DNA from: Pseudomonadota bacterium
Lineage (GTDB): Bacteria; Pseudomonadota; Gammaproteobacteria; BMS3Bbin11
NCBI GenBank assembly: GCA_034659075.1
Contig: JAYEGM010000005.1
Span: 1-54,910, forward strand
Direction: 5' to 3'
Length of the DNA: 54,910 nucleotides
Notes under the pieces: generated by a model
The model's input: the letters and a program-made list of their open reading frames with translations, nothing else
Told to the model about the DNA's origin: nothing
Database searches by the model: none
Made by a program: the position numbers and the translations under genes
Shown: positions 1 to 54,910 of the stretch, piece by piece
How positions within the stretch are numbered: the first letter of the stretch is position 1
How the letters are laid out: every line of letters begins with the position of its first letter

Positions 1-59
1 ATGCAATCGTTAAATTACCTTAACGACCAGGATAAAAGCATTATAATTCGGCCAGCTGC

Positions 60-1319
60 TCAGGCGCTGGCCTCTTTTTTGCCTGCAGTAACTGGCCAGA
101 AAGGCGCGACTACAGGGTTCAGCACGGCATGAGCGTCTCGTAATGCCTGTTCGACTTTGTCAGAATCTGGCGCTGAGGAAAAAATAAAGCCCAGATAACT
201 CGCCCCTTCCGGTAACGGTGTAACGTGGTACCCTTCGCGTAAGCTAATCTCAACACCATCAATGTATTTCACCTTTTCCGCCTTCATTACACCCTCAACC
301 CGACGCAGGATGCCTGCCTGTTTTGTCGGCAGCATAAGAACACCAGCGGCTCCTTCATTAAGCTCTATTGGTAAATCCAGACCGATAGCATTGGCAAGCA
401 CCAGTTGTTCAAGCGAATATCCGGTTCCAAAACTCAGCAAACGGCTACAAAGCCCGCCTATCGTTCTCGCGGCCAGTTCAATCAACCATGCACCCTGTGG
501 ATTAATACGGCATTCAGCATGGATTGGCCCGGTTATCAGGCCAAAGGCCTGACAGGCATCCTGTACCGTATCGACTAAAAGTCGTCTTTCGCAAATCGAA
601 ATTCTTGCCGGAGAAATGTAGTAGGTCTCTTCAAAATAGGGGCCTTCCATAGGATCAGGTTTATCAAAGATGGCCAGAATATTGAGCTGTCCATCAGACA
701 GCATACCCTCGATGGCAAATTCTCTGCCAGGAATATACTGCTCCAGGAGTAGGTGAGTTTTCTCATATAAATCAGTCTCTTCTGAAATGATCTTAAGACT
801 TCGCTGTAATCCATGATTAAGTTCCTCGTACGTATCAGCACGTATCACCCCCCTGCTTCCTGATAATGCCAGCGGCTTAATGACACAGGGAAAACCAAAT
901 TTCGGCTCACTAGTTAGTTGATGCTCGCTGACCTCCTGGATAGAAAAATCAGGCACCTGTATCCCCGCCTGCTGCAGGCAAAGCCGCGACAAATCTTTGC
1001 GTCTGGCTAGCCGTACAGCTGCAGGCAGGTTCTGCAACAGACCAGTTTTTTCAGCAAGCCTGGCGGCGAGTTCCAGTGTACTGTCATCGGTTCCAATAAC
1101 CGCATCGTACTGTCCATGTTCGAACAGCTCTAGCAGGATGGCGAGTGCAGACCTGTGGTCTTCAAGAGGAACACCGATACCCGCAGAATGCGGAGAAGAA
1201 ATTGCCCACTCGCCCTGGGAAGCAAGATTAATTTCCAGGTCAAGTGAAAGCGCAGCCCTGACATAAGGCTGAATACGATAACTTTCAGGAGGTGAAACGA
1301 GAAGTATGCGTCGCTTCAC
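60..1319 (-). CDS. ATP-grasp domain-containing ligase, substrate unknown
   Basis: 419 aa ORF with ATP-grasp motifs (FPCVIKP..SGSRGV, LLEQYIPGREFAIEG, GPIHAECR, LIELAAR). Confidence 0.8.
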   Translation of the reverse strand: MKRRILLVSPPESYRIQPYVRAALSLDLEINLASQGEWAISSPHSAGIGVPLEDHRSALAILLELFEHGQYDAVIGTDDSTLELAARLAEKTGLLQNLPAAVRLARRKDLSRLCLQQAGIQVPDFSIQEVSEHQLTSEPKFGFPCVIKPLALSGSRGVIRADTYEELNHGLQRSLKIISEETDLYEKTHLLLEQYIPGREFAIEGMLSDGQLNILAIFDKPDPMEGPYFEETYYISPARISICERRLLVDTVQDACQAFGLITGPIHAECRINPQGAWLIELAARTIGGLCSRLLSFGTGYSLEQLVLANAIGLDLPIELNEGAAGVLMLPTKQAGILRRVEGVMKAEKVKYIDGVEISLREGYHVTPLPEGASYLGFIFSSAPDSDKVEQALRDAHAVLNPVVAPFWPVTAGKKEASA

Positions 1320-1361
1320 CGCCTTTCAAAAAAGTATCCTGGGTTTATAGCGTGATCTGAA

Positions 1362-1757
1362 TTAGCCGCCACAACCGCCGGCACCACAACCACCACCGCC
1401 ACCACCACAGGCACCCGAGCCGCCCACAGACTTGAATACGTTGTTAAAAATAAAACTGGCGCCTGTAGGGCCTTCACGATAATCAATTTCACAGCCCTGT
1501 AGGTAACCCAGAGCTACCGGGTCAACTAATATAGAGCAATCATCGTTGCCAAGCTGGCTGTCGGTTTCAAGCTTTTCCTCGGCATAGGTCATGCCGTAGG
1601 AAAGACCACTGCAACCTCCTCCGTGGACGAATACACGAATGCCCGCAACATCTTCTTCCACTTGCTCAAGTAGTTCGCTCATTTTTTCAAGTGCAATGTC
1701 TGTGACTGACATCATTTCACTGCTAATTTCAGTCTGAAAAGCGGCTTCACCCATCAT
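1362..1757 (-). CDS. HesB/IscA-family (A-type) Fe-S cluster carrier protein, atypical C-terminus
   Basis: GIRVFVHGGGCSGLSYGM and ILVDPVALGYLQGCEIDY motifs; Gly/Cys-rich tail; AGGAG RBS upstream. Confidence 0.85.
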   Translation of the reverse strand: MMGEAAFQTEISSEMMSVTDIALEKMSELLEQVEEDVAGIRVFVHGGGCSGLSYGMTYAEEKLETDSQLGNDDCSILVDPVALGYLQGCEIDYREGPTGASFIFNNVFKSVGGSGACGGGGGGCGAGGCGG

Positions 1758-2052
1758 GATACTCCTGTGTAATATCGTTTAAATTATAATATTAACAGAC
1801 ATATGGAGCCGATGAATTAGAATTTCACCTTCAATATCTGCAAGGATTGATATATTTTTATTTTATTTCATAGACAACAGAGTGCTGACAAACACCTGAA
1901 CTCTGACAAATCGACGTGGTAGACCTTGCAAACACGGCCGCTATCAATAATAAACTACTGATTCATCTATAATCTCAAGCAGGTTTAGGGCAAAACTGCT
2001 TCATTTCCGGTACAATTCACAGATCAATCAACAGCATTACAGGTTAGACGAC

Positions 2053-2337
2053 ATGACTAGAATGGTTAACTGTCTGGTACTGAAGAAAGAAGCACCTGGA
2101 CTCGAGCAGGTTCCTCATCCGGGCGAGCTCGGCATCCGAATCTATGAAAATATTTCAGCCGAAGGCTGGCGTCAGTGGCTGGATCGCCTGACAATTATTA
2201 TGAATGAAATGCGTCTCAGTACAGCTGACCCTCAGACCTTTGAGGTTGTAGAACTGCATATGAAAGGCTTTCTGTTTGGTGAAGGCGAAGAGGGACAAAT
2301 GCCAGCTGGCTTTCAGCCTCCACCGGCAAAGAAATAA
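2053..2337 (+). CDS. yggX: Oxidative damage protection / Fe(II)-trafficking protein, YggX family
   Basis: MTRMVNC..LKKEAPGL...PGELG.RIYENIS.EGW.QW pattern; 94 aa. Confidence 0.85.
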   Translation: MTRMVNCLVLKKEAPGLEQVPHPGELGIRIYENISAEGWRQWLDRLTIIMNEMRLSTADPQTFEVVELHMKGFLFGEGEEGQMPAGFQPPPAKK

Positions 2338-2360
2338 AGCATTATACTTATTATAAGGCT

Positions 2361-3089
2361 CTACTTGGCTCTGTCCATCAGGGACCTCATCTCACGCACA
2401 GCCTCTGCCAGGCCAGCAAAAACTGAGCGGGCAATGATGGCATGGCCAATATTTAGATCTGATATCCCCTTGATTGCCGCTATCTGTTGCACATTATGAT
2501 AATGCAGGCCATGGCCTGCATTGACTTTAAGCCCCCTGCTTTTTCCGTAAGCGACGGCTTCCGCTATCAATTGGAATTCGCTGTTGGCCTCTTCACCCGT
2601 CCCGGCATCTGCAAAATGCCCGGTATGTAATTCCACCACCCTGACGCCGGCATTAATGGAGGCATCCAGCTGAGCTGGGTCAGGATCAATAAATAATGAA
2701 ACCAGGATACCAGCATTATGCAGGCGATCTACCCCTGAGCTTATTCTGGACAGATTGCCTGCCACATCCAGGCCACCTTCAGTCGTCAGCTCTTCACGCT
2801 TTTCCGGCACCAGACAAACCTCTTCCGGCTGCGTGCTGATAGCGATCTCAATCATCTCATCGGTCACGGCCATCTCCAGATTCATCCGCGTCTGGATGGT
2901 CTGTCGCATGAGTGCTACATCCCTGTCCTGAATATGCCTGCGATCTTCACGAAGATGCAAAGTAATGATATCCGCTCCCGCCTGCTCTGCAATAAAAGCC
3001 GCCTGTACAGGATCAGGGTAGATGGTTCCTCTAGCCTGGCGGATAGAGGCGACATGATCGATATTTACACCGAGTTTCAGGGAAGTCAT
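2361..3089 (-). CDS. pdxJ: Pyridoxine 5'-phosphate synthase
   Basis: [33 protein letters not shown] motifs; follows recO. Confidence 0.97.
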
Positions 3090-3159
3090 AGGTTTTACGG
3101 TTTACGGTTTACGGTTTACGGTTTACGGTTTACGGTTTTAAACTTGAAACTTGAAACTT
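3090..3159. repeat. Heptamer array: AGGTTTT + (ACGGTTT)x6 + TAAACTT + (GAAACTT)x2
   Basis: Read directly; ten in-phase 7-mers fill the whole recO-pdxJ spacer. Confidence 0.95.
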
Positions 3160-3894
3160 TTAGCCTAAACCCGATAATACCTGATGAAATACCCGCCGGC
3201 TATGCAGCGGTTTACCCGACAGCTGCCTGTCCAGCAGATAGCGAGTTAGCTGGCGACACTCTTTCAAACTGTCTTTGTCATTAAAATCATTATGGTAAAA
3301 ATCCAGTAAACTTTTCCCCTTAATGAATATGCTCTGCACTTCAGGATGGTACTCCTGCACGCTTTGTGAGAGAGGGCGCGGCCCTTGCTCAGGAACATAC
3401 TGATACCGGGCTTCGGCGACAACCGGTCGGGATGATCCCGCTTCGTGGTGCAGAATCAATCCATAACCACTCTGGCTCAGTAATTCTTTTTCAAAACGTC
3501 TTAGCGCATGTTGTATCGGAACACCCTGGTAAATTTCATCAAGACTCTTGCTATAAAAATCGAACAGGTTTTCATGTGCATCATGCCGATGCAATAATTT
3601 CAGCAATAATTCATTCAGGTAAAAAGCCGCGTATCTTTGTTCAGATGTCAGCTCCCTGGCGCAACCTGAGGCTTCAATCCCGGTAAGCAGGGGCAATTCC
3701 CCTTTACCACTCCAGCCAAGTAGTAGCGACTGAAAAGGCATAACCAGGGCACGTTTACGGGACTTTGGGTTTCTAACGCCACGGGCAAGTAAACCTGCCC
3801 GGCCGTATTGCCGGGTAAAAACTTCAATAATCAGGCTGGTCTCACGAAAGGGTCGGGCATGCAACAGAAAAGCCGGCTGGGACTGTACCCTCAT
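3160..3894 (-). CDS. recO: DNA repair protein RecO
   Basis: AFLLHARPFRETSL, FYLNELL motifs; era-recO-pdxJ order. Confidence 0.95.
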   Translation of the reverse strand: MRVQSQPAFLLHARPFRETSLIIEVFTRQYGRAGLLARGVRNPKSRKRALVMPFQSLLLGWSGKGELPLLTGIEASGCARELTSEQRYAAFYLNELLLKLLHRHDAHENLFDFYSKSLDEIYQGVPIQHALRRFEKELLSQSGYGLILHHEAGSSRPVVAEARYQYVPEQGPRPLSQSVQEYHPEVQSIFIKGKSLLDFYHNDFNDKDSLKECRQLTRYLLDRQLSGKPLHSRRVFHQVLSGLG

Positions 3895-4790
3895 TCTTCC
3901 TCGATATATCCAATCGAGCGCAACATTACTGCATCATCAGACCAATTCTCTCTCACTTTCACCCAGAGCTGAAGAAAAACTTTTCGATTAAAATATGACT
4001 CCAGCTCCTCTCTGGCATGCGTACCGACGGTACGCAACTTCTCACCTTTCTTGCCAATGATTATGCCTTTCTGACTGTCTTTCTCTACCCAGATTATGGC
4101 ATCCGCCCGTATCAGTTCGTCTGCCATCTCCAATTGCTGGATTTCTACGGCTAGGGCATAAGGAATTTCATTGTGCAGCTGGCGAAAAAGTTTCTCTCTT
4201 ATCGTTTCTGAAATAATAAATCGGGCACCTTTATCTGTCGTCTGCCCTTCAGGAAACAACAGAGGGCTTTCTGGAAGATACTCAGGTAAAACATTCAATA
4301 ATGACTGAACATTGCTTCCATCGCTGGCCGAGAGGGGAACAATTGCCTTGAAATCATGCAGCTGTGAAGAAAATTCAATTAACGGCAGCAGCTGGTTCTT
4401 ATTTTTTAATTTATCAATTTTGTTAATCAACAAAATAAGGGTAGCATTTTCCTGCTGCGCAAGCTTCAAGGCATAGCGATCCTCTTCCTTCCAGCCTTCC
4501 GATGTAATCATCAGCAGCGTAACATCAACACCCATCAGGGCATTCGCAGCAGTCTTATTCATGATCTGGTTGATATAGCGTTTACTGCCAAGATGCACGC
4601 CTGGCGTATCAACAAAAATCATCTGGTATTCTTCTGTTGTACTGATACCCAGTAAACGGTGTCGGGTAGTCTGTGGCTTAGAAGATGTAATACTGATTTT
4701 CTTGCCTATGATGCGGTTCAATAACGTCGACTTGCCGACATTTGGCCGACCCAGTATGGCAATGAAACCTGCACGGAAACCTTTTGTCAT
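3891..4790 (-). CDS. era: GTPase Era
   Basis: GRPNVGKS, DTPG, NKID and C-terminal KH domain (IIIGKKG). Confidence 0.97.
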   Translation of the reverse strand: MTKGFRAGFIAILGRPNVGKSTLLNRIIGKKISITSSKPQTTRHRLLGISTTEEYQMIFVDTPGVHLGSKRYINQIMNKTAANALMGVDVTLLMITSEGWKEEDRYALKLAQQENATLILLINKIDKLKNKNQLLPLIEFSSQLHDFKAIVPLSASDGSNVQSLLNVLPEYLPESPLLFPEGQTTDKGARFIISETIREKLFRQLHNEIPYALAVEIQQLEMADELIRADAIIWVEKDSQKGIIIGKKGEKLRTVGTHAREELESYFNRKVFLQLWVKVRENWSDDAVMLRSIGYIEEE

Positions 4791-5494
4791 CGTCCTGAAT
4801 ATCCTGACATAGCCTGCAGAGCCTTTTCAGCAGAATCCTGTTCTGCCTTGCGACGGCTGGCGCCCTGCCCATGGAACACCCGCCTGCCCTCAGCTATCAG
4901 ACATTGCACTTTGAATGACTGCTTGTGTGGAGGACCACTTACATCAAGAACTGTATATTCCGGGAGTGCCTGTGATCTTTGCTGTAAATGTTCCTGCAAG
5001 CGGGTTTTCGGGTCTTTTAAGATATTATCGGGTTCACATAATGCAAGCCTGTCGGCAAACATTCTATTGATAAATAGCCGGCATGGCTGAATCCCTCCAT
5101 CATAGTAGATGGCACCGATAATCGCCTCTATGACGTCAGAAAGAATGGAGTCTCGTGCCTGGTCACCGCTTTTAAGTGCGCCGGGACCCAGAATAAGATA
5201 CCTGCCAAGATCTAATTCTCTGCCCAGTTCTGCCAGTGTTCCCTGCCTGACGAGGCTTGCACGCAGTCGGGTCAATTGTCCTTCATCTGCCGCTGGAAAC
5301 CTTTCGCAAATAATATCTGCAATGATAAACCCGAGCAGGCTGTCACCAAGGAATTCCAGTCTTTCATAGTTATCCGAGCCGTGACTTCTATGGGTTAATG
5401 CACGTATTAACAGTTCTGGCCTGGAATTAAAATCATAGCCCAGTGACTTCTGAAGTCTCTGTATATTTTCATCATTTAAGCGAGACTTCGACAC
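4787..5494 (-). CDS. rnc: Ribonuclease III
   Basis: NYERLEFLGDS signature and dsRBD (DPKTRLQE...AEQ); exact start uncertain. Confidence 0.96.
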   Translation of the reverse strand: MSKSRLNDENIQRLQKSLGYDFNSRPELLIRALTHRSHGSDNYERLEFLGDSLLGFIIADIICERFPAADEGQLTRLRASLVRQGTLAELGRELDLGRYLILGPGALKSGDQARDSILSDVIEAIIGAIYYDGGIQPCRLFINRMFADRLALCEPDNILKDPKTRLQEHLQQRSQALPEYTVLDVSGPPHKQSFKVQCLIAEGRRVFHGQGASRRKAEQDSAEKALQAMSGYSGR

Positions 5495-5861
5495 TATTCT
5501 CGAAATCCAGCAATGCGCTGATATTGTATGCCATGGGGATTACCCGCTCGTAATCGACACTTATCACCTTGATATTTTTTATTTTTGTAATTTGCAGTGC
5601 CTCATTCAGGTCAAGCAAATCTGCTGCCATATCGATATAAAGAGTGTCACTTATTTTTTGCAACATCTGACGACGGGTCCAGCTTCCAACACCCGGTTGT
5701 TCCGCAAGGGATTCAAGCGCATGTGCAACCTTGTTGTTATCGAGATATGCAGGGACCAGTTTCATTGTAACCAGAGCAAAAAGAACAAACAGAGCTGCCC
5801 CGCCGAGCAGGCCCCACATTGATGCCCCTTTCTGATTGCTGCTACGTTTAATATTTTCCAT
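5472..5861 (-). CDS. DUF4845-like membrane-anchored protein
   Basis: QKGASMWG pilin-like N-terminus with TM helix; usual position between lepB and rnc. Confidence 0.75.
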   Translation of the reverse strand: MENIKRSSNQKGASMWGLLGGAALFVLFALVTMKLVPAYLDNNKVAHALESLAEQPGVGSWTRRQMLQKISDTLYIDMAADLLDLNEALQITKIKNIKVISVDYERVIPMAYNISALLDFENSVEVSLK

Positions 5862-5891
5862 CTGCTTCTCCTTCAGGCAAAAGTTGATCAG

Positions 5892-6695
5892 TTATTTTTT
5901 ATTCGCGTTCAGCATAGTACCAATTCTGGACCAGTTAACGCCACCGCCATTAGACCAGTCCCATGAGAACCAGATGAAAAATGCCTTGCCGACCACATTT
6001 TTGTCCGGCACGAAGCCCCAGTAGCGACTGTCATTACTATAGTTCCGATTGTCGCCCATAACAAAATACTGACCTTGCGGGACATCAAACTTCATTATTT
6101 GAGAACTGCCTCGGCGGGGATCAATCAGTATATCATGCTTCACATTTACCAGATCCTCCTTTAACTTATTCAGCGATAGCTTTCGACTGACGCCATTCCT
6201 GAACTCGTAATTTCCATCTGCCTGTTGCGGCATCAGTTCACCATTGATATAAAGTTTTTCAGCCTTGTATTCAATTTTATCCCCGGGCAGCCCGATCACT
6301 CTTTTAACGAAATGCATTTTGGGATCATGAGGGAAACGAAACACCATAATATCCCCTCTATCGGGATCAGATACAGAGACAACTTTTTCGTTAAGTACCG
6401 GTAACCTGATGCCATAGCTGAACTTATTCACCAGAATAAAATCACCAACATTTAATGTAGGCAGCATTGAACCGGACGGAATTCTGAATGGCTCGGCTAT
6501 AAATGAACGCAAAACGAAAACGATCAGGATAACCGGAAAAAACGCCTTGGCGTATTCAACAAGTAAAGGATCTCTGGTGAGTTCTCCTGCCTGCTGGTTC
6601 CTGCCAGCTCTTTTGCCGGAAAAGAAGACTGCATCAAGTAACCAGATGGCACCTGTAGCCAATAGCGCGATTAAGAGTATTAATGAAAAATCCAT
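5892..6695 (-). CDS. lepB: Signal peptidase I
   Basis: EPFRIPSGSMLPTL, VKRVIGLPGD, MGDNR.YS.DSR motifs. Confidence 0.97.
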   Translation of the reverse strand: MDFSLILLIALLATGAIWLLDAVFFSGKRAGRNQQAGELTRDPLLVEYAKAFFPVILIVFVLRSFIAEPFRIPSGSMLPTLNVGDFILVNKFSYGIRLPVLNEKVVSVSDPDRGDIMVFRFPHDPKMHFVKRVIGLPGDKIEYKAEKLYINGELMPQQADGNYEFRNGVSRKLSLNKLKEDLVNVKHDILIDPRRGSSQIMKFDVPQGQYFVMGDNRNYSNDSRYWGFVPDKNVVGKAFFIWFSWDWSNGGGVNWSRIGTMLNANKK

Positions 6696-6698
6696 GTT

Positions 6699-6966
6699 TA
6701 GTGCTCCCTCAAGGAAGTATTGGTGGGTTCAGTTGGTTTGTCAGTGTTCAGGGCAAGACCCGCCTCGAAGCGAATGGCCATAGTCCTTTGCAAGAGGCAG
6801 AACGCAGCCATGAGGCTGACAAACCAACCCTTCGGGCGTTCCTGTGGTGTCCCGCAGCGGCGTTGCAGTACTTGACAAAGGACATTGCCATTGCCCGCAC
6901 ACTGCGTCTTGCTGCAAAACACCACAGGAACGCTGCACCCATCAATACTTCCTTGACGGAGCACTA
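6699..6966. mobile_element. 268-bp TA-flanked non-autonomous fold-back element (MITE/ERIC-like), copy A
   Basis: 34-bp terminal inverted repeats 6699-6732/6933-6966 (3 mismatches), TA at both ends, internal stems 6732-6744/6816-6828 and 6836-6850/6919-6933. Confidence 0.8.
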
Positions 6967-8772
6967 GTCCTCCGAGACCTTTAATACTGCAAGAAAGGCT
7001 TCCTGAGGGATTTCCACTGAGCCGATCTGTTTCATTCGTTTTTTACCTGCTTTCTGTTTTTCCAGTAACTTGCGTTTCCGGGTTATATCACCACCATAAC
7101 ATTTTGCCGTTACATTCTTCCTTAGGGCCTTGACAGTTTCTCTAGCGATAATCTTACCGCCAATTGCAGCCTGTATGGCGATGTCAAACATCTGCCTGGG
7201 AATAATCTCACGCATCGCTTTTATTAGTTCACGACCGCGATACGGAGCATTGCTTTTGTGTACGATGACAGAAAGCGGCCCTACCCTTTCTCCGTTGATT
7301 AAGACATCAACCCTGACGACATCGGCCGCTCTGAATTCCAGAAACTCATAATCCATCGAAGCATAACCGCGGCTAACTGACTTCAAACGGTCAAAGAAAT
7401 CCAGCACCACTTCACTCATGGGCAGTTCATAGGTCAACATAACCTGACGACCAAGATACTGCATATCCTTTTGCACACCACGTTTATCATTACAAAGTTT
7501 CATCACACTGCCAACATATTCCTGCGGCATCAATAAGTGAGCAACGATGACGGGCTCTCTGATTTCCTCAATCAACGAAATATCCGGTAAGCGTGCGGGA
7601 TTATCAACATGGACTATTTCCTGCTTTTTAGTCAGGACTTCGTAAATAACTGTCGGCGCAGTCGTAATGAGATCGAGATCATACTCTCTTTCCAGTCGCT
7701 CCTGAATAATTTCCATATGCAGCATGCCAAGAAAACCGCAGCGGAAACCATGTCCCAATGCATCAGAATTTTCCGGCTCGAAATAGAGTGAGGCATCATT
7801 CAGGCTAAGCTTCTCCAGCGCATCACGAAAGCCATGATAATCACCTGAACTTACTGGGTATAAACCTGAAAACACGCGAGGCTGAGATTCTTTGAAGCCA
7901 GCCAGTGCTTTATCAGTCGGGCGATCACGTAGCGTTACAGTGTCGCCGACCCGCGCACTGCGGATATCCTTGATGCCAGCAACCATGAAACCAACTTCAC
8001 CACAACGCAAGATGTCTGTCTCGGTGCGTTTTGGAGTAAAGACACCGACAGTATCGACAATGTATTCACTTCCGGTCGCCATCAGCCGAACCCGGTCTTT
8101 TTTCTTAAGTTCGCCATCAACAATTCGGATCAGAGAGACAGTGCCAAGGTAATTATCAAACCAGGAGTCGATTATCAGGGCTTTTAACGGTGCATCCGGG
8201 TTCCCTGTCGGGGATGGAAGATCGCGAACAATGGCTTCCAGCACTTCTTTTACACCTAAACCGCTCTTGGCACTGGTTTCGACTGCCGCCGAGGCATCGA
8301 TACCGATAACATCCTCAATTTCAGCTCGTACCCGGTCAGGCTCAGCAGCAGGCAAATCAATCTTATTCAGCACAGGTACCACTTCAAGACCGATATCGAC
8401 AGCTGTATAGCAGTTTGCAACAGTCTGGGCTTCCACACCCTGTGCTGCATCAACAATCAGCAGAGCCCCTTCACAGGCCGTCAGAGAACGTGACACTTCA
8501 TAAGAAAAGTCAACGTGACCGGGTGTATCAATAAGATTTAACTGGTATGTCTGACCATCATCAGCATGGTAATCGAGACGAACACTCTGTGCCTTGATGG
8601 TAATACCTCGCTCACGCTCGATATCCATCGAATCCAGCACCTGATCATTCATCTCACGTTCTGTTAAGCCACCGCATAGCTGAATGAATCGATCGGCCAG
8701 GGTAGATTTACCGTGATCGATATGAGCGATTATCGAGAAGTTTCTGATGTGGTCTGTCGCAGACTCATGCAC
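6964..8772 (-). CDS. lepA: Elongation factor 4 (LepA)
   Basis: [38 protein letters not shown]; start probably GTG 8772 or ATG 8787 rather than the track start at 8823. Confidence 0.96.
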
Positions 8773-8820
8773 GCGGCAGGTCCCCATAAATAAAAAATGG
8801 AAATTATACGCTATTGAAGG

Positions 8821-8849
8821 CACCGAGAGGAAAGTGATTCCTCTCGGTG
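8821..8849. terminator. Stem-loop between degP and lepA (possible terminator or processing hairpin)
   Basis: Perfect 12-bp stem CACCGAGAGGAA/TTCCTCTCGGTG with 5-nt loop; U-tract on the coding strand is weak. Confidence 0.5.
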
Positions 8850-8857
8850 GAGTTTTA

Positions 8858-10282
8858 TTATGGCTTTAGCACAAGAAATTGAGACCCTTTGCCGCGCCTC
8901 ACCAGAACCGCTGCAGGCACCCCTTTCTCCAGTGATTCAGCAATAGACTTGTATGAACTGCCATTTATGACCTTTTTCTTGTTCAGTAGTAGCACTACAT
9001 CACCTTTTTTGATGCCGGCCTTTGCCGCTGCTGAGTTTGCTTTAAGTTGTATAACAAGCACACCATAACCCAGATCCAGCTGCTTCTTCTCCTCTTTGGA
9101 TAAATCCCGAACATTCATACCGAGCAAGCCTGATGTGTCGTTTTTCAAATCAGGGCTTTTCAATCCCAAAGCAGCTGTGTCTGAATCCGGCAGCTGACCA
9201 ATCGTTACTTTTACCTGCCGCGATTTTCCCCCACGCATAACTTTTATATCAGCAGTTGTCCCTACTTTTGTGCGTCCGACAAAAAATGGCAGGTCAGAAG
9301 AACGCCTGACGGGTTTACCATTATATTCAACGATTACATCCTGTACCTGCAGCTCTGATTTTGATGCCGGACTATCCGGCAGTATAGATGAAACCAGGGC
9401 ACCAAAGGGCTTGTCCATATCAAGTGCTTCAGCCAGTTCACGATTAACATCCTGAATGGTAACGCCAAGCCAGCCGCGTCTAACTTTCCCACCATTACGC
9501 AGCTGATCGGCAACCTGCATCACCAGATCGATAGGAACAGAAAATGCCAGCCCCATGTAACCACCTGAGCGGCTGTATATCTGGGCATTGATCCCAACAA
9601 CCTCACCATCCATGTTGAATAATGGGCCACCCGAGTTGCCCGGGTTTATGGCCACATCTGATTGAATAAAGGGGATATAATTTTCGTTTGGCAGGCTGCG
9701 GCCCTTGGCAGAGACAATTCCCGCTGTGGCGGTATTCTCAAAACCAAAGGGTGAACCGATTGCCAGCACCCATTCCCCAACTTTCAGTTCATCAGGCTTG
9801 CCTATCTTCAAGTACGGTAGATCTTTAGCGTCGACTTTTAATAAAGTAACGTCACTCCGTTTATCACTACCGATTACTTTTGCCAGCATTTCCCGCCTGT
9901 CTGTCATGCGGACAATAATTTCATCAGCATTCTCGACCACATGAGCGGAAGTCAGTACATAACCATCTGCAGAAATAATAAAACCTGATCCCAGAGACCT
10001 GACGTCGGGTTGCGGATCTGTGCCATGTGGAGATTGTGGTAGCTGACCAAAAAACTTTTCAAAAAAATCATGGAAAGGGCTATCTTCCGGGATCTCAGGC
10101 ATCTGCAACTCACCGTTGCCTAATATTGATGATTTCGCCTTTTGTTTAGTACTGATATTAACGACAGCCTTACCCTGCTCCTCGACCAGATCTACAAAAT
10201 CAGGTAAAGAATTTGCGTGAGCTATAACTGACATAGATGAAGTCATCAGCAATAGAAAGGGTAACATTAGTAATTTTTTCAT
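8858..10282 (-). CDS. degP: DegP/MucD-family periplasmic serine endoprotease with two PDZ domains
   Basis: [24 protein letters not shown]; signal peptide MKKLLML at 10282 with GAGG RBS; follows rseC. Confidence 0.9.
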
Positions 10283-10350
10283 GTGTTGATCCTCGGAACT
10301 GCTAAAAAGTATAGATAAATGAAGCAAAATAAAAAACGGAAAGCTCAGGC

Positions 10351-10806
10351 TTAATTTCGATCAAGCAGCACCGGCTGGAACAATGTCGAAAAATAGCTGG
10401 ATCTTACAACTCGACTGGTGATTAAAAACGTCAGCAAAGCACTTCCCAATCCAGATAATATAGCGGCAAAGTCACCGTTTTCAATACCAGCACCGTGTGC
10501 AATTGCTTCGCCTGTAATTGCACCAAGAACCAGCATAAGCAAGGGAAACAGATAGATCATTAGCGAAGAAAATACCAAAGCCATTCTGTTCAGGCCGATA
10601 GTCACCTGATCTCCTGGCTTCGCATTGATAGAATTCTTTGCAATCAGCAGACGTGGCTTGTTGCCAAACAAGGGTTTCAACAATGCCGTACCGCACATGC
10701 CATTGGATGCACAGGACTGGCAGCCTGTTTGCAGCAGAGGGGTAATACTTGCATTATTATCCTGTAAAGAGACGACAAGGCCCTGTTCTTCAACCAGATC
10801 CATCAC
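10351..10806 (-). CDS. rseC: RseC/MucC family protein
   Basis: CQSC...CG motif plus two TM helices; position in rpoE operon. Confidence 0.88.
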   Translation of the reverse strand: MMDLVEEQGLVVSLQDNNASITPLLQTGCQSCASNGMCGTALLKPLFGNKPRLLIAKNSINAKPGDQVTIGLNRMALVFSSLMIYLFPLLMLVLGAITGEAIAHGAGIENGDFAAILSGLGSALLTFLITSRVVRSSYFSTLFQPVLLDRN

Positions 10807-10807
10807 T

Positions 10808-11770
10808 TCAATGCCTTGTTACCAGGGCATCACCAATTACCTTAACAGTGGCAGATGGGACTTCACCGATAGCTGTAATCAGGTAATCATCGATAACCCG
10901 TGTATAGGAATTCACCGCTCCCATTTGATCAAGACCGGTTCCAGATGCAGGGTTGCTCATTTTTTCGATAAATACCGATACTCCAGCCAGGCCATCACTT
11001 AAAATCATATGTTCAAATGGCTCAGCATCCATGGGTATGGAACGCTGAATTATATTGACCAGCCGGTAACCCGCCGGTAGTGCAGAAAACTGCCACTGCG
11101 AATCTTTGACAGGTGTGTTGACGGGTGGCTGCTTGTTGCTATGCCATTCAAGTGCGTCATTATCCGTCATGGGTAACAATGCAGATTCAGGGATGTCGCC
11201 ACCAATTTCTATCAGGGCAAACATATACTGCTCAATGACATTTTCGGCATTGTCTATCAGGGCAGATTTTAACAATAGGCCAGTCTCCTGATCAGCCCAT
11301 AAGTCATAGCCATACCGGAGACCGTCGCGCGGAAGGATCTGCAACCGTGTTACGCTTCTGTCTGCAATCCTGTCAATGCCATCTGTAGAAATTTGATAAT
11401 TATTCACCAGAGCTGCAAGATTTTTGACCATAAAACCCGGGAAGCCGGTCGCTTTGTCGGAACGCAGTCCTGCATGGCCCATTTTCATTTCAGGCATGAA
11501 ACACCACACCCTTTCAGCATCCCTGATGACCTCACGAGGAACACCGTTTAAAGCATACAGACGCTCGCGGACAGAACCATCCTGAATCTTGTGTATGACA
11601 CGCAGAGTATGGATATGCTTCTCATCAACGTACAGAAAAACGCCATCATAGTTGACACTGTTCACGGCTTGATTCATTTTCTTTAACAAGTCCATGCTCT
11701 GGTCCTGTGCCTGGGCACAGGAAACCATGGCCAGGTTAACCAGCAGCAGAAAAAACAGCGTCAATTTCAT
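10808..11770 (-). CDS. rseB: Sigma-E regulatory protein RseB/MucB
   Basis: NYDGVF, LNGVPREVIR, SDGLAGVSVFIE, AIGEVP motifs. Confidence 0.92.
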   Translation of the reverse strand: MKLTLFFLLLVNLAMVSCAQAQDQSMDLLKKMNQAVNSVNYDGVFLYVDEKHIHTLRVIHKIQDGSVRERLYALNGVPREVIRDAERVWCFMPEMKMGHAGLRSDKATGFPGFMVKNLAALVNNYQISTDGIDRIADRSVTRLQILPRDGLRYGYDLWADQETGLLLKSALIDNAENVIEQYMFALIEIGGDIPESALLPMTDNDALEWHSNKQPPVNTPVKDSQWQFSALPAGYRLVNIIQRSIPMDAEPFEHMILSDGLAGVSVFIEKMSNPASGTGLDQMGAVNSYTRVIDDYLITAIGEVPSATVKVIGDALVTRH

Positions 11771-12363
11771 TAATGTGAGTCGGTACTAGGGTTATATCCC
11801 ACAAAACGTGAATAGGACCAAATGCCCGTCATGTCACTTGCAGGATTATATTCATTGTGCTCAACCAGCAGCCTGTTGATTCGTTCACGTATATTCTGGT
11901 TTTTGCTATTGGCTACAATCAGCTCATATTCCTGATTTTCCCCGGCCGGGCCATCCTGAGCCGGTAGAGGTGTTACAATTTTGGAAAGTGTGGCAACTGT
12001 AGAAGGCTGATTTTCTCCTGCACCATTCAGCACGGGTTTCTGCAGTAATATAGCAATACCAAGCAGTGATGCAGCAACCGCAAGACCGACTAGCGGTCCG
12101 CGCATCCGTTTGCGTTTAGCCAGCGAGGCCGGCGCAAGTTGAACCGGTTCATTTGCCAGAGCCAGTAGCACTTTTCCGCTAAAATCAGCAGAGATGGCTG
12201 GAGACAACTCATCACGCATGGCCGTTCCATAGATATTAAACCGCCGCCACAGTGCGCGAAGTTCAATGTCCTCGTTCAGCTGCCTGATCAACTGTTCGGA
12301 TTCTTCCTGATCCAGTTCACCATCTAAAAAATATGATACGTTCTCTTTCATCTCATCTCTCAC
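11770..12363 (-). CDS. rseA: Anti-sigma-E factor RseA/MucA
   Basis: ENVSYFLDGEL...WRRF N-domain, single TM (LAVAAS); follows rpoE. Confidence 0.88.
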   Translation of the reverse strand: MRDEMKENVSYFLDGELDQEESEQLIRQLNEDIELRALWRRFNIYGTAMRDELSPAISADFSGKVLLALANEPVQLAPASLAKRKRMRGPLVGLAVAASLLGIAILLQKPVLNGAGENQPSTVATLSKIVTPLPAQDGPAGENQEYELIVANSKNQNIRERINRLLVEHNEYNPASDMTGIWSYSRFVGYNPSTDSH

Positions 12364-12935
12364 TCGAGCAACGGTTTCAATTCCCGGTCTATAGCATCAC
12401 GTGCCCTGAATATCCTCGACCGGACTGTTCCTATTGGACAGTCCATGACTTCTGCAATTTCATCATAGGACAAGCCTTCGATTTCGCGTAAGGTAATTGC
12501 CATTTTCAAGTCCTCAGGCAATTGTTCTACCGCACGCGTCACCGTCTCCGCCAGCTCCTTTGTTAATGCATTGGCTTCCGGGGTTCCTGTTTCCCGCATT
12601 GCTGCGCCGCCTTCTAACTGAACCGCATCTTCAGCATCAATATCTGTTTTCGGTGGTCTTCGCCCCTGTGAAATCAGATAGTTCTTTGCAGTGTTAACTG
12701 CAATCCGGTAAAGCCAGGTATAGAACGCACTTTCACCACGAAAATTACCAATCGCACGATAAGCCTTGATCAGTGCTTCCTGGCAAACATCTTCCACTTC
12801 AGCACTGTCATAAATATATCGACTAACCAACTTGGCCAGGCGGTGCTGATATTTTTCTACCAGCAAACCAAAAGCCGCCTGATCACCCTGCTGAGTCTTT
12901 CTGACCAGCACTATGTCCGGTGTTTCTTCAGACAT
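12360..12935 (-). CDS. rpoE: RNA polymerase sigma-E factor
   Basis: AFYTWLYRIAVNTAKNYL, MDCPIGTVRSRIFRAR. Confidence 0.97.
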   Translation of the reverse strand: MSEETPDIVLVRKTQQGDQAAFGLLVEKYQHRLAKLVSRYIYDSAEVEDVCQEALIKAYRAIGNFRGESAFYTWLYRIAVNTAKNYLISQGRRPPKTDIDAEDAVQLEGGAAMRETGTPEANALTKELAETVTRAVEQLPEDLKMAITLREIEGLSYDEIAEVMDCPIGTVRSRIFRARDAIDRELKPLLE

Positions 12936-12991
12936 GTGTAAAGCCGCGCCTGTCGTTCAGCCTGTATATATCAGACATTTGTACTATCAAC

Positions 12992-13018
12992 TGTGACATT
13001 ATTCTTCTATAAAAGTTC
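12992..13018 (-). promoter_or_regulatory. Putative sigma-E-dependent autoregulatory promoter of rpoE
   Basis: Minus strand GAACTT-N16-TCACA, close to the sigma-E consensus, about 55 nt upstream of rpoE. Confidence 0.65.
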
Positions 13019-13309
13019 TATTTTCCATCCAGATATTCAGATCATTTATCACAACTGAATTTTCTGAGTTATTTCCATATAATAATTCGCATATACTATA
13101 GCATGCAGCGGACTAACAGTAATGGTGGTGCCTAAAATCCGGAAAATCATCTGATGTACATTGTTATTCATAGGCCTGCCATAACAAGCTACGGTCGCAC
13201 GCTGGCTTAATGATATGCTGCAGAAAGGCCGGCGCTCCTGATAATATCAATACAATTGTGAGGCCCTAAAATCGATGCTGGACAGGGTTATAATCAACAA
13301 CTAAAAGAT

Positions 13310-14932
13310 ATGAGTAGTAATGAGATGGCAAGTAAACACTTTGATGTTCTGATAATTGGCAGTGGCCTGGCCGGTCTCGGCCTGGCTTTGCGGCTAGCAG
13401 ACAAGGCTTCGGTTGCTGTCGTCTCAAAAGGCGAACTGCATGAGGGCTCCAGTTATTATGCTCAGGGCGGCGTCGCCGCCGTATTGGGTGACAATGATTC
13501 CATACAATCACATAAACAGGATACCCTGGATGCCGGCGCGGGGCTTTGCGACCCGGCATGCGTTGATTACGTCATCAAACATGGCCCTGAAAATATTCAA
13601 TGGCTAATAGATCAGGGCGTTGGCTTCAGTCTCGATATAGATGGCCGGCAATACCATCTGACCCGGGAGGGAGGACACAGTCATCGACGTGTCATTCACG
13701 CAGCAGATGCTACAGGCAAGGCCATAGAAGCCACTCTGGAGCAGGAAACACGCAATCACCCCAACATCCATCTATTTGAACACGCTATCGCCATCGATTT
13801 AATTACCAGCAGCAAGCGGGATGACTCGAAAAACCGCTGCCTGGGTGCCTACATTCTAAATCAGCAAGACGGCGGAATAATGTCTGTCAGTGCCGCCAAT
13901 ACAGTACTGGCAACAGGTGGCGCCTCTAAAGTGTATCTCTATACCAGCAACCCTGATACATCGACAGGCGACGGCATTGCCATGGCCTGGCGTGCGGGCT
14001 GCCGGGTTGCCAATATGGAGTTTGTACAATTTCACCCAACCTGCCTCTATCACCCGGAAGCAAAATCATTTCTGATCTCAGAGGCACTGCGCGGAGAAGG
14101 TGCGTATTTATTACTGCCGGATGGGACGCGGTTCATGGAGCGACACGATAAAAAAGCTGAAATGGCTCCCCGCGACATCGTTGCTCGTGCCATTGACTAT
14201 GAAATGAAGAAAGGTGGCCTGGATTCAGTCTATCTTGATATCAGCCATCGTAGCCACGATTTTATAATCGAACATTTCCCGACCATCTATGCTCGTTGCC
14301 TGAAATTCGGCATGGACATCACCACCGGCCCCATCCCGGTCGTACCAGCGGCACACTATACCTGCGGCGGTGTAGTGACTGATCTTAACGGCAGAACAGA
14401 CGTCGATGATCTGTATGCTATAGGTGAATGCACCTGCACCGGCCTGCACGGTGCAAACCGTCTGGCAAGCAACTCATTGCTGGAATGCCTGGTCTTTTCT
14501 CAATCTGCCAGCCATTCTATATTAGAAAGTCTTGAGCAAGCCCCTTCGCCCCATCCCGAGCTGCCTCAATGGGATGAAAGCCAGGTCACTGACCCGGATG
14601 AACAGGTGGTGGTCTCACATAACTGGGATGAGTTGCGCCGCTTCATGTGGGACTATGTCGGCATCGTTAGAACCAACAAACGCCTGCAGCGCGCGCAGAA
14701 CCGTATAGAACTGCTGGCAGATGAAATTGAGGAGTTCTACAGCCGTTTCAAAGTAGACAATAACCTGCTTGAATTACGCAATCTGGCTGTCATTGCCGAC
14801 CTGACAATACGCAGCGCCCAATCGCGCAAGGAAAGCCGTGGCCTGCATTTTACGCGTGACTACCCGGAAATTGATCCTGAACTGGCGCAAGTTAACACCA
14901 CATTGATTCCCGACAACTACTCAAAGGATTAA
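13310..14932 (+). CDS. nadB: L-aspartate oxidase
   Basis: [38 protein letters not shown]; divergent from rpoE as is typical. Confidence 0.96.
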
Positions 14933-15025
14933 GGGACATTGAAAGAGTGAGCTGAACCGTCAAGACGCTGAGAACTATAAAAGATGGCCTGTGCCCTGTA
15001 TTCAAACTGGTTAAGAATCCCCTGG

Positions 15026-15457
15026 TTAACCATTCAAATACACAACCAGTCGCCTGAAAGACAGGCTGTTTATAGAGTCTGCTGCGTACAGCAATGAATG
15101 CTGTTTCGAATCAGGCAGTGTCCTGATTTTTAAAACTATCAGCCAGCGGCTAACAAAGCTTTCCAGTACATTTGCCTCCTGCCAGCCTGAGCTTTCATTA
15201 TTCTGGAAAAATAGCGGTTCACCCTGCTGCAGACTTAGTCCATGGCTGATGGACCTTTCGGAGATAATGTACTGGCGTAAGCTGAAGGTTATCAAGACAG
15301 CGGTAATCAACAGCAACAAAAGATTGAGCTCAACAAAAAACAGCAACAGAAAAGCTGCCATATGCAGACAGCAAACTAGACGTATAAGCAGCCGTGATCT
15401 AGTCGGGTGGATGACTACCCGACTGCCGCATTCTGGTGACGATGTTATAGACTTCAT
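15026..15457 (-). CDS. YgfX-like inner-membrane protein
   Basis: Two TM helices, C-terminal DS....FRRL motif, directly downstream of sdhE; ATG 15457 has GGAGG RBS. Confidence 0.65.
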   Translation of the reverse strand: MKSITSSPECGSRVVIHPTRSRLLIRLVCCLHMAAFLLLFFVELNLLLLLITAVLITFSLRQYIISERSISHGLSLQQGEPLFFQNNESSGWQEANVLESFVSRWLIVLKIRTLPDSKQHSLLYAADSINSLSFRRLVVYLNG

Positions 15458-15656
15458 AGTCGGCCTCCCTGCCTTCAAAAAGCCATTCCTGTAACTGCTG
15501 GTCTGAGCAACTCAGCAGGGTCTCTAACTCGGCTTTAAGACTATTATCCAGGCTCTGCCAATGTTGATCAACAAAACGATTCAGAATCACATCCAGTTCT
15601 AACATGCCACGCCGGCATTGCCAGCGCAATCGCCCCGGTGCCTGGTCCAGAGTCAT
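15399..15656 (-). CDS. sdhE: FAD assembly factor SdhE
   Basis: RLRWQCRRGMLELD signature. Confidence 0.93.
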   Translation of the reverse strand: MTLDQAPGRLRWQCRRGMLELDVILNRFVDQHWQSLDNSLKAELETLLSCSDQQLQEWLFEGREADYEVYNIVTRMRQSGSHPPD

Positions 15657-16357
15657 GTTGCTCGCTTAAGCAGCATTTTTCGTATGTTGTGGATGGCCTC
15701 TGCAGGATTTAGATCTCTGGGGCAGACCTCAACACAGTTCATGATGCTGTGACAACGGAACAGTCGAAATGGATCTTCCAGTTCATTAAGACGTTTACTC
15801 GTTGCCTTGTCCCTGGTATCAACTAGGAAACGGTAGGCCTGCAGCAATGCCGCAGGGCCAAGGTACTTGTCCGGATTCCACCAGAACGACGGACATGCCG
15901 TTGAACAGCAGCCACAGAGGATGCATTCGTAAAGTCCGTCCAGCTTCCTCCTGTCCTCGTCCGATTGCAAACGCTCGATTTCCGGCTCCGGTTCATCGTT
16001 TATTAACCAGGGCTTTATAGTCCGGTACTGTCGGTAAAAAGGTTCCATATCCACTATCAGATCCCGGATTACCGGCATGCCTGGCAGCGGGTTCAGCTTA
16101 ATCGGCTGCTTTAATGAACTCAAAGGTGTAATACAGGCCAGTCCATTGCGCCCGTTAATATTCATCGCATCCGATCCACAAACACCTTCACGACAGGATC
16201 GACGAAAGGACAGGCTTTCATCCTGTTCTTTCAGTAACAGGATGGCATCAAGCAGCATTTGCCGGCCTTCGAGTCTGGACTCATCCAGCTGGTAGTCCTG
16301 CATATAAGGCTTGCCATCCTTATCCGGATCAAAGCGGTAGATGGAGAAACGAATCAT
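15653..16357 (-). CDS. sdhB: Succinate dehydrogenase iron-sulfur subunit
   Basis: SCREGVCGSD, CILCGCCSTACP, CHSIMNCVEVCP; start set at ATG 16357 (GAGGG RBS) because the track start lies inside the inserted element. Confidence 0.95.
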   Translation of the reverse strand: MIRFSIYRFDPDKDGKPYMQDYQLDESRLEGRQMLLDAILLLKEQDESLSFRRSCREGVCGSDAMNINGRNGLACITPLSSLKQPIKLNPLPGMPVIRDLIVDMEPFYRQYRTIKPWLINDEPEPEIERLQSDEDRRKLDGLYECILCGCCSTACPSFWWNPDKYLGPAALLQAYRFLVDTRDKATSKRLNELEDPFRLFRCHSIMNCVEVCPRDLNPAEAIHNIRKMLLKRAT

Positions 16358-16374
16358 CTTAGTAGCCCTCATCT

Positions 16375-16641
16375 TAGTGTAGTGTTTCATATTATTTGAC
16401 GATTAAGCGTGACGAGAAACCGTTAGCTACAAGGCAGGTTTTGCAGTAAATGGTTGCTCCCTTTGCAAGGAAGCTAACGCCGTAGGTGACGGTTTCTCGC
16501 CGCGCCCGAAGGGAGACCCACAAATAGCTCAATACGGTGTTGCAGTATTTGCCAGGGGAATTACCATTGCCTGCAAACTGCGCCTTGTCTTGAACCATTT
16601 GAGGGCCTCTTAATCGCCAAATAATATGAAACACTACACTA
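16375..16641. mobile_element. 267-bp TA-flanked non-autonomous fold-back element (MITE/ERIC-like), copy B
   Basis: 33-bp terminal inverted repeats 16375-16407/16609-16641 (1 mismatch), TA ends, two internal hairpin modules separated by CCCGAAGGG. Confidence 0.8.
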
Positions 16642-18411
16642 ATAAACCCTCTTGACCGGCGGAAAAGAGTCGACACTGAGAGGTTGTGTGCGTACCGGCT
16701 TGTAGTCCAGAACGCCATCCTCACGATTAAAATACAGGGTATGTTTCATCCACTCGCGATCATCACGATCCGGGTAGTCCAGCCGCGAATGTGCGCCTCG
16801 ACTTTCTGTGCGTGCTGCTGCAGACAACATAGTGGCCATCGATACTTCGAGTTGATTCTCAAGTTCAAAGGCCTCAAATCGTGCAGTATTGAATATCTTG
16901 CTCTGATCACCCAGTCGAACATTGGACAGACGGGCAACCAGTGCACGGATCTTTTCAACACCTTCATCAAGTACTTCCTGTGTACGAAATACGCCGCAAT
17001 ACTGCTCCATCAAAGTACGCATCTGGTTCGTCATATCAGCAACAGATTCGCCTTCTCCTTTTTTATCCCAGCGCAGGATATGGCTCATTGCCTGCTCTAT
17101 CGACGCATCACTGAGCGGCGTATGAAAGCGGTTATCTGCCAGGTAGTCGATAATATGATTACCCGCCGCACGGCCGAACACAACGATATCGAGCAGGGAA
17201 TTCCCACCCAGACGGTTCGCCCCGTGTACGGATACACAGGCGCATTCGCCAATGGCATAAAGTCCCTGCTGTGGCTCTTCCGGCGCATGGCGCAGTGGTG
17301 CTACCACCTGCCCCATTCTATTGGTTGGTATACCCCCCATGGTGTAATGTGCTGTCGGAAATACTGGAATCGGGGCATCTACCGGATCAACACCGGTAAA
17401 ACGGATCGACATATCGCGGATACCCGGTAATCGGTTTTTCACAATGTCCGGGTCGAGGTGAGTGAGCTGCAGCAGCACATGATCGGCATTTTCTCCACAA
17501 CCTCTGCCTTCGCGTATTTCAGTGGCAATGGCCCGGGAGACAACGTCGCGTGAGGCCAGGTCAAGGGCGTGCGGGGCATAGCGTTTCATGAATCGCTCAC
17601 CGTCATTATTAATCAGGTAACCGCCCTCACCCCTTGTCGCTTCAGAAATCAACATACCCAGGCCTGCTATACCAGTAGGATGAAACTGTACAAACTCCAT
17701 GTCCTGCAGAGGCAAGCCTGCGCGCAGGGCCATCGCCATGCCGTCGCCGGTATTGATCATGGCATTGGTGCTGGTACGGAAAATTCGTGCCGAGCCACCG
17801 GTAGCTAACATGGTTGTCTTGGCTTCAATAATCAATGGCTCGCCGGACTCGATATCAATTACCATCGCACCCTGTGTCACGCCATCCTCAGACAGCAGCA
17901 AATCCGTTGCAAAATATTCGTCAAAAAAATGGGTTTGTAAACGCAAATTCTGCTGATAAAGGGATTGCAGAATGGCATGGCCGGTACGGTCTGCAGCAGC
18001 ACAGGTACGTGCGGCCTGATCGCCACCATAGTTCTGGCTTTGGCCACCAAATGGGCGCTGGTAAATACGCCCATTGTCGAGCCGGGTAAAAGGAACGCCA
18101 AAATGTTCAAGCTCGATGACCAGACGTGAAGCAGCTCGACACATGTACTCAATGGCATCCTGATCACCTAGAAAATCACTGCCTTTAACCGTGTCGTACA
18201 TATGCCAGTGCCAGTTGTCCGGCGTGACATTACCCAGCGCGGCATTCATGCCGCCCTGCGCGGCAACGGTGTGCGAACGGGTAGGAAAGACTTTTGACAC
18301 CACCGCTACGTGCAAATCTGCCTGAGCCAGTTGCAGTGCGGCACGTAGGCCCGCACCACCTGCACCAATCACCAGACAGTCGAAGCGTCTTTTTTCTACA
18401 CCATTACTCAT
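16639..18411 (-). CDS. sdhA: Succinate dehydrogenase flavoprotein subunit
   Basis: GAGGAG, RSHTVAAQGG FAD-His motif, HGANRLGGNSL. Confidence 0.97.
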   Translation of the reverse strand: MSNGVEKRRFDCLVIGAGGAGLRAALQLAQADLHVAVVSKVFPTRSHTVAAQGGMNAALGNVTPDNWHWHMYDTVKGSDFLGDQDAIEYMCRAASRLVIELEHFGVPFTRLDNGRIYQRPFGGQSQNYGGDQAARTCAAADRTGHAILQSLYQQNLRLQTHFFDEYFATDLLLSEDGVTQGAMVIDIESGEPLIIEAKTTMLATGGSARIFRTSTNAMINTGDGMAMALRAGLPLQDMEFVQFHPTGIAGLGMLISEATRGEGGYLINNDGERFMKRYAPHALDLASRDVVSRAIATEIREGRGCGENADHVLLQLTHLDPDIVKNRLPGIRDMSIRFTGVDPVDAPIPVFPTAHYTMGGIPTNRMGQVVAPLRHAPEEPQQGLYAIGECACVSVHGANRLGGNSLLDIVVFGRAAGNHIIDYLADNRFHTPLSDASIEQAMSHILRWDKKGEGESVADMTNQMRTLMEQYCGVFRTQEVLDEGVEKIRALVARLSNVRLGDQSKIFNTARFEAFELENQLEVSMATMLSAAARTESRGAHSRLDYPDRDDREWMKHTLYFNREDGVLDYKPVRTQPLSVDSFPPVKRVY

Positions 18412-18421
18412 TAAAGGTTAC

Positions 18422-18775
18422 TCATTTCAGTATGACCACTAATATCGCCCATAACCCTGTGGCAAGGAACAACAGCGCGACAATCATCTGCAGTAAAAAC
18501 CGTACTCGCCAGGGATGAATATAGTCAAGAAGCACGCTTTTCAATCCAAGCCATGCATGTGCCAGCATGCTGAATATAAACAACAGCAGCCCAATTTGAA
18601 AAAACAGGCTTGAAGAAAGTAATAACCAGTCTGCCTGGCTGGAAATCGGTAATATTGAAAGACGTAGAAAAGTAATAACAATAAATAGCAGCATGTAAAC
18701 AGCCGTCAGCCGTTGAATCACCCATTCTCCGAGTCCGGCATGCAGGCTGCCACGTTCACTCATTCCTACAGCCAT
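18422..18775 (-). CDS. sdhD: Succinate dehydrogenase hydrophobic anchor subunit
   Basis: WVIQRLTAV, HAWLGL..VLLDY; start may be ATG 18763. Confidence 0.92.
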   Translation of the reverse strand: MAVGMSERGSLHAGLGEWVIQRLTAVYMLLFIVITFLRLSILPISSQADWLLLSSSLFFQIGLLLFIFSMLAHAWLGLKSVLLDYIHPWRVRFLLQMIVALLFLATGLWAILVVILK

Positions 18776-19149
18776 ATCCAGACTCCTGTCAGAATGATTA
18801 GCAGAAAACTAACTATAAAAGCAGTATTTGCAGTGAGCCGGGCAATATTTTTGTCATAGCTAAAACCCATGTCCATCAGCAAATGCCTGATACCGCTAAG
18901 AGAATGTTGAATCAGTGTCCATGTTATGAGACTGATTAACACTTTTCCCGGGGTACTCTGCAGCAAAGACAAGGCATGAGAGTAGCCTTCTGCCCCGCCA
19001 TTGAGTAATTGTAATATATAGATGGAAAGGGGAATTGCCAGTAGCAGGAGTACGCCTGTAGCACGGTGAATAATGGATAGCAAACCGCCTCGAGGCAGGC
19101 GTATCTGTAGCAGATTTAGAAATACGGGACGTTTTTCTGCTTTCTTCAT
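18766..19149 (-). CDS. sdhC: Succinate dehydrogenase cytochrome b556 subunit
   Basis: RPVFLNL, SIIHRATG, H..SGIRHLLMD. Confidence 0.93.
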   Translation of the reverse strand: MKKAEKRPVFLNLLQIRLPRGGLLSIIHRATGVLLLLAIPLSIYILQLLNGGAEGYSHALSLLQSTPGKVLISLITWTLIQHSLSGIRHLLMDMGFSYDKNIARLTANTAFIVSFLLIILTGVWIWL

Positions 19150-19295
19150 ATAAACTTTCTAAGTCCGTAATGCATCGGATTTTCTATATACTCAACATGA
19201 ATTCACAACATTGGACAGTGTTTGTCTGTATTGGTTTCCTTTACAATCGTATCACCAAGTAATGAGATACTCCAAGGCATACAGACAGTAAAAAT

Positions 19296-20231
19296 ATGAA
19301 TGATAATACTCAGGCAAAAGCAATCAGACTGGATGATTTAACATCCCTGCATGTATCAGGTGATGACGCGGCAAAGTTTCTACATGCTCAGTTCACCAAT
19401 GACCTGGCTAATTTACCCGTCAATAGCTGGCAGTACAGTGGCTACTGCACGCCAAAAGGACGCTTACTGGCATTCATTACCATCGTAAGGCTGGATGAAA
19501 ATGAGTTCCTGCTGGTTCTTCCTGCAGAAGTCAGTGAAAAGATTTTGCCCAGATTACGCATGTTTGTAATGCGGGATGATGTAAAAATTGCACCGCAGAA
19601 TAAGAATACATCCATTACCGGAATTCCAGGCTCTACAGGAAATCTACCAGAGAATGATCTTGTAGCTGAAAAAGAAAATGGAAAACTTATTAGAGATAAC
19701 AACAATAGCCTGTTGACACTCGACTATGACACAGGGCGTTTTCTCAATATCGGCGAGTCAGCAAAGATTGCTCTTGGCGCATCGACAAATAGAAACAGCT
19801 GGACACTGGCAGACATCCAGGCTGGTATCCCTGCAGTAGTTCTTGCCACCCAGGAAGCCTTCGTGCCTCAAATGGTCAACCTCGACCTGATCGGTGCGGT
19901 AAACTTCAAAAAAGGCTGTTACCCGGGACAGGAAATCGTCGCCAGAGTGCATTACCTGGGGAAAATCAAGCAGCGTATGTACGTACTGGAGACCAGCAGC
20001 AAAGAACCGGCACGGCCCGGTGACAAAATCTATATTGCAGGCGAGAAAGACAAAGCAGCAGGAACCGTAGTACAGGCCGCCATAAATGATTCGACCCAGT
20101 ATGTACAGGCAGTGTTGCAGACAAAAGGCGTTGATGAAAATCTCGACCTCAGACTGGCTTCTGCAGATGGAGATAAACTGACGATGAGTGACCAGCCCTA
20201 TTCAGTTTCGGATACTGAAAAAGAAAAATAG
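19296..20231 (+). CDS. ygfZ: Folate-binding Fe-S/tRNA-modification protein YgfZ
   Basis: KGCYPGQEIVAR signature. Confidence 0.93.
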   Translation: MNDNTQAKAIRLDDLTSLHVSGDDAAKFLHAQFTNDLANLPVNSWQYSGYCTPKGRLLAFITIVRLDENEFLLVLPAEVSEKILPRLRMFVMRDDVKIAPQNKNTSITGIPGSTGNLPENDLVAEKENGKLIRDNNNSLLTLDYDTGRFLNIGESAKIALGASTNRNSWTLADIQAGIPAVVLATQEAFVPQMVNLDLIGAVNFKKGCYPGQEIVARVHYLGKIKQRMYVLETSSKEPARPGDKIYIAGEKDKAAGTVVQAAINDSTQYVQAVLQTKGVDENLDLRLASADGDKLTMSDQPYSVSDTEKEK

Positions 20232-20284
20232 TCCGTCATAAACATAGGGATTCCGGCTAGAAGCATGCAGGGGTGGCACCGAAT

Positions 20285-20319
20285 TGGTCTTTGGCCTTAG
20301 GTCTTCTGACTTTGATCTC
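20285..20319. repeat. Degenerate heptamer array TGGTCTT TGGCCTT AGGTCTT CTGACTT TGATCTC
   Basis: 7-nt periodicity with CTT at the unit end in four of five units. Confidence 0.55.
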
Positions 20320-20324
20320 CAATC

Positions 20325-20520
20325 CCCTTTTGGGTTGTCGAGCACTGGAAGTCTGAGCCGGATAAGCGCGGTGCTTGTCTGAGGGCGTAGCCCGAGTTCA
20401 CCGTGCCCGGTTCAGACTGAAGCGCGCAGAGTAGCCGTAGGCCAACAAATCGGGGCGGTTTTTCTTTGGTTCGTTTCTTTTATCCGTATAAAAGAAATGA
20501 ACTCGCACGTGAGGTGCGAA
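20325..20520. repeat. ~200-bp multi-hairpin intergenic element (REP-like repeat or structured RNA)
   Basis: Stems 20350-20361/20407-20418, 20469-20483/20488-20502 and 20503-20508/20514-20519, plus an outer CCCC/GGGG pairing. Confidence 0.55.
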
Positions 20521-20648
20521 AAACTCAGCTAAGTATCAGCACAATAATAAAAAAAGAAACAAACTCACCCGAGCTCCACCACAAAAAAATACATTTTTTT
20601 CAATGTATTCTGATCAGAATGATGAAAAACCACCTCATTAACCGGAAT

Positions 20649-20679
20649 CCTCTGTACCCTTCGTGCCCTCTGTGGTGAA
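20649..20679. repeat. Single arm of nonamer-based REP-like repeat (CCTCTGTAC CCTTCGTGC CCTCTGTGG TGAA)
   Basis: Matches the arms at 22550-22571 and 25311-25332. Confidence 0.7.
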
Positions 20680-20691
20680 TGAATTTGATTC

Positions 20692-20726
20692 CATATTTTG
20701 AACTTGAAACTTGAAGCTTGGATATT
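20692..20726. repeat. Degenerate GAAACTT heptamer array
   Basis: CATATTT TGAACTT GAAACTT GAAGCTT GGATATT, just after the ftsB stop. Confidence 0.7.
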
Positions 20727-20730
20727 GAAG

Positions 20731-21000
20731 TCATTCAATAATCTGCACAAAAACCTCATCAGACCGTATCAACCCCAGGTCACTGCGCGCCCGCTCTTCT
20801 ATCGCTTCCGTGCCTTTCTGCAAGTTAACAATCTCCCCGGCTAGTTCACGATTGCGCTGTTGCAGGCGTTCATTTTGCACCTGCTGTGTAACGATATCAC
20901 GCTTCATTTTCCAGATATCCAGTAAACCGCCTTTGCCGAAGGTGAGTGTATAGGCCAGTAAAATGGCCAGTACAATTCCAGATGCAAGCAGAAGCTTCAA
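20731..21000 (-). CDS. ftsB: Cell division protein FtsB
   Basis: TM helix, GKGG, coiled coil, AIEERARSDLGLI..DE; TTG start 21000 with AGGAG RBS; follows eno. Confidence 0.92.
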   Translation of the reverse strand: MKLLLASGIVLAILLAYTLTFGKGGLLDIWKMKRDIVTQQVQNERLQQRNRELAGEIVNLQKGTEAIEERARSDLGLIRSDEVFVQIIE

Positions 21001-21031
21001 TCTCTCCTGTCCCCCTTTGTAGTGCCCTGGT

Positions 21032-22336
<1,305 letters not shown>

Positions 22337-22429
22337 TTACTCCTGCAATGCAGGAGGCAGGAGTTTTATCTGATTTACCGTAACTTAGCCCGTGATTTTA
22401 CCGCAATGCCTGAGCGCTTAAAAGATTAT

Positions 22430-22571
22430 TTACCACAGAGGACACGGAGGTCACAGAGGAAAAAAGATGATTACCTTGTGGCTATGTGCGTAAAAAATAC
22501 TTTTCGACTAGACAAAAAAACGCAGAGAAAGAACGAACAAACACAAAAACCTCTGTGTCCTCTGTGGTGAA
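22430..22571. repeat. Nonamer-based inverted-repeat (REP-like) element between kdsA and eno
   Basis: Left arm TTACCACAGAGGACACGGAGGTCACAGAGG (22430-22459), right arm CCTCTGTGTCCTCTGTGGTGAA (22550-22571), ~90-nt AT-rich spacer. Confidence 0.8.
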
Positions 22572-22581
22572 TGTTTCTGGT

Positions 22582-23415
22582 CTAGAGCTGCTCTTCGAAT
22601 GCTCTGGCCTTGCTGGCCTGGTCGATATCCTGCAGGTGTTGCAGCAATTCTTTCATTCGGTCCAGCGGCCACGAGTTGGGACCGTCACTTAGGGCTTTAT
22701 CGGGGTCGGGGTGCGTTTCCATGAATAGACCCGACACGCCGACTGCTACGGCAGCTCTGGCCAGCACAGGGATATATTCGCGGTTGCCACCCGAATGTGT
22801 ACCCTGACCACCGGGTTGCTGTACGGAATGGGTCACATCAAACACCACGGGACAGCCGGTCTCTCGCATGATCGCCAGTGAACGCATATCAACGACCAGG
22901 TTATTGTAACCAAAGCTGACACCGCGTTCACAAACCATAACACGGCCTTCTCCACCGGCTGCAATCGCTTTGCTGGCTACCTGTGTCATTTCCTGTGGTG
23001 ACAGGAACTGTCCTTTTTTGATATTAACCGGTTTACCGCAGGCACCGACGGCTTCAATTAGATCAGTCTGACGACAGAGAAAAGCCGGTGTCTGCAAAAC
23101 ATCGACGACCTCGGCCACAGCCTTTACTTCTGATGCGCTGTGTACATCTGTCAGTACCGGTACACCGGTTTGCTGGCGAACATGATCGAGAACCTTAAGC
23201 CCTTCATCGATCCCCATTCCACGATAGGACTGGCCGGAGGTACGGTTTGCCTTGTCATAGGATGACTTGAAGATAAAGGGTATACCGAGTTCAGCGGTTA
23301 TTTCAGCCAGCGTGCCGGCCGTATCAACGGCTAGCTGCTCTGATTCAACAACACAAGGGCCGGCAATAAGAAAAAAAGGATGCGCAAGATCAACATTAAA
23401 ATCTAACAGCTTCAT
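22582..23415 (-). CDS. kdsA: 3-deoxy-8-phosphooctulonate (KDO8P) synthase
   Basis: [31 protein letters not shown]; start set at ATG 23415. Confidence 0.96.
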
Positions 23416-23431
23416 TTCCGTCTGCCTGTCA

Positions 23432-25099
<1,668 letters not shown>

Positions 25100-25197
25100 T
25101 TAGTGTGCGGGGACTGTTCCCCGAACGGGAGAAAAGCATACCAAAGCCGCCCACACTTCACAATCAGAACATTAGTTTGAAGTTCAAAGTCTTTTTT

Positions 25198-25332
25198 TTA
25201 CCACAGAGGACACGGAGGACACAGAGGTTTTTGCGTTGGCATATTTCTTATCAAATACTGGAGTTGAAGCAGAAGCTCGGTGATGCATTACATTTAACAG
25301 AAAATATTTTTCCTCCGTGTCCTCTGTGGTAA
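25198..25332. repeat. Nonamer-based inverted-repeat (REP-like) element between tilS and pyrG
   Basis: Perfect 22-bp inverted repeat TTACCACAGAGGACACGGAGGA / TCCTCCGTGTCCTCTGTGGTAA with one extra nonamer on the left arm. Confidence 0.85.
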
Positions 25333-25359
25333 GAGATTTTGATATTGGTGCAATTATTG

Positions 25360-26730
25360 CTAATCAAGCCCCATATCCTGAATCGAGAACACGTAGCCCT
25401 CTTCGTCCGGGGCGGGTAAGTAATGGGGGTTGCTCCAGAACGATGATACAGCAAGCAGTTCGTCATTGAGAAAGAACAGCGGCACTCTGTCACGTATCCA
25501 TGCGGGTACGGAAAGATCCTGGAATAGTGTCTTTAGTGGCTTGCTGCCGTGATCGCCAGGCATACGACACTGTTCACCTCCCTGGCGAATGCCAACCCGT
25601 AAGACAAAATCTTCGAGCAGGGATTCTGCCAACCCCTCTCCCATCACCTTTGTTGCCTGCAGCTGGAAATTCAGAAACTGTATAGGAGCTGGCAGAATCC
25701 AGTCCAGAAACCCATCGACAGCCTGGACGTTATCGGTCTTATCACAAAGCCACAGAATACTGTTATCCAGTCTGATTACACCACCAGACCAGTTCACACT
25801 GCCCCTGGCTGATGATTCCTCAAGCAACTGGATCAGGGTTTGAATCCGCTCATCACCGGGTACCGGCAAGCCATTTATCCGTACCCAGTAGCGCAGGGCA
25901 TTTGCACGGTGCGTGGGTGACATACCGGCCAGTAAGCCAGCATTCAGACAGGCAATGCACGGAGGAAAAAAGTGGTTACTGGCGGCATTGCAATGAAGTA
26001 GATCAGATCTGGCTATATCATCCAGCATGGACGCTGCAGAGGCTGCATGACGGGCACTGCGCGTCAGGCTTTTGTCCATTCCCGGCCAGCGCTGGCGCAA
26101 AGCAGGCAATATATTATTACGCAGGTAGTTTCTGTCAAATCTATTATCCCTGTTGCTCGGATCTTCTACCCAGACTAATTTATTTCTGCTGGCGTAATCC
26201 TGCAAGTCCCCGCGCGAGAAAGCCAGCAGCGGCCGCAGCAATCGCCCTGTAGAAAAAGATTTACTGGCAGGCATAGCCGCCAGTCCGTGCACCCCTGCCC
26301 CGCGCAGCAGCTGCAGTAATAATGTTTCACTCTGATCGTTCCGGTGCTGAGCTGTCATACATAAGCCGCCCGCTGGCAGACATTCAGCTAGCGCAGCGTA
26401 GCGTGCGTCTCGGGCAAGCGCTTCCAGGCTCTCCCGCTTTCTCTGATCTATGTTAAGTGTTCTGACAATCAGAGGCACAGACAGCTCATCACACACCTGC
26501 TGACAGTGGTTTGCCCAGTCAGCTGACTGAGTTTGCAGTCGGTGGTCAATATGAATGGCTTTAAGGGTGAAGGGGTAATCAGATGCCAGAGCCGCCAGTG
26601 CATGTAATAGCACATGCGAATCCAGCCCGCCGCTGAAAGCGACATAGACGGCACTGTTCTGTTCTACGTTTAGCTGATCGAGCAGGACCTGGCTCAGGCG
26701 GCTTATAGAGAAATTAGCCTGTGCAGGCAT
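25360..26730 (-). CDS. tilS: tRNA(Ile)-lysidine synthetase
   Basis: AFSGGLDS PP-loop, EALARDARY, DPSN, RNYLR. Confidence 0.95.
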   Translation of the reverse strand: MPAQANFSISRLSQVLLDQLNVEQNSAVYVAFSGGLDSHVLLHALAALASDYPFTLKAIHIDHRLQTQSADWANHCQQVCDELSVPLIVRTLNIDQRKRESLEALARDARYAALAECLPAGGLCMTAQHRNDQSETLLLQLLRGAGVHGLAAMPASKSFSTGRLLRPLLAFSRGDLQDYASRNKLVWVEDPSNRDNRFDRNYLRNNILPALRQRWPGMDKSLTRSARHAASAASMLDDIARSDLLHCNAASNHFFPPCIACLNAGLLAGMSPTHRANALRYWVRINGLPVPGDERIQTLIQLLEESSARGSVNWSGGVIRLDNSILWLCDKTDNVQAVDGFLDWILPAPIQFLNFQLQATKVMGEGLAESLLEDFVLRVGIRQGGEQCRMPGDHGSKPLKTLFQDLSVPAWIRDRVPLFFLNDELLAVSSFWSNPHYLPAPDEEGYVFSIQDMGLD

Positions 26731-26747
26731 TTATCTGCCCGGACGGG

Positions 26748-27710
26748 TTATTCCTGGAAATTATCGACACCGTACTGGCGCAAGCGGTGATAGCGTTTCT
26801 CCTGCAGCTCGGCAATCGTCATTTCTTGCAGGGCATCAAGATTTTTCACCAGCACCTTGCGTAGATTTTCTGCCGCCAGGTCGACATCACGGTGTGCACC
26901 ACCCAGCGGTTCCTCGATGATCTCATCTATCAGGCCCAGTTCATGCAGGCGCTGGGCTGTTAATCCCATCACCTCAGCGGCATCCGCGGCATTATCGGCA
27001 CTCTTCCACAGGATAGTTGAACAGCCTTCCGGTGAGATTACTGAGTATGTCGAATACTGAAACATTAGAAGCCGGTCACAGACACCTATTGCCAGCGCAC
27101 CGCCCGACCCCCCTTCACCAATCACCGTTGAAATAACGGGCGTTTTCAAATCTGACATAACAAATAAATTACGCGCGATGGCCTCGCTCTGTCCACGTTT
27201 TTCTGCATCAACGCCCGGGTAAGCGCCGGGAGTATCTATGAACGTCAGCAGAGGCAGGTGGAACCGCTCTGCCATTTCCATGAGCCTCATAGCTTTGCGG
27301 TATCCTTCGGGCCTTGGCATGCCAAAGTTGCGATACACTTTTTCCTTCGTATCACGCCCTTTCTGGTGCCCGATCACTACCACAGGACGACCTTCCAGAC
27401 GTGCCAGACCACCGATAATTGCGGGATCATCAGCAAACATACGATCACCGCGCAATTCCTGAAAATCTGTAAATACCCGGTCAATATATTCCAGCGTATA
27501 GGGTCGCTGGGGATGGCGCGCAAGTTGTGACACCTGCCATGAAGACAATGAGGAAAATATTGATTCTGTCAGCTTGATGCTCTTACTGTGCAGACGCGAC
27601 ACTTCATCGGTCAGACTGACATCACTGGTGATGCCAACATGACGTAATTCGTCTATTTTGGCTTCAAGTTCGGCGATAGGTTGCTCAAAATCGAGAAAGT
27701 TGAGGTTCAT
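26748..27710 (-). CDS. accA: Acetyl-CoA carboxylase carboxyltransferase alpha subunit
   Basis: [32 protein letters not shown]. Confidence 0.97.
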
Positions 27711-27785
27711 CTATTATTCCAGCTGTAAAATTTCTAGTCGGGTGGAAGTATAACGCCATACCGATATAAGGATAAAGGGCAGCGC

Positions 27786-30700
27786 TTAATTCATACGTGC
27801 CCCGGCCGCATTATATTCACATACCGCTTTGCTGACGACAGGGAGTTTATTTAATTCATCCAGTAATCTGGCTGAGGGGTGCACACACCATTCACGCGGC
27901 AAATGGATGCTTGCCCTGGCCTCATCGTTCGTATAGTCAATAATAACGGGAGTAGAACCGCCGGTTACCGGTTGCAGGGTCACCTGTAAGCTTTCTACGG
28001 CATCTTCAACTTTTTTTATCAAGCTGATACGCAGGTCGGTTGCAAAGGTCTCGCGGGCGGAATCCATGTCATGAATACGCTCTGCAGTGACCCGGGTACC
28101 GCCGGTATAATCATCATAACCAGCCTTACCGCTGATGATGACTAGCCGGTCTTCCTGCAGTAATTGTTTATTGTCATCATAGAGCTCTGAGTAGATGGGA
28201 ATTTCCAGCCAGGCAGACTGATCATCCAACGTCAGAATTGCCATCCGTCCGCGTCGCGTATTCATTGTGCGCATCGCAATAATAAGCCCCGCAATGGTCA
28301 CCTGCTTGCCCTCTGCCGACTCTACATCACTCAAGTTGCAGCTGATAAAATTACTCAGTTCCTTGTGATACTGATTCATCGGGTGCCCGGTAAGATACAG
28401 CCCAAGGTGCTTTTTTTCCCGTTTAAGGCGCTCGTCCTCTGAATATTCTGCAACCTCTATCCAGTCGATGTCGAGATCCAGTTCATCGCTGCTGCCAAAC
28501 AGGTCATCCTGCCCGGCTGCACGATTTCTTAGCTCCTGCCCCGACAGGGACATGGCATTCGGCAGGTTTGCCATTAAGGCGGCTCGATGGATCCCCATTT
28601 GGTCCAGCGCGCCGGCACCAATCAGCGTCTCCAGGGTACGCTGATTCACTTTCTTCAAATCCAGTGCACGACAAAAGTCATACAGATCATTGAACTGGCC
28701 TTTTTCCTCCCGCGCACGCGTTATTTCTTCAATCGCCGCCTGCCCTATACCTTTGATAGCACCTAACCCGTATACGATCGTGTCTTCCGAGCTTGCCTCG
28801 AAGGAATAACCGGAGCTATTCACATCCGGTGGCAGCACCATTAACTCCATCTCCCGACATTCAGCTATTAATGTAACGACTTTATCGGTCTTTTCCATGT
28901 CTGCGGACAGCGTTGAAGCCAGGAACATCGCCGGATAATGGGCCTTGAACCAGGCGGTCTGGAATGAAACCAGTGCGTATGCGGCAGAGTGTGATTTATT
29001 AAAACCGTACTTGGCGAATTCCTCCATCAAATCAAAGATGCTGTCGGCCTGTTTGCTATCGATGCCATTCTTTTCAGCACCAGCACGAAAATTCTCACGC
29101 TGTTTAGCCATTTCTTCTGCGATCTTCTTACCCATTGCCCGACGCAGCATATCCGCCGCACCCAGGGTGAATGATGCAAGTATCTGGGCGATCTGCATGA
29201 CCTGTTCCTGGTAAACAATTACGCCATAGGTAGGTTTCAATATTTCTTCCAGCGACGGGTGTGGATAAACAATTTTTTCACGCCCGTGCTTACGTTCTAT
29301 AAAGGTATCAACCATGCCTGAACCCAATGGCCCCGGGCGATATAAGGCGACCACCGCGACCATATCGTCAAAATTATCCGGCTGCAGCTTCTTAATAACA
29401 TCTTTCATACCACTGGATTCAAGCTGGAAAACAGCTGTAGTCCCGCAGGCCTGAATCAACTTGAAGGTTTCTTTATCACGAAGATCAATATCTGCCAGTG
29501 TCATCGCTGGCTGATCGTTCTTTTCACGGTAACGGTTTACCGTTTTCAACGTATTATCGATAATGGTCAGGGTTCGCAGACCCAGGAAATCAAACTTCAC
29601 CAGGCCAACAGCTTCTACATCTTTCATGTCCAGATGTGTCACCATCTGGGTGACGCCCTGCTCGCAATACAAAGCCGTAAAGTCAGTCAGTGCGGTCGGT
29701 GCAATCACCACACCCCCGGCATGCTTGCCAGCATTTCTGGCCATGCCTTCCAGCGATCGTGCCCTGGATATCAGTTCTCGTACATCATCATCCTGTTCAA
29801 TTTTTTCACGCAGTTCTTTTTCTGAGTCAATGGCTTTGCTCAGCGTCATTCCCGGTTCCCCTGGAATCATCTTGGCCAACTGGTCGACAAAACCGAAGCC
29901 TACATCCATTACCCTGCCGACATCACGTACCACTGCACGTGCCGCCATGGTGCCGTAGGTAATAATTTGTGAGACCTTGTCAGAGCCATAATGCTGGGTG
30001 ACATACTCAATCACCCGGTCACGTTTATCCATACAGAAATCGATATCGAAATCCGGCATCGAGACACGTTCCGGGTTCAGGAATCGCTCAAACAGCAGGC
30101 CATGTTCAATTGGATCAAGTTCGGTAATACCCAGGCAGTAGGCCACCAGTGATCCGGCACCGGAACCACGACCCGGCCCGACCGGTATGTCATGTTCCTT
30201 GGCCCAATGGATAAAGTCGGCAACAATAAGGAAATATCCGGGAAATCCCATGCCAGTGATGACACCAAGCTCCATATCGAGTCGCTCCTGATAGGGCTCC
30301 CGGGGCACCTCTGATGGAACTTTTTTCAGTATTTCTTTTAAACCATCATTTGAGTCATCAATCAGTAGCTGATTGACATCCTGCCCTTCAGCAACAGGAA
30401 ATTCTGGCATGAAGTTCTTACCCAGCGTCAACCGGCAATTACAGCGCATTGCGATATGATAGGTATTTTCGATCGCTTCGGGTATATCAGCAAACAGTGC
30501 TGCCATTTCCTCTGATGAACGAAAATACTGCTGACTGCTGTAAAGCTTTGGCCGACGCGGATCATTCAATACCCGGCTATCCTGTATGCAGACACGTATA
30601 TCATGAATTTCGAAATCCTCTTCGGTTCTGAAACGCACATCGTTTGTTGCCACCACGGGTAATGAGCGGCGCAGTGCCAGGTCCATGGCCCTGACGACAT

Positions 30701-31244
30701 GCTCTTCATCACCCGGTCTGCCGGTACGCTGTAGTTCAAGGTAAAAACAATCACCGAATATCTGCAGATATTCTTCTACCAGCTGATCAATTTGCTCGAT
30801 AGAACCATGCAGCAAAGCATTTCCTAACTCTCCCTGAGTAGCGGCAGAAAGTGCTATCAGGCCATCACTGTGGGCAGCAAGTTCCTTTTTGGAAATACAG
30901 GCATGGCCACCCAGATGCTGGCCATGACGAAAGGCCTCTGATAGCAAATATGTCAGATTACGATAACCTTTTTCATTCTTACACAGCAGAATTAGACGGA
31001 AGGGTTTGCCCGGTTGCTCAGGTCGCTCAATCCAGACATCAGAACCCAGAACCGGCTTAACACCGGCTGCCATTGCGGCTTTATAGAATTTAACCACAGA
31101 GAAAACATTGGATAAATCCGTAACGGCAACAGCCGGCATATGATTCTCTGTAGATGCATCAATGATGTTTTTGATGCGCAGCACACTGTCTACCAGGGAA
31201 TATTCCGAGTGCAGATGAAGATGGATAAAGGGTTTCTTAAGCAC
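27786..31244 (-). CDS. dnaE: DNA polymerase III alpha subunit
   Basis: [12 protein letters not shown] domain, [26 protein letters not shown]; normal length. Confidence 0.98.
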
Positions 31245-31815
31245 TGCGTTCTATCGCCATTTTTACCGGTGAAAAGCTACGGCGGTGAACAGGTGTAGCT
31301 CCATATTTTTGTAATGCCTGACGATGCATACGAGTAGGATAGCCCTTGTTGCTGGCGAAACCGTACTGCGGATACTGATCATCTAAATCCACCATCAAAC
31401 GGTCACGGTAAACCTTGGCAATAATTGAGGCAGCTGAAATCTCGGCGATCAGACCGTCGCCGCCGACTATAGCCTCGGCCTGACAGGGAAACTCAGGCAA
31501 GTGGTTTCCATCCACCAGCACCTTGTCAGGTCTTATTGTTAGTCCAGCTACGGCTCGCTGCATCGCGAGCAGGGTTGCCTGCAGAATGTTGATCTGATCA
31601 ATCTCGTAGACATCCGCCTGTCCTATCGAGAAGTTAACAGCATGCTGCCTGATTAGCTGGTCCAGCCGCAGGCGTTTTTTTTCAGTCAGGCGCTTTGAAT
31701 CAGCCAGGCCGTCAATAATATGATGGCTATCCAGGATAACTGCCGCTGTCACCACGGGGCCTGCCAATGGACCGCGCCCAACTTCATCAACCCCTGCAAT
31801 AAATAATCTCGGCAT
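31237..31815 (-). CDS. rnhB: Ribonuclease HII
   Basis: [29 protein letters not shown]. Confidence 0.97.
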
Positions 31816-32996
31816 TAATAGTACTCTGGTTCTATTTTATTTTTCAGGCCGAGCATGTCCAGCACTGTTTCTGCTGCCAGGCGATCAGAATCAAGATCCA
31901 GACTTTGCCGTATTTTTTTAAATGCACTAATTACCCTGGTGACTTCTGCTTCATTATTGAGGTATACGCTCACTTCACGCTCAAGATTTTCGGGCGTGCA
32001 ATCATCCTGCATTAGTTCAGGAACCAGCCGGTAGCCGACCAGATTGTTAGGCATAGAAAAGTATTTCACGCTGGCAAGTAATTGCACCATGGTTTTTGTC
32101 AGCCAGGATACCTTGTAGGCAACCACCACAGGCCTGCCCACAATGGCCGCCTCAAGAGCTGCTGTACCTGAAGCGAGCATGAGGATATCCGCACAGGCCA
32201 TAACATCCCTGGAGTGCCCATGCACACGAACCAGATCGATGTCTTTTGTGTCTGCTTTCTGTACTTCTTCCTCAAACACATCCATTAGAGCAGTATCCGG
32301 CATGGCGGTAACAAATTGCAGATTTGGATATTTTTTTGAAAGCCTGGCTGCTGCCAGTAAAAAATCCCCTGCCATACGCTGAATTTCCCCTCGCCGGCTG
32401 CCCGGTAACAGGGCAATCACTTTTTTTTGCAAAGAAATACCGAACCGTTTTTTCAATGATTTTATATCCGGGTCACTATCAATGTCCCTGACCATGGGAT
32501 GGCCGACAAGCTTCACATTCAACTGGTGCTGACGATAGAAATCAAGCTCAAAGGGGAACAAAACAAGAATCCTGTCTATTGAGTAACGCATAGACCTGAG
32601 GCGATATTTTCGCCAGGCCCAGACAGTTGGACTGACGTAGTGCAGCACTGGCGTTCCTGCCTTACGTAATTTCTTCTCAAGACCCAGATTAAAATCCGGC
32701 GCATCGATGCCGATGAATAAATCAGGTGGGTCAGCGACAAAATAGTGCAGCAGGCTACGTCTAATTTGCAGAATTTCTGCTAATCTGCCAAACAGGCCAT
32801 CCAGGCCCATAAGAGTCAGCTTGTTCATTGGGAACAGGCTTTTGCAGGACTGCTGCTGCATATTAGGGCCAGCTATGCCTGTAAACTCAAAAGTATAGGG
32901 ATACAGTTTCAGTGCTCGTATCAGGCCTGCCGCAAGGAGATCACCCGAAACTTCACCAGCAACGATGCCTATCTTAAATGTTTTCCTTCCCTGCAT
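31815..32996 (-). CDS. lpxB: Lipid-A-disaccharide synthase
   Basis: [31 protein letters not shown]. Confidence 0.96.
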
Positions 32997-33005
32997 GGTA
33001 TCGTT

Positions 33006-33776
33006 TCAGCGAACGACACCCCGTTCACTATTGAGCAGAAAATCAGCAAATAATTTTACATTAGCATCATCAGCAGACAACCTGGCAATATCCTCTATAG
33101 CATCCTGAAAGCTAAGATCTGAACGATAGAGGGTTCGATATGCATGCTTTAATGCTGAAATATCGTCTTCTGTAAAGCCGCGGCGCTGCAGGCCCTTCAC
33201 ATTGATTCCATAGGGACGAGCGGTATTGCCGGCAACCTTCAGGTAGGGAGGAATATCCTTGAAAGAAACCGCACCGATACCGGTCATAACATGTGCGCCC
33301 ACTTTGCAAAATTGATGAATCAGAGTAAACCCGCCAAAAATAACATGATCACCAACCACCACATGCCCTGCCAGACTGGAGCCGTTGGCAAAAATAATTT
33401 TGTCGCCCAGTATGCAGTCATGCGCAATGTGAACATAAGCCATGAGAAAATTATCATTGCCAATGCGCGTTATTCCCCCGCCTTCCCGTGTCCCGGCGTG
33501 AAGAGTACAAAACTCCCGCACCACATTATTGTCACCAATAATTAACTCGGTCGGTTCATTTTTATAAGTCATGCTCTGAGGAATTTCGCCAACAGATGCA
33601 TATTGAAAGATACGGTTATTTTTTCCTATACGTGTATGGCCGGTGAGTGTGACATGCGGGCCAATTGTGGTCCCGTCCCCTATTTTTACATCTTTACCGA
33701 TGATGGAAAAAGGTCCTATTGAGACATCCTTTCCAATAACTGCACCTTCCTCAAGAATAGCATGAGGTGAGATCAC
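33006..33776 (-). CDS. lpxA: UDP-N-acetylglucosamine acyltransferase
   Basis: Hexapeptide repeats, HIAHDC, GLQRRGF. Confidence 0.96.
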   Translation of the reverse strand: MISPHAILEEGAVIGKDVSIGPFSIIGKDVKIGDGTTIGPHVTLTGHTRIGKNNRIFQYASVGEIPQSMTYKNEPTELIIGDNNVVREFCTLHAGTREGGGITRIGNDNFLMAYVHIAHDCILGDKIIFANGSSLAGHVVVGDHVIFGGFTLIHQFCKVGAHVMTGIGAVSFKDIPPYLKVAGNTARPYGINVKGLQRRGFTEDDISALKHAYRTLYRSDLSFQDAIEDIARLSADDANVKLFADFLLNSERGVVR

Positions 33777-34226
33777 TTAAACCTCCCGTGCAGTAAACAT
33801 CAATTCGGATGAGGTACAGCGATTACCATCAACAGTAATCACGGCGGAACAGAACCACATCCCCCTGGCTTTTCTGGTTAGTTTCACGTCGACTTTCAGC
33901 TGATCCCCGGGTTCTACCGGTCTTTTGAAACGCACCTTATCTACGCCAACAAAATAATAAACAAGATTGCTGTCACCGCCTTTTACATCAGAACTTATCG
34001 CCGCCAGTAAGGCAGCCGCCTGGGCCATTACCTCAATCAACAGTACCCCCGGCATTACCGGTCGGCTGGGATAGTGCCCGGGGAAGAATGGCTCGTTATA
34101 GGTAACATTTTTGATTGCCGTTAACGAAGTATCTTTTTCAAAATCAGTAACCCGATCTATCAGCAGGAAGGGATACCTGTGCGGCAGATACTTGAGAATT
34201 TCATGGATATCTATGCTGTTCATCAT
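33777..34226 (-). CDS. fabZ: 3-hydroxyacyl-ACP dehydratase
   Basis: LPHRYPFLLIDRV, NEPFF.GH, MPGVL.IE.MAQ. Confidence 0.97.
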   Translation of the reverse strand: MMNSIDIHEILKYLPHRYPFLLIDRVTDFEKDTSLTAIKNVTYNEPFFPGHYPSRPVMPGVLLIEVMAQAAALLAAISSDVKGGDSNLVYYFVGVDKVRFKRPVEPGDQLKVDVKLTRKARGMWFCSAVITVDGNRCTSSELMFTAREV

Positions 34227-34243
34227 CTGACCTTTCGTGTTAA

Positions 34244-35257
34244 TTATGCCTGCTTCTTTGTCAGATCCCTGACCTGTTTGAAAAGTAAACTTAGTTGTTT
34301 GAAACGCGTTGCGTTTTTTAACCAGCTGCGTGTCTCCTCAAGTAATACGCCGGAGGAATATACGCCTGGCACAGTAATATCAGAACGGACAGCTGCTTGT
34401 CCGGTAAAATGTGCATCATCACAAATCGAAATGTTATCAACCACCCCGACCTGACCTGCAAACGTGCATCGCTTACCGACCACTGTACTTCCTGCAAAAC
34501 CCGTACATGCGGCAATAGCCGTATCATCTCCAATACTGACATTGTGGGCAATATGCACCAGGTTGTCTATTTTGACGCCATTGCCTATCAAGGTATCACC
34601 CAGAGCGCCACGATCTATAGCTGTATTTGCCCCAACGCTGACATTATTTCCGATCACCACCTTACCAAGTTGTGGAACGGCTATCCAGTGATCACCTTCA
34701 CGCGTATGCCCGAAGCCGTCTGAACCAATTACACAGCCACTATGGAAGATGCAATTTCTACCCACGACTGTTTCATGATACAGGGTGATATTATTTTTTA
34801 GTACCGTACCTTCACCAAGAACTGTACCCTCGCCCAGAAAACTTCCTGCCCCGATTTCACAACCGGCCGCTATGTTTACTGATTTTTCAATAATGACATT
34901 TTCAGCCACACTTGCCGTTTCATGGACTAAAGCTTCGGCATGGACAATGGATGACGGGTGGATGCCCGCTGGCCGGCATCTTGCAGGATGCAATAATCGG
35001 GCAATTCTTGCAAAAACCAGGTGTGGGTTATCGCTCAGTAAAGCATTGCCCTGGTATAGATCAGAGACATCTTTATGGAGTACAACAGCTGTAGCCGCCG
35101 TCGCTTTAAGCTCAGTAGCATGACGACGACCTGTGCAGAAGCTGATTTCGCCTTCCCCAGCATCCTGTAAACTGGCCACGCCCTTTATTTCTACCTCAGG
35201 CAGACCTTTCAGTTCAAGATCAAATTGTTTCGCCAGTTCAGATAGCAGAAAACTCAC
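34244..35257 (-). CDS. lpxD: UDP-3-O-acylglucosamine N-acyltransferase
   Basis: IGSDGFG, IDRGALGDT, KIDNLVHIAHNV. Confidence 0.96.
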   Translation of the reverse strand: MSFLLSELAKQFDLELKGLPEVEIKGVASLQDAGEGEISFCTGRRHATELKATAATAVVLHKDVSDLYQGNALLSDNPHLVFARIARLLHPARCRPAGIHPSSIVHAEALVHETASVAENVIIEKSVNIAAGCEIGAGSFLGEGTVLGEGTVLKNNITLYHETVVGRNCIFHSGCVIGSDGFGHTREGDHWIAVPQLGKVVIGNNVSVGANTAIDRGALGDTLIGNGVKIDNLVHIAHNVSIGDDTAIAACTGFAGSTVVGKRCTFAGQVGVVDNISICDDAHFTGQAAVRSDITVPGVYSSGVLLEETRSWLKNATRFKQLSLLFKQVRDLTKKQA

Positions 35258-35273
35258 TGTACCGCTGTAGACC

Positions 35274-35789
35274 TTACTTGCTGCGCAGCTTCTTTAGCAC
35301 CAGTTCGGTGATATTGGCTTTTTTACTGGCAAAAAGCACGCCTTCGGCCAGGATCAAATCAAACTTATTTTCCTTGCCAACTTCATTAATAGCTTCCCGT
35401 ACGACCTTTTGCAAGACCTTTAATTCTTCATTTCTACGCAGATTATAATCTTCGCGAAATTCATCTGCTTCGCGTTTGATGCTACGAGTAATCCTGGTTA
35501 TTTCCGCTTCTTTCTTTGATAGCTCAGAAGCCTTCATAACCAGTTTGTTTTTTTCCAGATCCGCTTCCAGCTTCTGGATCTTTTTCTGTTTTTTGCGAAT
35601 AGCATTATCACGCGGACTGAACTCTGCTTCAATTTTCTTCGTAGCAGACTCACCCTGAGGCGCTTCTTCAATTAATTTGACCAAATTAACAAAGCCAATT
35701 TTTGTTTCAGCAGAAGAGACCGCTGGAAAGAATGTCATCGCAAGTGCCAGAGCTGCAATAACTTTAATTTTATTAGACATGGTTTTCAT
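35274..35789 (-). CDS. skp: Periplasmic chaperone Skp/OmpH
   Basis: Signal peptide, KIGFVN, long basic coiled coil; between bamA and lpxD. Confidence 0.9.
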   Translation of the reverse strand: MKTMSNKIKVIAALALAMTFFPAVSSAETKIGFVNLVKLIEEAPQGESATKKIEAEFSPRDNAIRKKQKKIQKLEADLEKNKLVMKASELSKKEAEITRITRSIKREADEFREDYNLRRNEELKVLQKVVREAINEVGKENKFDLILAEGVLFASKKANITELVLKKLRSK

Positions 35790-35824
35790 TTCTCAAGATT
35801 GTGGTACTGCAATTCTATAGTTTA

Positions 35825-38116
35825 CTAGAATCCTCTACCAATTGTGAACTGGAATTTTTCAAGATCATCCCCTTCTTCATCATTGATTGGCAATGCATAA
35901 CTGAGGGCAAGTGGGCCGACGGGGGAATACCAGAATAAACCAACACCATAGGAATACCGCAAGGCGTTCAGGTCAACCTCCTCATTCGTACCAAACACCA
36001 TGCCTCCATCGACAAACAATGACAGCCGCTTGTCCTTTTTCTCGCTTCCTGGGAAGGGAATGAGTAGATCAACCCCACCGACGACTCTACGGCTGCCACC
36101 GAAAGGATCTCCATTACTGTCCACAGGACCCAGCGAGCGAGCCTTATAGCCCCTGACAGAACTGGTGCCGCCTGCATAATAGTTTTTGTAGAAAGGGAAT
36201 ATTTTAGTATCGCCATAAACATCACCATAGCCAAGATCACCACTAAACTTCAGCACCACCTCACTGATGGTGGGTAAATGCCAGGAAAATGTTGCCCCGG
36301 TTTTGTAGTAGTTAAGCTGACTGCCCGGAAACGATGCTTCACCGAGAAACCGGGCATAAAACCCCCTCGTGGGATAAAGAATACTGTCACGCGTATCATG
36401 CAGCCAGGTCGCGGTAGTCTTCAAATACCAGTCATCCGGATGAACGGCTATATAAGCCCGAATTTCATCAGGCGTGCCATCTGTTGTAGAAAGATGAGTA
36501 CGATCAGGGCCGAAACTAAAACTAAAACTGTTATTTTCTGACAATGGTACGCGATAATTAACACCAAGACTCAAGGTTTCATTGATGTATCTTGAGATAT
36601 CCGCCTCGGCCGCATCAATATCAGTGAAGGTCATATAGAACCCACGACTGACACCATTGACGGTATAGTATGGGTTAAAATAGCGAATTCTTATTGATTT
36701 TGTGATTTTGGATGTGTCTACACTCAAATCCAGCTCTCTGCCGGAACCAAACAGGTTTTTCTGATTAATACTTGCCTGCAGCAGGACACCATCCGACTCG
36801 GAATACCCCAACCCGAACATCATACTGCCGGTTTGTCGCTCTTTGACCCGGACATTTACATCAACCTGATCTTCAGTACCAGGAACCGCCGGCGTTTCTA
36901 TGTTGACGTCCTCAAAAAAACTCAGCCTCTGCAAGCGTACCTTTGAACGCCTGACATCTTTGGTAGACAGCCAGCCGCCTTCAATTTGCCTGAGTTCACG
37001 CCGGATAACTTCATCTCTTGTTGTGGTATTTCCGGAAATATTAATCCGCCTGACATACACCCTTTTAGATGGATCAATGGCAAAAACAAAGGCAACCGTC
37101 CGGTTTTCCTTGTCTATGTCAGGTATCGCATTAACGTTGGCAAACGTATATCCGGACTCAGCCAGTCTGTCACTGATTGCCTTGCTGGTTTTTTCTACTT
37201 CCTTGCGGGAGAATATATCACCATTGAAGATGGTCACCTGGGCCTTTAGGTCTTCTTCAGGCACCACGAATTTTCCACGCAGACTGACCTGCTTTATGGT
37301 ATAGACCTTACCCTCGGAGATATTAATGGTGATAAATATTTTCTTTTTATTCTCACTGATCGACACCTGGGTGGACTCAATTTTAAAATCCAGATATCCA
37401 CGGTCCTGGTAATAACTGCGCAAGGCTTCAAGGTCACCGGCCAGCTTTTGCTTTGAATACTGGTCAGTCTTGCTGAGGAAATTAAGTTTTTTCCAGCCTG
37501 TTTTTGGTTTTACCTTAAAATCCTTTAACAGCTTTTTGTCAGAGAAAATGCTGTTTCCTACAATAGAAACATCACCCACCCGGGCTGTTTTCCCTTCCTT
37601 TATATCAATATTTATTTTTACCCGGTTTCTTTCCAGAGGCGTAACCGTTGTTTTGATTTTTACAGAATATTTTCCGCTGCTGTAATACTGTGTTCGAAGT
37701 TCCTGAGACACCTTGTCCAGAATGGCTTTTTTGAATACCAGCCCCTCGCCAAAACCTACCTGCAACATGCCTTTTTTCAGTGCTTCAGTTTCGAATTCCT
37801 TGTTACCGGAAAATTCGACACTGGCAACTGTCGGGCGCTCGACAATATCAACAATCAGTACACCGCCTTCCCGGCTTAGCTCGATATCCTGAAAAAACCC
37901 GGTATCAAACAGTGCCTTTATGGCATCGTTTACTTCATTGTCATCGACAAAATCCCCCACCTTAATGGGTAGATAATTAAAGATAGTACCGGCAGAGATC
38001 CGCTGTATCCCATTGACCTGGATATCTGTAACCTCAAACTCCTCCAGTGCCAGGGCCTGCATAGACCACATGAAAAAGGCAACAAGCCCCACATAAACTA
38101 TCTTTGTTTTAATCAT
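35825..38116 (-). CDS. bamA: Outer membrane protein assembly factor BamA
   Basis: POTRA repeats, T.DEVIRRELRQ, VRGY motif, SPVGPL, terminal F. Confidence 0.96.
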   Translation of the reverse strand: MIKTKIVYVGLVAFFMWSMQALALEEFEVTDIQVNGIQRISAGTIFNYLPIKVGDFVDDNEVNDAIKALFDTGFFQDIELSREGGVLIVDIVERPTVASVEFSGNKEFETEALKKGMLQVGFGEGLVFKKAILDKVSQELRTQYYSSGKYSVKIKTTVTPLERNRVKINIDIKEGKTARVGDVSIVGNSIFSDKKLLKDFKVKPKTGWKKLNFLSKTDQYSKQKLAGDLEALRSYYQDRGYLDFKIESTQVSISENKKKIFITINISEGKVYTIKQVSLRGKFVVPEEDLKAQVTIFNGDIFSRKEVEKTSKAISDRLAESGYTFANVNAIPDIDKENRTVAFVFAIDPSKRVYVRRINISGNTTTRDEVIRRELRQIEGGWLSTKDVRRSKVRLQRLSFFEDVNIETPAVPGTEDQVDVNVRVKERQTGSMMFGLGYSESDGVLLQASINQKNLFGSGRELDLSVDTSKITKSIRIRYFNPYYTVNGVSRGFYMTFTDIDAAEADISRYINETLSLGVNYRVPLSENNSFSFSFGPDRTHLSTTDGTPDEIRAYIAVHPDDWYLKTTATWLHDTRDSILYPTRGFYARFLGEASFPGSQLNYYKTGATFSWHLPTISEVVLKFSGDLGYGDVYGDTKIFPFYKNYYAGGTSSVRGYKARSLGPVDSNGDPFGGSRRVVGGVDLLIPFPGSEKKDKRLSLFVDGGMVFGTNEEVDLNALRYSYGVGLFWYSPVGPLALSYALPINDEEGDDLEKFQFTIGRGF

Positions 38117-38146
38117 TGTCCAGTTCTTATTTTGTTCAGACTTACG

Positions 38147-39508
38147 TTAGGGGAACAATCGGCCCAGGTCGTTATAAACGGCAAGGGACATTAATAAAAA
38201 TAGCAGCAGGATACCAACTTGCTGGCCCCATATCATCACTTTTTCAGGCACCGGCTTTCTGGTGACCGCCTCTATTGAGTAATAAAGCAAATGGCCACCG
38301 TCAAGAACAGGTATAGGCAGCAGATTAAGTACACCCAGACTTACGCTCACAATAGCCAGAAACAATATAAAACTGCTAAAACCAACCTGTGCTGATTTAC
38401 CTGCATATTGTGCAATAGTAATCGGGCCACTTATATTTTTGCTGGATATTTCAAGAGTGACCATTTTTGCCAGCATACGCAGCGTTAATACAGACATCAT
38501 CCAGGTCGTCTCAGTGCCACGATACAGAGACTCCATCAAACCATAATCTACAGTGACTATCCGGTCTTCAGGGATATCGACCGGCTGCACACTGATGCCT
38601 ATGCGCCCAATCTCCCTGTCACCATCAGTTGCCCTCTCCGGTGTGACATAAAAGGATTCAGAATAGCCATTTCGGGAAATATCCAGTTTCAGCTGCCGGC
38701 CCGGGCTGGCTGATATTAATCTTACGACATCATCCCAGCTGCTAATCTTTTCACCATCGATAGCCGTAATTAAATCACCCTGCTTTAAACCGGCAACAAA
38801 TGCCGGTTTGCCGCTGACGACCTGATCGATAACTGGCAAGACCTCTGGATACCAGCCGATTAGCCCGATGCCACCTGCCACCAGCCTGGCATCAATTTTT
38901 GACATAGGCACATCGGCAAGATTCAAGGCACGTGCGATTTTACTACCGTCGCTGGTCTCGACTTCATACTGGACCATTTTGCGTGCCAGCGCCTTACTAA
39001 ATAAATACAGGCGCTGCTCCTGCCATGTATTAAGCTTCCGTCCATCCACTGACAGCAGCACATCACCTTTGCGAAAGCCGCCGGCTTCAGCAACAGAGCC
39101 CTCAACCACCTTGCCGACAACTGGCGTAAGGCCCTCCATACCCCCGGCAAATACCAGGCTGTAGGCGGCTATGGCAAAAAAGAAATTAAACATGGGGCCG
39201 GCCAGAACAACCAGCATTCGCTTCCAGATCGGCTGCCGGTTAAAAGCCCGATGTTTATCTTCTTCAGGCACCTCGCCTTCGCTTTCATCCAGCATCTTGA
39301 CGTAACCACCCAGAGGAATAGCACCCAGGGCGTATACCGTGCCGTCGCTCGCAGTACGTGACCAGATTGCTTTACCAAAGCCAACTGAAAACTTCAGAAC
39401 TTTTATGCCAAGCTTTCGTGCGACCCAAAAGTGCCCGAATTCATGCACGGCCACCAGTATGCCCAGTGCTATGATAAATCCAGCAATACTATATATAATC
39501 TCTAACAT
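38147..39508 (-). CDS. rseP: RIP metalloprotease RseP
   Basis: HEFGH, PLGGYVKM, two PDZ domains, NLLPIPVLDGG. Confidence 0.96.
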   Translation of the reverse strand: MLEIIYSIAGFIIALGILVAVHEFGHFWVARKLGIKVLKFSVGFGKAIWSRTASDGTVYALGAIPLGGYVKMLDESEGEVPEEDKHRAFNRQPIWKRMLVVLAGPMFNFFFAIAAYSLVFAGGMEGLTPVVGKVVEGSVAEAGGFRKGDVLLSVDGRKLNTWQEQRLYLFSKALARKMVQYEVETSDGSKIARALNLADVPMSKIDARLVAGGIGLIGWYPEVLPVIDQVVSGKPAFVAGLKQGDLITAIDGEKISSWDDVVRLISASPGRQLKLDISRNGYSESFYVTPERATDGDREIGRIGISVQPVDIPEDRIVTVDYGLMESLYRGTETTWMMSVLTLRMLAKMVTLEISSKNISGPITIAQYAGKSAQVGFSSFILFLAIVSVSLGVLNLLPIPVLDGGHLLYYSIEAVTRKPVPEKVMIWGQQVGILLLFLLMSLAVYNDLGRLFP

Positions 39509-39528
39509 ATTGATATAATTATACTTAT

Positions 39529-40755
39529 TTAATTACCGTGCACTCGCTGTGAAAATGCAGACAGGCGATCCACGGCAAAATCCCGTGCCAGCTGATCTGC
39601 CGCCAGGACATCCTCCAATGCTTGCTCAGGTTTATGACCAACCGCTTCCATAGTTTCTTCTACCAGCTGAACAATCTGGTCGAAACGAATTTTTTCCTCG
39701 AGGAATGCCTGTACAGCTACCTCATTTCCTGCATTCAATATTGCCGGCAGTGTACCACCCGTCTCAGCAGCAGTACGTGCCAATGACAAAGCAGGAAATT
39801 TTAGCATATCCGGTGCCTGAAATTCTAAGGCAGAAATTTTTAACAGATCCAGCCTTTCAACACCGGCATCTATGCGTTCCGGCCATGCAAGAGCATGTGC
39901 GATCGGCGTGCGCATGTCCGGATTACCCAACTGCGCAAGCAGGGAGCCATCGGCATACTCAACCATCGAATGAATAACACTTTGCGGATGGACCACAATT
40001 TTGATCTGTTCGGGACTGGTAGAAAACAGCGCACAAGCTTCAATTAATTCCAGTCCCTTGTTCATCATGGTGGCTGAATCGACGGATATTTTACGCCCCA
40101 TTACCCAGTTCGGATGAGAGCATGCCTGCTCAGGTGTAATTGTATGAAAGTCGGCCCGGTCCAGATTGAGAAAAGGCCCGCCAGAGCCGGTCAATAAGAT
40201 TTGCCGAATCCCGTAATCTGGCAACTCATGCTCGACCGGTACAGCCGTTGCCTGCTGAACCGCAGCTGGTAAACACTGAAAGATGGCATTATGTTCGCTG
40301 TCTATAGGCAGTAACACAGCGCCGGAAAGCTTTGCTTCATCTATAAAGAGCTGCCCCAGCATCACCAGCGGCTCCTTGTTTGCAATCAGGACACGCTTGC
40401 CCGCTTTGACTGCAGCCAGTGTCGGCAATAGCCCTACAGCGCCAACAATACCGGCCATAACTGTATCCACTTCGTCCAGCTGCACCACATCGGCCAGCCC
40501 TGAATTACCATCCAGCACTTTTATTGGAGAGCCATTTTGGCCAAGCCGTTGCCGAAGCTCCGCAGCAGCCCCCTCATCAGACATCACGACAAATTTCGGC
40601 TGCCATTCCTCACATTGCTGAAGCATTCGGGTGATCTGTCGGTTGCCTGTCAGGGCGATGACTTTGAATCGCTGCGGGTGACGTCTGATCACATCAAGCG
40701 TGTTGATGCCAATCGTTCCAGTAGAGCCAAGTATACAAATGCCCTGCTGTTTCAC
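39529..40755 (-). CDS. dxr: 1-deoxy-D-xylulose 5-phosphate reductoisomerase
   Basis: LGSTGTIG, PIDSEH, HPNWVMG.KISVDSATMMNKGLE. Confidence 0.97.
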   Translation of the reverse strand: MKQQGICILGSTGTIGINTLDVIRRHPQRFKVIALTGNRQITRMLQQCEEWQPKFVVMSDEGAAAELRQRLGQNGSPIKVLDGNSGLADVVQLDEVDTVMAGIVGAVGLLPTLAAVKAGKRVLIANKEPLVMLGQLFIDEAKLSGAVLLPIDSEHNAIFQCLPAAVQQATAVPVEHELPDYGIRQILLTGSGGPFLNLDRADFHTITPEQACSHPNWVMGRKISVDSATMMNKGLELIEACALFSTSPEQIKIVVHPQSVIHSMVEYADGSLLAQLGNPDMRTPIAHALAWPERIDAGVERLDLLKISALEFQAPDMLKFPALSLARTAAETGGTLPAILNAGNEVAVQAFLEEKIRFDQIVQLVEETMEAVGHKPEQALEDVLAADQLARDFAVDRLSAFSQRVHGN

Positions 40756-41600
40756 TATACAGATACACCTGCTGCAAGAAGATCGAACTGATAAAGCACA
40801 AGCATATAAGGCGGCAAAGCGGCACAGGCACTGTCTATACGATCGAGTACACCGCCGTGCCCAGGCAAAAGCTTACCCGAATCCTTAACCCCTGCCCTGC
40901 GCTTGTAAATACTCTCAAACAAATCGCCCGTTACTGAAAGTAGCGTAATAAAAACAACCGCGATCAGCCAGTAGATTAATTTATCTGCCGGTAGCTCCCA
41001 GATCAGTACACCCACCATAGCAGCTATTAATAAAGCCCCGGCGAGTCCGCCTATGAGCCCCTCTACAGTTTTACCCGGACTGATTCGAGGAGCCAGCTTA
41101 TGTTTACCCAGACTGCGACCCGCCAGATAGGCACCGGTATCGGCTGACCATATGATAAAGAAAAACACCAGCAACAACTGAGGCGCAGCTGAGTCCTGTG
41201 CCTTTAGTATCTGCAGGCCGAGTATTGTTGGTAGCAATACAAAATAACCATCCAGCCACGCCAGCGGACCATTCCCAGAGGGGCTTTGCGAGGCACTATT
41301 CTTATTCCCAAAGCGAAACAGGCGGACAATTACCAGCAGCCATATAACGAAGACTAAAATAAACAACGGCCTTCCAGCCAGCTCGTAATACTGAACCGTG
41401 ACAACGATGGCCACCCCGACGGCTATATATGCGACTCTCGTAAAGGGCGCTTTGATCGCACTTAAATTTGCCCACTCAAAAAGACTGAGAACCAGAATGA
41501 CAAGAAGAAAGAGTGCAAAACTCAGCGTATCCATTAGAAATAACGCTGCAAGAAAAATTGGCAGCAGCACAGCTATGGTCAATAAGCGCTGTTTAAGCAT
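40755..41600 (-). CDS. cdsA: Phosphatidate cytidylyltransferase
   Basis: SPGKTVEG, GDLFES..KR..GVKDSG..LPGHGGVLDRIDS. Confidence 0.96.
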   Translation of the reverse strand: MLKQRLLTIAVLLPIFLAALFLMDTLSFALFLLVILVLSLFEWANLSAIKAPFTRVAYIAVGVAIVVTVQYYELAGRPLFILVFVIWLLVIVRLFRFGNKNSASQSPSGNGPLAWLDGYFVLLPTILGLQILKAQDSAAPQLLLVFFFIIWSADTGAYLAGRSLGKHKLAPRISPGKTVEGLIGGLAGALLIAAMVGVLIWELPADKLIYWLIAVVFITLLSVTGDLFESIYKRRAGVKDSGKLLPGHGGVLDRIDSACAALPPYMLVLYQFDLLAAGVSV

Positions 41601-42369
41601 GACCTGCCCTGGCTACCTGCTCACTAGTTTTTCCATAGCGACGTTCCCGACCGGCAAACCACTGCAGAGCATCAGAAAAATGTTCTTTTGAAAAATCAGG
41701 CCATAGAGTATCGGTAAAATATAACTCGCAATAGGCCAGTTGCCAGATCAGAAAATTGCTGATTCGCTGTTCACCACCGGTACGAATAAATAGATCAGGA
41801 TCAGGAATTCCTGCAGTAACCAGATAGCTGGAAATCAGATCTTCATCGATCTTCTCCGGGTCTATTTCACCTTTGGAAGATTTATCAGCCAATTGCCTGC
41901 AGGCCTGAGTGATATCCCAACGACCGCCGTAGTTAGCGGCAATAGTCAGCTGCAGACAGTCATTACATGCCGTACGCATTTCTGCCTTCTTGATCAGTTT
42001 GCCGATACGCTTGCCGAAACGGTCCAGGTCACCAATAATACGTAAACGCACGCCATTCTCTACCAGCGCATCAATCTCTTTTTCCAGTACAGCAATGAAA
42101 AGCTCCATTAACAGCTTTACTTCACGTGGCGGTCTTTGCCAGTTTTCACTGCTGAAGGCAAACAAAGTCAGGTGTTCTACTCCCCTGTCACCGCACAGAC
42201 GGATGATTCGTCGAACAGTATCAGCACCTTTGCGGTGCCCCATTATACGTGGCTGCCCCCTGCTTTTCGCCCAACGGCCATTGCCATCCATTATTACAGC
42301 GATATGGCGGGGAGTGCCGGGTTCAGGATTTCTTTGACAGGGTGTTTTTGTATTTTCGGCCGCAGACAT
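41593..42369 (-). CDS. uppS: Undecaprenyl diphosphate synthase
   Basis: HIAVIMDGNGRWA, FSSENW, IRTGGEQRISNF. Confidence 0.96.
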   Translation of the reverse strand: MSAAENTKTPCQRNPEPGTPRHIAVIMDGNGRWAKSRGQPRIMGHRKGADTVRRIIRLCGDRGVEHLTLFAFSSENWQRPPREVKLLMELFIAVLEKEIDALVENGVRLRIIGDLDRFGKRIGKLIKKAEMRTACNDCLQLTIAANYGGRWDITQACRQLADKSSKGEIDPEKIDEDLISSYLVTAGIPDPDLFIRTGGEQRISNFLIWQLAYCELYFTDTLWPDFSKEHFSDALQWFAGRERRYGKTSEQVARAGHA

Positions 42370-42464
42370 TATTCCGAATCAGGAATGCTGGAAAAGGAAA
42401 ACCGACAGTTTAGCCCAGCCGGTATGATACTTAAAGGATTAACAAAACAAAGCAGTCAGGAGAT

Positions 42465-43022
42465 TTAAATCTCCATTAGTTCTTCTTCTTTTTCCTTCAA
42501 CAGGCTATCGATGCTGGCAATGCTGGAATCTGTTGCTTTCTGTACCAGGTCCTCGGCACGATGCTCATCATCTTCAGAAATTTCCTTCTCTTTCAGTAGC
42601 TCCTTGATATGAGAAATGGCATCACGACGAATATTTCTGACAGCCACTTTGCCGCCCTCGCCTTCACTTTTAACCAGTTTCACCAGATCCAGTCTGCGTT
42701 CCTGTGTCAGGGGAGGGATAGGAATACGTATAATATCGCCAGCTGACATGGGATTAAGACCCAGATCTGACTCAAGTATTGCCTTCTCAATGGCCTTTAC
42801 CAAAGTCTTTTCCCAGGGCTGCACCCCGAGTGTACGGGAATCCGCTACAGTTACGTTTGCCACCTGGCTTAACGGCGTTGGACTACCGTAATAATCAATT
42901 TTTATATTATCCAGTAACGCGGTATTGGCCCTGCCTGTTCGTAAGCGAGACAGCTCGCCCTTAAGTGCATCGACACTCTTGCCCATGCGCTTTTTTGCAT
43001 CATCAAGGATTTCATTAATCAT
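42465..43022 (-). CDS. frr: Ribosome recycling factor
   Basis: [24 protein letters not shown]. Confidence 0.97.
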
Positions 43023-43074
43023 ACTATTTTCCCCTGTGCCAGTATTGTTGTATCTATCAGGTTTGTCTGAATCA

Positions 43075-43788
43075 CTATTGATTCGTCACCAGGGTGCCTT
43101 CCGGCTGACCATCCAGTATTCTAGCAAGAGCACCAGCAGAACGCATTGCATAAACCCGTAATGGCAGGTCGTTCTCCATACAAAGTGTAATCGCTGTCAG
43201 ATCCATTACGCCCAGCTGACGCTGGAGCACTTCATTGAAATCAAGCTGCTGGAATTTCTTCGCAGCAGGGTCGATCTTCGGGTCTGCATCGTAAACGCCG
43301 TCAACCTGAGTCGCTTTCAGCAACAGGTCCGCGTTTATTTCGACAGCTCGCAGGCTGGCGGCGGTATCCGTCGTAAAATAAGGGTTGCCGGTACCTGCAG
43401 CAAAAACCACCACCATACCGGCTTCAAGATATTCAAGTGCCAGGCTGCGGCTGAAAGATTCAGTAAATGTTCCGACCTGAATGGCAGAAAGTACTTTTGC
43501 AGGGATATCGCTGCGATTGAGATTTTCAGCTACAGCGATGGCATTCATCACTGTTGCCAGCATGCCCATCTGATCTGCAGACACCCTGTCCATGCTCTGC
43601 GCGGCACCCGAGACACCACGAAAAATGTTACCGCCGCCTACCACAAGTCCTACCTGAGTGCCCCGCTGTATGGCTGTTTTTATCTCACCACTGACATATT
43701 CCAGCATGTCCTGGCTAATGCCGAAGTCCTGCTCGCCCATCAGGGCTTCACCGCTGAGCTTTAGCAGGATGCGGCGGATACCGCTCAT
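43075..43788 (-). CDS. pyrH: UMP kinase
   Basis: [25 protein letters not shown]. Confidence 0.97.
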
Positions 43789-43794
43789 CGCAGC

Positions 43795-44679
43795 TTAGGC
43801 CCCTTTTACCTGTGCAGCGACTTCTGCAGCAAAGTCTTCGACCTTTTTCTCTATGCCTTCACCCACTTCAATGCGTGAAAACCGGCTGACAGCAGCATTT
43901 TCAGATTTCAGCAGTTTTCCAACTGAAGTCGCGGGATCCTTAACAAAGGCCTGGCCTTCCAATGCCACCTCATTAAGAAATTTATTGATGCGACCGGTAA
44001 TCATCTTTTCAATGATCTCTGGTGGTTTGCCACTTTCAGCTGCCTGCGCGGTGAAAACTTCTTTCTCTTTCTCAACGGCTTCAGCAGGCACTTCATCCGG
44101 ACTGATGCAAAGCGGCTTCAATGCAGCAACATGCATAGCGACATCCTTTCCCAGATTTTCATTACCGCCGGCGCTGCTTACCAAAACGCCTATCTTCAGG
44201 CCATGCTGGTAACTGCTGACTACTGCATCAGCTTCTGCCTCGATTCTTTCAAAACGGCGCACGGTGATATTCTCACCTAACCTGGCAATCAGCGTACGGC
44301 GGGTGCTATCAACTGTTTCACCGGATGGCAACTCTGCTGCATTCAGTGCATCAATATCGGCAGGATTACTGTCAGCCACGAGTTTCGCAATATCAGCGGC
44401 GAAACCCTGAAAATCATCACCCTTGGCAACAAAGTCTGTTTCAGAATTTACCTCAACAATAACACCTAACTTCCTGTCATCACTAATATAAATACTTACT
44501 ACGCCTTCTGCTGCAACACGACCGGCCTTCTTGTCAGCCTTTGCTGCTCCGCTGGTACGCAACAACTGCACAGCAGCATCCATATCACCGTCTGTTTCAG
44601 TCAGTGCTTTTTTACATTCCATCATGCCTGCGCTGGTACGTTCACGCAGTTCTTTAACCATAGATGCAGTAACAGCCAT
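43795..44679 (-). CDS. tsf: Elongation factor Ts
   Basis: VKELRERT.AGMMECKKAL, NSETDFVA. Confidence 0.98.
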   Translation of the reverse strand: MAVTASMVKELRERTSAGMMECKKALTETDGDMDAAVQLLRTSGAAKADKKAGRVAAEGVVSIYISDDRKLGVIVEVNSETDFVAKGDDFQGFAADIAKLVADSNPADIDALNAAELPSGETVDSTRRTLIARLGENITVRRFERIEAEADAVVSSYQHGLKIGVLVSSAGGNENLGKDVAMHVAALKPLCISPDEVPAEAVEKEKEVFTAQAAESGKPPEIIEKMITGRINKFLNEVALEGQAFVKDPATSVGKLLKSENAAVSRFSRIEVGEGIEKKVEDFAAEVAAQVKGA

Positions 44680-44723
44680 CTCGAATACCCTCTATTTGTT
44701 CAATTAAATCGGTAAGATGTTGT

Positions 44724-44757
44724 TGGCGATGTCCGCTTATTAAACCGGACACCGCCA
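44724..44757 (-). terminator. Hairpin in rpsB-tsf spacer (possible attenuator)
   Basis: TGGCG-a-TGTCCG ... CGGACA-c-CGCCA stem; no clear U-tract. Confidence 0.4.
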
Positions 44758-44789
44758 CAATGTGATAAAGCCGTGCAGCCGTACCTGTC

Positions 44790-45767
44790 TTACTCGTCGC
44801 CCTTGCTTGCGGCTGCTTTCTTGACAGCCTTCTTTTTTACCGCTTTTTTCTTCACAGCTTTCTTTTTCACAGCCTTTTTCTTGACTGCTTTTTTAACTGC
44901 CGGTGCTTCTTCTGCGGCAGGCGCAGCATCAGCAGCAAGCTCTTCAGATTCTACTTTACCGGTATCTGCTTTTTTTGCTTCCGTTGCATCACTATCAGAT
45001 TTCACTATTTCTATCAGTGCCTCAGCCTTGGCATCATCCATTTCAATAAAGTCGTCAGTTCCGGCAGCTGCAGGAGCCGTTGCTACAGAATGGCGCCCTT
45101 CGATAATGGCATCGGCAATTGTTTCAGCATAGAGTCGAATTGAACGAATCGCATCATCATTACCAGGAATGACATAATCAATGCTTTCCGGCTTACAGTT
45201 GGTATCAACCACCGCAACCACTGGTATGCCAAGCTTTTTCGCTTCGGCTATGGCTATGTATTCATATTTAACATCGATGATGAATAGTGCATCCGGCAGG
45301 CCATTCATGTTCTTGATACCGGACAGCGAGCGTTCCAGCTTGGTGCGTTCACGCTCGATGCGCAGACGTTCTTTTTTGATCAACTTATCGGCCTGACCAC
45401 TTTCAAACTGTTCGTCCAGCTCTTTCAGACGCTTGATTGAATTGCGCACAGTCTTGAAATTGGTCAGCATACCGCCTAGCCAGCGGTGATCGACATAAGG
45501 TGAAGCAGAGCGTATCGCTGCTTCACGGATAACTTTACTTGCCTGGCGCTTGGTGCCGACAAACATAACATTGCCGCCTTTAGACGCAATCTTTCCGAGG
45601 AAATTACTGGCTTCCTCAAACAGTGGCAGGGTTTTCTCCAGATTAATGATATGGATCTGGTTGCGCTCACCAAAGATATAGGGGCGCATTTTGGGGTACC
45701 AGAAACGTGTACGGTGGCCGAAATGAACACCAGCTTCCAGCATATCGCGAAGCGAAATCTTAGACAT
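44790..45767 (-). CDS. rpsB: 30S ribosomal protein S2 with long C-terminal extension
   Basis: [26 protein letters not shown]; acidic then (KKKAV)n tail. Confidence 0.97.
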
Positions 45768-45937
45768 CTAAATTCTCCGTTCGGGTTACATTCACATGGG
45801 TTGCAACGCCAGTCTGGCAAACGATTAGTCTGTCAAACACCCGGGCTCTGCTATTGTTCCCACGATCATTTTAGTTAAGTCATTAATGACAGCGTTTTTC
45901 AAAATCAGGTGGCCCGCAACTCAGGGCTCCTGAAAGA
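45768..45937 (-). promoter_or_regulatory. rpsB 5' leader (probable S2 autogenous operator, t44-like)
   Basis: About 170-nt leader between promoter and ATG containing GGGTG and AACCC motifs seen in gammaproteobacterial rpsB leaders; fold not computed. Confidence 0.5.
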
Positions 45938-45954
45938 GGCGCGTTTATAGCACA
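45938..45954 (-). promoter_or_regulatory. rpsB extended -10 promoter with GC-rich discriminator
   Basis: Minus strand TGTGCTATAAA-CGCGCC, resembling the E. coli rpsB promoter TGTGGTATAAA-GCGCGC. Confidence 0.7.
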
Positions 45955-45963
45955 TATACGTCG

Positions 45964-46121
45964 AAGTTCCAAGCTCCATGCTTAAAGGCTAAAAACCCAA
46001 TACCATGGTTCGTCTTTCGTCTTTCGTCTTTCGTCTTTCGTCTTTCGTCTTTCGTCTTTCGTCTTGAAACTTGAAACTTGAAACTTGAAACTTGAAACTT
46101 GAATCTTGGAACGTGAAACTT
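45964..46121. repeat. Bipartite heptamer array: six degenerate A(A)NNNNN units, ACCATGGT palindrome, (TCGTCTT)x8, (GAAACTT)x5, GAATCTT GGAACGT GAAACTT
   Basis: Read directly; 16 in-phase units at 46010-46121. Confidence 0.92.
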
Positions 46122-46171
46122 CTTTTCCCCAATTTCCGTCAGGGATATCATTATTTTAGACTGAGTCCGGT

Positions 46172-46177
46172 TATAAT
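46172..46177 (+). promoter_or_regulatory. Candidate sigma70 -10 box for map
   Basis: Perfect TATAAT followed by GC-rich GCCCCGC, about 33 nt before the map ATG; no clear -35. Confidence 0.45.
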
Positions 46178-46210
46178 GCCCCGCAGTAAAAGAACCTGGT
46201 GGAATTATCA

Positions 46211-46978
46211 ATGAGCATTACTATCAAAACTGTGGATGAAATAGAAAAGATGCGGGTGGCCGGGCGGCTGGCAGCAGAGGTTCTGGAAATGATTGAGCCC
46301 TATGTTAAAGCCGGTACCAGCACCGATGAGCTGGATGCCATCTGCCAAAAATATATCGTAGAAGAACAACAGGCTATCCCTGCCCCGTTAAACTATCACG
46401 GTTTTCCAAAATCTATCTGCACCTCGATCAACCATCAGGTATGCCATGGCATACCCGGTGACCGGGTACTGAAAAATGGCGATATCATTAATATCGACAT
46501 TACCGTTATCAAGGATGAATTCCACGGTGATACCAGCCAGATGTTTGCAGTCGGTGTGCCATCTACACTCGCCCGTCGTCTGATGGATAATAGCCGTGAG
46601 TGCATGCTTAAAGGCATTGCCCTGGTTAAACCCGGCGCTCAGCTTGGCGATATCGGCCATGCCATTCAGTGCCATGCCGAAAAAAACCGTTTTTCCGTTG
46701 TCCGTGAATACTGTGGTCATGGCATTGGACGCGGGTTCCACGAAGAACCCCAGGTTCTACATTATGGCGAGGCAGGAACGGGCATTACATTGCTGGAAGG
46801 CATGACGTTTACCATTGAACCAATGATCAATGCCGGCAAAAAAGATGTAAAGCTGCTGCCTGATGGCTGGTCGGTTGTCACCCGTGACCGTAAACTCTCT
46901 GCGCAATGGGAGCATACCATCCTGGTCACCGCAGATGGCCATGAAATACTGACCCTGCGAGAAAACGAAGAGGTCTGA
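46211..46978 (+). CDS. map: Methionine aminopeptidase type I
   Basis: FPKSICTSIN..VCHGIP, GHGIG..FHEEP, FTIEPMIN, SAQWEHT; ATG 46211. Confidence 0.97.
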   Translation: MSITIKTVDEIEKMRVAGRLAAEVLEMIEPYVKAGTSTDELDAICQKYIVEEQQAIPAPLNYHGFPKSICTSINHQVCHGIPGDRVLKNGDIINIDITVIKDEFHGDTSQMFAVGVPSTLARRLMDNSRECMLKGIALVKPGAQLGDIGHAIQCHAEKNRFSVVREYCGHGIGRGFHEEPQVLHYGEAGTGITLLEGMTFTIEPMINAGKKDVKLLPDGWSVVTRDRKLSAQWEHTILVTADGHEILTLRENEEV

Positions 46979-47096
46979 CATCGCCACACTGATAAAAAAG
47001 CGGGCAAATCTATCACGCAGGAATTTTCCCGCTGCAGCCACAATTGCAGGTATCCTTGACAGCGACCCGCAGCCGCCTAAAGCGATAAAGGCCATA

Positions 47097-49697
47097 TTGC
47101 GGGATACCAGGGAGATTCTTCACCGAGCCCAGTCCGAGGGTGCCTCCAGCACCAATGTAATCACCCTCTGGACCTGGTTCATCGACCAGCTGCTGATCGA
47201 AATCTGGCAATCTGTTCAGACCGGTGATCCGGCCTCCAGCTGCTGCAGCCTGATTGCGGTCGGTGGATACGGGCGAAACGAGCTGCACCCCTCCTCGGAT
47301 ATCGACCTGATGATCCTGGTAGAAGGGAAAGCGGGTGAAAACATAGATGATGCCGTCGCTGAATCAGGCAAACAGTTTCTGCATATTTTATGGGACATCG
47401 GCCTGGATATCGGCCACAGTGTACGCACAGTCGCTGAATGCAAAGAAGCGGCCACTGACCTGACCGTCGTCACCAACCTGATGGAAGCCCGCCTGTTGGC
47501 CGGCTCGAACCCACTGCTGCAGCAAATGCAGGCCGCCATCTCACCCGAGCAGATCTGGCCTGCCGATGAGTATTTCCATGCCAAGCTGCAGGAGCAGCAG
47601 GCACGCCACGTTCGCTTCGGCGAAACAGCCTACAAGCTGGAGCCAAACATCAAGGAAAGCCCCGGCGGGCTGCGCGATCTGCACATGATCTCCTGGGCAA
47701 CAATGCGCTATTTCAATGCGACGTCTCTGGAAGAACTGGTACAGCATGAATTTCTGACCCGCGATGAGTATCAAACACTGATACGCTGCCGCAACTTCCT
47801 TTGGCGTATACGCAATGGCCTGCACTTTCTAAGCGGCCGCAGGGAAGACAGGCTGCTGTTTGAACATCAACGCGTACTGGCAACTGAATTTGGCTACGTT
47901 GACAAACTCGGCAGCCTCGCCGTAGAGCAGTTGATGAAGCGCTATTACCGGACTGTAAAAGAGCTAGGGTTATTGAATGACATTCTGCTGCAGCATTTTG
48001 AGGAAGTCTTCCTGGTACAGAAAAATAATACCTCGGTAAAGATTAATCGCCGCTTCAATGCCATAAATGGCTATGTGGATGTTGTGGATAACGGTATTTT
48101 CAATCGCCAGCCTTTTGCCTTGCTGGAGGTATTTTACATCCTGCAGGATTTACCAGAGCTGAAAGGCATTCGAGCAAACACTATTCGCCTTATCCATAAC
48201 TCACTAAACCTGATCACCCCTGAATTTCGCCAGGACATCGCCTGCCGCAGCCTGTTTATTGCCCTGTTTCGCAATGGCACCGGACTCACACACATCATGC
48301 GGAAAATGAATGACTATGGTGTACTGGGTGCTTACTTCCCTGCCTTTGGCCGCATCGTAGGCCTGATGCAGCATGATCTGTTTCATATATACACGGTAGA
48401 TGTCCACACACTTTTTGTTTTACGGAATCTGCGACGACTGACTGTCGATAAATATCACGATGAACATCCACTGGCCAGCAGAATACTGGCAAGGCTATTC
48501 AAACCCGAACGCCTGTATCTGGCCGCCCTGCTACATGATATTGCAAAAGGACGCGGTGGCGAGCATTCTGAGAAAGGTGAAAAAATAAGTATCCAGTTCT
48601 GTCGCCTGCACGACCTCAGTGAATACGACACAAAGCTCGTTGCCTGGATGGTGCGCAACCACCTGATAATGTCCTGGACGGCACAGAAAATGGACATTTC
48701 TGATCCTCAAGTTATTGCCGAATTTACACGGACTGTGGGTAATCAGGAACATCTTGATAACATTTACCTTTTGACCATGGCAGACATGCGGGGCACCAGC
48801 CCTAAAGTCTGGAATGACTGGAAAAACAAACTTTTACTGCAACTTTATCATGCAACATCGAGACACCTGAGGCGTAGAGATATTGATGGTGAGCGTGATG
48901 AAGAACGCCTCGACAACCTGCAGCAGGCACTTTCCGGTAGCCTGGTTCCGGCACAGGTTTCAGATGCAAACTTCCAGCGTTACTGGTCGTTATTCGATAG
49001 CGATTATTTCCTGCGTTATGAAGTCGACACCTTAAAATGGCATATACAAACTCTCGCCAGTGTCAGTATTCTTGAGTTGCCGGTAGTGGCCGTTCGCTAT
49101 GCAAAAAATTCAGGCAGTACCGAGGTTCTGGTATTTACCCCGGATATGCCTAATCTCCTGGTCAGAACAACAGCAGGCTTTGATCGCCTGAACCTGAATA
49201 TTGTCGACGCGCGCTTACATACGACACAAATGGGATTTGCCCTGCACAATTATCTGGTGCTGGATCAAAATGATGATGCAGTATGCACGAGTACAGATCA
49301 GAAAGAGATAGAAGAAGCCCTGAAGAATCAGCTTCTAAGCCCCCGCAAAGGACGTGACCCGCGCAAAGCGCATCTGCCCCGGGTATTGAAACAGTTCCCA
49401 ATTCCTACACAGGTAAATTTTCCGGAAATACGACAGGGGCAATACACCATCATAGAGGTTGTCGCGCAGGACAGGCCGGGACTTTTATACCAGATTGCAG
49501 AAGTATTCGAAAAATGTGAAATCAAGCTGCATAATGCCAAAGTAGCCACATATGGTGCACGAATCGAAGATATATTCTTTGTTAGCGACCTCGGCAACAA
49601 CCCCATCACTGACACACAGCTACATGACCGCATCAGACAAAAAATAATTGATAGACTGGATACAATTCAGAACTCTGAGAGCACAATCAATTTTTAA
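47097..49697 (+). CDS. glnD: [Protein-PII] uridylyltransferase / uridylyl-removing enzyme
   Basis: AVGGYGR.EL.P.SDIDL, EPNIKESPGGLRD, HD domain (LLHDIAKGRGG), ACT (DRPGLL); start uncertain. Confidence 0.95.
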   Translation: MRDTREILHRAQSEGASSTNVITLWTWFIDQLLIEIWQSVQTGDPASSCCSLIAVGGYGRNELHPSSDIDLMILVEGKAGENIDDAVAESGKQFLHILWDIGLDIGHSVRTVAECKEAATDLTVVTNLMEARLLAGSNPLLQQMQAAISPEQIWPADEYFHAKLQEQQARHVRFGETAYKLEPNIKESPGGLRDLHMISWATMRYFNATSLEELVQHEFLTRDEYQTLIRCRNFLWRIRNGLHFLSGRREDRLLFEHQRVLATEFGYVDKLGSLAVEQLMKRYYRTVKELGLLNDILLQHFEEVFLVQKNNTSVKINRRFNAINGYVDVVDNGIFNRQPFALLEVFYILQDLPELKGIRANTIRLIHNSLNLITPEFRQDIACRSLFIALFRNGTGLTHIMRKMNDYGVLGAYFPAFGRIVGLMQHDLFHIYTVDVHTLFVLRNLRRLTVDKYHDEHPLASRILARLFKPERLYLAALLHDIAKGRGGEHSEKGEKISIQFCRLHDLSEYDTKLVAWMVRNHLIMSWTAQKMDISDPQVIAEFTRTVGNQEHLDNIYLLTMADMRGTSPKVWNDWKNKLLLQLYHATSRHLRRRDIDGERDEERLDNLQQALSGSLVPAQVSDANFQRYWSLFDSDYFLRYEVDTLKWHIQTLASVSILELPVVAVRYAKNSGSTEVLVFTPDMPNLLVRTTAGFDRLNLNIVDARLHTTQMGFALHNYLVLDQNDDAVCTSTDQKEIEEALKNQLLSPRKGRDPRKAHLPRVLKQFPIPTQVNFPEIRQGQYTIIEVVAQDRPGLLYQIAEVFEKCEIKLHNAKVATYGARIEDIFFVSDLGNNPITDTQLHDRIRQKIIDRLDTIQNSESTINF

Positions 49698-49734
49698 TCA
49701 GTTCAACCCATAACTAACAGCTAGATACCGATAC

Positions 49735-50940
49735 ATGAACTCACGACTGGATGACCTGAAGGAATATCCTTTTCAACGACTCAAGCGTTTACTGACTGGT
49801 ATCGAACCAGCCTCTGACAAACAGCGCATCATGCTGTCACTGGGTGAACCTAAGCATGCCCCCCCTACTTTCATCCATGACGTGCTGGCGAATGGTGGCC
49901 ATCTGCTTTCCGGTTATCCGGGCACCCGCGGAGAAGTAGCCCTGCGGCAGTCAATCTGCAGCTGGCTCAGTCGAAGATTTCATATTGATGAAGGCATGCT
50001 TGATCCCGAACAAAATGTCCTGCCGGTTAGTGGCAGCCGTGAAGCCATTTTTTCCTTTATTCAGGCAACGATTGACCGCAGCAGTCACAGCCCGGCACAC
50101 GTTATTATGCCCAACCCGTTCTACCAGATCTATGAGGGTGCTGCGATCATGGCCGGTGCTACACCTTATTTCCTCAACAGCGTAGAAAAAAATGACTGGC
50201 AGCCGCAGCTGGATAAAGTACCGCAGCAGATATGGCAGGAAACCCAGCTGCTGATCCTCTGCTCACCCGATAACCCGACCGGCTCCGTTATCCCCGCGGA
50301 TACCTATAAACAGGTCCTGGCTCTGGCAGACCGCTACGACTTCATCGTTGCCGCAGATGAATGCTATAGCGAACTCTATCGCGATGAAGACACACCGCCT
50401 GTCGGCCTGCTGCAAGTCGCTGCAGAACAGGGCCGCAGCGGCTTTGAGCGTTGCGTCGTTTTTCACAGCCTGTCCAAACGCTCTAATCTACCCGGTCTGC
50501 GTTCTGGCTTTGTCGCCGGGGACAGTAATATTATTAATGCCTATTTTAAATACCGCACTTATCACGGTTGCGTTCCCAACCGCCTGACTCAGGCCATTTC
50601 TGTTGCGGCCTGGGATGATGATGAACACGTAGTACAGAATCGTGCTGTATATCGTGATAAATTCACCGCCGTTATTGATATACTAGATCCCGTTATAAAA
50701 TTGAATCAACCTGCTGCCGGTTTCTATCTGTGGCCGGAGACCCCGATCAACGAGGAAGATTTCAGCCGGCGATTGTTTCAGTATGAAAATGTGGTCACCC
50801 TGCCGGGCACCTATCTTGCACGTGGCACCCTTGAGGGCAATCCCGGGGAAAACCGGATACGCATCGCCCTGGTGGCCGAACAGCAGGAATGCATAGAAGC
50901 GGCCGAACGAATTAGTGAATTTATAAAAGAAAAAATGTAG
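49735..50940 (+). CDS. dapC: N-succinyldiaminopimelate aminotransferase
   Basis: YPFQRL, PNPFYQIYEGAA, DECYSE, SLSKRSNLPGLRSG; upstream of dapD. Confidence 0.92.
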   Translation: MNSRLDDLKEYPFQRLKRLLTGIEPASDKQRIMLSLGEPKHAPPTFIHDVLANGGHLLSGYPGTRGEVALRQSICSWLSRRFHIDEGMLDPEQNVLPVSGSREAIFSFIQATIDRSSHSPAHVIMPNPFYQIYEGAAIMAGATPYFLNSVEKNDWQPQLDKVPQQIWQETQLLILCSPDNPTGSVIPADTYKQVLALADRYDFIVAADECYSELYRDEDTPPVGLLQVAAEQGRSGFERCVVFHSLSKRSNLPGLRSGFVAGDSNIINAYFKYRTYHGCVPNRLTQAISVAAWDDDEHVVQNRAVYRDKFTAVIDILDPVIKLNQPAAGFYLWPETPINEEDFSRRLFQYENVVTLPGTYLARGTLEGNPGENRIRIALVAEQQECIEAAERISEFIKEKM

Positions 50941-50947
50941 CTCTTTA

Positions 50948-50968
50948 GAAACTTGAAACTTGAAACTG
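50948..50968. repeat. Short heptamer array (GAAACTT)x2 GAAACTG
   Basis: In the dapC-dapD spacer; same unit as at 3146, 20706 and 46066. Confidence 0.75.
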
Positions 50969-50990
50969 AATTTATTTCCGAGGAAACCCT

Positions 50991-51812
50991 ATGCAAGACC
51001 TGAAAAACCAGATTAATGAAGCATTTGAACAGCGTGCCGAGATCACCCCTCGCACCGCTGCCAGCCATGTCAAAGATGCTGTTTACAGCGCCATCGAAAT
51101 GCTGGACACCGGGGAAGCCCGGGTGGCCGAGAAAAAAGATGGCGACTGGGTAGTCAATGACTGGTTGAAAAAAGCCGTTTTGCTGTATTTCCGCATTGAA
51201 GACAATAGCTTTAACAAAGGTGGCTTCACAAACTATTTCGACAAAATCCCATCAAAGTTCAGCGACTACAATTCGCGTGATTTCAGGGATGGTGGTTTCC
51301 GTGTTGTGCCGCCGGCTACAGCGCGCCGCGGCTCTTATATAGCCCCAAATGCCGTGCTGATGCCAAGCTATGTCAACATTGGCGCCTATGTAGACGAAGG
51401 CACCATGGTAGATACCTGGTCAACGGTAGGTTCCTGTGCCCAGATAGGTAAAAATGTCCACCTCAGCGGCGGTGTGGGGATAGGCGGCGTGCTGGAGCCG
51501 CTGCAGGCTTCACCCACTATTATTGAGGACAATTGTTTCATTGGCGCTCGCTCCGAAGTGGTTGAAGGTGTGATCGTAGAAGAAGGTGCTGTACTTGCAA
51601 TGGGCGTCTACCTTAGCCAGAGCACAAAAATTTTTAACAGGGAGACCGGTGAGTACAGCTATGGTCGCGTACCCGCCTATTCTGTTATCGTTCCCGGTTC
51701 ATTACCTTCAAAAGATGGCAGTTATAACCTGAATTGCGCTATTATCGTTAAACAGGTTGATGAGAAAACACGTAGTAAAGTCGGTATAAATGAATTGCTG
51801 CGCGAAGCCTGA
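50991..51812 (+). CDS. dapD: Tetrahydrodipicolinate N-succinyltransferase
   Basis: [40 protein letters not shown]. Confidence 0.97.
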
Positions 51813-51848
51813 TACCAGTAATGCAGCAAAATTAATATATACAGGACT

Positions 51849-52205
51849 ATGTCGACTTCTATTATTCTTGCAGGAATCAAAAACTGTGACAGCGTTCGAT
51901 CTGCGCAGCGATGGCTGGATGAAAATAGTATTAAATATGATTTTCTCGACCTCAGGTCTGATCTTTTTGTGCGCCACATTCTTGGCAAATGGATGGAAAA
52001 AGTTGACTGGACTACACTGCTGAATAAACGCAGTGCAACCTGGCGAGGACTCGATGACAAGGAACGTACGGACCTTGATGAAGTCCGGGCCATGTCATTA
52101 ATGATGAAGCATCCTACCTTGATCAAGCGACCTGTTCTACAGGTTGACGATCTCATAGAAGTCGGTTTCTCCGCTGAGCGATACGCCGAGTTACTCAAGA
52201 CCTGA
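51849..52205 (+). CDS. ArsC/Spx-family protein (YffB-like)
   Basis: GIKNCDSV, LLNKRSATWR, PTLIKRPVL, VGF; directly upstream of dapE as for yffB. Confidence 0.88.
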   Translation: MSTSIILAGIKNCDSVRSAQRWLDENSIKYDFLDLRSDLFVRHILGKWMEKVDWTTLLNKRSATWRGLDDKERTDLDEVRAMSLMMKHPTLIKRPVLQVDDLIEVGFSAERYAELLKT

Positions 52206-52208
52206 TGA

Positions 52209-53378
52209 ATGAACAAAGAAACGACTAAAAAAAACGTAAATTCCACTCTACAGTTATGCTGCGAACTAATCAGCCGCCCCTCCATCACACCCGATGACCA
52301 GGGATGCCAGACGCTAATTTGCGAACGCCTGCAACCCGCTGGCTTTACTTGCCAGCACCTCCGTTTTGAAGATGTCGATAACCTTTGGCTGACACATGGG
52401 ACAGGCAGCCCATTGTTTGTGTTTGCCGGCCATACCGACGTCGTACCTACCGGCCCGGAAAGCAACTGGTCCAGCCCTCCATTTGAACCAACTCAGCGAG
52501 ACGGAAAGCTGTATGGTCGCGGCAGTGCCGACATGAAGGCATCCATAGCCGCATTCGTCACCTCTGCTGAGCAATATGTGGCTGAATACCCTGACCACCC
52601 CGGCACAATTGGCCTGCTGATCACCTCGGATGAAGAGGGCCCATCCATTAATGGCACAGTTAAAGTCATGCAGTGGCTGGAATCGCAATTAATTAAGATT
52701 GATTATTGTATTGTTGGTGAGCCCTCATCTGTTGAGACCCTGGGTGACACCGTAAAAGTTGGTCGGCGCGGATCACTGAATGGTTATATGACTGTCTACG
52801 GAAAACAGGGCCATGTAGCCTACCCTCAGCTGGCCGACAATCCTTTCCACCGTGCCCTGCCCGCGTTAACTGAACTGGCCGGTATTGAATGGGATCAGGG
52901 AAATGATTTTTTTCCGGCTACCAGTTTTCAAATCTCCAATGTCACAGCAGGGACCGGAGCAGAAAATGTTATACCGGGCGATGTGACGATTAAATTTAAT
53001 TTCCGTTTTTCTTCAGAATTAGATGAAAAGCAGATAAAGAAACGTGTGTTCGATGTTTTTGAAAAATATAAGTTGCGCTACTCAATAGAATGGCGCCTGT
53101 CAGGTAAGCCTTTTTTAACAGCAAAAGGCATGCTGGTCGAAGCGGTCAGTAAAGCATGTTCTGAAATCCTTGATATTACTCCAGAGTTATCGACTTCCGG
53201 TGGCACATCAGATGGGCGGTTTATCGCACCAACAGGGGCTGAAGTAGTAGAACTTGGACCCTGCAATGGTAGTATTCATCAGTTAGATGAACATGTTATG
53301 CTGACAGACCCAGAGCGACTGGCAAATACATACCACCGCACCCTTGAACTTATTTTTAACAGTAACAAAGAAACATGA
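52209..53378 (+). CDS. dapE: Succinyl-diaminopimelate desuccinylase
   Basis: FAGHTDVVP, GRGSADMK, TSDEEG, GRRGSL, GGTSDGRFI. Confidence 0.97.
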   Translation: MNKETTKKNVNSTLQLCCELISRPSITPDDQGCQTLICERLQPAGFTCQHLRFEDVDNLWLTHGTGSPLFVFAGHTDVVPTGPESNWSSPPFEPTQRDGKLYGRGSADMKASIAAFVTSAEQYVAEYPDHPGTIGLLITSDEEGPSINGTVKVMQWLESQLIKIDYCIVGEPSSVETLGDTVKVGRRGSLNGYMTVYGKQGHVAYPQLADNPFHRALPALTELAGIEWDQGNDFFPATSFQISNVTAGTGAENVIPGDVTIKFNFRFSSELDEKQIKKRVFDVFEKYKLRYSIEWRLSGKPFLTAKGMLVEAVSKACSEILDITPELSTSGGTSDGRFIAPTGAEVVELGPCNGSIHQLDEHVMLTDPERLANTYHRTLELIFNSNKET

Positions 53379-54169
53379 AACAGGTCTTTCCCTGCCACCC
53401 TCAACACATACGGATAAAAATGGCCGGTGTCACTGATACGGGACAGCGACGTGATAACAATGAAGATAATATTCTTATCGACAGACATCATGCTCTTGCC
53501 ATCGTTGCTGACGGCATGGGTGGGCATAATGCCGGTGAGGTTGCCAGCAAGATAGCAACTGATGTAACCAGTCAGTTTCTAATCGCTGGACTGCGTATAG
53601 AAAGCCGGATGGACGATGCCTTTTCCACGCCAGAACCAATGGAAGACCTGCTGGAAAAGTCCATTCAACTGGCAAACCGGAAAATTATTGAAGAATCTGG
53701 CAATGATGATAAAAAAAGCGGTATGGGAACAACAATAGTCTGCCTGCTTTTCTGCAAAAACTGGTTTGTTATTGGAAATATTGGGGATTCCCGCTGCTAC
53801 CGCTTCCGGGATGGAAGAATCAGTCAGCTAAGCGAAGACCACAGCTGGATTCAGGGCATGGTTGCAAAGGGAACCATCAATGAGGAAGATGCTAAACGCC
53901 ACCCGCAAAGAGGCCTGCTGCTGCAGGCACTTGGTAATCGGGAAGTTGAGCCTACATTCGTCTCAGGATGCCCTATGGCTGGTGATATATTTATTCTCTG
54001 TTCAGATGGACTGACAGAGGTAGTCAGCAATAATACGATTGGATTTGTGCTAAATCAGGATGGAAGTCCAGAAAAAACGGCTGAGAAGCTTGTTGAGCTG
54101 GCCAATGAAAATGGCGGACCCGACAATATATCAGTTGTTGTGGTAAAAATATTATCCCTCAGTAAATAA
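53375..54169 (+). CDS. PP2C-family (Stp1/PrpC-type) Ser/Thr protein phosphatase
   Basis: R..NED, VADGMGGH..GE.AS, GMGTT, IGDSRCY, LCSDGL, GGPDNIS. Confidence 0.92.
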   Translation: MKQVFPCHPQHIRIKMAGVTDTGQRRDNNEDNILIDRHHALAIVADGMGGHNAGEVASKIATDVTSQFLIAGLRIESRMDDAFSTPEPMEDLLEKSIQLANRKIIEESGNDDKKSGMGTTIVCLLFCKNWFVIGNIGDSRCYRFRDGRISQLSEDHSWIQGMVAKGTINEEDAKRHPQRGLLLQALGNREVEPTFVSGCPMAGDIFILCSDGLTEVVSNNTIGFVLNQDGSPEKTAEKLVELANENGGPDNISVVVVKILSLSK

Positions 54170-54196
54170 TGGACAGGGCTCTGCAGCAAACCCACA

Positions 54197-54715
54197 TCAG
54201 GTCTGCCTGTGATAAGTGGTTTTATGGCACTTAGGACAAGGAGGGATATGCCCGGCCTTATGAAAATGCAAAATCTCCCCACATTCATCACATACCAGTG
54301 CACCCGGGCCAGTTATTTCCCCTGTTTTATAGACTGAATTAGCCGCAAGTTCCAGCTTCAATTCATTCATCTCAACCGTTGTTGGATCAGCGGCCTGCAG
54401 GAACATATCCAGTAGCTCCGCCGCCAGCAGGCTGTCTTCAAAGCCCAGCCAGTCCTTAAGTTCCTTTCCATGCTCAGAGATGTAAAAGGCGGCATCAGAC
54501 AGATCGCGTTTAAGATATTCTGCCAGATGGGCTGCCTCTTCTTCTGTCAGCTCTTCAAGCTCGATCGCCTTCTCTTTAGCCTTATCGATCAATGAATGCA
54601 GAGCCGGTCCGCTCTTCTTTTCCAGTTTATGAAATTCTGTCGCACTGCGTTCCAGCATTGTCTCGTAGGCAGCACCCATGATATCCAGCGGGTCATTAAT
54701 TCTTTTCTTAGGCAT
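54197..54715 (-). CDS. Zinc-ribbon-containing protein (DUF1451-like)
   Basis: YLKRDL, YKTGEITGPG.L.CDECG...IPPCPKC. Confidence 0.8.
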   Translation of the reverse strand: MPKKRINDPLDIMGAAYETMLERSATEFHKLEKKSGPALHSLIDKAKEKAIELEELTEEEAAHLAEYLKRDLSDAAFYISEHGKELKDWLGFEDSLLAAELLDMFLQAADPTTVEMNELKLELAANSVYKTGEITGPGALVCDECGEILHFHKAGHIPPCPKCHKTTYHRQT

Positions 54716-54779
54716 GATTCTACTCCGTCATTTACACCGATTCTTTATATTTAAAGGATAACATGAATTGACCTGCAAC

Positions 54780-54910
54780 AGGATTTACGGTTTACGGTTT
54801 ACGGTTTACGGTTTACGGTTTACGGTTTACGGTTTACGGTTTACGGTTTACGGTTTACGGTTTACGGTTTACGGTTTACGGTTTACGGTTTACGGTTTAC
54901 GGTTTACGGT
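54780..54910. repeat. Heptamer tandem repeat (TTTACGG)x18 running to the window end
   Basis: AGGATTT followed by perfect ACGGTTT units; 18 TTTACGG copies at 54784-54909. Confidence 0.97.

Follow-up and report, generated by a model that had tools for sequence, protein, structure and literature searches.

Oriented heptanucleotide tandem repeats in the gene spacers of an uncultured gammaproteobacterium and its congeners

STRR heptamers occur in heterocystous cyanobacteria. In Xanthomonas and Nostoc, intergenic heptamers with the units GGGAATC and GGGGA(C/T)T, respectively, were reported by Rehm et al. in 2015 (PMC4692102). According to this article, about 90% of them fall between genes, one neighbouring ORF is closer than the other irrespective of its orientation (28 versus 160 nt), they form 70-75 convergent inverted pairs, and close relatives share the sites with varying length and sequence. 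TAACTGA direct repeats were described by MacGregor in 2015 (PMC4679880) in marine Beggiatoaceae, some cyanobacteria and Bacteroidetes; in Beggiatoaceae BOGUAY, 147 of 170 TAACTGA sets are reported to face a start and 12 a stop. Both articles refer to the 2007 survey by Mrazek et al. of long SSRs with units of 5-11 nt in prokaryotes, in which heptamers were the most abundant long repeat class, found in phylogenetically scattered genomes, and polymerase slippage was proposed (PMC4679880, PMC4692102). As relayed there, that survey is statistical and does not include the orientation grammar or the nesting of units set out below. Finally, the S23p/PF05635 intervening sequences in the 23S rRNA of Coxiella and Leptospira are described as a small four-helix-bundle ORF with complementary arms, the stem being cut by RNase III in Coxiella (PMC4990558).

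We analysed the genome of an uncultured gammaproteobacterium (G000), and within it one stretch of 54,910 nt, hereafter the window. Its gene spacers carry fast-changing tandem runs of 7-nt units that obey a strict orientation rule. These arrays are a new member of an already described, still unexplained repeat class, shared with the long heptameric SSRs of Xanthomonas (GGGAATC) and Nostoc, the cyanobacterial STRRs and the Beggiatoaceae TAACTGA repeats. They probably form a genome-wide and genus-wide family of hypervariable intergenic heptanucleotide tandem repeats, a judgement that covers the whole explanation including its in-place evolution and stem steps.

As in the published account of Xanthomonas and Nostoc, the unit is strictly 7 nt long, one unit dominates each genome, the location is mostly intergenic, the placement is polar (81 of 95 runs), convergent inverted pairs occur (31 spacers) and variable arrays occupy sites shared with relatives. 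Unlike those heptamers, the G000 units are A/T-rich and not G-quadruplex-forming (GGGAATC x2 has 0 occurrences), the dominant unit encloses numerous secondary units in the same register, and lineage and habitat are different; in addition, G000 and the sampled part of its congener G002 differ by one base in their commonest unit. With the TAACTGA repeats as reported by MacGregor, the arrays share intergenic oriented heptamers, adjacency to housekeeping genes and contigs that break at arrays; a position directly before starts devoid of a ribosome-binding site, frequent in the TAACTGA repeats, may apply to part of the arrays (13 of 52 upstream runs, with 53 of 95 runs facing stops). The arrays differ in that TAACTGA x2 has 0 occurrences, that 42 runs face a start and 53 a stop, and that the arrays are longer than the TAACTGA sets (up to >18 copies) and commonly paired as inverted arms. 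Some congeners resemble the described S23p intervening sequences in having a four-helix-bundle ORF framed by heptamer arms, the RNase III excision known there being an analogy only; their cassettes lie between protein genes and not in rRNA, and G000 has arms without the gene.

Perfect arrays of at least three copies were counted genome-wide. Period 7 yielded 190 of them, compared with 0, 0 and 0 in three order-5 Markov controls, and with 2, 6, 1 and 3 arrays at periods 5, 6, 8 and 9 in G000 itself. A relaxed scan gave 246 versus 1, and period 7 accounted for 475 of the 1386 rows returned genome-wide by Tandem Repeats Finder (TRF). Period 7 thus exceeds chance by far, as the original prediction expected; its further premise, that one period would not be expected from independent slippage, is at odds with the heptamer excess published for long bacterial repeats (Mrazek 2007, as cited in the articles above). 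Among the 190 perfect arrays, 144 are fully intergenic, 32 partly so and 14 inside ORF calls; these are crude longest-ORF calls (~89% of the genome coding), and distances to start codons are uncertain to that extent. We counted 94 canonical units, which are A/T-rich, AAAGGGG, a minor unit, being the only G-rich one. The commonest unit is GAAACTT, and one unit makes up 93 of the 190 perfect arrays, about half.

In the window, TRF with a score threshold of 30 returned 23 rows, 7 of them with period 7: 3094-3138 (x6.4, 100%), 3140-3159 (x2.9), 20701-20720 (x2.9, 92%), 46009-46065 (x8.1, 100%), 46063-46121 (x8.4, 88%), 50948-50967 (x2.9) and 54784-54910 (x18.1, 100%), the last reaching the contig end. 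Eight period-7 stretches had been claimed, and the autocorrelation maximum falls at lag 7 in 8/8 (0.57-0.98). Seven of the eight are clearly 7-nt periodic, and 25173-25193 is weak taken alone: this 21-nt stretch is not significant by itself, 844 21-nt windows attaining its level at lag 7 versus 435-1485 at lags 6, 8 and 9. Three degenerate stretches were missed by TRF at this threshold, with lag-7 identities of 0.61 (20285-20319), 0.57 (25173-25193) and 0.63 (45964-46005); the first and the last are supported by orthologous arrays in relatives. The eight arrays are one dispersed system and not eight accidents, since they have a single period, units in common and a register that is kept.

At the left of the window, (ACGGTTT)x6.4 (3094..3138, minus strand, which reads (AAACCGT)n) leaves a gap of 5 nt to the pdxJ start codon (3089) that contains no Shine-Dalgarno sequence. 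In register with it, TAAACTT GAAACTT GAAACTT (3139..3159, plus strand) abuts the recO stop codon (3160-3162), so that the recO sense strand reads taa-AAGTTTC-AAGTTTC. The degenerate array at 20285..20319 (plus strand) is made of the five units TGGTCTT TGGCCTT AGGTCTT CTGACTT TGATCTC; the congener G004 has an amplified unit related to these, TTGGTCT, in its pdxJ-recO spacer. A GAAACTT-type block, TGAACTT GAAACTT GAAGCTT GGATATT (20692..20726, plus strand), has its 3' end 4 nt from the stop of a minus-strand ftsB-like (DivIC) gene at 20731. The three weak AAGTTTC-like units TAGTTTG AAGTTCA AAGTCTT (25173..25193, minus strand) adjoin a CACAGAGG-type inverted-repeat element. The rpsB-map spacer is bracketed by a decayed left arm with units including AAGTTCC AAGCTCC ATGCTTA AAGGCTA (45964..46005, minus strand), where relatives have (AAGTTCC)n, and by a right arm on the plus strand whose inner block is (TCGTCTT)x8 (46010..46065) and whose outer block, (GAAACTT)x5 then GAATCTT GGAACGT GAAACTT (46066..46121), points at map (start 46199). 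GAAACTT GAAACTT GAAACTG (50948..50968, plus strand) lies 7 nt past an aminotransferase stop (50940) and 22 nt ahead of the dapD start (50991), and has 1 to 4 copies across six genomes of the genus. Finally, (ACGGTTT)x18.1 (54784..54910, minus strand) runs into the contig end, 68 nt upstream of a minus-strand DUF1451 gene (start 54715). The genes flanking the window arrays are housekeeping genes (pdxJ, recO, ftsB, rpsB, map, dapD). Phase-variation (contingency) SSRs were considered and rejected, the window arrays flanking such genes and 7-nt units inside ORFs being rare.

The three perfect units ACGGTTT, TCGTCTT and GAAACTT are present as originally noted, and at both mixed-array junctions the register is kept with GAAACTT on the right. 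That units mostly end in TT is an approximation and does not stand as a strict rule; the data separate into a ...CTT class (TCGTCTT, AGCCTTT, CCCCTTT) and a ...AAAC... class (GAAACTT, GAAACCT, TAAACCG). The placement of GAAACTT generalises to the genome, (NNNNCTT)n being followed in register by (GAAACYT)n 45 times and the opposite order occurring 4 times. Identity peaks in register, without ties, at 20 of 26 unit junctions, compared with ~4 expected. Many loci carry the composite TTTTCTT-(TCGTCTT)n-(GAAACTT)n: of the 14 TCGTCTT arrays, 10 have GAAACTT after them and 6 have TTTTCTT before them.

The orientation of GAAACYT runs was examined relative to genes. For 95 runs with genes on both sides, the nearer gene edge is ahead of the 3' end in 81, behind in 12 and tied in 2, with median gaps of 8 nt ahead versus 83 nt behind; 53 runs have a stop codon as the edge in front and 42 have a start codon. 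Read on the sense strand, the unit after stops (65 cases) is AAGTTTC in 36 and AGGTTTC in 4 versus AAACTTG in 2, and before starts (50 cases) it is GAAACTT in 22 and GAAACCT in 4 versus AAGTTTC in 1. Of 52 runs lying upstream of genes, 13 stop 7-15 nt short of the start, and no Shine-Dalgarno sequence intervenes. Spacers with both orientations number 31 versus 1.5 expected, all of them ordered (AAGTTTC)n...(GAAACTT)n ('<...>') and never the reverse. An independent pattern search gave 30 '<...>' matches in G000, 8 in G009, 1 in G005 and 1 in G010, and 0 matches to '>...<' across all 11 genomes. Of the 120 GAAACTT-type arrays, 58 have an inverted partner within 350 nt, as do 15 of the 126 other arrays, while direct partners were found for 4 and 2, respectively; reversed and complement controls gave 0. 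The arrays form polar modules: gene | (AAGTTTC)n [(AAGACGA)n ...] unique core [... (TCGTCTT)n] (GAAACTT)n | gene. The outermost position belongs to the GAAACTT-type block, which frequently abuts the start or stop codon; the remaining units are placed further in, in the same register, and the two arms are inverted copies able to pair.

The heptamer-array trait is common to the whole genus, and a search of 30 other genomes did not find it; sampling two genomes from beyond the genus gave 1 period-7 array in 85 kb and 2 in 198 kb. In a 397-kb sample of the congener G002, 43 arrays have period 7, 8 have period 6 and a single one has period 8, the commonest unit is GGAACTT, a one-base variant of the GAAACTT of G000, and the same grammar is obeyed ('<>' 4, '><' 0). 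We compared orthologous spacers, as the original prediction had proposed. The rpsB-map, pdxJ-recO and dapC-dapD spacers hold phased 7-mers in several species; the sites are conserved, and the amplified unit and the copy number change between species in whole 7-nt steps, in register. As the same sites are occupied in sister species by differing units, in-place evolution fits better than insertion. The 54784 array is absent in all five relatives compared, thus arrays also arise de novo.

The arrays most likely evolve in situ through whole-unit slippage. Replication slippage would add and drop whole units with an intrinsic 7-nt preference, for which the polymerase-footprint idea of Mrazek et al. 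is the published proposal, as cited in PMC4679880 and PMC4692102. Variant units would arise by point mutation within a phased array and then be amplified, which would therefore give interchangeable units in one register. Plain independent slippage leaves three facts unexplained, namely the shared unit, the sister-species variant and the recurring composite: with one unit in 93 of 190 arrays, its variant in G002 and a recurrent composite, inter-locus spread or a trans-acting preference is needed. Nor does the slippage model account for the period of 7, the invariable '<...>' order or the dominance of a single unit in each genome.

Spread of one unit by copying is what a mobile or exchangeable element would provide, the arrays being its ends, footprints or landing sites. 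One candidate is a hairpin-framed 23S-IVS-type cassette with a four-helix-bundle (PF05635, Avd-like) gene, and the gene-less arrays of G000 would be relics or empty sites. Among 10 congeners, three (G002, G004 and G010) have a single PF05635 gene each, framed by inverted heptamer arrays whose complementarity was judged by inspecting the flank sequences. In G002 and G004 the cassette, (GTTCAGT)3-6 ... (ACTGAAC)2-3, is located between prs and rplY, a site that is empty in G000; in G010 the arms are AAAGGGG.../CCCCTTT... A leader, TTATTT(T)CCATGG(A/T)GGGA, is common to all three cassettes and occurs once in G000, right after an AAGTTTC-type arm and followed by unrelated sequence and a GIY-YIG ORF. 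The dominance of one unit per genome, the stereotyped composite at many loci and the restriction of the 54784 array to G000 would also suit such an element. Against it, no PF05635/TIGR02436 gene was found in G000 (98% complete), yet its array density is similar to that of sampled G002, which has one; the suspected link of arrays to four-helix-bundle genes thus holds in the three congeners and not in G000. No conserved mobile body was seen, because the cores between paired arrays are unique sequence (25 cores, except one duplicated locus and one common unrelated repeat), and there was no sign of target duplications at array cores or of a cassette moving. Orthologous spacers are occupied across species by different units. 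A MITE or RAYT-mobilised REPIN was likewise rejected: the cores lack a conserved body, and the one Y1-transposase (RAYT-like) gene inspected, at C6, is flanked by a different inverted repeat. The idea of mobility footprints has the heptamer-framed PF05635 genes of relatives in its favour, and against it the missing body and the shared spacers of sister species; overall we find it unlikely. Templated repeat addition, in which a reverse transcriptase or telomerase-like activity would stutter on a multi-unit template with units in fixed order, could account for the constant inner-to-outer order TTTTCTT, TCGTCTT, GAAACTT with varying copy number of each, and for arrays inverted at the two spacer ends like telomeres on linear DNA. 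The only reverse-transcriptase gene found in G000 sits on a 2-kb contig beside transposase fragments, the canonical units number 94, orthologous arrays differ by unit substitution and copy number as microsatellites do, and in the G000 rpsB-map spacer the outer end is not where the expanded GAAACTT block lies, all of which makes this origin extremely improbable. Neither mobility nor templated addition is supported as the array source.

A trans-acting factor could read a 7-nt register on RNA or DNA; single-strand binders such as ribosomal protein S1 or a cold-shock-domain protein are candidates, in line with what MacGregor suggested for the TAACTGA repeats. The arrays would then be its binding tracks, tuning translation initiation or mRNA fate, with the dominant unit co-evolving with the factor. 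The strict orientation at gene edges, the 13 of 52 upstream runs ending just before starts, a pdxJ leader less structured than shuffles and a species-specific dominant unit agree with this, as does the reported position of the Beggiatoaceae TAACTGA repeats mostly just before starts lacking a ribosome-binding site (PMC4679880). Stops are faced by more runs than starts, however, the canonical units are many, copies at a single conserved site drift between 1 and 4 with no visible constraint, and some arrays lie between divergent promoters; we consequently regard binding tracks as a doubtful explanation. It is also conceivable, though we would not expect it, that the arrays are not passive microsatellites and result from an orientation-specific process on intergenic hairpins, tied to exchangeable small-gene cassettes. 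These may be four-helix-bundle/Avd-like or GIY-YIG cassettes with stems made of the same repeats, and the process may set one species-specific unit at gene edges genome-wide, older units being left inside. If so, the never-violated '<...>' order (31:0 in G000, 10:0 in three congeners counting overlapping matches, 4:0 in the G002 sample) would be a signature of the mechanism, as would the 45:4 unit order, the unit difference between congeners and the leader beside a G000 arm. A shared, undescribed repeat-propagating mechanism would then exist, which could explain why 7-nt repeats recur in distant phyla.

Under in-place slippage, the reading we prefer, intrastrand template switching or selection for a stem would maintain the likeness of inverted arms. 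A spacer that retains both arms would yield a transcript with a 14-33 bp A/U-rich stem. RNase III might process this stem, or the stem might act as insulation, as the stems framing S23p-type intervening-sequence cassettes suggest by analogy; single arms just before starts would give unstructured leaders free of Shine-Dalgarno sequences. The bracket arms of G000, with no gene inside, do fold arm to arm. Within the window the hairpin reading fails, because neither the rpsB-map nor the pdxJ-recO spacer outdoes its shuffles in folding (z of -0.40 and +1.37, respectively). Stem stability has no strand asymmetry in 12 co-directional spacers (sense more stable in 5, antisense in 7), and an RNA-level role therefore gets no backing from stems. 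In the rpsB-map spacer the arrays seemingly lie between two divergent promoter-like -10 boxes, read by eye, and thus may not be transcribed there. An rnc gene is located within the window at 4787-5494.

The window spans the full length of contig C5 in a draft genome of 2.99 Mb (262 contigs, 48% G+C, 98% complete), and the genes of the window are ordinary gammaproteobacterial housekeeping genes: lepA-lepB-rnc-era-recO-pdxJ, the enolase gene, pyrG, tilS, dnaE, bamA, and rpsB facing map-glnD-aminotransferase-dapD. Eight period-7 stretches had been predicted among them, at 3090-3159, 20285-20319, 20692-20726, 25173-25193, 45964-46005, 46010-46121, 50948-50968 and 54780-54910. Autocorrelation peaked at lag 7 in all eight; three are degenerate, and the 21-nt stretch at 25173 is too weak to stand on its own. 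Seven of the rows that TRF reported for the window were of period 7, perfect or nearly so, and an Rfam scan of it at the gathering threshold returned no match. Heptamer arrays break assemblies: this contig terminates inside one, and period-7 runs were found at 11 of the 524 contig ends of the genome.

The period-7 excess was borne out genome-wide. Period 7 accounted for 475 of 1386 TRF rows, and 190 perfect arrays of at least 3 copies were counted, against 2, 6, 1 and 3 for periods 5, 6, 8 and 9, respectively, and against none of period 7 in each of three order-5 Markov controls. A relaxed scan gave 246 period-7 arrays versus 1 in a control, and 130 of the 1734 spacers 30 nt or longer contained such an array. 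There are 94 canonical units, GAAACTT alone making up 93 of the 190 perfect arrays; by crude longest-ORF gene calls, 144 of these arrays are wholly and 32 partly intergenic.

The GAAACTT runs are polar. Among the 95 runs having genes on both sides, the nearer gene edge lay ahead of the 3' end of the GAAACTT strand in 81, with a median gap to the gene of 8 nt in front versus 83 nt behind; the edge ahead was a stop codon in 53 cases and a start in 42. Within 15 nt after stops (n=65), the unit read on the sense strand was AAGTTTC in 36 cases, AGGTTTC in 4 and AAACTTG in 2, the first unit often being fused with the stop codon. Within 60 nt before starts (n=50), it was GAAACTT in 22 cases, GAAACCT in 4 and AAGTTTC in 1. 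Heptamer arrays can also displace recognisable ribosome-binding sites, a point of interest for annotation: among 52 upstream runs, 13 terminate 7-15 nt short of the start, without a Shine-Dalgarno sequence. The stop-side and start-side rules form one picture, that of a bracketed spacer, with AAGTTTC ('<') on its left and GAAACTT ('>') on its right. Both orientations occurred in 31 spacers where 1.5 were expected, always in the order '<' then '>'. A separate pattern search found 30, 8, 1 and 1 '<...>' matches in four same-genus genomes (the genome of the window, G009, G005 and G010, respectively) and no '>...<' match in any of the 11 genomes searched. We preferred this bracketing of spacers to a bracketing of genes by arrays acting as inverted ends, for which 1 case was observed and 1.2 expected. 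The window arrays fit the same grammar at the recO and ftsB stops, the dapD and pdxJ starts and the map side.

Other units partly follow these rules. Non-GAAACTT units had an inverted partner nearby in 15 of 126 cases and a direct partner in 2 (controls, 0), and CTT-class units (n=52) were oriented as GAAACTT in 25 cases versus 6 in the opposite sense. The original prediction held that the register is preserved where the unit changes and that GAAACTT stands on the right in mixed arrays. The register was kept at 20 of 26 junctions, and the second statement generalises, GAAACTT being gene-proximal in 45 cases versus 4. Of 14 TCGTCTT arrays, 10 were followed by GAAACTT and 6 had TTTTCTT before them. 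A stratigraphic rule, with the newest unit always outermost, was rejected, as the rpsB-map spacer of this genome carries degenerate units outside an expanded GAAACTT block.

Each of the 31 brackets folds arm to arm (median z -5.7; -9.5 and -5.8 in two examples), as follows from the way in which brackets were selected. Shuffled sequences fold as well as the window's own spacers (z -0.40 and +1.37). Stems are equally stable on the sense and antisense strands (5 versus 7 of 12), giving no signal of RNA-specific selection through G-U asymmetry. A stem is thus possible at many loci and absent at others, and action at the RNA level is putative. We also considered whether the arrays could be series of -35-like hexamers (TTGAAA/TTGGAA). 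By eye this was plausible for rpsB only, and it cannot apply where a run faces a stop or terminates 7-15 nt from a start.

Within the genus, (GAAACTT)3 was found in 10 of 10 genomes; it was absent from all 30 other genomes searched. A 397-kb sample of G002 was as rich in heptamers as the genome of the window (43 period-7 arrays versus 8 of period 6 and 1 of period 8), with GGAACTT as commonest unit and GAAACTT seen twice, and it retained the grammar ('<>' 4, '><' 0). Samples of 85 and 198 kb from two genomes outside the genus contained 1 and 2 arrays, respectively.

The orthologous comparison covered six spacers and the 397 kb of G002. The rpsB-map spacer has conserved flanks, and the bracket content between them varies by species: three AAGTTCC and one AAGATCC face GGAACTT and two GGATCTT in G007, the spacer is almost palindromic in G002, the left arm is decayed and the right arm expanded in the genome of the window, and G005 and G008 carry no array. 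The pdxJ-recO spacer consists of phased 7-mers in four species, the amplified unit differing, and the dapC-dapD array has 1-4 copies across six genomes. The (ACGGTTT)18 array occurred only in the genome of the window. In relatives (loci L109, L113 and L116), its place upstream of the DUF1451 gene (orthologous to 54716-54780) is taken by a G+C-rich palindrome, GAGCGTCGCTCGGCGCGAT...ATCGCGCCGAGCGACGCT. Cores between arms are unique sequence. We also compared the window with contigs of three sequencing runs (X1-X3) and one RNA run (X14), drawn from metagenomes whose labels name cold seep, brine and sediment; none spanned the arrays. One contig of run X2 joined 45949 to 46164 via 147 different letters, so a variant spacer exists, and the two RNA contigs cover only 45691-45917 and 46264-46412. 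By eye, conserved promoter-like boxes flank the rpsB-map arrays at 45940-45990 and 46160-46175: a minus-strand TATAAA with a TTGGAA, inside the first heptamer unit, 17 nt upstream of it, and GGTTATAATG ahead of map.

For many bacteria, heptamers are described in PMC4679880 and PMC4692102 as the most frequent of the long simple repeats. The latter (Rehm et al. 2015) reports Xanthomonas GGGAATC repeats as convergent pairs that vary between close relatives and lie near one ORF irrespective of its orientation; the layout is the same as here. TAACTGA repeats sit upstream of starts according to MacGregor 2015 (PMC4679880), which also reviews the excess of heptamers and the idea of polymerase slippage put forward by Mrazek. 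The present arrays are a new case within this known class and probably evolve mainly in place, where copy number would change by slippage of whole 7-nt units. Strict polarity, a fixed order of units and a commonest unit that is specific to the species are not accounted for by plain slippage, and these features keep alive a cassette-linked or trans-factor mechanism, to which we give low odds.

The cassettes in question bear on a link to four-helix-bundle genes made in the original prediction, which held in part. The genome of the window has no TIGR02436 or PF05635 gene and its prs-rplY site is empty; G002, G004 and G010 each have one PF05635-type gene, which lies between inverted heptamer arrays and follows a leader common to all three. 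This leader, TTATTTCCATGGAGGGAGAT-ATG, occurs once in the genome of the window, directly after an AAGTTTC-type arm (contig C140, 9800-11400; locus L122, coordinates 100-620). Unrelated sequence comes next, then a 96-aa GIY-YIG ORF within its own inverted repeat, CGTCATTCCGGC...GCCGGAATGACG, and the locus may represent a small-gene cassette that has decayed or been swapped. It is also the sole cassette-like '<' gene '>' bracket of that genome, enclosing the GIY-YIG ORF and a CpsB/CapC gene. According to PMC4990558, the stems framing S23p-type intervening sequences are cut by RNase III, and PF05635 is likened to the Avd protein of diversity-generating retroelements in PMC10053308; literature searched by S23p/Avd-type gene names gave no link to heptamer repeats among the 15 best of 475 hits. 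With arrays at about 100 per Mb, a strict testable grammar, units nested in one register, sister species favouring different units at the same sites, and hairpin-framed cassettes in some members only, the genus is an unusually clean case, in which 'why 7' and 'why polar' become questions that comparative genomics and simple reporter assays can approach.

Other repeats were noted. A further dispersed element, roughly 130 nt long, lies at 22432-22570 and again at 25200-25331, with part of a copy at 20650-20678; it has inverted ends of the type ACCACAGAGGACAC(G/A)GAGG...CCTC(C/T)GTGTCCTCTGTGGT and looks like a MITE. Its end motif has 33 sites on 21 contigs (at most 2 mismatches), 10 of them within 80 nt of a heptamer array, and the element sometimes lies inside a heptamer bracket. 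Outside the window, inverted GGGGTCGGAGTGATTTAA repeats flank a RAYT-like Y1 transposase gene (contigs C6, 2500-3340, and C9, 1000-1090); with 23 sites at up to 2 mismatches, they are a REP-like family distinct from the heptamers. The C-terminal tail of ribosomal protein S2 (rpsB, 44790-45767, minus strand, 325 aa) consists of (KKAVK)-type repeats, encoded by a 15/30-nt tandem repeat at 44817-44891. A small minus-strand ORF for Fe-S cluster biosynthesis (1362-1757) has a CAC/ACCACC trinucleotide-type repeat at its 3' end (1369-1415), which would give the predicted protein a repeat tail.

Follow-up and report, generated by a model that had tools for sequence, protein, structure and literature searches.

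Correia elements (CREE/NEMIS) are TA-flanked, non-coding hairpin MITEs, with an IHF site and outward promoters, that shape gene expression in Neisseria, and we know of no transposase and no mechanism of mobilisation for them. IS630 uses CTAG and duplicates the TA, and IS630-type DDE enzymes perform this duplication in a YTAR context on double-stranded DNA, so that a folded strand is not required. IS200/IS605 elements are not known to leave a symmetric TA on both sides, and ERIC copies are carried by E. coli K-12. According to the passages of the literature drawn on here, a Correia element is one hairpin unit of about 104-157 bp (Table 1 of PMC3184786) with a 26-bp terminal repeat beginning tatagtggattaac (PMC5039591), whose hairpins are cleaved by RNase III when present in mRNA (PMC10969869); ERIC/IRU sequences are TA-flanked imperfect palindromes located within transcription units (PMC3184786), with an enterobacterial consensus of 127 bp; REPIN populations are maintained vertically (bioRxiv 10.1101/2021.07.10.451892); and MITEs clustered by sequence are reported to be genus-specific (PMC11602168).

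The window analysed here, a stretch of 54,910 nucleotides from a gammaproteobacterial genome, harbours two fold-back elements, E1 and E2 (Table 1). Both follow a common plan of TA ends, a 34-bp terminal stem, two inverted hairpin arms of ~100 nt that hold further internal stems of 13-24 nt, and, joining the arms, a short GC-clamped loop with the central CCCTTCGGG or CCCGAAGGG. Each element was predicted to fold into a Y, with a minimum free energy of -150.5 (E1) or -129.5 kcal/mol (E2) and folding z-scores of -11.2 and -13.5, and none of 200 shuffled sequences folded equally well. The coordinates and anatomy that a first-pass annotation had assigned to both fold-backs were borne out by the complementarity of their arms, by folding, and by an nhmmer search with the four modules that returned the four cores. 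The order of parts along a module is stem, CAAGGC, a variable 7-bp stem, GCAG, an AATGG..CCCTT tip, CAAG, AACGC(C) and stem. E1 and E2 have this plan in common but little stem sequence, and the columns invariant between them are the TAGTG tip, T22, T23, G24 and G27, and the core motifs. The TTGAYG motif placed by the same annotation at offset 22-27 occurs in three of the four terminal arms; in the remaining one, on the left of E1, TTGGTG takes its place.

Table 1. Elements E1 and E2 and the genes around them. R1 and R2 are covariance models built, respectively, from arms of this genome and from Neisseria short Correia elements.
Feature	Position	Strand	Details
lepB, signal peptidase I	5892..6695	-	Pfam Peptidase_S26; ATG 3 nt past E1
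E1, double-module fold-back MITE	6699..6966		268 bp counting TA at both ends
E1 left terminal repeat	6699..6732	+	34 nt, 91% complementary to 6933-6966
E1 left arm, sense module	6730..6830	+	core 6754-6805 (+), nhmmer; R1 74.5 bits
E1 centre, CCCTTCGGG	6828..6836		closing loop at three-way junction
E1 right arm, inverted module	6834..6935	-	core 6860-6911 (-); R1 89.7 bits
E1 right terminal repeat	6933..6966	+	minus strand 6966..6964 = TAG, present lepA stop
lepA	6964..8823	-	Pfam GTP_EFTU, LepA_C; stop codon within E1 terminus
sdhB	15653..16357	-	Pfam Fer2_3; conserved ATG at 16357, 17 nt past E2
E2, double-module fold-back MITE	16375..16641		267 bp counting TA at both ends
E2 terminal arms	16374-16407 / 16609-16642		34 nt, 97% complementary
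E2 left arm, sense module	16406..16506	+	core 16430-16480 (+); R1 93 bits; R2 E 0.016
E2 centre, CCCGAAGGG	16506..16514		
E2 right arm, inverted module	16511..16611	-	core 16537-16587 (-); R1 89.7 bits; R2 E 2.5e-4
sdhA	16639..18411	-	Pfam FAD_binding_2, Succ_DH_flav_C; stop TAG (16641..16639) within E2 terminus

Covariation was then counted over the 36 pairs of the arm. Thirteen arms displayed compensatory changes at 29 of the pairs, and in a set of 74 arms double changes affected 35 of them. In this larger set 94.8% of cells were paired, in an alignment fitted to the model and for that reason favouring pairing, versus 60.8% in shuffled alignments (none of 500 shuffles reached the observed value) and 34-43% when the partners were slid. 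Every helix is kept by compensation while the loop motifs are fixed. These counts bear out the proposal that the double-module family is conserved in structure over sequence. Moreover, G-U or U-G pairings occupied 241 cells versus 45 for A-C or C-A, indicating that the fold of one strand is favoured, which agrees with a folded single strand being recognised by a factor encoded elsewhere. That suggestion of the first-pass annotation holds as regards the favoured strand; since no mobilising enzyme was found, the recognition itself is something that we infer, and the ability of IS630-type enzymes to duplicate a TA in a YTAR context on duplex DNA speaks against the need for a folded strand.

Comparison with related genomes revealed how the elements are inserted. 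The lepA-lepB site is empty in seven congeners, with a single TA (CATGTT-TA-GTCC) in place of the TA-element-TA seen here, and the sdhA-sdhB site is empty in four (G001, G005, G006 and G010). Both empty sites, clean and with a single TA, are also spanned by metagenome contigs, the one at the E1 site being 98.6% identical over 563 nt of flank. Of 135 element ends, 121 have a pyrimidine next to the TA on its outer side, and almost every subfamily begins with TA followed by G. Insertion thus takes place at a TA that is duplicated, in a Y-TA-R context, and the copies are polymorphic for presence or absence among congeners and among close populations. E1 and E2 are small, gene-less, non-autonomous mobile elements, that is, MITEs. 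In line with the earlier annotation, they carry no gene, and no copy split by a long insert was found in this genome: a search for autonomous copies, taken as modules whose complementary outer stems enclose an interruption of 150-3500 nt, detected none, nor was there any pair of terminal repeats spaced at insertion-sequence distance. A plasmid search with E2 gave no match. A composite transposon was considered for contig C111 and rejected, as the genes enclosed by its two E2-like copies (ftsY, two M16 peptidase genes and rsmD) have housekeeping roles. The E1 flank TAGTCCTCC resembles the element's own end TAGTGCTCC, a likeness absent at other copies and consequently taken as chance.

The relationship with Correia elements emerged from searches in both directions. 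R1, a covariance model of 101 positions made only from the arms of this genome, matched 12 places in the 17 loci retrieved by the published Correia repeat from Neisseria (E 2e-9 to 3e-3), and the alignments cover positions 1-101, with CAAGGC, GCAG, CAAG and AACGC all aligned. Conversely, for R2, built from four Neisseria short Correia elements, the arms of this genome were the 10 best matches (E 3e-7 to 0.07); the arms of E1 scored weakly (E 0.9-2.5), and a filtered whole-genome search with R2, in which 150 of 957 candidates were scored, gave no match. By sequence and predicted helices, one module appears to correspond to an entire short Correia element: both are TA-flanked hairpins with a TAGTG tip, the motifs from CAAGGC to AACGC(C) come in the same order with the same helices as in one arm of E1 or E2, and the TA is duplicated on insertion, as filled and empty sites indicate here. 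E1 and E2 would accordingly be two-armed members of a Correia-like superfamily across Pseudomonadota. They differ from Correia elements in having two inverted modules, to which a central clamp and an outer stem of 34 bp are added, in their length (267-268 bp), in their apical hairpin, and in their hosts, marine and soil Pseudomonadota rather than Neisseria. The 26-bp Correia terminal repeat is not present in E1 or E2, which have only the TAGTG tip in common with it and whose outer repeats are subfamily-specific. A match to a described family with known mobilisation, which the earlier annotation had named as grounds against its own reading, was found as far as the family is concerned, but we know of no mobilisation for Correia elements themselves. 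ERIC, put forward as a relative, was not supported: R1 found nothing in E. coli K-12 (NC_000913; E up to 1, under stricter filters that may leave a weak likeness unseen), whereas the Neisseria elements matched both ways, and ERIC/IRU differ from E1 and E2 in size and core. Rfam gave no match at the gathering score in the window, and a permissive search yielded only sub-threshold, microRNA-like chance matches.

Further copies, for which the first-pass annotation had suggested a covariance search of the genome and its relatives, were abundant. R1 detected 43 modules here, and in the congener G002 it detected 114, with adjacent arm pairs arranged sense-then-antisense in 18 of 18 cases. Matches were obtained in 9 of 10 congeners and, among 151 genomes sampled from the class, in 35. 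In a sample of the phylum 23 of 151 genomes matched, and outside the class the matches were confined to one family, in 14 of its 36 genomes; named carriers include Stutzerimonas stutzeri, Acinetobacter parvus and Shewanella carassii. These additional copies, together with the strong covariation, place the E1/E2 feature far beyond chance. E2-like copies were 87-98% identical across six genomes, those from different species being just as similar as those sharing a genome, and also occurred at unrelated sites. Hence the earlier statement that copies do not share their terminal repeats has to be corrected, as the 34-bp ends are conserved within a subfamily and differ, then completely, only between subfamilies, in which the unpaired internal motifs are fixed. 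In the literature, whose supplementary tables may list such clusters, we found no account of a family like this one beyond Neisseria.

Both elements of the window lie inside operons, E1 at the TAA stop of lepA, ahead of lepB, and E2 at the TAA stop of sdhA, ahead of sdhB; the start of sdhB was set by comparison with the empty sites, a longer open frame to 16390 entering E2. E1, E2 and one copy of C111 (C111a) are located between co-transcribed genes, and the second (C111b) separates rsmD from an M16 peptidase gene. Downstream of E1, in the order lepA-lepB-rnc-era, comes the gene for RNase III. A preference for stop codons was examined and is not claimed, since the 11 of 90 ends found at the stop of a frame of at least 100 codons, versus 2.55% of random TAR sites, approximate what a rough estimate predicts from tolerated non-coding sites.

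We consider it probable that E1 and E2 represent two subfamilies of a Correia-like, two-armed, TA-duplicating MITE whose module is a cis structure read on one folded strand. Some trans-acting enzyme would read the module on that strand, either as single-stranded DNA or as RNA, and selection would act on the replicating lineage rather than on the host locus. Copies within operons would be tolerated because the stop codon is rebuilt by the TA plus the first G of the element, the Shine-Dalgarno sequence of the downstream gene is retained (E2) or supplied by the element end (E1: GAGGGAG), and the fold-back would bring stop and start codons close together again. In mRNA, the 34-bp stem would serve as a substrate for RNase III, by analogy with Correia elements.

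An ordinary IS630/Tc1-mariner-type MITE is an unlikely alternative. Here, a DDE transposase, since lost or unassembled, would bind the double-stranded terminal repeats and cut and paste the element at TA, the hairpin being a by-product of inverted ends and the palindrome being kept by conversion between arms. TA duplication in a Y-TA-R target, a likeness to IS630-derived MITEs, fits this reading, as do the 34-bp ends conserved within each subfamily and the initial TA+G of nearly all subfamilies, and metagenome-assembled genomes often miss insertion sequences. Nevertheless, PF13358 (DDE_3) has no match in this 98%-complete genome or in 14 of the 16 element-bearing relatives, yet it is present in 10 of 25 element-free genomes, and the IS630-type partner first envisaged was not supported. 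The carriers lacking it include G002 (99% complete, with its 114 modules) and G040 (one contig, 62 matches), and neither this genome nor most carriers contain a matching element. PF01609 (DDE_Tnp_1) is also absent from this genome. Terminal repeats that differ completely between subfamilies while unpaired internal motifs stay fixed also argue against this reading, and, if duplex DNA alone mattered, G-U cells would not be expected to outnumber A-C cells by 241 to 45.

Still less likely, in our judgement, is a domesticated structured RNA, in which the host would keep the fold because it signals processing or coupling, for example as an RNase III site, in the lepA-lepB-rnc-era and sdh transcripts. 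Several copies do lie at gene junctions (E1, E2, C111a and C111b), RNase III cuts Correia hairpins in mRNA, according to the passage cited (PMC10969869), and is encoded downstream of E1, and the conservation of copies at the same site is far stronger than that of third codon positions nearby. Thus, E1 and the copy at the same site in G003 differ at 13 of 267 positions, versus 71 of 200 and 101 of 200 neighbouring third codon positions, and the same-site copies of G002 and G004 at 0 of 168 versus 24 of 100. This near-identity is not predicted by a purely selfish, neutrally decaying insertion; it is left unexplained by, and counts against, the Correia-like MITE that we favour. A host function, however, is hard to reconcile with the absence of E1 from seven congeners and from a population whose flank is 98.6% identical, or with equally similar copies at unrelated sites, and among nine paired-position differences between same-site E1 copies six disrupt pairing and not one of the nine has a compensating change. 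The orientation of single modules to transcription is likewise unstable: the antisense:sense ratio of 12:2 in this genome was not reproduced in G002 (20:17), in counts that used crude longest-ORF gene calls and in which 18 of 32 and 41 of 78 copies, respectively, were uninformative, and an orientation bias was rejected.

Least probable is a REPIN-like element moved by a HUH (Y1) transposase of RAYT or IS200 type that reads the module hairpin on one strand: E1 and E2 resemble REPINs as long-lived hairpin populations kept by structure, with one strand favoured and single-strand reading plausible, their subfamily copies from different species resemble each other as closely as do copies in one genome, as in vertically kept REPIN populations, and this genome has six Y1_Tnp matches (two in open frames of ~250 aa), but Y1_Tnp is missing in 6 of 16 carriers, among them G040 with its single contig, and present in 16 of 25 element-free genomes, the Y1 genes here lie between unrelated inverted repeats of their own and not between modules, and E1 and E2 are ~10 times the length of a REP and duplicate the TA, a symmetry that IS200/IS605 is not known to leave. 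Of the three transposase families profiled, DDE_3, DDE_Tnp_1 and Y1_Tnp, none tracks the element.

These results suggest that, with each arm related to Correia, the Correia repeat is part of a much wider structure-defined family, whose covarying hairpin core is common to elements in about one in four of the families sampled within the class, easily grown bacteria among them. A structure model recovers deep families that clustering of MITEs by sequence misses, and it allows what movement requires in cis to be approached by comparison, separating nucleotides that are fixed from those that need only pair. Essential operons can host 267-bp insertions, apparently unbroken, and the carriers are tractable hosts in which to seek the mobilising enzyme. 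More tentatively, it is possible that Correia elements are one branch of Pseudomonadota-wide, structure-defined replicators, in which an enzyme that is neither IS630-like nor encoded by the element reads a ~100-nt one-strand hairpin and repeatedly targets the same few TAs, notably stop-start junctions of essential operons. If so, repeated placement at the same TAs would explain the near-identity of same-site copies across species, and finding the enzyme in a carrier that can be cultured, for instance Stutzerimonas stutzeri, would answer how Correia elements move.

The two double-module elements of the window, E1 and E2, here read as non-autonomous transposable elements (MITEs), are centred on CCCTTCGGG and CCCGAAGGG, respectively. 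As a single strand, each folds into a two-armed Y (−150.5 kcal/mol for E1 and −129.5 kcal/mol for E2; 0/200 shuffles equalled either value). Both have the same plan, the TAGTG tip and the core motifs in common, and most of the stem sequence is different. Coordinates, inverted repeats and fold confirmed the placement and look of the elements described in the first-pass annotation, whose four 51-52-nt cores were recovered at precisely the positions claimed and whose structural reading, a fold-back keeping its plan over its stem sequence, was right. E1 is open in frame on both strands (6683-6967, plus, 94 codons; 6698-6964, minus, 88 codons) and a longer reading of the sdhB frame, from an ATG at 16390, runs into E2; these open frames are probably due to chance, and would mislead gene callers.

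Location of the elements, their neighbouring genes and representative subfamily members
Feature	Location	Strand	Description
E1	window 6699-6966		34-nt terminal inverted repeat, 91% complementary; internal arm stems
E2	window 16375-16641		34-nt terminal inverted repeat, 97% complementary; internal arm stems
lepA	window 6964-8823	minus	Pfam; flanks E1
lepB	window 5892-6695		Pfam; other flank of E1
sdhA	window 16639-18411		Pfam; E2 between sdhA and sdhB
~165-bp single-module family (examples)	G000 C45:7492-7655, C142:4566-4730, C58:16549-16712		more abundant; ends TA-AGGGCACCTCTATT..
Third subfamily	G000 C60:12446-12712, C73:1765-2031, C237:7409-7675		ends TA-CTAAGCCGAACC..
Short elements	G000 C110:144-280, C49:235-371, C51:16711-16847, C57:2314-2450		TAAGGAGCCTCTGATTAATT-type ends ~116 nt apart

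E1 and E2 are insertions, and polymorphic ones. According to the Pfam assignment of its neighbours, E1 lies between lepA and lepB, upstream of rnc and era. At both sites the upstream gene ends in a TAG stop formed by the flanking TA and the first G of the element, and deleting the element plus one TA leaves a TAA stop with the ribosome-binding site and ATG of the next gene close behind. The lepA|lepB site was empty in seven congeners (CATGTT-TA-GTCCTCC versus TA-element-TA in G000, the genome holding the window) and filled at the same TA in congener G003. That of sdhA|sdhB was empty in G001, G005, G006 and G010, carried a different, 168-bp single-module element in G002 and G004, within the same stop codon and at its TA, and held a 75-nt remnant in G007. 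Contigs from three public metagenome runs bridged both empty sites, one of them with 8/563 flanking differences. Two more E2-like copies were located on contig C111 of G000, one separating the ftsY stop codon from the start of ftsE and the other flanked by rsmD and a gene for an M16 peptidase, and occupancy of both sites varies among congeners. As the base outside the TA was T or C at 121 of the 135 element ends in G000, the target is Y-TA-R, mostly TTAA. Right after the terminal TA of one C111 copy (C111a; L001 3322-3335) the flank reads TAGTGTA, the element's own tip, which may be coincidental or left over from an earlier end. At ftsY|ftsE of G002 (C16:21842-22325), an E2-like copy appears to be split by a second double-module element, or to lie in tandem with it (4 model matches in 420 nt), likely a nested insertion.

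The module family is large and deep. The search of the genome and its relatives proposed in the first-pass annotation was performed with a covariance model, R1, trained on 13 arms (~100-nt hairpin units), all from G000, and further copies were abundant: 43 modules in G000 and 114 matches in G002, where 18/18 adjacent arm pairs ran sense-then-antisense. An AATGG tip was present in 13 of the G000 modules, and the remaining 30 belonged to the single-module family, whose tip is AATAGC..GCTATT and whose terminal repeats are different. In four single-module copies (C251, two; C246 and C122, one each) the apical hairpin holds an insert of ~50 nt, as is also the case in long Correia elements. The short elements, with ends common to the single-module family, gave no R1 match. 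In the third subfamily, the second arm consists of a reduced module, CAAGGC-ATCGG-AACGCC, and after it a hairpin of another kind, indicating that arms are swappable or reducible. R1 matches were found in 9/10 congeners, in 35 of 151 genomes of the class (one per family, including G127, flagged unpublished) and in 23/151 of a phylum sample; outside the class they were confined to one family (14/36 genomes sampled). Scanning named genomes for an exact pattern yielded at least 118 loci, the matches listed including Stutzerimonas stutzeri, Pseudomonas carbonaria, Acinetobacter parvus, Shewanella carassii, Wenzhouxiangella and Thiodiazotropha. Elements with the two-arm plan and a length of 267 bp also occur, each time with a distinct terminal repeat, in S. 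stutzeri, A. parvus, Cognaticolwellia and a genome of 67% GC, and the S. stutzeri type is also present, without annotation, on Pseudomonas aeruginosa, Azotobacter and Halomonas plasmids.

Among 74 arms from many genomes, standard pairs filled 94.8% of pair cells versus 60.8% after shuffling (0/500 shuffles reached 94.8%) and 34-43% with slid partners. The covariation that the first-pass annotation had proposed to look for was found: both sides had changed at 35/36 pairs in this alignment, whose fitting to the model favours pairing, and 29/36 pairs were already compensated when 13 arms were aligned with MAFFT, blind to structure. The unpaired motifs CAAGGC, GCAG, AATGG..CCCTT, CAAG and AACGC were fixed or nearly so in the 74 arms. 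In module orientation there were 241 G-U/U-G cells and 45 A-C/C-A cells, an excess showing that one strand's fold is favoured, over and above duplex symmetry.

Of the known systems, Correia and not ERIC comes closest, and elements of the E1/E2 type are its two-armed relatives. Seventeen loci with Neisseria-type Correia elements were retrieved from viral contigs with the repeat sequence that PMC5039591 gives in its Methods, and R1 gave 12 matches against them (E 2e-9 to 3e-3), each spanning model positions 1-101 with all four loop motifs aligned; the Correia terminal repeat occupies the position of the R1 arm stem. A model from four short Neisseria Correia copies had no match in a filtered whole-genome search of G000. 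When the window and six loci were searched unfiltered, G000 arms took its ten top ranks (E 3e-7 to 0.07), with E of 2.5e-4 and 0.016 for the E2 arms and weak values (0.9-2.5) for those of E1. The resemblance to ERIC suggested earlier found no support, R1 having no match in E. coli K-12, and comparison with Rfam returned no matching family. In passages of the reviews PMC10969869 and PMC3184786, Correia is given for Neisseria only, and a literature search, with supplements outside its reach, found no such family described outside Neisseria.

No mobilising enzyme was found with the DDE_3, DDE_Tnp_1 and Y1_Tnp profiles. G000 showed six Y1_Tnp matches and none to DDE_3 or DDE_Tnp_1, and the repeats flanking its Y1 genes are unrelated to the module. 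In 41 relatives, DDE_3 was missing from 14/16 element-bearing genomes and present in 10/25 element-free ones, and Y1_Tnp occurred in 10/16 carriers and 16/25 non-carriers; neither family tracks the element, and with DDE_3 absent from G000 and most carriers, the attribution to IS630-type transposases is unsupported. One G000 locus (L084, contig C6) holds a 231-aa Y1_Tnp (IS200/RAYT-like) gene between 34-nt inverted repeats (1371-1404 and 2169-2202; 97% complementary) unlike the module, and may represent a separate REP/RAYT-type system.

Same-site copies in different species are far more alike than neighbouring third codon positions lead one to expect. E1 and the G003 copy showed 13/267 differences, compared with 71/200 (lepA) and 101/200 (lepB) at third codon positions, and the sdhA|sdhB elements of G002 and G004 showed 0/168, compared with 24/100 in sdhB. 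Nine of the differences between E1 and the G003 copy fall in pairs; 6 of them break the pair and 0 are compensated, which speaks against the fold being under selection at this site. Among 13 E2-like copies from six genomes, identity was 91.7% between genomes (69 pairs) and 92.0% within them (9 pairs), and all 13 had their nearest relative in another genome. Occupancy was repeated at 4/4 sites examined. The same-site likeness could stem from lineages common to several species inserting repeatedly at a small number of strongly preferred TA sites, from old insertions that were kept through constraint or conversion and often precisely lost, or from repeats collapsed during MAG assembly.

E1 belongs to a lepA-lepB-rnc-era gene row (window 3891-6966), and the presumed transcript would therefore contain a 34-bp double-stranded stem just upstream of the RNase III gene, which could link this operon to RNase III activity. 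The finding is real, and what makes it notable is the reach of the family, its one-strand signature and the same-site puzzle.
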